Part shown: one piece after another, positions 1 to 64,000 of the stretch
Numbering within the stretch: the first letter of the stretch is position 1
How the letters are laid out: the number at the start of each line of letters is the position of its first letter
Assembly (NCBI GenBank): GCA_002269645.1
Contig: NIVC01001355.1
Span: 205,882-269,881 of the forward strand
DNA from: Macrostomum lignano
Lineage: Eukaryota
Length of the DNA: 64,000 nucleotides
Reading direction: 5' to 3'
The notes under the pieces: generated by a model
What the model was told of the DNA's origin: nothing
The model's database searches: none
What the model saw: only the letters and a program-made list of their open reading frames with translations
Program-made: the position numbers and the translations under genes

Positions 1-149
1 TTTGCACTTCAGTATGACAGATAACAAAAATGGCCAAGTATTAGCTTGCACGACTCTGGATATCAATGATGGAACTGCTGCCATGCTGCTCAGCTCAATT
101 CCAGATATAGCTAGCAGCTCCGCTTCAGCTGTTGCGGTGCTTTGTCATT

Positions 150-512
150 CAACTGCTAGCCAGAGCTCTGCTGATGTCCAAGTTCTGCATACTTTGCCTG
201 CTAGTCAGAGCTCTGCCCATGTCCAGGTTCTGCATACTTTGCCTGCTAGTCAGAGCACTGCCGACGTCCAGGTTCTGTGTACTTTGCCTGCTAGTCAGAG
301 CTCTGCCCACGTCCAGGTTCTGCGTACTTTGCCTGCTAGTCAGAGCACTGCTGACGTCTAGGTTTTGCGTACTTTGCCTACTAGTCAGAGCACTGCCGAT
401 GTCCAGGTTTTGCATACTTTGCCTGCTAGTCAAAGCACTGCCGGCGTCCAGGTTCTGCATACTTTGCCTGCTAGCCAGAGCACTGCCGGCGTCCAGGTTC
501 TGCGTACTTTTC
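150..512. repeat. 45-bp minisatellite, ~8 copies
   Basis: Unit ~GTCCAGGTTCTGCATACTTTGCCTGCTAGTCAGAGCACTGCCGAC. It explains the 15-aa periodic ORFs (VQVLHTLPASQSSAH) in several frames. Confidence 0.9.
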
Positions 513-1665
513 CTCCCAATCAGGACCATAGTTTTCCCGAGGACAATTTTTTCATCAAAGCACCCTATTAAAATCAAAAATGTATTTGTGCATGAATATC
601 TAGTACACAATCTTAGAACTTAAAATGTGCTATCTGCGCTACTCAATACCTAGCCCCAGCTCTTATTTGCAAATAGCACACACTATTGTTTTTTACTATA
701 TATATTAATAGCTAGCCAGTCTTGCATTAAAATTACATCTTAAATACTTTATGAATTGTCTTATTATTTCTATCATTTTGGTGCCTTGACCAAATTTAGT
801 GGTGTAATATAGGGCAATTAGTATGAAGAATAATTGCTCATATAGTAATAATTTTATCATCTAATTGATTTTTATAGATCTGATATACTCATTTTTATAT
901 CTAAAAACTATGTGATCGTGTATGGTGACAATTAAAGTTGACATCTTTATCATAGTTTGAATCAAAGCTTTAGTCGATACAATTTGACCATGATTGACTG
1001 TCAACAATTGTTATATAATGATCTATAGAAAAAATTCTGCGCCTCTGCTTTTTTGTACCTGATAAAATATACCCAAAAGCTGAATACTAATCAGTCCTTT
1101 AAAGAAAAATATTAATTGTCTCTATATGCATTCAGTTTGTTCCATGTGCATGACAAGAAACTTTGCTTGGTGTGTATGGCACTATGTAAAATGCAGGATA
1201 TTTGACTGAAATTTTGTTTATTTTTTAATTCAGATATGGCACTATGCTACGACATTACGCCTAGATGTGATTTCCATGGGGCTACAGTAGACAGAGGGAG
1301 GGAAGTTTGTCCAATGCTTATTGCTACGAGTACATTGTGACGTACATATACTGCATATATCATATACGAAGGGCACAAAATGTTTTGAAACTCGATCTGA
1401 AAGGAAGCTGATAAGGTTTTTTATCCACATGTAGATTTCTCAGCATTTTTAAATTCATTTCAATTTTCTTTTGAAAAAATCGCTTGTGAAATCTTGATAA
1501 GTAGCAGTGCTTCCTATGCCTCTGGAAGAACTGATATTGGGAATCCTTGAACTTGGTGGTCACAAAATCATCATTCAAAAAAAAACAATGGAATGTCATA
1601 TCTAAAAGATTTGAACATCTAAACATGGCTGCCATTTTGGACCTGGGCTTTGAGATACTGTCACA

Positions 1666-1880
1666 CCTAGGGATTCCAAAATCCCGACTTTTATAATCCC
1701 GGGATTGAATAGTCCCGAAATCCCGATGCTGTTGAAATCCCAGGATTCAAAATCCTGGAATCCCGGTGCTTTTGCAATCCCCGGAATTAAAAATCCCAGG
1801 ATTCAATTCCCAAAAAAATCCCGGGATTCAAATCCCGGATTTTTTGCCCTAATCCCGGGATCCCAGGGATTAGGGTTAGA
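1666..1880. repeat. Cluster of AATCCCGGGA(T)-like palindromic motifs, probable MITE remnant
   Basis: About ten imperfect copies of AATCCCG/CGGGATT in both orientations within ~210 bp. Confidence 0.55.
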
Positions 1881-3184
1881 GTAGTAATAACATTTGTTAA
1901 ATATTACATTTGTTAAACTGTTAAACACATTCAATTGCAGATTTTCCAAATAACCCTTGTATAATAGGAGAAACTAACTAAATATTTTCTTTAAATTTTT
2001 TTCTTCTTTGTATGAACTTGTGTTCTTAATGCTGTTTATCCATTGTGGTTGGAGGATTTAATCAATAAAACATTTTTTGTTTTTCATTATTTTGTTAAAT
2101 AGGCCCTATATTTAAAAAACCATTCATTATATACTTGGTTTCTCTTATTGTAGTCTATGCTTTAAGTTTTTATTACAAAGCAAAATTATTGGTCTAATCA
2201 ATATTTAAATTTGTTATATTTTATATAGTGGCATAGACAAAGGGGGATATGGGGATAGGCCTATATCCCCTCATGGGCCTAGTCGGCAAAGGCAGATTTA
2301 AGGGGGGGTGGCCCCTAAATAGCTTGACAGATAATATTGTGCTGCTAAAAACCTAAGTCTATGCCTACAGCCTACTAAGCTTGATTTTTCGCCCCCTACA
2401 TACTTTTTTGTACCGCTAAGCTGAATTTTTGTCTCCTATATCCAATGTTTGTACCCTTGCTTAAAAATTGGTGCTTCTTATACTTATGTTGGCACCCTAA
2501 ACCTAAACTGCCCCTCCCCCCAAAAATGAAACTCTAGATCTACCACGGCTGGTCAGTATTCAATTTATAGCACTTAATTATCACTGTGAACTGCCTCTGA
2601 AGTAGTAGCAGCTACTCATATCCCTGCATCCCCCCTGTAAGAAATTCCTGGCTACACCCCTGCTTATACATATATATAATCATCATATCATGCAAATTAT
2701 ACAAACAAAATGAAAATGGCATAGGCCTATACAAACAAATGGCATATGGCTTTTACAGCGGTCCGTGTAAACACAGCAACGGACGCAACGGACCGCAACG
2801 GACCGCAACGGACCGCAACGGACCTCAAGAAACTGCTACAGACTTAAACGAAGTAAAATCGTACCTACAAGTATAAGAAATTAGATTTTTGCCTAGCGTT
2901 AGCTGTTAGATCGTTTTTATATTTATTGCTTTGGTACTTTTTCATTCTGCATGTATTTTAACGATTCAAAAACGAGAGGTAGCATAATAAAAGTCGTTAA
3001 AATTCTTTATATATTTTGTTTATAATACGTTATTGCAATTTTTAAAGAATGTTTTGGTCGAAATAATAAAAAATTATGAAACGTTTGTTTTAGTCCTAAA
3101 AACTCCAAGTCTAGCAATAAGGCGGAAAAATTGCTAAATCAAGGCACGAATTAATTTATTTGTTTGCTTACTCATTCATAATTC

Positions 3185-4915
3185 ATGATTCCTTGTAAGA
3201 CGAGGTTAGCAACGTGGTTCCGCCCGTCGAGCTGCTGCTTTCCTTGGCCAATCCGATCATTCCGGGTGGCGCCGGGGACCGTGAGGCACACTCCCATCGA
3301 GCCTCAGCCGTACCACAGAGCATGCTTCCGCGTGCTTCGGGTCGGGACACTGAACTGCCGCAGTCTCAAGGCCGCCTGTTGGAGAAGGCTGCTGGCGCAG
3401 CTAGCGCTCGACCTCAGATGCGATGTCATCTTGCTGCAAGAGGTGTCCATCTGGGCCGACCCGGGAATTCACTGTGAGCACTGTGCGGCTCAACCCTCTG
3501 GTCGTCGGCGAGCCAACGATCGTGGCCGTGGAGGAGTTGGAGCTCGATGATCGGACCGAAGCTGTAGCAGAGCTTTCGCTGCAACTCCCTGTCTGACCGC
3601 GGCTGCTTCGCGGCCGGAACGCTCGCCTGTTCTGCGCGTATGCGCCTCTGCCACCCGACTAATTGACGAGGCTCAAGTCTTCTTCGAGCAGCTCTCGGCC
3701 TAGATGAAGGAGACGGCGCAGCGTGACGCGGTTTTGCGTAGGTCCAAGCGGTCGCTGTTTATGACACCGCACGAGAACGGCAACACCGGAGCGCTGGAGG
3801 ATGTCCTGGAGACGCAGAACATGGTGTTGCCAATACGGCCGCTGCCGTAAGCCACCCGGTAGGCTCGCGACCTTCGTGGTCTGCATGCGGCCGGAATGCA
3901 ACGCGGAGGCAGGCACAGCTCGACCAAGTGCTTGTACTGTACGTTTTCGTGAGCGCCGCCGCGCCGTCAACTGCCGCCCCATCACGCCGCTGGCTCTGCG
4001 GTCCGACCACCGGCTCCTTGGTCTGCGACCTGCGTGTATGCGATCCGCTTTACCGTCCACGGCGCTACTACCGTGCACTCAAGGACAACCTAGGTGCGTC
4101 GCAATTTCGCTAGTGCCTTCGTCAGCGCGCTTGGTGCTTCAGGGAGATACGCTTGCGCCGTTCCTGTTCGACCTGGTGCTTTACTGGGTGAACTGCTCTC
4201 CTTCTAACGACGACGGCTTCCTGTTGCAGCGACGCGCAGGTTGACGCCAACCGGAAAGGCGGCTCTGATGATCTCGCCCTGCTGTTCTCGACCACCGAGG
4301 GCGCCCAACGCCTGCCGGATGACATCGAGGCTGCAATTTTCAGCCGAAGCGCCGACGGACAGGTGACGAAGTTTCCGTGCTATCAGCAATTCGTCTACCT
4401 CGGCGGTCTGGTGCTTGACGTTCGCGAGGACCTGCGACGTCGCCGTGGTCTTGCCTGGGCTGCCTCCGTTCCGTGAGGGTTGTCTTGCAGTCTGAGGCAA
4501 TCGATCCCGACCGCCAGAGGGCGACGTTGTTCCAGGCGGTGATCGAGACCGTCCTGTTGTACAACGCCGAGACCTGAACGCTGACGGATTCGCTCGAACA
4601 GCTGGTCGAAGCGGCACACGCTGGCCTGCTGCGCCGCCTTCAAGATCGGCTACGAGCGAGTCACCAATGCGGCACTCTACGAGCGTATCGCCGCACCTGC
4701 CTGTCCCATCCCAGAGAACTGTTGCACCGTCGGCGACTCCAGCTAGCTGGCTGAAGCTGCAGGCACCCTACCGGCGGGGGCAGGCGCGCACTCGGCGTTT
4801 CGTCGACTGCCTGCTGGCTGATGCTGGCGCCCCGGACACTGCCGGCGGTGTGGTCTACGTTCGCGCCCAGGCCTTGAAACGCGCCTTGTGACGTTGTCTG
4901 CTGACTGACTGACAA
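3185..4915 (+). mobile_element. Degenerate, internally deleted RTE-clade non-LTR retrotransposon
   Basis: APE endonuclease N-terminus (VGTLNCRSL...DVILLQEV, ~3340-3450). RT motif QGDTLAPFLF at 4140, then F.YLGG, DVREDLRRRRGLAWAA and LFQAVIETVLLYNAET*TL across frameshifts. (ACTG)n 3' tail at ~4903-4914. The 5' boundary is approximate. Confidence 0.85.
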
Positions 4916-4956
4916 CGTATTTTGTTGTTGCTGTTGTTAGTCTTCACACCCGCCCT

Positions 4957-6204
4957 CCGGAGTTGCGACCGCGTCTTCTCTTGATCCTCGAATTGCGACA
5001 TCCCTCTCATCATCAAGGACGTCTCCCCCGGTCGACTGCATCAATCATCGAGGCTAAAAATCATCAACTGCAATCATCTACAAAGACTGCGACGACATCA
5101 TCCCAAAGCCTACAGCTGCGAAGCACCAAAGCCGATTCGGTCACTGTGGATTACCTGGTCTCCGGCTGTTAATTTTCTGATTGGTTGGGTGAGAGGGAGG
5201 CTACCTAGACTTGCGTGATCGGGTGATTCCTTAATTATCTGTCCCCTATTTCAGTAGTAGCTGGATCAAGTGCACACTTGCTCATTGTTCAGTAGTGCTG
5301 TGTAACTTGAGGCGAAATCATTCAATAATACTGTTAGTAGTCTATACTGCGAATAAATCTGAACTAAGTGGGAAGTGTGAAGTAAGAAGGTTCAATCCGA
5401 CAATTATTCGCCGATGGCTCAAATGAGGAGTTATTAAGCTACATGTATATGTAGTAGGCGCTGGTCACAGTGGACCAATGGCAAGCGCAGTTCTCAGTCA
5501 ATAAATTTATCTATCAGTTAGCGAAATTGCCAATAGTGCAAAATCGGTGCAAGAGATGTACACTCTAAAATCGCCAAGCGGCTCGGATATAGTGAATCAT
5601 GCGTTCTCTGAAGTTCGAGTTAGTCTATCATCAGGGCTACGAGAGGCTGGTTGGCGCGTTGAAGGCCAAAAGTACAATCTCTCTTATTTAGCAATGTAAT
5701 AGTACATACAGTATGTAGCTACACCTTAGACTCGCCACCGCAAGAATCCCCTGCACAAGTCCCCTCTGTCCCAGCATGACCAATGCGATATATAGCTAGC
5801 AGTGTCCCTTATCATCGGCTATGACTTCGAGATTGACAGCAAAAAGACACTAGTTGGCAGGTAAGTGCAAGCCCCTTTTAGTCGGAATTGCCCGATTTCG
5901 AAAGTTCCGGTTTGGTGAGCTGGTGCGTATATACGGGCTGCTGGCAGCGGGTTAGTTAATCTGCGCGGATTTGCTTATCTCTAACCTTCAAAATTCTCCC
6001 TGCGCCTTGGGTCTCGATTGACTCGCTGTCCCTCTCTTACGTACGTAACTATATAGCACCCAGACTGCTCGACACAGACCAAAACTTCCTTTGGGGCTGA
6101 CCATCTGACAGGAGTGAGGGGACGACAGGGCTCTAATTGATTCATTTCTGAGACCTGAGGCCCAATTGAGGCTTTTAACGCCGGAAAGGCCGAAACCCAT
6201 CATA
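4957..6204 (+). repeat. Unclassified ~1.25-kb interspersed repeat, copy 1
   Basis: Collinear with the reverse complement of 8178-9373. Shared blocks include CAGCTGCGAAGCAC, TGGTCACAGTGGACCAATGGCAAG, GGCGCGTTGAAGGCCAAAAGTAC and CAGTGTCCCTTATCATCGGCTATGACTTCGAGATTGACAGCAAAAAG..CACTAGTTGGCAGGTAAGTGCAA. Confidence 0.85.
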
Positions 6205-7559
6205 AAATTAAAATTGGACCGATTCAGCATGGTTAATCATACGAGCGAATGAATTTATTTACAAAGTTTTCGAAGTTAAATTAGTTTTGGCCTAAAAATA
6301 CATGAGATTGAATAATTTAAACAAACCATTCAACCTAAGTTTGCGCGAATTGAAAATTCGTTGGCGATCAGTATTTATTACCGATAAGAATTTGTAGCTT
6401 AAGTACATGTATCAAGTGAAATAATGCGATATACATAAATGATTAAAAATCTATGAAACAGTCGATCCGGGTGCGACCATGCATGTACATGTACATGTAC
6501 ATGTATTTGCAATTTATCTGGACTGCATTCATAATTCTAAATTAATAATTCATAATTCAAAATAAATTCAATTGCATTCATGCAGTTAGCGCATACGATA
6601 GGATTTAGCAAAAACCTTATATAGTCGAACCTTAACATCCAGTCTCTATTACATGTACTCGTATCACTCAAGGACAACTGAAGGAAGTTGTCCTTGGTAT
6701 CACTCAGATTTTGGTCTGTTGCGGTCCCGTTGCGGTCCCGTTGCGGTCCGTTGCGGTCCCGTTACGGTCCATTGCGGTCCGTTGCGGTCCGTTGCGGTCC
6801 GTTGCGGTGTTTACACGGACCCTTTTACAGTAATGTAAAAGGGATCTAGGGGGTTAAGACAGCTACCCCAACATGACTAACCTAGCCTTGTTTTCGCTAT
6901 ACTAAAATGGTTTATTCTATTCTTCTTAGGCCCTATCATATAGGGGTCAGAGTCAGACAAGCGACATTTAGTTGGGTGTAAATTATTGTGAATATTTTTG
7001 GGCGTGATTAGGCCTAGCGATTGTGATCTAATTTTTTTTAATTCGATAACAATTAGGCCTATTTGAATAAGTACACACAAAAACTAAACTAAACCAATAC
7101 TAGAATAAGATAGTTTGATATTGGCTATCGCCTATCGGGTTCAAATGTAGCCAGTTTTAACTATCTAGATCTGATTTTGAGATCAACTACACGCTAACTT
7201 GGGTTTTAAATTTATGTATAGTTGTCGTACAAAAAAGGCAAAATTATTTACGCGGTAGGTAACTGGTATGAAAAGTCACTTCTGGAAATAGCCAAATACA
7301 AGTAATTAGCACTTGATTTTTTTAGTTTAGATTTTACAGAAATTTGTTTAAGTTTCACGAAGTTTTTATGTATCGAGAACTTTCTACATGTATTTCAAGC
7401 CAATCTTGGCTAAATTTTTACGTCTTATACACCCAAATTCCCGCGACACTAGTGTTGGAGGGGATCTTGTACCTAACATGCGAAAAAACACCTTGTAAAA
7501 ATTTCAGCAATGACCGATAAAAAGAAGTCTCCTGGGTCGTTCTATACGATACATCTACT

Positions 7560-8092
7560 TTTTACCCCCCCCCTCACTTTCGTTATACGATCCCCGATAG
7601 CATGAAACAATGCTCTCCATACTGTAAGGGGATCGTAAAACGAAAGTGAGGGGGTGTCAGGCGGGCATCGAACAGAGTCGTATTAACTATCTTTACTTCA
7701 TATACAATTAGTAGCCTACGATACCTAAATTTCACTTTTGATATACGATCCCCTGCAAACAAATTTCCGACTTGAGGGATCATATTACGAAATTGATGAA
7801 AAGCCTTAAGTTTCGTTATCCGATCCCTTTCCATACACTTCCTCCATTTAAATGATCGTATAACGAAAGTGAATATAGGAGGGCTCCTATACTACTCTTG
7901 CGAAGACTCTTGTCCAGGCTTTGTTTGATTGCCTTCAAAATAGACAGCTTTTGAAACTGCCTTAGTGCAGTGACTTTGACTCTTTGATGGATACGTTTCC
8001 AGTCCTTTGGTGTCTATATTCTTTCACTGCGTCTTTTACACGGGGATCGTATAACGAAAGTGATTAGGAATGGGGATCGTAAAACGAAAGAA
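7560..8092. mobile_element. MITE-like element with arrays of GGGATCGTATAACGAAAGTG motifs in inverted orientation
   Basis: Motif at ~7574 (reverse), ~7628, ~7810 (reverse), ~7855, ~8042 and ~8072. No TSD established. Confidence 0.5.
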
Positions 8093-8177
8093 TGCCTATT
8101 TTTTCCTGTCCCTGCCATTTTGCATAGCCATAGATCTAGCTAGGCGCTAGGCCCTAGGGCTAGGCTAGGGCTAGGTC

Positions 8178-9373
8178 TATGACTGGTTTCGACCTTCCGG
8201 CCCCCTTGTGGGGAAGCCTTCGGGCCTCAGGTCTCAGAAATAAATCAATTAGAGTCCTGGCCCCCACTCCTGTCAGATGGTCAGCCCCATGGTAGCTTGA
8301 TCGTGTGGCGAGCAGCCTAGGTCCTATAGCTAAGAGAGGGACAGCGAGAGACGAGCAGGGAGAATTTTGAAAGTAGCTAATCCGCAGATCAACTAACTTG
8401 CTGCCACCAGCCCGTGCGCCCTGGCTCACCACACCGGGACTCTCGAAATCGGGCTTCCGACTAGAGGGGGCTTTGCACTTACCTGCCAACTAGTGCCTTT
8501 TTGCTGTCAATCTCGAAGTCATAGCCGATGATAAGGGACACTGCTGGGACTAGATCGCATTGGCCATGCAGGTACAGAGGGGACTTGTGCAGGGGATTCT
8601 TGCAGTGGCGAGACTATGGGGTAGCTACATGTACTATTACATTGCTAAATACGAAGATATGTACTTTTGGCCTTCAACGCGCCAACTAGCCTCTCATAGC
8701 GCTGATGACTAACTCGAACTTCAGAGACCTCGCATGATTCTTTACCCGAGCCGCTTGGCTAACCTAGAGTGCACAAAGTACATCTCGGCGCCAATTCTGC
8801 ACTTCTGGCAGTTTCGCTAACTGATTTGATAGATTGATCGACTGAGAACTGCCTTGCCATTGGTCCACTGTGACCGGCGCCTACTAGCTTAGCTACTCAT
8901 CTGAGCCATCGGCGAACAAAGAAATAAAACCGATAAAAATAACTGTCAGGTTTAACCTTCTCCTCAGATCACTTCACACTTCAGATTGAATTGGAGTTTT
9001 AGACTACTAGCAGTATTATTGAATGACTTCTGCCTCAGCAACAGCACTACTGAACAAAGTGAGCAAAAGTGTGCGCCTAATCCAGCTACTGAAACAGGGG
9101 ACAGATAAGGAATCACCCAATCAAGCAAGTCTAGGTAGCCTCTCACCCAACCAATCAGAAACTCAACAGCCGGAGACCAGGCAATCCACAGTGACCGAAT
9201 CGGCTTAGTGCTTCGCAGCTGTAGACTCGGGATGATGCTGACACAACCTTCGCAGATAGCTAGCAGGTGATGTCTTAACTTTGATGTTCGCTGCTGGTGA
9301 CCGGGGGACTCGTCCTTGATGATAAGGGGGGAAGTCGCAATCTGGGGATCAAGAAACGACGGTCGCGCTCCGG
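8178..9373 (-). repeat. Unclassified ~1.2-kb interspersed repeat, copy 2 (inverted relative to copy 1)
   Basis: Reverse complement aligns block by block with 4957-6204. Indels are not multiples of 3, so it appears non-coding. Confidence 0.85.
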
Positions 9374-9483
9374 GATGTCTCAAGCTAGGCTAAGGTCCCA
9401 GGAGGTTGAGGTCCGAGCGGGCCAAAAACACCGGTTTAAATAGCCGCCAACTAGACCGCAGTTTGTTATAATGGAACACGTCG

Positions 9484-9570
9484 ATTCTGATTGGCTGAGC
9501 CGTTTTGTTAAAATGAGCGCCGAATTTTCTGATTGGCTAAGCTTGTTGCTACACAGAATCACGTGACCGG
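9484..9570. promoter_or_regulatory. Possible promoter: two CCAAT boxes and an E-box
   Basis: TTCTGATTGGCT at 9485 and 9527 (42 bp apart) and ATCACGTGAC at 9559. Motif-level evidence only. Confidence 0.3.
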
Positions 9571-10824
9571 GAGATCCTATCAGTTCCCACAGGGTCGTAA
9601 AAAGATGACAGGTGCGGCCATAAATCAATCAAAATCGCAACAAAATGATTTATGAATTTTCGCGTAGGATTGACAGAAATTAATGAAAAAATATACATTA
9701 GAAAGCTCTTATTAAATAGAAAGTGAAGATAATGAAGAGAAATCACTAATCGCTAATCCCAAAGTACTTTTAGGGGTAAAAAGCATAGCTGTCAAAGCTG
9801 TCACACGCTTGAGTGAACACGAACAATAGGCTCTGACCTCATAAATCTTGATGGCCTGTCAAAATGATGAGAAAAAAGCTACCTCCCGCATCCTCTCAGA
9901 CCATCTGGCACCCGCCTCAACACTGAGTGAGGCGCAGGTGGCTGTCAGACCAGCTTCGAAAGCGATGATTTATGACCCAAAAAGCTGCGCCTATGTTATT
10001 ATGACTACTAGTATGGCCAGACATTATATCTAGTATAGATTCTATGAAAATTCGCAGAAAAAGAATAAAAATGCCCTTAGCCTGCTGTCAGTAGGCTAGT
10101 AAGTTTAGAGCCCATGTGCTAGCGCGGGATTTGGAAAAAAGTGCGTCCTCATCATCTAGTTGAAAGCTTAGCTAGCCTTTTAAATATAAACTAGGTTTTA
10201 GGTCTACCTGGTACACACAACCTAACTTGTCCTGGGCTGGGACAATACTTAATAGGCCTACTAGGCCTAGCAGAGGCCAGGCTGGCCAGGGCCATGGCCA
10301 TTAGCCAGGGCCCAGGGCCAGGGGCAATTCAATACAGTAGAAATAAATTTAAAAAGCTTCGTTTGTGAAATTTCGATTAAATCGAATTTCTTATTATAAT
10401 TAAAACATAAGCACAAAGAATTAATTTAGAAACAATCATTGGGCTAAGAGTCTTCTCAATTGTCTGCCCATGTCATGATGAAACATGTATGTGCAACATG
10501 CAACATGCTGGAGCTAGAGCTTACCTAATTTTCTTTTAAACCTCGTGGTTGCTTTCGTCAAATTTCAAAAACATTTTTAAGCAGAATAATATTATTTATT
10601 ATTTATTAGAAAAATACATTAAAAAATAAGTCATAAGTGCATTTTTTTATATCGCTGAAGCGATCTGAAATTGTTTTACTCAGCAAGTAGGCGTATACTG
10701 TCAAGAACAACACTATTTTTAACTTTGTTGTACTGACTTTTTAATATGGCTTTCCATGAGTGTTGACGAATTGCAAGCGTAAATGATATCTACGTTTCTT
10801 TCTATACTTTACTTTACTTTACGT

Positions 10825-10950
10825 GTGTGGCGACCCCCCCAGTCCTTGGACTGAACAGCCGTACGCAGCCTTCAGATGCGCCGCGCAATAGCTGCGGCTG
10901 AGCTGTCGGTTGCACATCTGCCCATTGGGCAGGTGTAATCAATTATTATT
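10825..10950 (+). mobile_element. SINE family A, 5'-truncated copy
   Basis: GGCGACCCCCCCAGTCC..GGACTGAACAGCCGTACGCAGC..AATAGCTGCGGCTGAGCTGTCGGTTGCACATCTG matches the 3' half of 19651-19955 and ends in a (TTA)-rich tail. Confidence 0.85.
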
Positions 10951-12126
10951 TACTAGAAAGCTACTTTCTTGATGATTATAATGAATGATTTTAATATTGT
11001 TTCTTGGTTCTTCCTTTGAATGATCACAAAATATATATTTGATTTGGCTCATTAATCCCGTAGCCGTAGCGTAGCTTTAATTTTAGATAACTGTGTATAG
11101 TTATAGTAGTTCTTGTCGATCGAAATTCCATAGGCTAAACTCGTAAAACCTTGGATTTTTCTAGAGTGGAGCTTCTAAAATTTCAAGTTTGTTGGACTTG
11201 GCAGTAGACTCGATAGCGTAGACAACGGGCAATCGTTTAATTTGTCTAGGCCGTCCATTTACATTAATAGAATATGGTACACTTTACCCTGTTAGAGTTT
11301 TAGCTAAAAATATTTTATCTACATATATTAAGTTTTGAATCATGCTAAAGCCTCGAGTTTGCTGTGCCAACACAAAGGCAAGAAATTATCGACTTATAAA
11401 ATTTATGCTTAAATATAAAAAACAGCACGTTACCTCAGATTAGAACTTTGCAATCTTTCGAAGTTTAAATAAGCTCGTGTTATGCATTTAAAGAATAAAT
11501 TCTGGGATCAATGACCCCAGCCTATGCTTTCATATTTCATAGGGCTATTTAATTTTGATGTCGGCCAGTCATCTTCAAACGGCACTTGATTGAAATAGTC
11601 CAACGTGATGGGAAGATAATTTTGTTCAAGCTGAAACTTTCCAAACTACTCCTAGGAAAATGAGATGGTCTAACATGTTTATTAAATGCTGGTTAACTAG
11701 CTGTTTTTTAGACTATTATTTGAATTTAATTTGATTATGCCGTACGAGCTATTTACATTGACTATAGAAAAGCTTTGACTGCTCATCTTTAATAAACAAT
11801 TAAATGTAGGAATTTCTGCTTCACAGTTTCTATTGATTGGCATGTTAAAAAAAGCAGTCATGACACTCAAAGGTGCTAAATTTTCTCTCGGATGAGACAG
11901 GCGTTGAAGAATAGCTAAAAAAGCAGCCCCTTCCATTTCCCAACAATTCTGAGCGCGCTTGGAGCCTTGGACCAATGGGCGATGATCCTTAATTATGATT
12001 GCCCACCCCTAGACGCCCACCTCCTCCCTCTATGTATGACAGCGACCAATGCTGCAGGGACACACGCCGCTCCACCCCCAAGACAAACTCAGTAGAGATT
12101 TTATAAAAGCAGATTTTTCTCTTCAA

Positions 12127-12323
12127 GAAATCCTGCGCGGCCGGGAGCAGAGCTACTCAGGCGGCATGTCAGCTCTAGACGCCGCCGTCTCAGTGCAGTC
12201 CCCGGCGGTCGCGTCTGATGCGGCGCACAAAACTGCAGCGCCGCCGTTAGTCGACTCGCTGCTCGTTTCCCGGGTGACATCGGAGATAAGCATCTCAGGA
12301 GGTCTGACGCTCACGAGTGTGGC
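12127..12323 (+). CDS. Candidate orphan coding exon (possible alternative 5' exon of the WD40 gene)
   Basis: GC-rich island bounded by TTTTTCTCTTCAAG| and |GTGAGT, with one open frame ([20 protein letters not shown]...LTLTSV). Ends in phase 2, compatible with the exon at 13727. No recognisable domain. Confidence 0.35.
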
Positions 12324-12349
12324 GTGAGTGATCATACTGATTGTGGCAG

Positions 12350-12430
12350 GACAGACAGAATGACCGACAGACAGACAGACAGACACTAAGACAGACAGAC
12401 AGACAGACAGACACACAGACACACAGACAC

Positions 12431-12497
<67 letters not shown>

Positions 12498-12504
12498 TAC
12501 AGAA

Positions 12505-12535
<31 letters not shown>

Positions 12536-12536
12536 A

Positions 12537-12568
<32 letters not shown>

Positions 12569-12569
12569 G

Positions 12570-12605
<36 letters not shown>

Positions 12606-12664
12606 CACAGACAGACACTAAGACAGACAGACACACAGACAGACACTAAGACAGACAGACACTA

Positions 12665-12710
<46 letters not shown>
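12350..12710. repeat. (GACA)n microsatellite
   Basis: ~360 bp of GACA with CACA/TAAG variants. Source of the SVCL and RQTD ORFs. Confidence 0.97.
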
Positions 12711-12711
<1 letters not shown>

Positions 12712-13285
12712 GCTCCAGTATGTAACTAGCTAGCTATAATACCCCTATTTTATTGGTCATGCACACGGGGCATTCATTATTCGCAGGCAAAAAGTGGTGG
12801 AAAGGAAATTGGCAAACTTGACGAATCAAGCCGAGCTCCTCAAACGCGGATATTGCCTCGTTTCATTCGTTTCAATCAATTTTTAATGGCGCGGCCCGTC
12901 ACGCTATGCCGGATATTGGGTGGATAATAATAGGAGAAAAAGTTCTCAAAGCAATTAAGCACATTGTTTGGGCGCACTCAGCTTTAAATCGTATCCAGCT
13001 CACTTCTCACTTTGGCCTTCTACTATGGGTTACCTCTGGATCCCCGCAATCAGAGCAATCAGATTCAATAGTAATTTTTTGAACTCTTACAAATTAATGT
13101 AATCGAGACGTACTTCGATCGTAGTACATGAGGTGCAAAGTTTGAATATTGTCTGCTAGATAATAATTTAGTGTGAAATGAATGATCAAAATTTATACGA
13201 ATTTATTTTACCTTAAAAAATACACGTAAGTTGTTCCTAGTTCTCAAGTACTAGGTACTCCAGTACATTCTTAGACGTCTCCCAA

Positions 13286-13479
<194 letters not shown>

Positions 13480-13569
13480 CACGGCAGTGGCCCGGCAGAC
13501 AGTGGAAAGTATATCCATTCGATTGTACATACGATCTTATTGTGTGGCTTCGGAATGAAACCCCAAATT

Positions 13570-15964
13570 ATGACTACGTCCATGAATCGAACTCAGGACC
13601 TTTTGGAGTACGTAGACTCACTAATCAAGATTTAATATGATTTCGGTACGAGTACAGTTGTTGATCCAGTATGCACGAAAGCCTCACAGCGTTTTAAATA
13701 CCTGCCAATCTCAATCACAATCCCAGAGAATTCCCAGACGACGAGTGCCTGATAGTCAGGGCGTCTCCAGACCGCAGTGTCTGGGCTGTCGGCCTGGCCA
13801 GCGGCCGGGTGCAGCTGCTCCGGGCTGCCGCCGACGCCGCTACAGTTGTCCAGACTCTATTCGACGCCGTCAGCCAGGAGAAGCAGGCCGTCACTGGGCT
13901 GGTCTTTCTTCCAACTGAACTGTCGCTAAAGAAGAGTCCGGGCAGCCTGCTGATTGCCAGCTACGCGACAGGACAGATCCGCTTTTGGCGCTACACAACT
14001 GCAGCCAGCCAGCAGCAGCCGTCGCCTCCCCAGCTGCTCTGGACTCTCACCGAGGAGCGAAGTGTCGAGAGCGTCGGCGTCTCCGGCGGCGGCGGCGGTA
14101 GCAAGAACAATCAGATCCTCTGCCTGGCCTGCTCTGCCGACGGCCAGCGATTCCTTACAGGCGGGGCCGACGGCGGGATTCGGGTCTACGACACTCGACG
14201 TCGAGGCCTAAGCAATCTGTGCCAGGCGGGCAGCCTCACGGCTGGCCGGGTGGACGGTCACCGTGGCCGAGTCTGCGCCTTGGCCTACCATCCTCAGGGC
14301 AGGCGCCGGCCGGCCGAGTTCGGTCACCTGTTCGTGTCCGGCGGCTGGGACAACACTGTCCAGATTTGGGACGACCGTCGGCAGCGCAGCCTGTGGGTGT
14401 ACTTTGGTCCTCACGTGTGCGGCTCGGACGCTATCGATGTTGACCCGGCGCAGGGCCATATTCTCACTGGCAGCTGGGAGCGGCACAAATCCATGCTGCA
14501 GGTGATTGTCTTCAATGTTCCATTTACATGTACCAAGCTCAAAACTGTAGAATAATCGAAAAGTTATGAAGAAGACCGATTCACTCCCAAGTTGACTTTG
14601 AATTTTTATAGTTAGGCCTCTTCTCAATGAACGCACACCTGTAATCGGGCTGCAGGTGTGGAAATTCAACGAAGACGCGGCACACGGCCGGCTCGATTTG
14701 GACGACAAATCGGTGCAGGAGGACATGCTGCGCGGCCGGCCGCTGGGCGAGCTGCAGCAGGACCCTACTGGGACGCCGTCAATGGGCTACGTAGCCCAGT
14801 GGCTGGGCACTCAGTACATGGTCTTCGCTGGCAGCAACGCCAATGCACTGAAAATTGTGGACAGGAGCACGCTAAACGTACGTTGATGCATCCATCTTGA
14901 GGCCCTAAAATGATTTCACAAACTGAAGCGGAAGGGTAGCAGAAGTAGAAAATTAAAAGGACGCGACACCTGTATCTCCAGAAAATTTTTCGTAGGTGCG
15001 TTTTCTATTCTAAAAAATCTACTAGCGAGATAAACAAAAGTCAATTTTTGGAGCCTATAGGTTTACAACTTCAAGTTTCAGAGTAAAAAATACGTCGTCG
15101 ATTCAGAGACACCACAAGCCCAAATTTCAGAGTTCATTCAAAGTTTACACGAAGATGCTAACCTGGAGTTACGAATTTCATTATATATGGAATAAGTTTG
15201 AATTATCATGGGTCCAAATATTCTCGCAAGCATGCACGAGTACATTGTAGACGGACTCAGTATTTTCCATGATCTAGCTGATTCGTTGCATGCGAACAAA
15301 AGCCTTTGTTGCGACCACATTCAAATATTTATGACACTACACGGCGCTATAAAAGCTATAAACACGGTATACTCGTATCCGGCAAAATTAACTTGAAAAC
15401 GTGCGCACGAGTGGCTTTCAATGGGACCTTCTTTGCCACGTCAGAGCTTGAGTTGGAATTTATTGCAGATCTGCACGAGAAGAAAAATGGTAGCTGTGGG
15501 TTGCAAACTATACCGGGTACCTTGCACCTGTGCTTAAACTCACTGTATCAGAGAGCTGTATTGACAAGTTGTAAAATAATAAAATTACTTCCTAGGTAGC
15601 TAGGCACTCTAAATGATTGGAGTATGCTAAAGTGTAGTGACAGTGCCAAAATCTGTACGCACGGTGCTACTGCCACCACACGGCACTAGCTATTGATAAA
15701 TGTATCTACGTTTAAAAATGTTACTTATAGCGTTTAACGTAATTAACCACCGAACGCAAACACCTGCAGATCGTAGCCGGTATTGTGAGCCTACCAAAAG
15801 GCGTCTATTCTCTGGCTTCTCTGCCGCAGGATTCTTCTAGCACTGGCCCAGCTTCCGGCTCCATCGCTGGCGGCTCAAGCATTGGAGAAAGCAGGCGACT
15901 GGCTCACCGACTCGCCTTCTGCGCGGGAAATCGCCTCTACGTGATGAAGTTCGAACGTAAATGA
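13570..15964 (+). CDS. WD40-repeat (beta-propeller) protein, ~409 aa if the first exon is right
   Basis: Exons 13570-13607 (tentative, MTTSMNRTQDLLE), 13727-14501, 14656-14877 and 15770-15964, all GT-AG and in frame. WD motifs include ILCLACSADGQRFLTGGADGGIRVYD, GHRGRVCALAYHP..LFVSGGWDNTVQIWD and GPHVCGSDAIDVDP..HILTGSW. Ends LYVMKFERK*. Confidence 0.85.
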
Positions 15965-16042
15965 TTAATTATCACTGAATTGATTATGAAGATGAACACT
16001 TCAATTTTTCACCATTAATTAGTTAGCTAATCTCATGCGTTG

Positions 16043-16953
16043 GTAGCGACTTATCTCTGCAGCTTCGAGGTTGATCACAAGATTGGTCACAGACAGTAGC
16101 GAGTTATCTCTGCAGCTTCGAGGTTGATCACAAGATTGGTCACAGACAGTAGCGAGTTATCTCTGTAGCTTCGAGGTTGATCACAAGATTGGTCACAGAC
16201 AGTAGCGAGTTATCTCTGCAGCTTCGAGGTTGATCACAAGATTGGTCACAGACAGTAGCGAGTTATCTCTGCAGCTTCGAGGTTGATCACAAGATTGGTC
16301 ACAGACAGTAGCGAGTTATCTCTGCAGCTTCGAGGTTGATCACAAGATTGGTCACAGACAGTAGCGAGTTATCTCTGTAGCTTCGAGGTTGATCACAAGA
16401 TTGGTCACAGGCAGTAGCGAGTTATCTCTGCAGCTTCGAGATTGATCACAAGATTGGTCACAGGCAGTAGCGAGTTATCTCTGCAGCTTCGAGATTGATC
16501 ACAAGATTGGTCACAGGCAGTAGCGAGTTATCTCTGCAGCTTCGAGGTTGATCACAAGATTGGTCACAGGCAGTAGTGAGTTATCTCTGCAGCTTCGAGG
16601 TTGATCACAAGATTGGTCACAGACAGTAGCGAGTTATCTCTGTAGCTTCGAGGTTGATCACAAGATTGGTCACAGACAGTAGCGAGTTATCTCTGCAGCT
16701 TCGAGGTTGATCACAAGATTGGTCACAGACAGTAGCGAGTTATCTCTGTAGCTTCGAGGTTGATCACAAGATTGGTCACAGACAGTAGCGAGTTATCTCT
16801 GCAGCTTCGAGGTTGATCACAAGATTGGTCACAGGCAGTAGCGAGTTATCTCTGTAGCTTCGAGGTTGATCACAAGATTGGTCACAGGCAGTAGTGAGTT
16901 ATCTCTGCAGCTTCGAGGTTGATCACAAGATTGGTCACAGGCAGTAGTGAGTT
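16043..16953. repeat. 53-bp minisatellite, ~17 copies
   Basis: Unit CGAGTTATCTCTGCAGCTTCGAGGTTGATCACAAGATTGGTCACAGACAGTAG, near-identical copies, starting ~80 bp after the WD40 stop. Confidence 0.97.
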
Positions 16954-17877
16954 GCCTTTGAATTCAAAAGTTTCAACTCATTTGAACAAATATAAAATCG
17001 ATTTCTATATTATTTAAATGGAACTTTCCGCCGTAGTCAACTCTGATATGCGAACGCACCGTAACGGCTTTACGCACTTATTTAAAAACTTTTAAATTCT
17101 CTTTCTTCATTGAAAACAGCAAGAGTAAACATTCATATGAAAATTGAAATTTTGTGCCTCTATTTTTCGCTTTTTTTACTTTTCGTTTGTATTTATCAAT
17201 TTTAGCAGTTTTTCTACTGATCTGAGTTTTTAGCCCAGCTTAGCTAATCATGCAATACTCGGAAATCTCTTTTTATCGCAATTTCTCGAATATTTACAAA
17301 TCAGTAGTTGCTACAGTAGTATTTAGCATACAAAATGCTTATTTTGTATTTAACCAACAAATATTTCATTTATTATAGCGACATGCCGACATTTCCTGTC
17401 GCTTCTGCTTTACTAACAGTAGCTACTAACGAATCTGCATTCCCTTTTTCCACACTAGTATTTTGGCTATTCTCTGTCATTCTTTACCAGCAACTCATTC
17501 AATTAGTCAATTCGTGCAAAAAATGCTTTTTAGCCAGATATTTAAACTTTGAAACATTGGAACAAACTTTTTTTATCAAATATATTATTTCAAGTTCTTC
17601 CACCAATGAAGACACGGACTCTGCTCTGTAGAGACTTAGATTTTACCATTTTTCGGCTCTGCCACCTGATTTTGGCTTCCAGCTGCTCAGATGCTATAAT
17701 TCTGTTTATTAAAGAGCATCAGCGGCAAAGTAAATGCAATGGCATTGATTAATTAGCGATCTGCTTTCATTTATTTTTGTAAGTTGCTTGTACTCAGCTA
17801 GGTTTTTTAGTAAAAAAGACAAATATTTATCTTCTTGACCATTCTCTTCCATTTTTCACCGTCAGGTACTTCAGGCC

Positions 17878-18262
17878 AAGGCTTAGCCAATCAGGGTAGA
17901 GCTGATAGGCTGGGGCAAGATGGGGGAGGGTTTCACAAACAAAAGAGAGATAACGGAGAGAAAGAAAGTCCGGCTCAGCCAAGCAGGGCAGATAGGCTGA
18001 GACAAGAGGGAGAAGGCCGGGGTCACAAACAACCGAGGGAGAGATAAAGAGCGAGAGGGCCTGGCTCAGTCAATCAGGATAGAGCTGATAGCCTGGGGCA
18101 AGAGGGTGGAGGAGGGGTCACAAACAAAAGGGGGAGACACGGAGAGAGAGAGACCGGCTCAGCCAATCAAGATAGAGCTGATAGCCTGGGGCAAGAGGGT
18201 GGAGGAGTGGTCACAAACAAAAGGGGGAGACACGGAGAGAGAGAGAACGGCTCAGCCAATCA
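17878..18262. repeat. ~90-bp diverged tandem repeat (4-5 copies) with CCAAT motifs
   Basis: Unit ~GGCTCAGCCAATCAGGATAGAGCTGATAGCCTGGGGCAAGAGGGTGGAGGAGGGGTCACAAACAAAAGGGGGAGACACGGAGAGAGAGAGACC. AATAAA follows at ~18381. Confidence 0.75.
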
Positions 18263-19106
18263 GCGACACCCGGGCACACCAGACAGGGGAGGCGCAAAGC
18301 CTCAGTCCACCGCCAACCAGCCTTAACCCTCTGGAGCCGAGACTTCCCGAGACTGACATTCACATCAGTGCAAGCAAGACAATAAATAATAAAACCACAC
18401 TACTGAGGTACAGAAAGCAAAGATACAGTATGATATTCCAATACTATAAGTACGAGCTCTGTAACCAGGTACAACAATGGCCGACGCTAAGATAACCTAA
18501 GGCACTGAATACATGCATGTAGCAGATTATTCTATTAACATCGAGAGGTTGGTCTCGACATTGAACTCCAAACTTCAAGGTTCGATTGAGAACACGAGTG
18601 CAGTTCTGAACTGATTTTCACCCAGAAGAAGGGAGTGAGCTTATAGTTTTCTCTGAATAATTCCTTGCCATCGCCATGCGCTGCTGCATTTCAGAGCATT
18701 TTTATCGCGACTCACAAGTGAGGGCTGCTCTAAAGTAGCTGCCCCATGGGGGAAGCAATCAACTCGCACTATTTACCTGTAATGTTTCTCTCGTTACCCT
18801 TGGTAACCAATCAGCCTCTATCTCAATTAATTATTCAATCCGTGACCAAGAGACAGAGGGACAGCGCAATCAAAAGTCGCTCTATGAATTATTGATGCCA
18901 GGCTGACCACAGGCGACAGTACTTGGAGAATAGGATTTCGGGATAATTAACCTTGTCGGCCGGGATGCTCAGCAACTTTTATAAAGCCAACCAAACTCAA
19001 GCGCTCCCGACCGCAGCTACAATTTGAGTAGTTCATCGTCAAGACTTCGCTCTGCTCAAGCTTTGCCTGAACTTCTCCAGTGATCTCCAGTCGCTAAAGC
19101 GCACTG

Positions 19107-38813
<19,707 letters not shown>

Positions 38814-39704
38814 AGGCGGTTGTGCAGATTACCACCGGAAGAGTTTGAAATTGGTGGCTTTTTTTGAAGCCAATTCAACTAACGCTCTGGGATTTTCATT
38901 GTTTTTGTAGACTCTACAGAGCAATAACTCGCAATCAGAGTAGTAAATTCCTATCGTTAATTAAAACTAAAATAAATATATGCCACTATAAATTGTTACG
39001 AACTAAAGCACCACTTGATATAATGGCTAACTGCAATAAAGATTTAGTTCTGAACTTTCTTTGTACTACACTTGTACTACATGATGGCGAAAAGCCGTCT
39101 TTTATATCGTTGTTTCTTTTCATTTTCAATTGTCGTACGTACAACGGTGTATGCCGTACGCTACACTCTCTGCCCAACATTATTCATGACTCATTCTCTC
39201 GCCTAAACTTGTTTACCAATTTTTGACCAATCATGCATCGCTTCACCCTCGCATCCAATATCGACTAATAAATTTATTGAGCAAACAAAGCCACCTTACC
39301 AAACACCTGACGAATGACAGCTCAGTACTGGTTGGACAGACCTGGAAGGGTCTAATTGGTGTTTCAAGTAGTGATTGACTAGGTGTCGGGCTGATGCTCT
39401 TAACTGCTGCTGCTATGGCTTGCTAAGTGAATCGATTCATTCAGTAAGAGTTCCAGTCCAATCTTGTATAAATGGGCTGGATCACGGCTGACAAAAAAAG
39501 AAGACAACTCCTAAAGACCGCGTCTTAAAATAAGCAGGAACCAAGTTGTTTATTACAACCAAGTTTACACACACCTGGTATAACTGAAAATGCCTCATCA
39601 GGTTTGAGATTTTTAAAATGGCACAAAATCACAAATTTTGCTACACGTACCCAAGGCGACGTCACCGTTGCTATGGGGGTAGTTATAATGAAAAATAGTC
39701 AAAC

Positions 39705-42589
39705 TCAGGTAGCAGTGCCGTTGACATTTTCGTCGTTATCAGCTGTCGAATCGTTGCGACCATCAATGTCAGACCGCCTGACTGGCGGTGCCGCTTCGGT
39801 GTCGAACTTTTCTTCAAAAGACAGCACTTGACGATTAAGCAGTCGGGGCGCTAACAAAGAAATAAGAATGGCGCCAAGGGGCGCAGTTATAACAATGGCT
39901 AGCACGGACACTGTCAATATCTGGGCACCCATGGCCTGAGCTTTGGGTCCGGCGCCGGTTCTGCAAGTTGAATAAATTGGTTTGGGCATTGTGGTTAATT
40001 TAATGTTAGCAGATTCCGGACTAATTCGGCCTTTGTCGGTGCCACTAACCTTACGACGTATGTATCGCACCTTTTAGTGCAGAACTAACTCCTAGTATTT
40101 CTTTGTGTGGGCACCGTGGCGCAACGCCTTCGGCGGCATCGGTTAGACAATTTTATCCATTTCGAAGACTCCTGAGCACACACAAACGCACGGATACTGT
40201 GTGCCGACATCCAATCATACCTACGCTCACACAGAGTGTACAGCGGCTCTTGACTTTTTTCGTTAGGCATGTACACTTTCTGTGCCTTGGGGTTGGCTCT
40301 CGTGGGTGTGAATTGAAACCCTCAACCAATTTTTTTAAGTACATTCCACAAATAAATGTGGCCACGCCGCACAGAATTGAAACAGATCGAGAGCACCGCT
40401 GAATTGCTTTCCCCCTAGAAGTACTCTGACCGAACGCACCTGTAGGCAGTGTCCAACACGGCTGCCCAATAACAGCCTGCACGGTGGCCTTGGGCAGCCA
40501 GGCAAACGGAATGAAGAATCGCTCCCTTACGGTGAAACCCGCCCCAGTCACGGCGACAAACGCGGCAATCATGCGGAACAGCAGTCCGATGAACAGCGTG
40601 GCCAAGATATAACCGATAGCGTCGGCTTGAAGGCTCCCAACGTCGATTTCAAAGCCGATAAGGCCGAAAAGCATCGGCTGCGCGATCCTCCAGCAGACTT
40701 CCAGCTGGAAAGCGGGTTGTGATTGAAATTGCCATCAATTTAAATATTCCTGCCCTTAATAATCTATGTTGGCAATCAAGGAACAATCCCTACAAAGGAA
40801 CAACCCTACAAGGAACAATCCCTACAAGGAACAATCCCTGCAAGGAACAATCCCTACAAGGAACAATCCCTACAAGGAACAATCCCTACAAGGAACAATC
40901 CCTACAAGGAACAATCCCTGCAAGGAACAATCCCTACAAGGAACAATCCCTACAAGGAACAACCCTACAAGGAACAACCCTACAAGGAACAATCCCTACA
41001 AGGAACAATCCCTACAAGGAACAACCCTACAAGGAACAATCCCTACAAGGAAAAATCCCTACAAGGAACAATCCCTGCAAGGAACAATCCCTACAAGGAA
41101 CAATCCCTGCAAGGAACAATCCCTACAAGGAACAATCCCTAGAAGGAACAATCCCTACAAGGAACAACCCTACAAGGAACAATCCCTACAAGGAACAATC
41201 CCTACAAGGAACAATCCCTAAGATGAACAATCCCTAAGATGAACAATCCCTACAATGAAAAATCCCTACAAGGAACAATCCCTACAAGGAACAATCCCTA
41301 CAAGGAACAACCCTACAAAACAATTGATGGAGATCTAAAAAAAGATTGGATCTTATCAGTATTGACTATAACCTCCAGGACGCACCGGTCCTAACAGTGG
41401 ATTTTCCTCATCTGACCAGCCATCGCGAGAGCGCCAGCCGATGGCCGCCATGAAAGCGACAGTAAGGCAGGCCAGAGCCCCGGCGCCATGCAGTTTGAGT
41501 GCAACAGAGCCAAGCAGTGAGATGATGCCGCTGGCTAATAGAAAGCAAAATCTGAAAAATAGGAAGCGGCGGTGACCAGCTGGTGGCAGGAACCACAGCA
41601 ACACGCCCAGGATGAGTCCAACGACGATGCCTAGTAGAGCTTCTAGCGGGCCGCGGGCGATGGTCAGAGCAAGGCTCTCATTGCCGCCGAACACGACGCT
41701 AAGCAGTACGCCGAACCCTGTAATTGCCAGCACATCGTCGACGCTAGCAGCCGCAATAAGTAGCGTCGGAATCCCCTTGGCAACGCCGTAGCCCTCCGAG
41801 CCGATAGCCAGCATGGATGGCACAACAACAGCCGGAGAAACGGCTGCCAGGACGAAGCCCAATAGGAAACCGTAAGTCCAGCGCAGTTTAAGCAGCAGGT
41901 GGGACGCGAAGCCAATAGTTACAGCCTCGGTTATGCAGGGTGAGAAAGCCAGCAGGACGACGTGCAGGGACAGAGCGCGCAGCCGCTTCGGGTCGAGGCC
42001 CAGACCGGCTCGCAGTAGAATGATGCACAGAGCCACGCTTCGCAGAGTTGACGACAGAGTCTTGTCGATGCCGAGAGCGAATTTCGCCAGAAACGGGACG
42101 CTGCGCATAAAGCAGCCGGCAATGAGCATGCCGAGCAGTTTTGGACAACGGGGAATCAGACCGAACAGCTCGCCTGTGAGCATGGAAATCGTGAATACCA
42201 GGTAGAGACCGAACAAGCCGCCAGTGCAGTTCAGCTTCTTTGATGGGGTGCCAGCGTTGGATTGATTTGATTTTGTCGAGTTGCTACTGTTAGTAGACTC
42301 TGGCAGTTGCGCCGTCACGCAAGAGCCAGGCACAGACCGGTCAGGGACCAGAGACCAGAGTGTGGCATACATCAGCAGCAAAATAGTTATGCCAGTTAAC
42401 AGTCTGCCAGTTCGACCGTGGGGCGGGCACAGCAAGTCGTGATGCAGTTTCTGGGCTATGCTAGGGTCGTCTGGCAGCTGGTGCCTCTCTGCAAGGCACC
42501 AATTGTAGCAAGTTCTGTCGCAGCACGCGTGCAGGCTGAGGTGGCTCGGCCATCTCCCTCACTGAACCATCAGGCGGTTCTTTTACTGC
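39705..42589 (-). CDS. SLC9B: Na+/H+ antiporter of the NHA/SLC9B (CPA2) family; N-terminus not resolved; apparent frameshift at ~40465
   Basis: Exons ~42589-41386, 40704-40440 and 39960-39705. Motifs LLCPPHG, LLGMLIAG, LRSVALCIILLRAGLGLDP, GFVLAAVSPAVVVPSML, GIPTLLIAAASVDDVLAI, AQPMLFGLIG, AWLPKATVQA and ILTVSVLAIVITAPLGAILI are characteristic of SLC9B1/2. Confidence 0.93.
40785..41320. repeat. 16-bp minisatellite in an SLC9B intron, ~33 copies
   Basis: Unit ACAAGGAACAATCCCT. Confidence 0.96.
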
Positions 42590-43483
42590 CTGGAATAGCA
42601 GGGTTTGAATTGTATTGTATGAGAGCCAGTAAAATGTTGCATCGGTTTAACCTTTCTATACGAGTTCGTAGCTATACATTCAACGTCCTACTTAAGTGCT
42701 GACTATTTTAGCTAAGGCATTGAGTTGAGATCAGTTACAATTAAGTAATGCGCTGCAACATTTTTTGATTTTTGTTGTTGATAAACAAATGTCCTAATTT
42801 TAGTGGCTAAGCTATACGATCAAATATTAAATAAACATATAAGTTGCAGAGCATAAACATTGATTCCATATTCACGCAAAACATTTCCTACAAACGACAT
42901 CATCTGCTTACTGCCTTAAAGAAAATAAGCTAAGCATCAAAATATTTTTAAGTTGATAGAAGTTTGAATGTCTGAGAGATATTCCTAAAAACCTTTGTGA
43001 ACATAAAATGCGAGCTATTTGAGTAGCACATGGACTCTGCAAAGTAAAACATATAAATACGAGCGTACATGCAAGTCTACTATCGAGTTACATGATCGAG
43101 TTACAGAGTCGATCACTTTCTTAAACTTGATTATGGAATCAACAATGAATCTACGAGCTATATCTAGATATTGTGTGCAGAGCTACTTTTTTCTGTCTCG
43201 CTTTTCACAAGAGTGGCTCCAACACGGTCAATTTTTGAGCCTCAAGAATTAAGAGTTAAGACTTCCTGTCATCCCAACGGATTCTACATTGCCCTTCTCC
43301 AATTATCCATCAAACGAAGCTTTTTCAACAAGCTTATTGATTTGACTGATTTAAATTGGTGCCAATTTATTTCCGGTGATTACTTTGCATTTGCTATGTT
43401 GTTTGCTTGTTGCGATTTAGGGTATTCACTTCTCATTCTCATTGAATCTCAGTTGCATTAAAATGCAGCAAGCGTTAGACACT

Positions 43484-43833
43484 AATAATAATAGTGTTAA
43501 TAATAATAACTATGGTGATAATTATAATATTAATAGTAATAACATAATAACTAAATAAATGGGCAGATGGGCAACCAATACCTCAGCAGCAGCTATTGCG
43601 CGGCGCATCTGAAGGCTGCGACGTACGGCTGTTCAGTGCAAGGAGTGGGGGGTCGCCACACACACCGTCAATTACCCCAGCTAATGCTGGCACCCATTTT
43701 ACAGATGGGTGAACTGAAGCAATGCACAGTTATGTGTCTTGCTCAAGGAAGAAAATTGTTTCAGTGGAATCGAAAATCGAATTCTCGACCTTTCAAACGT
43801 GAATCCGACGCTCAATCAGCAGGCTACATCCCC
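43484..43833 (-). mobile_element. SINE family A, full-length, minus strand
   Basis: Reverse complement reads GGGGATGTAGCCTGCTGATTGAGCGTCGGATTCACG..GGTCGAGAATTCGATT..CTTGAGCAAGACAC..GCCAGCATTAGCTGGGGTAATTGA..GGCGACCCCC..CTGAACAGCCGTACG. It aligns with 19651-19955 and has a (TTA)n tail. Confidence 0.85.
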
Positions 43834-44035
43834 TTGCAGGCTAAATCCTCTTGCAGGCTACATCCCTTGCAGGCTAAATCCCCTTGCAGGCTACATCCCC
43901 TTGCAGGCCACATCCCCTTTGCAGGCTACATCCCCTTGCAGGCTACATCCCCTTGCAGGCCACATCCCCTTGCAGGCTACATCCCCTTGCAGGCTACATC
44001 CCCTTGCAGGCTACATCCCCTTGCAGGCTACATCC
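43820..44035. repeat. 17-bp minisatellite derived from the SINE 5' end, ~12-13 copies
   Basis: Unit CAGGCTACATCCCCTTG is the reverse complement of the first ~15 nt of the adjacent SINE head plus flank. Confidence 0.92.
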
Positions 44036-46285
44036 ATGCACTACGGTACCAATACCATGCAAAAATCGTGGCGTGGCCTATTTTCTCTTAATGACGGTTG
44101 ACAACTCGTGAAAAGAGTACTTCTACAAAAACTCATCTACTCGACCGTGCATGGGTGACAGCTACAGTACATTTTATTCTTGGAGCACATATTTTAATGT
44201 ATTACCTACTTTTTACCCGATTCGCTCGTAAGCTGACGCTTTACAGAGAAAGTGAGTACCTCCTGAATTCAGCACTAAATCAATTTAATTACCTCACCTT
44301 CTGGACTTCCAATAGCAAATTAAGCAAGTATACGTTTGGTCCATGGCGCATTCACAAGGTTGCCAATTAGTTGAAAGGTTAAAAATGCCAGAAATGAAAC
44401 CGGCCGGACTAAAAGTATAATTTGGGCAAATTATGTCTCTTACGAAGTATATTGTGAGTAATTATTCTAATAAGACTTTTTTAGACTGACAAGTATAGCT
44501 ATTCGCGGTCAAGACTGTCTGGGGTAGAGCCTTTTTTATGAAGCACAATTTTTGCTATGTACTGATGCACATTAACCATGGCCTTGGACCACAGACAGCG
44601 GAAGTTAAACGTACTCTACGAGCTACATGCAGCTCGATTCACTACATTTACGAGCTTACTATCGGGTAAAACTTCGAGAATCCGTCCAAAAAGGATGCTC
44701 AGAAATACAGGCAATTTTTTTGTTTTAATTTTGCCTTAAATTTTCTACAAGCATTCTGTCCCCAGCATATTCAAAAACCGTCGATAAAAAAGCAATGCCT
44801 GAGAATTGCCGCGAGACAGGCCGAAGCATGCATATGTCTGCGTCTAGTACTGACTTCGATGGATATCTAGCTGCAAGATAGTTGACATTAATAAATTGGT
44901 AACTAATCTTGGTTTACATGGCGAATAAGAAAGAAATCTTAAAAACTTTGATCGGATTAATACTTGGCTTCCTCGTAAATTCACACTTCCTCAAATTGAG
45001 TTGGAGCAAATAAGTATAACTGTTCACGATTAATTTGAACTTCTGGACTTCTTTAAGCAAATGAGGAGAAAAGGTGAAAAGCTTATCCATCTATACTAAA
45101 CAAAGAAAGGGCCGTCAGACCAAAAGTTTCCCGATAGAGCAGCAGGTCAAGAATAATGCATCCTCGCCCAACCAATCAGAACTTCAAGCTGCCGCGGTGT
45201 GACCATGCAGGAAGTTCACCGCAGTGACCGAGAAAACCAGGCAGGGTGCTGCCGCTATTCTTAGACGATGAATGCTGTTTGCTTCTGTTTGTCGATGATT
45301 ATATCTGATATCTGGGGAGTCTTAGTCGCTGACTCGATATACATGTATGACGAGGGGCCGGCAGCCCTTTTTTCGTATGAAGGGGAGGAAATGAGAGTTG
45401 CGAGCGGGTCGGCAACGTTAGTGGCCGTGAGCAGGACAGGTCAGAATCCTTAGTAGTCCTTAAGGCTTCTCCGTCCAAAAAGTATAAGAGCTATTGCCCT
45501 TGTATTGCCCGCCAATATTTTTCTTCTTCTTCCCGACGCGCCATAAGAAATAATCATAAAATCAATAAAAACGAGATAAAAGCAGACTAAGGACAAAGTT
45601 ACTTATTATTTTTTATTGAATTTCAGTGTTATACAATCTACTGGTGTTCATTTATTCGTTTGGATTTGCACAATCGTATCATGATGAATGTGCCATATTG
45701 TTTAATATACGAGTACACTGCACTTTATGCCGACGGATCAAATGATACTAAAATCCGTTTTCTTGGCACGCGAAGGTGTATTCAGCACGCCAGTGAAGTA
45801 TGAGACAGACTAGGCCTATGGGCTACGGTCTGCGATGCTTCACCCCTGCCCCTATCTTTGGCAGGTCAAGGCTGGTGGGAGGTCTGCACCCTCTATTTGC
45901 CTCTGGCAGCCGCAGACCCCCCCCCACGCTGTCTCGCAAGTCGACCCAGGGTACTCGTCCCCGCGTGTGTTCAAGGCAGACCCTAGGGCTGCTGGACAGA
46001 CTGGGCTCCGGCGCTGGCGACCCTATCCAGTGGCTTCGGCCGAATTTGGGTATGCGGGTCTGGCTCGCCAACCTGCAGGCCGTAGTACTGCTCAACGTAC
46101 TCTCTAATGCCTAAGGTGTTGACCGTGCCGATGGGCTGGAAGGCCGGGGAGTAGTCCGGTCGCAAGCGGTCCCCCTCCTGGTGTCGGGCCAGCCTTGAGG
46201 GTTCTATTGGCCTACTGCCCGGTCAGGTGGAGCGGCCGGGTGGGTACCGCGCCCCTTTGAGGGTAGCCCACCAACCTTTTATCAT

Positions 46286-47776
46286 GGCCTTCGAGCCGAC
46301 TATGGATAACCAAGCTTTTTCTAGGGACGGGGACCCTTCTAAACCCCAACCTCAGTCCGAAGGACCGGCCGGCCCTGCTGGCAGATCCCAACCGACTGAT
46401 TCAACTGTGGCAAAGGAAGGACCGGCTGGCTCTGCTGGCAGATCCGACCAGAGCTACCAAACTCAAAATTCCCAAAGACCTGCCAGCTCCGCTGGTGGAT
46501 CTAAGGGAACCGCGAGCTCTGAGCCTAAAGGACCGGCCAAATCTGGCAGATCCGATGAAGCTCAGCGGGCTCGGCTTGAGCGCAAACGCGCTAAAAACGC
46601 GCCAAAAGGCAGGCCAAGCAGGGAGCTGCGGGGGCCAAAGCGGCGGCGTCCACCATGGATGCTGAAGCGACTGGAGTCCCAAGGCAACCAGGCGGGCCGG
46701 CCGGTGGAAGCTCCAGTAGTTCAGCGGCGGCGCTCCCTAGAGATGCTGCCGCGGCTGCTGAGGCCGAAACCAGACGCAACAAATGGCCACTGCCAACAAG
46801 GAGGTTCCTTCGGGAGCTACCTTTGCGGCGAAGGCCAAGGCCAAAATCCCGGGAGTGATCATCCAAGGTCGTGACCAGGACTGGACCACTGATCAGCTTC
46901 AAAAAGTGTGGAGTGCTGTTGACTCCTATCTGATTGGGCTGACTGTCGAGGAGGGAATCTCAATCGGCATTGGGCGGATGGCACATTCGTTCTTATTGCT
47001 CCTAGCAGCGAAGAGGACGCTCGGCAGCTGCTCCAGCGGCTACCGACGGTCTCCTTGGATGCTGACCTTGGCGGAGCTCTTTTTCTTCGCGAGGGCCAGC
47101 GTCCAAAGACGATACCCTATGTGGTTTTCGTCCCTGCTAAGAGCACCGCAGCTGGACCAGACGTTATCGCCGGGTCCTACTGCGTCTGAACCCCGACCTC
47201 CCTGCTAGTGGACTGGTGTATCACCGCAAAGTCCGCAGGGGGGAGACGGGCAACTCAATTGTCCTCGGCCTTTCCAGCACTTGGGCGAGTCGGTACCCTA
47301 ATGGATCCTCTTTCCAGCTGGGTGCCCTCAAGCTCAAGATGCGCCGAGGAAAGTCTGCCAAAGGGAAGGCTACTGCCAACCCCGGCATCTCCGGCAAGAG
47401 CGGGGCGCAGTCTAAGGCCCAAGGAAAGGCGCAAGCCGATCCCAAAGCCAAAGCTACGTCTCGCCCCTCTGCTAGCAGCAGTTCGGCGACCGCGGTAACG
47501 GCTCCGGCCAAGCTCCGGGAACCAAACCTGCTAGTCGGAGAAGGAGTTGAGGACGAGGCCGGGTCTTCGGAATCCGAGCTCTCCTCGGCCACCCTGGTGG
47601 GGTCTGAAGGTAAAGATGCAGATGAGGAAGCTTCCTCCATCCTGTCATCGGAGCCTGAGGACTCTACTGGGGGGGGGCGGTGGGGTGAGGAGGCCATGGA
47701 CATCGACCAACTCCCATCTCCCAGTCAAGCCCCAGCGGCCTGGGACGAGGACGATCTGTTGTCCAAGTCTCCTTGA
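46286..47776 (+). pseudogene. LINE ORF1 (frameshifted): Pro/Ser/Lys-rich N-terminus and acidic C-terminal tail
   Basis: Overlapping ORF pieces 46227-46874, 46783-47208 and 47216-47776 lie directly upstream of ORF2, inside the TSD-bounded element. Confidence 0.65.
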
Positions 47777-47815
47777 TGGCCCTGGGCTCTAGCCAGACAT
47801 TGCATTTAATACAGT

Positions 47816-50800
47816 ATGACTAAGCTCCACGCTGCCAAAGGAGCGACATTCTGTCTGCAAATTAATTTACAGCATTGCGTATCTGCGTCAGTAAATCTGA
47901 TGAAGATTGCTGAGCTGTACAGGCCAGGCCTCATCCTGATCCAGGAACCCTGGATGCGCAACGGTAAGTTGCCAACATTCCCTCTGGCTACTCTGATTTT
48001 TATGTGTGTGGCCCGGGGAACAGCCGCCCTAGAGCGGCTATCCTCGCTGCTAGCCATCTCCAGGCTTGGCTGAGGACTGATCTCTCTGATGGAGACCTTT
48101 GCGTCATCCAATCTAATCATCTCTCTCCGCGTACGTGTCTTGTTGCCTCGGTTTATATCCCAGGCGACAGAGACCCTGCTCCCGAGAGTTTACTGCACCT
48201 TGCGCAGTACTGCGAGTCCCAGAACGCTGAGCTGTGCTTAGGGGGCGACCTCAACGCGCACCACAAGCACTGGGGCAGCAAAGATACCAACACTAGAGGA
48301 GAGGAGCTTCTGGCCCTCATCTCTAACACAAACCTCATGCTCTGCAACCGCGGCAGCACTCCTACCTTTAATAATGGCAGATGGACCGAGGTCCTCGACG
48401 CCACACTCGTTACCCCAAGACTCTTTGACAGAGTTGAGGAGTGGAGAGTCTGGTCTGAGGAGCCCTCCCTGTCTGACCACTGCTTTATCGCCTTTAACAT
48501 CGCGGACACTAAAACCCAGTCTCCGATCACTTGGAGGCGCAATATCCGCAACACTGATTAGGCGGCCTACAAGGCTGCCCTTGATCTGCACCTGCAGGAA
48601 CTCACGGACTTACGTCCGATTGAGACCTGCGAGGATGTGGATCATATGGCTGAGACGCTGACAGGTTGCATTATTGCAGCCTACGAAGCGGCTTGTCCTG
48701 CTCGCGCCTACAAAGGCAAGACCTCGGCGCCGTGGTGGAACCCGGAGCTGGGGAAACTCAGGCGGAAGGCCAAAAGCCTTCATCGCCGTGCCATGAAGAC
48801 CGGAAACCCGGAGGACATGGAGCTTTTCCGGCAAGCCTCCCGCAATTTCAAATCTGAAGTGCGCAAGGCCAAGGAATGTAAGTGGCGCCAATTCTGCTAT
48901 GAATTGGATCAAGACAGACCTACTTCTAGGCTTGTCAAGGCCCTTACAATGGACAAAATGTCCAAATTAGCCATGATCAAAAAAGATGATGGCTCTCTTA
49001 CTAAAGACCCTGAAAAAGTGCTTCAGCATATGCTTAGCACATTCTTCCCGAGGGTACCTACTGCTAGACCGGAGCCCAACCATTCGATGGATGGAGCCAC
49101 CCTAGCGGCGGGCATTGTCACTGAAGACCTAATCGCTCGTGCGGTCAGAACCTTCAAACCCTTCAAATATCCTGGACCTGATGGTATCTACCCTGTTCTC
49201 CTTCGTGAAGCAGCCAAGATACCCTCGTTCCTGAGACTCACCCGCAATCTTATGCGGGCCTCTATCCAGCTGGGATACGTTCCCAAATGCTGGACTGAAG
49301 CTCGGGTAGTCTTTATTCCCAAACCTGGGAAGGGTGACTACCAAAGCGTCAAGGCCTTCCGGCCTATTAGCTTAACGTCAGCAATGCTTAAGCTCACTGA
49401 GAGGCTTATTCTCTGGCGGCTGCTGTCCTGCGAGCTGACAGCGATGCCCCTCAACAATAATCAGCACGCCTTCCGTACCGGGAGGTCGACTGACAGCGCC
49501 CTGCATGCGATTGTCGAGAAGATTGAACGGGCGGTACTGGGTGACGGTTACGCCCTGGCTCTCTTTCTTGACATTGTTGGCGCCTTCGACAACGTTATCT
49601 TTGAAGCGTTTCAGAGGGCCCTTCAAAATCGCAAAGCTCATGCTACCCTCATACGGTGGATCATGTACATGATCTCCAACCGTACGGTCACTGCCCAACT
49701 TCTTGGGCAAACTGCCTCCACCAGAGTCTGTAAGGGTGGACCCCAAGGCGGAGTCCTCACCCCGACGCTCTGGAACCTGGTCATGGACGCTCTTCTGAGT
49801 GACTCCCGACCCGACCCCGTCTTCAAAGTCGGGTATGCTGATGACGTCACGGCCATTGTGGCAGGACCGTCTCCCAGCACGCTCAGGGATCTGATGCAGA
49901 GCTTTATCTGCAAAGCAGAATCCTGGGCCAATGACAATGGTCTGAAACTCTCTGAGCCCAAAACCGTTGCCATTATGTTTACCAGCAGACTACGCTGGAA
50001 CATACGTCCTCTGCAGCTCTACGGCAGAGATATTGCCTTCGTGCACCAGACCAGATGTATCGGGGTCACACTTGACCACCGGCTCAACTGGTCCTTCCAC
50101 GTGAAAGCAAAAGCCAAGCGTGCCTCAGCCATCCTGGCCCAGCTCCGACGAGCACTTGGCACTTCTTGGGGTCTATCCCCAAAGCGGCTTTGGTGGATCT
50201 ACACTTCCGTAGTTAGACCTGCCATTACGTACGCCTCGGTTGTCTGGGTTAGCGCTACCCAGGTCAAAAGCCATGCAGACCTGCTCAACACGATCCAAGG
50301 CAGAGCGTGTAGGCTCATCTGCAACGCCACCAGGTCCACGCCCTTTGCTGGCATGGGGGCCTTCCTTAATCTACCGCCTCTTGACCTCTTCGTCAGGGGT
50401 GAGGCGGCTAGAACGACGCGGCGTCTAATTGATGCCGGCGTCAAATTCATTTACATGAGAGCACCTGCTAAGCGGAACCTTGTCCCGCATAGCGACCTGT
50501 GCCTCAACTTTCTCAACGAGTGTCAGGCCAATCGCGTCTTCACCGATGGCATTGCCTCAACGCTCAACCTGAGACAGCGCTACTCCGTAGCTATCGACTC
50601 GCGCGATAACATCAATGACCAATGGAACCTTGGTAAGCTTCATTGCTACACCGACGTTTCTAAGCAGTCAGCCAACACCGGCTTTGGTGTTGGAATCTTT
50701 CTGAACGGGAGGGTCATCGCTACCCACGCTCAATACACTGGGGTCAACTCCAGTGTTTTCCAAAATGAAGTTCTGGCCATCAGCTCCTGCACTGCAGAGC

Positions 50801-51582
50801 TTCTCGCCACTGGCGTTATTGGCAAGAACATCATTTTCCATTCGGACAGCCAAGCTGCCTTGCACGCCATCAGTGGCTGCAGCACCAACTCTGCTACAGT
50901 CCTCGACTGTATCAAACTCCTCAACGTGTTGGGTTCCGCCAACAAAATTACCCTTAAGTGGGTTCCGGGGCATGTGGGGATCCGAGGAAATGAGCTGGCT
51001 GACACCCTTGCAAAAGTTGGTGCCTCCGGCTCCTCTCTCGGCCCCGAACCTCTTGTCCCGATTCCTGGCTGTGCCATCGACTCGCGCATCAAAGCGTGGA
51101 TCAGGACTCAGCACCGCTCGACTTGGGCGAACCGCACGAACTGCAGGCAATCCAGAGGCGCTGTCCCTCAGCCCTCTCACCAGCTCCGGAAGCTCCTCTT
51201 GCGCCTCTCGCGCAGAGACATCCGGGCTGCCACCATGACCCTCTCTGGTCACGGCTGCTTCTCCAGGCACCAGTACCTGCAGGGCAACGCCACCAACGCC
51301 ACCTGTAGTTTCTGCAACTCAGGTGACGAAACCACTGAGCATTTCGTCAGCATCTGTCCCGCCTTCACGCGGTCCAGACTCACTTACCTCGGGCCACACA
51401 CATATATTACTGAAGCGTGCAAACCCGAAAACTTTAATGAGCTCATGCGCTACCTTCGGGCCACCCGCAGGGCTGAACTCTCCTTTCCAGAGAGCACTAT
51501 AGCTGCTGGCGACACTGGGGGGACCTCCCTGGGCGGCGCCAACCCTCCGTCCATAGCGACGCGTCGGCCGTTCAGGGATTAG
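47816..51582 (+). pseudogene. LINE ORF2: AP endonuclease, reverse transcriptase, RNase H, C-terminal CCHC; one frameshift (~48000) and one TAG (48559-48561)
   Basis: QINLQHC..LILIQEPW; GGDLNAHHKHWGS..TNTRGEEL; PGPDGIYP, FIPKPGK, FRPISLTS, QHAFRTGRST, LFLDIVGAFDN, QGGVLTPTLWNL, YADD; RNase H CYTDVSK..SVFQNEVLAI..SDSQAAL..KWVPGHVGIRGNELAD; CSFC..ETTEHF..CPAF. Confidence 0.95.
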
Positions 51583-51968
51583 CGGAATGGGCGCCCGCGG
51601 CTTTCCGCTGTGTCCCCTCTGGGACAGCCCTGCAGCTAAGTCAAAGTAAGTCAAGTCCGTTTTCTTGTTGCCAACTTTAATCTCGCGCATAAGTTAGTTT
51701 TTTGTCACATTAGTTTTTGTCTTTATATACTACATTATTTTAATTTGCGAAAAAATGATGTTATTAATCATCAGAATAATGTTTTCCTTTAAAATATAAA
51801 TCAGGAAGTAAACAGTAGTTTTTGCATAGGCCAAACAATGAGCAATTTATTACTATTAATGCTACTTCTACTACTACTACTGTAAATTTTGTGTATGTTC
51901 TCTAAGTTTAATATATCGCATCGGTTGCCATAAAGCCACAAAAATTTTTTAAATTTAATTCCGCGTTT

Positions 51969-52226
51969 GGGCCTTTTCATATTGCTTGTTCTGGTTCCAG
52001 AACCAGAACCAATTTGTGAAGTATAACTTTTTGTCTCCATAACTAGAGGAAGATACGTGCGATAAAGTTTTTTTTATTGAATGACAATCGCCAAGAAGAA
52101 AGTAAAAAATTGTGCTAAGTGAGGTTGTTAAGGCAGTCAAACATTCAATAGAATTAAATAGTTATACTGCTGTTTTTCTTGGAAGATCCGAACCGATTCT
52201 GATTCTGGAATTGGTAATATGAAAAA
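51969..52226. repeat. Diverged direct repeat, copy A (partner 56252-56566)
   Basis: TTTTCATATTG.TTGTTCTGGTTC.AGAACCAGA...GTGCTAAGT...ATAGTTATACTGC...GAAGATCC shared in the same order. Confidence 0.8.
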
Positions 52227-52227
52227 C

Positions 52228-54874
52228 TATTCATTTCCCGATTGACATTCAGATTCACATTCAAATTTTAACAAAGCCGCTGTAACTTTTCTTTACTTAA
52301 ACGAAACGCTTTAAAATTTTACAAAAACTTTGACGCAATCAAGAAAAAAAACTACGTAAAATATCTCGGCATTTAAAAATAGACTGTACAAATTATTCAC
52401 ATATAAAGTTTGTTCCTATCTCCTTAGTGTATTATTTTGCAACTCAACAAAACGGCTTAAAATACACGCAGAGCTACGAAACTTTATTTTTCTCTTGACG
52501 CACGCGAGATGCGTTGGCAAGTCAAAAATCAGCACCCTAGCTTAAAGCCTGTACGAGTTATTCACCTGCAAACTGTGTTCCTATCTCCGTAGTGTATTTT
52601 GGGGGTCCAGCTTGACATTCGCTGACAGACACTTCTACTCAACGCAGAGCTACGAAACTTTATTTTTCTCTTGACGCATGCGAGATGCGTTGGCAAGTCA
52701 AAAATCAGCACCCTAGCTTAAAGCCTGTACGAGTTATTCACCTGCAAACTGTGTTCCTATCTCCGTAGTGAATTTTGGGGGTCCAGCTTGACATTCGCTG
52801 ACAGACACTTCTACTCAACGCAGAGCTACGAAACTTTATTTTTCTCTTGACGCATGCGAGATGCGTTGGCAAGTCAAAAATCAGCACCCTAGCTTAAAGC
52901 CTGTACGAGTTATTCACCTGCAAACTGTGTTCCTATCTCCGTAGTGTATTTTGGGGGTCCAGCTTGACATTCGCTGACAGACACTTCTACTCAACGCAGA
53001 GCTACGAAACTTTATTTTTCTCTTGACGCATGCGAGATGCGTTGGCAAATAAAAAATCTGCACCCTAGCTTAAAGCCTGTACGAGTTATTCACCTGCAAA
53101 CTGTGTTCCTATCTCTGTAGTGTATTTTGGGGGTCCAGCTTGACATTCGCTGACAGACACTTCTACTCAACGCAGAGCTACGAAACTTTATTTTTCTCTT
53201 AACGCATGCGAGATGCGTTGGCAAGTCAAAAATCAGCACCCTAGCTTAAAGCCTGTATGAGTTATTCTAGTATTAGAGACTGTACGAGATTACAGTATTT
53301 ACGCTTTCCGCCTCTGTAGTCTGGACAGTGACTAAGATTCAGGGAATTCATCTAATGGGAAACATATGACGGGATAGAAAGTTCACAAATTCGGCTCTGG
53401 TCATAGCTGGGTCACCCACCTGAGCCTTAAAAATAATTTCTGTACGGACCCCCTGCCACACATCCCTTAATGAGCACGCATCGCATCACTTTTACGCTGC
53501 TTAAGTGGGGTCCTCATGATCGGGAGTTGTTTGAGCCATCTGGTGTAGCCCGGAAGTCGAAAACGGGACTCATTGGGAGTCTGCTACACCATGCAGCCAT
53601 GCAGAAGACTTTTTAAACAGTGGATCCTCTTTCTGTGAATGATGAAGAGGTGACCGGACATTTTGTCAACCAGCATTTTGTCAACCGGCAGTTCGTCAAC
53701 CAGACATTACGGCAACTCAGCAAATTGTAGCTGATAATTATATAGCTCTGCACCAGCCAGAGAAGTGGTAATGCGATGTCAAAGAGGATGTGAACTTAAG
53801 CGCGATTTGGATGCCGTGAGTCCAGCAACCAAACCGCTGCGAAATTCTCACTATTCAGACCCAAAATAGACAAGAAAAGTGTAATTGATCTTTCTTCCAC
53901 TCCGGCCGCTTCCGCATGGGATAAATGGGGAAAATGGGGATTTCATGTGAACTTAAGGCTCTGAAATGGAAGTGGTGGCCGATTGAGCTGGTTTCTCTAT
54001 CGGATCTCTCTACTGGACCGACAATGAGAGAAGAATCGTTGAAAACCGATCTCTCTATCATTTGGTCTCCCTGAATGGGATAAATGGGGAAAATAGGGAT
54101 TTCATGTGAACCTAAAGCTCAAAGAATCCAGTATCGGCTGAGGATCGCCCCTTTCACGGAAAACTGACTGCTATTGAGTCAAATACCAGTAGGCTGGCTA
54201 CGCTTTTCCGCTTTTCTGTCGAGTCGGCTAGATGTCATTATCGACAACTGTATTGCCAAATACAACCGCTCGCACATTGGATTCCCTGAATGTTAGTCAC
54301 TGTCCAGACTACAGAGGCGGAAAGCGTAAATACTGTAATCTCGTACAGTCTCTAATACTAGAATAACTCATACAGGCTTTAAGCTAGGGTGCTGATTTTT
54401 GACTTGCCAACGCATCTCGCATGCTTTAAGAGAAAAATAAAGTTTCGTAGCTCTGCGTTGAGTAGAAGTGTCTGTCAGCGAATGTCAAGCTGGACCCCCA
54501 AAATACACTACGGAGATAGGAACACAGTTTGCAGGTGAATAACTCGTACAGGCTTTAAGCTAGGGTGCTGATTTTTGACTTGCCAACGCATCTCGCATGC
54601 GTCAAGAGAAAAATAAAGTTTCGTAGCTCTGCGTGTATTTTAAGCCGTTTTGTTGAGTTGCAAAATAATACACTAAGGAGATAGGAACAAACTTTATATG
54701 TGAATAATTTGTACAGTCTATTTTTAAATGCCGAGATATTTTACGTAGTTTTTTTTCTTGATATTGCGTCAAAGTTTTTGTAAAATTTTAAAGCGTTTCG
54801 TTTAAGTAAAGAAAAGTTACAGCGGCTTTGTTAAAATTTGAATGTGAATCTGAATGTCAATCGGGAAATGAATA
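52228..54874. mobile_element. Foldback-type element: long near-identical inverted arms with 176-bp internal tandem repeats around a ~930-bp spacer
   Basis: Left arm 52228-53347, with the unit recurring at 52468, 52644, 52820, 52996 and 53172. Right arm 54281-54874 is its reverse complement with ~1.6 units. Termini TATTCATTTCCCGATTGAC / GTCAATCGGGAAATGAATA; the terminal TA could be a TA TSD. Confidence 0.88.
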
Positions 54875-56251
54875 AGTATATGAAAAGTGAGGTGGGGGTG
54901 GAGAAGGGACTCTTTCTTGCACGGTTGTTTTGAATTTGCAGACACCAGTGAGGTGGGGCGGATTCCTCGTTTGAATTGCCGCCGGCGTTGAGTTCGCACG
55001 AATAAAACCGGAAAAACGCGCAGACGAATCACAACGAAATTTCTTCTCCTGTTTTACTCCGACAGCCGGGTTCTCAAGTCCGGGGGGAGGGTAGTCGTAA
55101 TCGTAGCGGAGCGGTCGTTAGCGGCGCGGTCGTTCAAAGCGGTGAAACACCGGAGATTTCTGACTCCGAAAATTGATGCGTCGGGTATCTGAACTCGTTA
55201 CTTTCAGTAGGGTAGTTGCTGCCACCACCGTAATTTACGTATTACGGAACGAATAAGTCTCAGAGCTTTCTTTGAGACTGAGAACTTTGGTTATTTTACG
55301 CCCCACGGGCAAATGACTCAAGAGAATACTATGGCCTTGGATTAGTGAATAAATATAGTTAATTTTTTGGAATTTATTAGATTGACTTATTTCGAGCAGG
55401 CTGGATAATAAGATAATTATTACACGACACTACACGGATGAGACGCGGGCCGAGGTCGAAAATGTTTCGACTGGGCTTAAACGAGCAGAAAACTGTAGCA
55501 CTAAATTTAAACGGTAGTAGAAAAATAGTAGAAGGAGCAGTAGCAGAAGCAGGGGGAAGGGTGGGTAGGTAGGTTGGTTTTTGAAACAGTCATGTAATTC
55601 ATCGCTTTAAATAAAGGGGAATGAACAGTCACGCAGTGGGGACAGAGGCTGGGCATGCACAGTGGGAGAGAAAAACACGTAAAAGGGGCGGCTTAAACAC
55701 ATAGAAAAAACAAAATTACGACACACATCCAACTCCGTGTAAGCAGTACACGTTGCAGGTAAAGACAGAAACCAACATCCGGAGTGATGTCACTCCAATG
55801 AAGGGGAAACGCAGCGGTTCGCCATGCACATGCAAAAAATTAAACCTGCCAAATTCCAGTCTTCGCATCTTCGTGGCAACCCGCCTGCCACTAAAGCCTG
55901 TTTGAGTAAGTGCGGTATTTAGAGTAAAAAATAAGTGTACAGGGTACTACGTCCACTCCAACGCAGAATAAAGTTTGCACATCGTCTATGTTATTTAAAC
56001 TATGATATATACATTTCATTTTGCAGAAGTGCTTGCTAAAAGTGAAATAAAAAGGATTTACTACAATCAAAATCAATAGCACTGACAGTGACATTGACAT
56101 TGACAGAGAGTGAGACTGTTGTATCGAATTCTCATTGACAGCTTAGGGCATCAACAAATTGAGGTCGCATTCACCACCAAAGATAGTTTTTTTGCAATCT
56201 TTTTGCTTTTTGTCATTTTGGGCGCCTTTATATCTACCCCTTAAGTCCTAA

Positions 56252-56566
56252 GGCTTTTTCATATTGATTGTTCTGGTTCTAGAACCAGATTAAAGTTGTA
56301 AAGTAGGCCTATAACTTTATGTCTCCTAAACTAGAAGAATACATGCTATACATTTTTAATTACTCATTATTGAATAGGAATAGGGGCCTACTACAAATAC
56401 TATAGAATAGGCCTACAATAAAAAAGTTAAAAGTGTGCTAAGTAAGGCTAGGCCTATTTAGATAGTCAAAAATTCAACAAAGTTAACAAGGCCCACTATA
56501 GTTATACTGCTTTTTTTCTTTGAAGATCCAAACCAATTTTGGTTCTAGAATTAGTAATGTGAAAAG
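56252..56566. repeat. Diverged direct repeat, copy B (AT-shifted, with short insertions)
   Basis: Aligns to 51969-52226 with many C>T/G>A changes and GGCC-containing insertions. Confidence 0.8.
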
Positions 56567-57449
56567 CTTAAAAGTTAATTATATATAATATTACTATAGC
56601 AAAAGTTAAAGAAAAATTAGAAAATTAAACTTAACTTTAAAGTTATAAAATATATACATAAGACAAAACATTTAAAATTTGCTTTTAACTTTAAAAAAAT
56701 TAAATGTGTTTTTATATTACATAACTGTATATTCTTTTTTATGGCTTATGTAACTAATAAAATTCTAGGGTATAAATTGTATAATAGTTTATGTCTTAAT
56801 GCAAATCCTATCTTTGCTAAATATATATTAGTTTATACCAAAAAGGGTAATAATTCACTTAAATATATATCAAAATTTTTCTTAAAAGGTTAATTTAACT
56901 TTATGAAATGATTTTGTAAGGTTTTGACAAAAATAAAAACTAGGCAATGGTTTTTAGGTTTGGAATATCAGATCTAGTGAGAAAACTTAAAGAAGAGTGT
57001 GTATTTGGTCTACGTTTATTTATAGTACTATAAGTTTTCATTTTTAGTATATTTAGTACTATATAATATATTGCCAAAAATTTATAGAAGCTTTGATTCT
57101 TAAAACAAATTTTATTATATTTAATGTTTATATATAACATTACTATACAAATGCAATATTAACTTTTATTAATCTCTTACTTTATTAAAGCTAAATAACT
57201 AAAGTTAACATTTAGTAAATTTAAAAAATTTCTAGAATAAAATTTCAATATTATACTAAAAAAGAATTTTCTGGAAGTTTCTAAAATATCTAATTTATAT
57301 GTATTTTCAAAATATAGATATGCAATAGCTATGTGCCACAATTGTTTTCCTTATAGGTAATAGAGTCCCTAAGTCCTAATCAATAAATAATGAAAATAAT
57401 ACAATATAATTGAAATGCATAATGAAAGAAAATTGAAAAATCCAATATC

Positions 57450-60400
57450 AATAATAATGGAAGCTATTGTCTTTGGTGAATCTTATATGGCATCCGCTCT
57501 TAGTCACCTGTCTTGGCTCTGTTGTAGTAAATGCAATGAGTAGATCCAGTGTTGGTGACACTAATGGCAAGTTGGATCCCATAGCTATTGGCAGTGTTAA
57601 GCTAGACTCAATTGCTAATATCTGTATTTTAGATGGCTATTAAAATGATGACAGGTTCTTAGATTGATGCTGCTTAGTTGACCATATACTGTTGGCTTGT
57701 TGGGGTCCTTAGAATGCTTTTAAACAGTCAATAAAAACAGCTTCTTGGTGACCTAGATGCATCTTTATAGTGAAAAATGTTGTCATCCTTTGGATGACTT
57801 GGTTGGAAGGAGCTTAGATAGGTGCTTTGAAAGGCTTGTGCACATAGTCCATTCTTAGTCAGACTTTCTTGGCACTCAAAATGTCAGTTAGGATGTTACT
57901 GTTTTACTGTTAACAGTCTTACTGTTGTTGTGCTTGGGCATTGTTCATTCAATGATGCTATCTATCTAGAGCTACAGAGTCTAAGGTTCAATTTCTTTTG
58001 TTGCCAATACTTGCGAATTCAGGGGGTGCTCACCCATGAGGCATGTAAATGGACTGACACCATTCTTGTCTAGATTAATGTGTATAGCAAGCAAAGTGAG
58101 CAGCAAACTGTCTAGCCAAGAAGATCCATGAGCTTTTAGAATGTTCTTTAGCATTCTGTGCACCTATTCAATATTCCTATTTGTCTACGGGCAATATGCT
58201 GTTATCCTCAGATAAAAGAAACTGACCTTGCTATCAAGGTACTTAAAGAGGTTCGCCTCAATTTGGGCTCCTTGATCTGTCACAATGTAGTGTGGCACTC
58301 TATATTGGGAAATCCAAGTAGCCAGGAAGGTGTTAGCAATGTTGGATACTATGATCGACTTAAGCGGAGCAGCCTCAAACCAACTGGTATCCCAGTCAAT
58401 CATTGTAAGCAGATACTTGGGTGTCAGGCTGCAGGAGACATTGTACTTGCATTCTGGATTGGCAAAAGGCCAACAATGTCAATATAGACTATCTCCAGTT
58501 GGTTAGTAGGCAGGTCAAATGCTATGATACTAGAGATAGTGTGCTGGCTGATCTTGGTACATTAAAAAGTCTTCAGGCTTGGCAGTAACTCTTGATGTTA
58601 AAGCATATGTTATGCCAATAATAGCGCAAAATTATTAAGGTAGGCTGTTTTGCAAAGGCCAAAGTGACCCAAGTAGTAGAAGTGTCAGATCAGTGACTAT
58701 TGCATTGAATTTGGAATCACTGATTGTGAGTAGCTTGCCAATGTCTCAGAGCAGCAACCTATTGCCATCCACCAGGAAGATGCGACAGTTGTCAGATGGT
58801 TTTTTTTATTAGAGGCAGGGGGGTTGTGTGCACCCTGGCGCACTTTAAGCGACATAGGCACACAACCGGCGAGAGGCATTACTGCCCATTCTGCCGACTC
58901 CCCTAAGCAGGCATACAAGCGCGCGGATATGTACGCAGGCACACACTCACATAGGAGTGTACAGCGGCCCTAACTTTATATTATCGTTAGGCATGTACAC
59001 TTCACTGCGCCTTGGGGGGGTTGGCTCTCAAGGCTGTTAATTGCACGAGCAGAGCCAAGCCAAGATTCCAATTCAGCCCCAAATTAATGTGACTGCACTT
59101 GGAATTGAGCCTGGGTTGCTGGCACACCAGAGCAGCTGCGCTACCGCTGGGCTATGGCCCCCCTTTGTCAGATGGTTACATTGTCTTCCTATTGCTACTA
59201 GTCTACAATGGCTAGGATATCAAATGGTGCTGCTGGTGGCTAGTTGGCATCCATATACCCAATGCTTACTCTGTTGGTATTGAGTATTGAGAGAGCAATT
59301 GCAACAATGTTGTTGGTGCCTCAGATGTAGCTGATATCTATTGACACTCCGTAATGACACTGAGGTAGCGCTGGTTCCTGTCTAATGTGCCATCTCTGCT
59401 GCTGTGGAATGCTTGAACCAAAGGCTTGTGGTCTTTGAAGACTGTCACATTGCATCCCGCAATCAAGCTCCAAAAGTGCAGCACTGTGAGATATTTGGCA
59501 AGCTCTTGATCCAATGCTAATTACTTCTACTGCGCAGCCATCAACTTCTTGCTAAAAAGGCCAATTGGTACCATATTCTTGTTAGATGCTTGATATAGAG
59601 TGGTGCCAATGCTAGTAGATGAAGTGTCTATTATTAGGCTATAAGATTTGCAATTTGGATCTGGGTATTAAAGCAGCATTTGCTCAGCCAGGCTCTCCTT
59701 GAGTAGCCTGAATGCCTCTTCATGGATTTTTCCATAGGTATATACTTGCAATGAACATTGTGCCAATGTAATGAGGTCTTGAAGTGGTGCAGCGATATTA
59801 GGAAAGTGCAGGATAAAATGCCAATAAAAGCCAATGATGCCTAGGAATTACCTTAACGCATTCATGTCCTTGGGTGCTAGCCACTATTGAATGGTATCTA
59901 TCTTGGAGGCAAGCAGGTGGATGATGTCCCAGGAAAGTGACTTCTGGTTGCATCAAAATGCATGTAGCCAGCTAAACCTTGAGGCCATAGTGACCCAATT
60001 GTGACAAGATAGCTTCTAGGTATTGCAAGTGCTCCTTTTCACTCGCAGATACCACCAGAAGGTTGTCAATGTAACAGATGGCGAAAGGGAGTCTGTGGAG
60101 CACACCGTCAATAAATTGCTAGAATGTTTATGCTGTGCTTGTACACTTGTACAACCTAAATGATATGACTGGCGGTCTTGTGGATATCTTCCTCAGCAAT
60201 TGGGTTCTGATGGTAAACTCTTACCAGGTCTAGCTTCGAAAAGACTTTCGTACCGTGCAGACTCCTCGTGAAGCACTGGATGTGAGAATTGGATACTTGT
60301 CTGGCTTGGTCAACCTGTTGAACTGCCGATAAGTCACCACAGGGACGCAGGGTCTCCACAGGTTACCAAAATTTATGCTGGCTGGATCAGCTAGATCAGC
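57450..60400 (-). mobile_element. Ty3/Gypsy LTR-retrotransposon pol remnant (RT-RNase H-integrase), many stops
   Basis: RT: LHGTKVFSKLDLVRVYHQNPIAEEDIHKTA (~60160-60260). RNase H: PIGLFSKKL..DQEL..DHKPLV (~59420-59600). Integrase: YIDIVGLLP, IDWDTSWFEAAPL..FLATWISQYRVPHYIVTDQGAQIE..RITAYCP, MHRMLK (~58000-58500). Domain order RT-RH-IN. No LTRs identified. Confidence 0.9.
58830..59163 (-). mobile_element. SINE family B inserted in the Gypsy remnant
   Basis: Reverse complement starts GGGGGGCCATAGCCCAGCGGTAGCG...GGCTCAATTCCAAGTGCAGTCACATTAATTTGG and matches 35953-36700. Confidence 0.8.
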
Positions 60401-60660
60401 TGATAATAGTGCATATATAGTCTGTTGCTATACCTACTAATAGTGAATTGGACAATTGACATGTAGTTATTTTTCAATTAAAACAGTACTTATTTATTCA
60501 AATTACATAAAAATTTAGATAGTCAATATACTATATAGTAAATTGATAGATTACTTTTTATTGCTTATAATCTGTAATTATACTGTATTTCGTTTATAAA
60601 AATTTAATTTCAGCCAGCTCAACAGTGGGTCTGATTTATCCCTTATTCTACTCCATTGCA

Positions 60661-62052
60661 ATGCTGCCAGTCTGTGACACGCCAAACTGTGGCAAAGAGG
60701 CCAAATTTCGGTGTCCAACCTGCTCCAAACTGGGCATCGAAGGCTCATTCTTCTGCACGCAGAACTGTTTCAAAGGCTACTGGAAAGAGCACAAGAAGGT
60801 GCACGCACTGTTTGAACAGTTGAAAAATCAGGGTGCCGCACCACTGGGAGGCGACTTGTCGCAACCGCTGATTGTGAGTCATCAGTCAATCATTCTAATG
60901 TGCATTGGACTGACACTTGATCAAATAGCATGGAATATGGATTAATGACATCGACGAATTGATTAATGACATGGACTGTGGATTAATGACATGGACTCTG
61001 GATTAATGAAATGGACTGCTGATTGATGACATGGACTATTGATAAATCTTGTGGACTGTACGATCAGTTACTGCCATGGACGGTCAACTCGATGTCTACG
61101 GTCGTTTTTACTCTGCTCCCCAGGTGTCCTGGCCCGGCTACAATTTCACTGGCGACCTGCGCCCCTACCGTCAGAGTCCCCGGCGCCAATTGCCAGACAC
61201 CGTGACCGGCCGACCGGACTACTGGCGCGACGGCACTCCGTATAGCGAGCGCCAGGACAAGGGCCTGCTCAGGGTGCTCGGTGACGAGGAGCAGGAGGAT
61301 ATGCGCATTGTCTGCCGGCTTGCTCGCGAAGTGCTGGAGGAGGCGATGCGGGCGGTCGAGCCCGGTGTCACCACGGACGCGATCGACCGACTGGTGCACG
61401 AAGCCAGCATCGAGCGAGACTGCTATCCGTCTCCATTGAACTACTACGGTTTCCCGAAGTCCTGCTGCACATCCGTGAACGAAGTGATCTGTCACGGCAT
61501 CCCGGATATGCGGCCACTAGCCGATGGCGATATTGTTAACATCGACGTGACCTGCTACCATCGGAGCATCACGGCGACCTCAACGAAACAGCGTTTGTTG
61601 GCTCAGTAGACGAGGAGAGCCGCAGGCTGGTCCAAGTCACCTGGGAGTGCCTGCGCAAGGCTATCGAAATGGTTAAACCGGGCGTACGTTATCGCGACGT
61701 TGGCGACGTAATTCAACAGCACGCCCACTCGGCCGGCCTGTCGGTGGTGCGCACCTACTGCGGTCACGGCGTCCACCGGCTGTTCCACTGCGCGCCGAAC
61801 GTGCCGCACTACGCGCGCAACAAAGCCGTCGGCGTGATGAAGCCCGGCCACGTGTTCACAATCGAGCCAATGATTAATCAGGGCGTATGGAAGGACCAGC
61901 TGTGGCCGGACAAGTGGACATCGGTCACTTTAGATGGCAAACGTCCGGCCCAGTTTGAGGATACGCTGCTAGTGACCGAGACCGGTTGCGAAGTCCTCAC
62001 TAGGCGCTCGGTTGACGATGGTAAACCGTTTTTTATGTCACAGCCGGCCTGA
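60661..62052 (+). CDS. METAP1: Methionine aminopeptidase 1 (eukaryotic type Ib, N-terminal zinc finger), 2 exons, 1-nt frameshift at ~61566; possibly a decaying copy
   Basis: Exon 60661-60873 ([15 protein letters not shown]...[19 protein letters not shown]), intron 60874-61123 (GT-AG), exon 61124-62052 ([40 protein letters not shown] after the shift, [23 protein letters not shown]). Exon 2 is 929 nt, one short of a full frame. Confidence 0.95.
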
Positions 62053-62199
62053 ACTGGTCCTGCATGGATTGTGTTTGTCATTTTAATAACCAAAATAAGT
62101 GTTTTTTCCCGGTTCTTTGTTTGTGTAACAGTCATCCGTTTGTAGAAATTTGTTTCAAATTTGTCTGTCACGTCGATAGATTCAGATTGAACCTTCAGG

Positions 62200-62740
62200 C
62201 TCAGCAGTCTCCCGAGTCCTCTGATGGAACCTTTAGCAATCAGCACCCTCCCGAGTCCTCAGATGGAACCTTCAGCACCCTCCGAGCCCTCCGATTGAAG
62301 CTTCAGCATCCTCCCGAGTCCTCAGATGAAACCTTCAGCATCCTCCTAGCCCTCAGATGGAACCTTCAGCACCCTCCCGAGTCCTTAGATTGAAGCTTCA
62401 GCACCCTCCCGAGTCCTCAGTGGAACCTTCAGCATCCTTTCGAGTCCTCAGATGGAACCTTCAGCATCCTTTCGAGTCCTCAAGATGGAACCTTCAGCAC
62501 TCTCCCGAGTCCTCAAGATGGAACCTTCAGCACCCTCCCGAGTCCTCGAGATGGAACCTTCAGCACCCTCCGAGCCCTCAAAATGGAACCTTCAGCACCC
62601 TCCCGAGTCCTCAAAATGGAACCTTCAGCACCCTCCCGAGTCCTCAAGATGGAACCTTCAGCACCCTCCCGAGTCCTCAAGATGGAACCTTCAGCACCCT
62701 CCGAGCCCTCAGATTGAAGCTTCAGCACCTTTCAGAGTCC
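62200..62740. repeat. ~32-33-bp minisatellite downstream of METAP1
   Basis: Unit ~GATGGAACCTTCAGCACCCTCCCGAGTCCTCAA. Confidence 0.93.
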
Positions 62741-64000
62741 TCTAATAGTCCTTTTATACATTGTGCAGCAGTTGCTCTTCCATATCTCTTTACTGGCATT
62801 GCGTTATAGTAGTTTAGGAAAACTTGTTTCGTATTATTTGTACTCAGCGTATTATTAATATCTATTATATTGCTGCATTTCCCAGTTCCCATTAGTAAAA
62901 GTTATTAAGCAGACGCAATTTTGTGTCCAATTTTAATGTACGTGTATTATTTGAGTTGTTTGTTTAGCCAATCCACAATGCAATATTTTGCAGTTTTACA
63001 GCTGTGTTGACCTCCATTCTTTTTAGTGTTATATAAATGACAGGTTTAGGTAGTGTAATGTTATGTACAAACACAAAAAATAAGATTGCTTGCAATAATT
63101 GCGTGTATAGCTGAAATAGAAATAAACTTGTTTTAAATAACATATTTTAAACGCATTAGAATTTCCATCATTTTCTTTTAAAGATGAAGCCACAGTCAGG
63201 CCCGATGTATAGATAACACATTATATAGCCTAGTAATGATTTTCTATATTAAGTATCGCATACAAACCTAAACTGAACTAGTTGCTGCCAAAATTATTTA
63301 TACAGTACGTATTAATATCGGTTCGCCTTACTTGCCTGCTCGCTTTTCAGTTGCTGCAGCCTGTTTGTGTGTGTGTGTGTGTAAGTGCGTGTGTGCATCA
63401 CCATCTTGTCTCTGTGCCTCTGCTGCCTACAATTTCGCTTGCTGTGCATACTGTGCATAGTGCATCTTCTGAACTGGCTAGACTAGACACTGAGGTTTAT
63501 ACTGCGTATCACCGGATTTCGTTTCAGTAGCTACGAGCTAAGCTAGTGATAGTTTTGTCAAAGTTGGTGTAATTGGAAAAAACATCTTATATATTTTTAT
63601 ACCGTGTCTATTGGCTAATCCACTAATGCTACAGTAACTAAATGGGCCACTTAGTTATATTTTCTTGGTAATAACACTTCTCTACTTTGAGTTCAGTAGC
63701 AAGGAAGCGTGTGTAAGCTATTTTTCGAAAAGAAGTAAAGTTGGTGTGACTTGCAGACGTAAACAACTCGCTATTGGTGCAGTCGTAATGTACATTAGCC
63801 AGTGCCATTGGAAATGTACATGGGTGGAGCTTTAGGTTAGACGGAACACCGCGAGGAAGGCAATAAAAATTGAGCGGCGGGACTGGGGTAGAGATTTTAC
63901 GCGGAAAGACACGGTTGGGGAGGGGGGCTCCGCAACGGGGGAGGGGTGAAGAGAGCTAATCGAATCTAATGTAATGTATGTACATCTTAACAGCTTTAGG

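Follow-up and report, generated by a model that had tools for sequence, protein, structure and literature searches.

Two short palindromes that begin and end with TA, TACATGTA and TAGGCCTA, recur along this locus of Macrostomum lignano, and the question raised is whether they are scars left by departed transposons. The window, by which we mean the whole 64,000-nucleotide stretch analysed, comes from contig NIVC01001355.1 of assembly Mlig_3_7, and was compared in a triple alignment with two homeologous contigs (L003 and L004). A second, independent locus of 23 kb was represented by L001 and L006, in which words were counted, and by L005, which was also aligned to give a second triple alignment. 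Together the two triple alignments span ~45 kb, and the homeologous contigs of this one assembly are 96-99.5% identical. Micro- and minisatellites are extremely plentiful in this genome. We conclude, with a probability of roughly 0.7, that TA-targeting cut-and-paste transposons of the Tc1/mariner superfamily left TACATGTA and TAGGCCTA behind as footprints of their excision.

Abundance and unit structure of the palindromic words

Exact matching yields 15 copies of TACATGTA and 10 of TAGGCCTA in the window (Table 1), an excess of ~20-fold, and these counts agree at every coordinate with those of the earlier note. Its estimate of about one copy of each by chance is likewise borne out by dinucleotide-preserving shuffles (mean 0.71, maximum 3 for TACATGTA; mean 1.26, maximum 4 for TAGGCCTA) and by an order-3 Markov model (0.65 and 0.51, respectively), such that the excess survives composition correction. 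When tandem-repeat arrays are masked, no other 8-mer of the window is as enriched as TACATGTA, and TAGGCCTA takes third place; a scan of TA-N4-TA words places TACATGTA at 15 versus 0.8 expected. Merging of overlapping matches leaves 13 separate loci for TACATGTA and nine for TAGGCCTA. Among the 22 ACATGT hexamers, 15 have the full T...A flanks, as do 10 among the 18 AGGCCT hexamers, and therefore the 8-mer is the unit. Pairwise comparison of the 150-bp flanks reveals no kinship except where sites physically overlap; thus the sites are not one repeat family, nor copies embedded in a single repeat consensus, as the earlier note had allowed they might be.

Seven TACATGTA sites fall within 4-8 kb and six TAGGCCTA sites within 2-10.3 kb, and the site-dense stretch at 2-10 kb is gene-poor and full of decayed repeats. 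At the second locus (23 kb), TACATGTA is found 3-5 times versus 0.14-0.18 expected. TAGGCCTA is found there 0 times versus 0.06 expected, and is therefore patchier than TACATGTA.

Table 1. Positions in the window of the palindromic words and of the features with which they were compared
Feature	Position	Strand	Observation
Arm A of 1.2-kb inverted paralogue pair, 78% identity	4957..6163	+	Scar comparison
Arm B of 1.2-kb inverted paralogue pair	8222-9373	minus
Copy C of ~300-bp dispersed repeat	51970..52228	+
Copy D of ~300-bp dispersed repeat	56252-56568		Four GGCC-containing insertions vs copy C
TACATGTA then TATGTA	5440..5447	.	12-bp insertion (CATGTA+TATGTA) at TA vs inverted paralogue ~8890
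TACATGTA	6404..6411	.	Word match
(CATGTA)4 run	6482..6505	.	Three overlapping TACATGTA at 6486, 6492, 6498
TACATGTACTCGTA	6650..6663	.	TA-CATG-TA-CTCG-TA, two tandem scars with common TA
TACATGTA	7385..7392	.	Word match
TACATGTA	8626..8633	.	Paralogous position ~5703-5717 reads TACATACAGTATGTA
TACATGTA	14525..14532	.	Just 3' of CAG/GTGAT splice-donor-like site after WD40 exon; probably intronic
TACATGTA	28512..28519	.	Word match
TACATGTA	28963..28970	.	Word match
TACATGTA	32382..32389	.	Kept in L003 and L004; within dispersed repeat also at L001:7567-7595
TGTACATGTACATG containing TACATGTA of 36257	36255..36268	.	Kept in L003 and L004
TACATGTA	36279..36286	.	Kept in L003 and L004
TACATGTA	45340..45347	.	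Kept in L003 and L004
TAGGCCTA	2256..2263	.	Word match
TAGGCCTA	2722..2729	.	Word match
TAGGCCTA	7009..7016	.	Word match
TAGGCCTA	7054..7061	.	Word match
TAGGCCTAC-TAGGCCTA	10253..10269	.	Two copies 9 bp apart (1-bp spacer between units)
TAGGCCTA	45811..45818	.	In L004; L003 lost it via 405-bp deletion with 10-bp filler
TAGGCCTA	56304..56311	.	6-bp insertion vs intact paralogous TA 52022-52023; in L003 too
TAGGCCTA	56408..56415	.	Within 31 bp missing from paralogue ~52100; in L003 too
TAGGCCTA	56449..56456	.	Paralogue 6 bp shorter here; in L003 too
TACGAGTA, third TA-N4-TA motif	1325..1332	+	Further + sites 13647, 19627, 45708
TACTCGTA orientation of third motif	6656, 15370, 19946
Copy-specific 6-bp insertion in L003	39019..39020	.	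Bare TA in window and L004; TACTCGTA in L003
Copy-specific 5-bp insertion in L004	45092..45093	.	Bare TA in window and L003; TACTGTA in L004
Young non-autonomous cut-and-paste element	52228..54874	.	Element 52230-54872, TTCATTTCCCGATTG...CAATCGGGAAATGAA, TA both sides

Self-complementary hexamer proto-microsatellites offer another account of these words, in which chance CATGTA or GGCCTA units were spread by slippage or hairpin-assisted expansion and the 8-mers are 1.33-unit pieces of (CATGTA)n and (GGCCTA)n. The (CATGTA)4 run, the TAGGCCTAC-TAGGCCTA pair at 10253, the richness of the genome in such repeats, the over-representation of every CATGTA rotation (19 copies of CATGTACA and 11 of ATGTACAT in the window), and a general ~1.7-fold enrichment of alternating pyrimidine-purine 8-mers are all compatible with it. 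However, TACATGTA and CATGTACA lie far above the remaining alternating 8-mers, and the unit is single at 20 loci, being present four times only at 6482-6505 and twice at 10253. TRF called a tandem array at none of the TACATGTA or TAGGCCTA sites, and taken together the loci do not have the make-up of a microsatellite, with at least three head-to-tail units whose number varies between copies. Moreover, the empty paralogue or homeolog allele is a bare TA, so there was no earlier unit on which slippage could act, and the non-palindromic word TACGAGTA behaves alike and matches a MITE terminus (see below). We therefore regard this account as improbable for the words at large. Some growth of CATGTA copies by slippage or another process is likely because the rotations are enriched and the (CATGTA)4 run is present; this run reflects either one TA that was scarred repeatedly or slippage once two units existed.

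Empty sites and recent events in paralogues and homeologs

If the words are footprints, unscarred alleles should carry a single TA where scarred alleles carry two, and this arrangement is observed in the paralogues, in L003, in L004 and between L005 and L006. For example, AAG-TA-TAAC at 52022 in copy C corresponds to AAG-TAGGCCTA-TAAC at 56304 in copy D, and AAGCTA-CATGTATATGTA-GTAGG at 5440 corresponds to AAGCTA-GTAGG in the inverted copy. All three paralogue examples on which the earlier note had relied (52019/56301, 5436 and 8626/~5703) were reproduced by alignment.

The homeologs provide more recent events. The TACTCGTA insertion in L003 and the TACTGTA insertion in L004 are each polarised by the other two copies. 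At the second locus, one site exists in three states, reading TA in L006, TACATGTA in L005 and TACTCTACATGTA in L001; its TA/TACATGTA polymorphism is unpolarised, as the copy that differs is itself the outgroup. CTCG also stands between TAs in L006 where its homeologs lack it, and in the orientation chosen for the loci both new CGAG-type events appear as CTCG. Overall, four clear events among ~20 non-tandem indels of 3-12 bp have the TA-duplicating form, versus 1.6% expected by chance. The direction of change proposed in the earlier note holds for the L003 and L004 insertions, but a G-to-A point change, and not an insertion, created at least one homeolog copy of TAGGCCTA. One CATG event per ~1,600 substitutions of aligned divergence translates to ~5 standing TACATGTA per 64 kb, which by our own arithmetic is less than 3-fold from the 13 loci observed.

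Repair of breaks at TA, with no transposon involved, might also create such insertions if polymerase-theta-type templated synthesis left short fillers that are palindromic by accident. Templated events do occur in these alignments: snap-back insertions (inverted flank copies) are present in L006, with TCTCTCTCT beside GAGAGAGA, CTAATCATTAGA beside CTAATG, and a 12-bp inverted copy beside TACATGTACGAGTA. Deletions with filler are found too, and in two of the scar-like events a similar word lies a few bases away (CATG in L005 and TACTG in L004). Templated fillers should follow their flank, yet CATG, GGCC and CGAG stay constant over unrelated flanks, and the TA is duplicated every time. These findings make repair of this kind an unlikely source of the words.

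We give still less weight to selection for binding sites of dimeric proteins, kept or gained as cis-regulatory palindromes. Both TACATGTA and TAGGCCTA are perfect palindromes, some factors bind CATG-core palindromes (BEN-domain paper), and the tested sites are kept in two homeologous contigs. However, such conservation is uninformative because the homeologs are 97-99.5% identical, and the sites crowd the gene-poor stretch described above, vary by indel between copies, and are gained through a 6-bp insertion rather than a point change. It is equally hard to credit that the words still belong to dispersed repeats that escaped recognition, whether as their ends or as inner segments, since pairwise comparison of all 300-bp contexts found no further similarity and paralogue flanks run on past the site in both directions with only 6 bp extra, even though the 32382 site lies inside a repeat, 36255-36286 adjoins a repeat common to 29050-29160, and CATGTACA occurs within a tRNA-derived SINE.

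A third word, resident elements and a proposed excision mechanism

The unbiased scan of the window identified TACGAGTA/TACTCGTA as the next most enriched TA-N4-TA word (7 versus 0.8 expected), with exactly four inner bases in both orientations (four TACGAGTA and three TACTCGTA). At the second locus (23 kb) this word is the top-ranked 8-mer, at 5-6 copies versus 0.14 expected. Scars of this type have been described for Minos, an element of the Tc1 family. The four bases between the TAs of TACGAGTA are those at the ends of a TA-flanked MITE of 461 bp at a paralogous locus (L001:18303-18763), which has 40-bp inverted repeats and reads CGAGGGGTGTCCC...GGGACACCCCTCG (CGAGGGG...CCCCTCG). Each of the three aligned copies of that locus carries this MITE, and one CGAG-type scar lies 4 bp from its right TA.

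TA-TSD cut-and-paste elements are therefore present and recently active, as represented by this MITE and by the element at 52230-54872. The latter has terminal inverted repeats of ~0.5-1.1 kb that hold 176-bp tandem units and share 98.8% identity across their outermost 514 bp; L003 lacks 52223-55892. The search proposed in the earlier note, for TA-TSD elements with CA..TG or GG..CC ends, produced a match to the third word in the CGAG-ended MITE. It found no TA-flanked inverted-repeat element starting with CATG or GGCC (or CA../GG..) in the ~110 kb comprising the window and the other loci, a sample too small to speak for absence from a genome of several hundred Mb, and therefore the donor of those two motifs rests on analogy. 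No conservation was found in the sequence that follows TACATG or TAGGCC half-sites, and there are no long reading frames in the hot spot at 6150-8250. A Pfam scan of the window's eight longest frames returned LINE, WD40, Na/H exchanger and M24 domains, and no transposase. Within the two triple alignments (~45 kb), no site holds an element in one copy and a scar in another. Taken together, the CGAG word and its MITE, the homeolog events and the young element favour the turnover of TA-duplicating transposons put forward in the earlier note, with CATG and GGCC donor families in M. lignano being putative members by analogy.

The footprint reading can be expressed as a series of steps. An element would enter at TA and duplicate it. 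At excision, the transposase would make its 3' cut where element and TA meet and its 5' cut slightly further in, by a few bases, and each flank would thus retain its TA and, beyond it, a short 3' overhang taken from the end of the element. End joining would then generate TA, the terminal bases and a second TA. Minos has a four-base stagger, and the scar length here suggests likewise that the non-transferred strand was cut four bases inside the element. If the first four bases are self-complementary (CATG or GGCC), then the overhangs would be perfectly cohesive and could be annealed and ligated unprocessed, and therefore every excision would leave an identical 6-bp scar. That such a stagger with cohesive overhangs explains the invariance of the scar is, in our judgment, just short of an even chance. 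In comparison, a non-palindromic CGAG end would pair two identical overhangs in a mismatched heteroduplex, and its resolution would leave either CGAG or CTCG, in line with the two orientations counted in the window, as well as ragged variants. Scars might outnumber elements because they are permanent and one element can hop repeatedly.

We tentatively propose that M. lignano carries low-copy Tc1/mariner lineages with CATG or GGCC termini that hop often in the germ line, with scars exceeding elements by more than 10:1. If true, scars would make up ~1/5 of small non-tandem insertions and would be the most over-represented 8-mers genome-wide. They would record a transposase-driven, sequence-specific mutational process that is still active, and point to endogenous transposases of naturally high activity in a model flatworm.

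Comparison with known systems

In a Tc1/mariner scar, the two TSD copies enclose the sequence of the overhang (PMC3878927). Like the elements of the proposed system, C. elegans Tc1 and Tc3 target TA, are cut out with a stagger and leave a scar in which terminal CA/TG bases lie between TAs. However, the commonest Tc3 scars, TACATA and TATGTA, have two inner bases (10.1101/659086). The earlier note had assigned TACATGTA to Tc1, an assignment that this literature does not bear out: these commonest published Tc1/Tc3 scars are barely enriched in the window (28 versus 18-21 expected), unlike TACATGTA. A four-base self-complementary overhang fits better than a '2+2' structure.

Sleeping Beauty and Frog Prince leave TAC(A/T)GTA, with a three-base overhang between TAs, and the canonical Sleeping Beauty scars are TACAGTA and TACTGTA (10.1101/659086). 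The L004 event, TA to TACTGTA, matches this form, which the earlier note listed among the footprints. The counts speak less clearly for it: TACAGTA/TACTGTA is the top TA-N3-TA word of the window, but only at 16 versus 7 expected (~2.3-fold), with no enrichment at the second locus (1 versus 1.7), whereas the main M. lignano scars have four inner bases.

Minos, from Drosophila hydei, likewise leaves CGAG or CTCG, its terminal four bases, between two TAs. The MITE of M. lignano starts with CGAGGGG, and TACGAGTA/TACTCGTA is 9- to 40-fold enriched here; the likeness of the MITE to Minos is known for CGAG only. Arca et al. are said to have described in 1997 how Minos leaves these four bases between the TA copies via a heteroduplex with two mismatches. 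Minos excision alleles include a +6 bp change that adds Thr-Arg (PMC6980720), which is consistent with ACTCGT.

A catalogue of excisions in rice, likewise built by comparing close genomes to list excisions and their effects on flanks, contains 8 clean events among 94, with deletions or fillers in most (Roffler and Wicker 2015, PMC4423477). Excision-linked flank deletions of this type compare with the segment lacking from L003. In rice, Mariner insertions exceed excisions 2-3 to 1 (PMC4423477), whereas the M. lignano triple alignments hold 4-5 new scars and 0 polymorphic TA-TSD insertions. Although the excision mechanism is already known, scars so uniform and numerous are unusual, and those of M. 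lignano, unlike those of rice, are uniform enough to head the k-mer spectrum.

Three enriched words flanked by TA

The earlier note had proposed that short palindromic words set between TA dinucleotides may be a fossil record of transposon excision. Its counts and coordinates for the two words in question, TACATGTA (TA-CATG-TA, n=15) and TAGGCCTA (TA-GGCC-TA, n=10), are exact, and its chance level of about one each is borne out by dinucleotide-preserving shuffles (mean 0.71 and maximum 3 for TACATGTA; mean 1.26 and maximum 4 for TAGGCCTA) and by an order-3 Markov expectation of 0.65 and 0.51. When tandem-repeat arrays are masked, TACATGTA ranks first and TAGGCCTA third among all 8-mers of the window, and the words ranked between them are other frames of CATGTA. 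Collapsing overlaps leaves 13 and 9 separate loci. The 8-mer is the unit, because full T...A flanks are present on 15 of 22 ACATGT and 10 of 18 AGGCCT hexamers. Seven copies of TACATGTA cluster in 4-8 kb and six of TAGGCCTA in 2-10.3 kb. The possibility, raised in the earlier note, that the words lie mostly within one repeat consensus is removed, since no two sites have similar 300-bp contexts except where these physically overlap; one repeat family is thereby ruled out as the source of both words. Palindromic words (332 versus ~250) and alternating purine-pyrimidine words (218 versus 128) are in general excess, which is real but cannot account for two words that are ~20-fold over expectation.

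An unbiased tabulation of TA-N-TA words in the window yields three outliers of the TA-N4-TA form, namely TACATGTA (15 versus 0.8 expected), TAGGCCTA (10 versus 0.6) and TACGAGTA/TACTCGTA (7 versus 0.8). This third word, with CGAG or CTCG as its inner bases, was absent from the earlier list; its seven contexts are unrelated to one another, and both orientations are represented. Among TA-N3-TA words TACAGTA/TACTGTA leads (16 versus 7), and TACATA/TATGTA is barely enriched (28 versus 18-21). The words TACGAGCTA (n=5 versus 0.3 expected) and TACGAGCGTA (n=2), found at window positions 11743, 29879 (minus strand), 43152, 44617 and 63532, could be ragged derivatives of the CGAG word, and mosaics of TACGAG, TACATG and CTCGA pieces occupy window 43050-43115 and 44600-44670.

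Further M. lignano loci were obtained through cluster members of the Na+/H+ exchanger, to which a long exon of the window (41356-42435, minus strand) is 99% identical. Locus L002, from one such member, corresponds to window 29914-52372 at 100% identity, which places the window on contig NIVC01001355.1 of assembly GCA_002269645.1. Two independent triple alignments were assembled. The first compares the window with L003 and L004, which lie on other contigs of the same assembly, span window 29.6-56.7 kb and are mostly 97-99.5% identical. The second compares L001, L005 and L006, three copies of a paralogous exchanger locus (96-98.6% identity among themselves); L001 aligns with the window in exons only. 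At this independent locus, TACATGTA is found 3-5 times (0.14-0.18 expected) and TACGAGTA 5-6 times (0.14 expected), and in L006 with tandem repeats masked these words rank fifth and first among 8-mers. The count of TAGGCCTA there is zero, and TACAGTA is not enriched.

Insertions at TA among aligned copies

Re-alignment of the paralogues cited in the earlier note, a dispersed ~300-bp repeat and a 1.2-kb inverted pair, reproduces its examples of insertion at TA. The sequence AAG-TA-TAAC of repeat copy C (51970-52228) is AAG-TAGGCCTA-TAAC in copy D (56252-56568), which carries three further insertions relative to copy C, each with GGCC. In the inverted pair (4957-6163 and 9373-8222), AAGCTA-CATGTATATGTA-GTAGG of arm A is matched by AAGCTA-GTAGG in arm B, and TACATACAGTATGTA of arm A by TACATGTA in arm B.

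The triple alignments provide additional cases. Around the TA at window 39019-39020, the window and L004 share CTTGA-TA-TAATGG, and only L003 has CTTGA-TACTCGTA-TAATGG. At window 45092-45093, a single TA in the window and in L003 corresponds to CATC-TACTGTA-TACTG in L004 only. One site of the second triple exists in three states, GACAACC-TA-GCAC in L006, GACAATC-TA-CATG-TA-GCAC in L005 and GACAATC-TA-CTC-TA-CATG-TA-GCAC in L001; the polymorphism between TA and TACATGTA in this triple is unpolarised. L006 also carries TA-CTCG-TA within a (TA)n run whose partner copies lack CTCG, and a complex insertion comprising TACATGTACGAGTA and an inverted copy of the flank. An additional TAGGCCTA in L004 was rejected as an insertion because it is a point change from TGGGCCTA.

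Among ~20 well-aligned, non-tandem indels of 3-12 bp, four clearly and one ambiguously have the TA-duplicating form, for which the chance is 1.6% for a random insertion of 5-6 bp. By our arithmetic the binomial probability is ~3e-4, with the identity of the inserted bases left out of account. Such scars make up a visible share of the recent small insertions in the samples compared. All checkable window sites (32382, 36257, 36279, 45340, 56304, 56408 and 56449) are shared by the homeologs and so predate the 1-3% divergence of these copies.

Two larger differences were rejected as clean transposon insertions. L003 lacks 3,670 bp (window 52223-55892), a gap that begins 5-7 bp to the left of the young TA-flanked element (see table) and ends ~1 kb past its right end, with AAA microhomology at the junction; it resembles a deletion associated with excision or mediated by microhomology more than an empty insertion site. 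The second is a 405-bp deletion in L003 (window 45457-45861) with a 10-bp filler, GTCAAACATA, by which the TAGGCCTA at 45811 was lost.

Donor elements and a proposed cohesive-end mechanism

Upon excision, Tc1/mariner elements leave 3' overhangs of transposon-end bases, and the scar consists of this overhang between both TA copies (PMC3878927); the Sleeping Beauty footprint is TACAGTA/TACTGTA and the commonest Tc3 footprint is TACATA/TATGTA (10.1101/659086). By the same logic, the four inner bases of the words described here would represent a four-base overhang. Two overhangs from a CGAG terminus would be complementary at their outer positions alone, with CGAG or CTCG as the resolved product, and both forms are observed, as heteroduplex resolution would give. 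Arca et al. (1997) reportedly found that the Minos footprint consists of the four terminal bases between TA copies, formed via a two-mismatch heteroduplex, and the CGAG/CTCG word between TAs matches this footprint. A Minos excision allele of +6 bp that adds Thr-Arg also fits ACTCGT (PMC6980720).

Self-complementary termini (CATG, GGCC) would yield overhangs that pair perfectly and can be ligated untrimmed, giving one word per excision. We infer that the two commonest scars may be palindromic because such overhangs would leave the same word each time. A possible alternative in which two bases come from each end (CA + TG, GG + CC) fits less well, because the expected two-base products are hardly enriched.

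A candidate donor was found for the third word only. The terminal four bases of a 461-bp MITE in L001 are identical to the inner four of TACGAGTA/TACTCGTA. Beyond the right TA of this MITE a TACTCGTA follows at a distance of 4 bp, and of the four remaining scars of this locus three lie within ~3 kb. Searches for TA-flanked inverted repeats that begin with CA, GG, CATG, GGCC, CAGT or CACT, run over the window and the loci, recovered only the big inverted repeats, a TTCATT... element and the CGAG MITE, with none starting with CATG or GGCC in ~110 kb. An apparent 451-bp TA|CACT MITE in L001 proved to be the internal repeat pair of a longer inverted-repeat element, and a 13-bp CATGTACAGTCAC pair (32382/36264) is a chance match. 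The half-sites TACATG and TAGGCC have no conserved extension, no site among the aligned copies has an element in one and a scar in another, and the triple alignments contain no new insertion with a TA target-site duplication. No transposase frame was found by Pfam among the window's eight longest reading frames.

Features of the window and the paralogous locus
Feature	Location	Description
MITE, 461 bp	L001:18303-18763	TA on both sides; 40-bp terminal inverted repeats; starts CGAGGGGTGTCCC, ends GGGACACCCCTCG
Young TA-flanked element	window 52230-54872	inverted repeats 98.8% identical
~400-bp dispersed family	window 58801-59164, 35954-36197 (-), 40171-40315; L001 93-455, 12135-12489	copies 76-96% identical
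Non-LTR retrotransposon	window 48004-51582 (+)	endonuclease frame 48004-48561; 981-aa RT + RNase H frame 48637-51582
Methionine aminopeptidase 1-like gene	window ~61049-62000 (+)	zf-MYND-like start, M24 domain

That scars outnumber elements is no paradox, because a scar is permanent and one element excises many times. One CATG event was recorded per ~1,600 substitutions of aligned divergence; allowing for decay at eight mutable positions, our arithmetic predicts ~5 standing copies of TACATGTA per 64 kb, within threefold of the 13 loci observed.

Several other features were recorded. The long inverted repeats of the young TA-flanked element (52466-53267 and 54361-54719) hold 4.6 tandem 176-bp units, and a 23-bp motif within them (~TCTCCGTAGTGTATTTT) is shared with the inverted repeats of an L001 element at ~18990-19490; it may be a transposase-binding repeat of one family. 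The scar hot spot at 6150-8250 has no long reading frames. An 18-27-bp motif, (CCCCCT)CACTTTCGTTATACGATCCCC, occurs at least five times in both orientations (7563-7655, 7733-7760, 7850-7871 and 8043-8090), with one ~90-bp hairpin-like pair that has TACTGTA in its loop; these copies resemble the remains of small inverted-repeat elements within the hot spot. The ~400-bp family has a tRNA-like head (GGCTCGATTCCAAG box), AATAAA and an A-rich tail, and is probably a tRNA-derived SINE. The non-LTR retrotransposon is apparently intact in the window, and L004 has a 120-bp deletion within its RT frame (window 49618-49737). An overlap between two frames of the aminopeptidase-like gene, at ...VTCYHR / HHGDLNET..., suggests a 1-bp frameshift, which may be either a genuine lesion or an error of long-read assembly. 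A pure (CTAT)n microsatellite of 2.25 kb (20432-22684; 563 units, 99% matches) lies among near-continuous minisatellites at 20-34 kb, which show strong strand skew and are interleaved with thrombospondin type-1 repeat exons.

Alternative origins and relation to known footprints

Four other processes each explain part of the pattern. Transposon-independent templated repair is one of them, and snap-back insertions are present in these alignments. In L006, relative to L001 and L005, inverted copies of the adjoining flank appear as short insertions at ~8314-8330, 9721-9745 and 8700-8735, with TCTCTCTCT beside GAGAGAGA, CTAATCATTAGA beside CTAATG, and ACACACAAGGAC opposite GTCCTTGTGTGT; the pattern is that of snap-back templated repair, by which palindromes arise through a second process in this genome. 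Proto-microsatellite slippage, or repeated hits, probably contributes to the signal, because every rotation of CATGTA is enriched and one four-unit run is present. Palindromic binding sites kept by selection, and repeat termini that have escaped recognition, would likewise explain a part, but all four leave unexplained both why unrelated sites carry one constant insert with the TA duplicated and why the third word matches a MITE terminus.

Excision scars are usually regarded as rare, ragged by-products. If the pattern holds genome-wide, a census of scars would count past transposition per family, which copy numbers cannot, and frame-preserving 6-bp insertions at TA would be a mutation class for variant calling and subgenome comparison. 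It would also point to endogenous Tc1-like elements in M. lignano, possibly still active, and to possible tools; transposon tools in this species so far reportedly comprise a piggyBac proof of principle only (PMC8717057). The corresponding rule would be that self-complementary termini leave invariant scars. This cohesive-end idea and the high hopping rate that it implies are most worth testing.

Excision footprints are known, four-base ones included, and the pattern is undescribed in the literature found on TACATGTA footprints or M. lignano transposons. In rice, clean excisions were only 8 of 94, excision sites were mostly ragged and insertions outnumbered excisions (PMC4423477). Whereas the rice sites are mostly ragged, the scars of M. 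lignano are uniform and stand at the top of the 8-mer spectrum in two loci, an unusually clear and abundant record within a known kind of trace.
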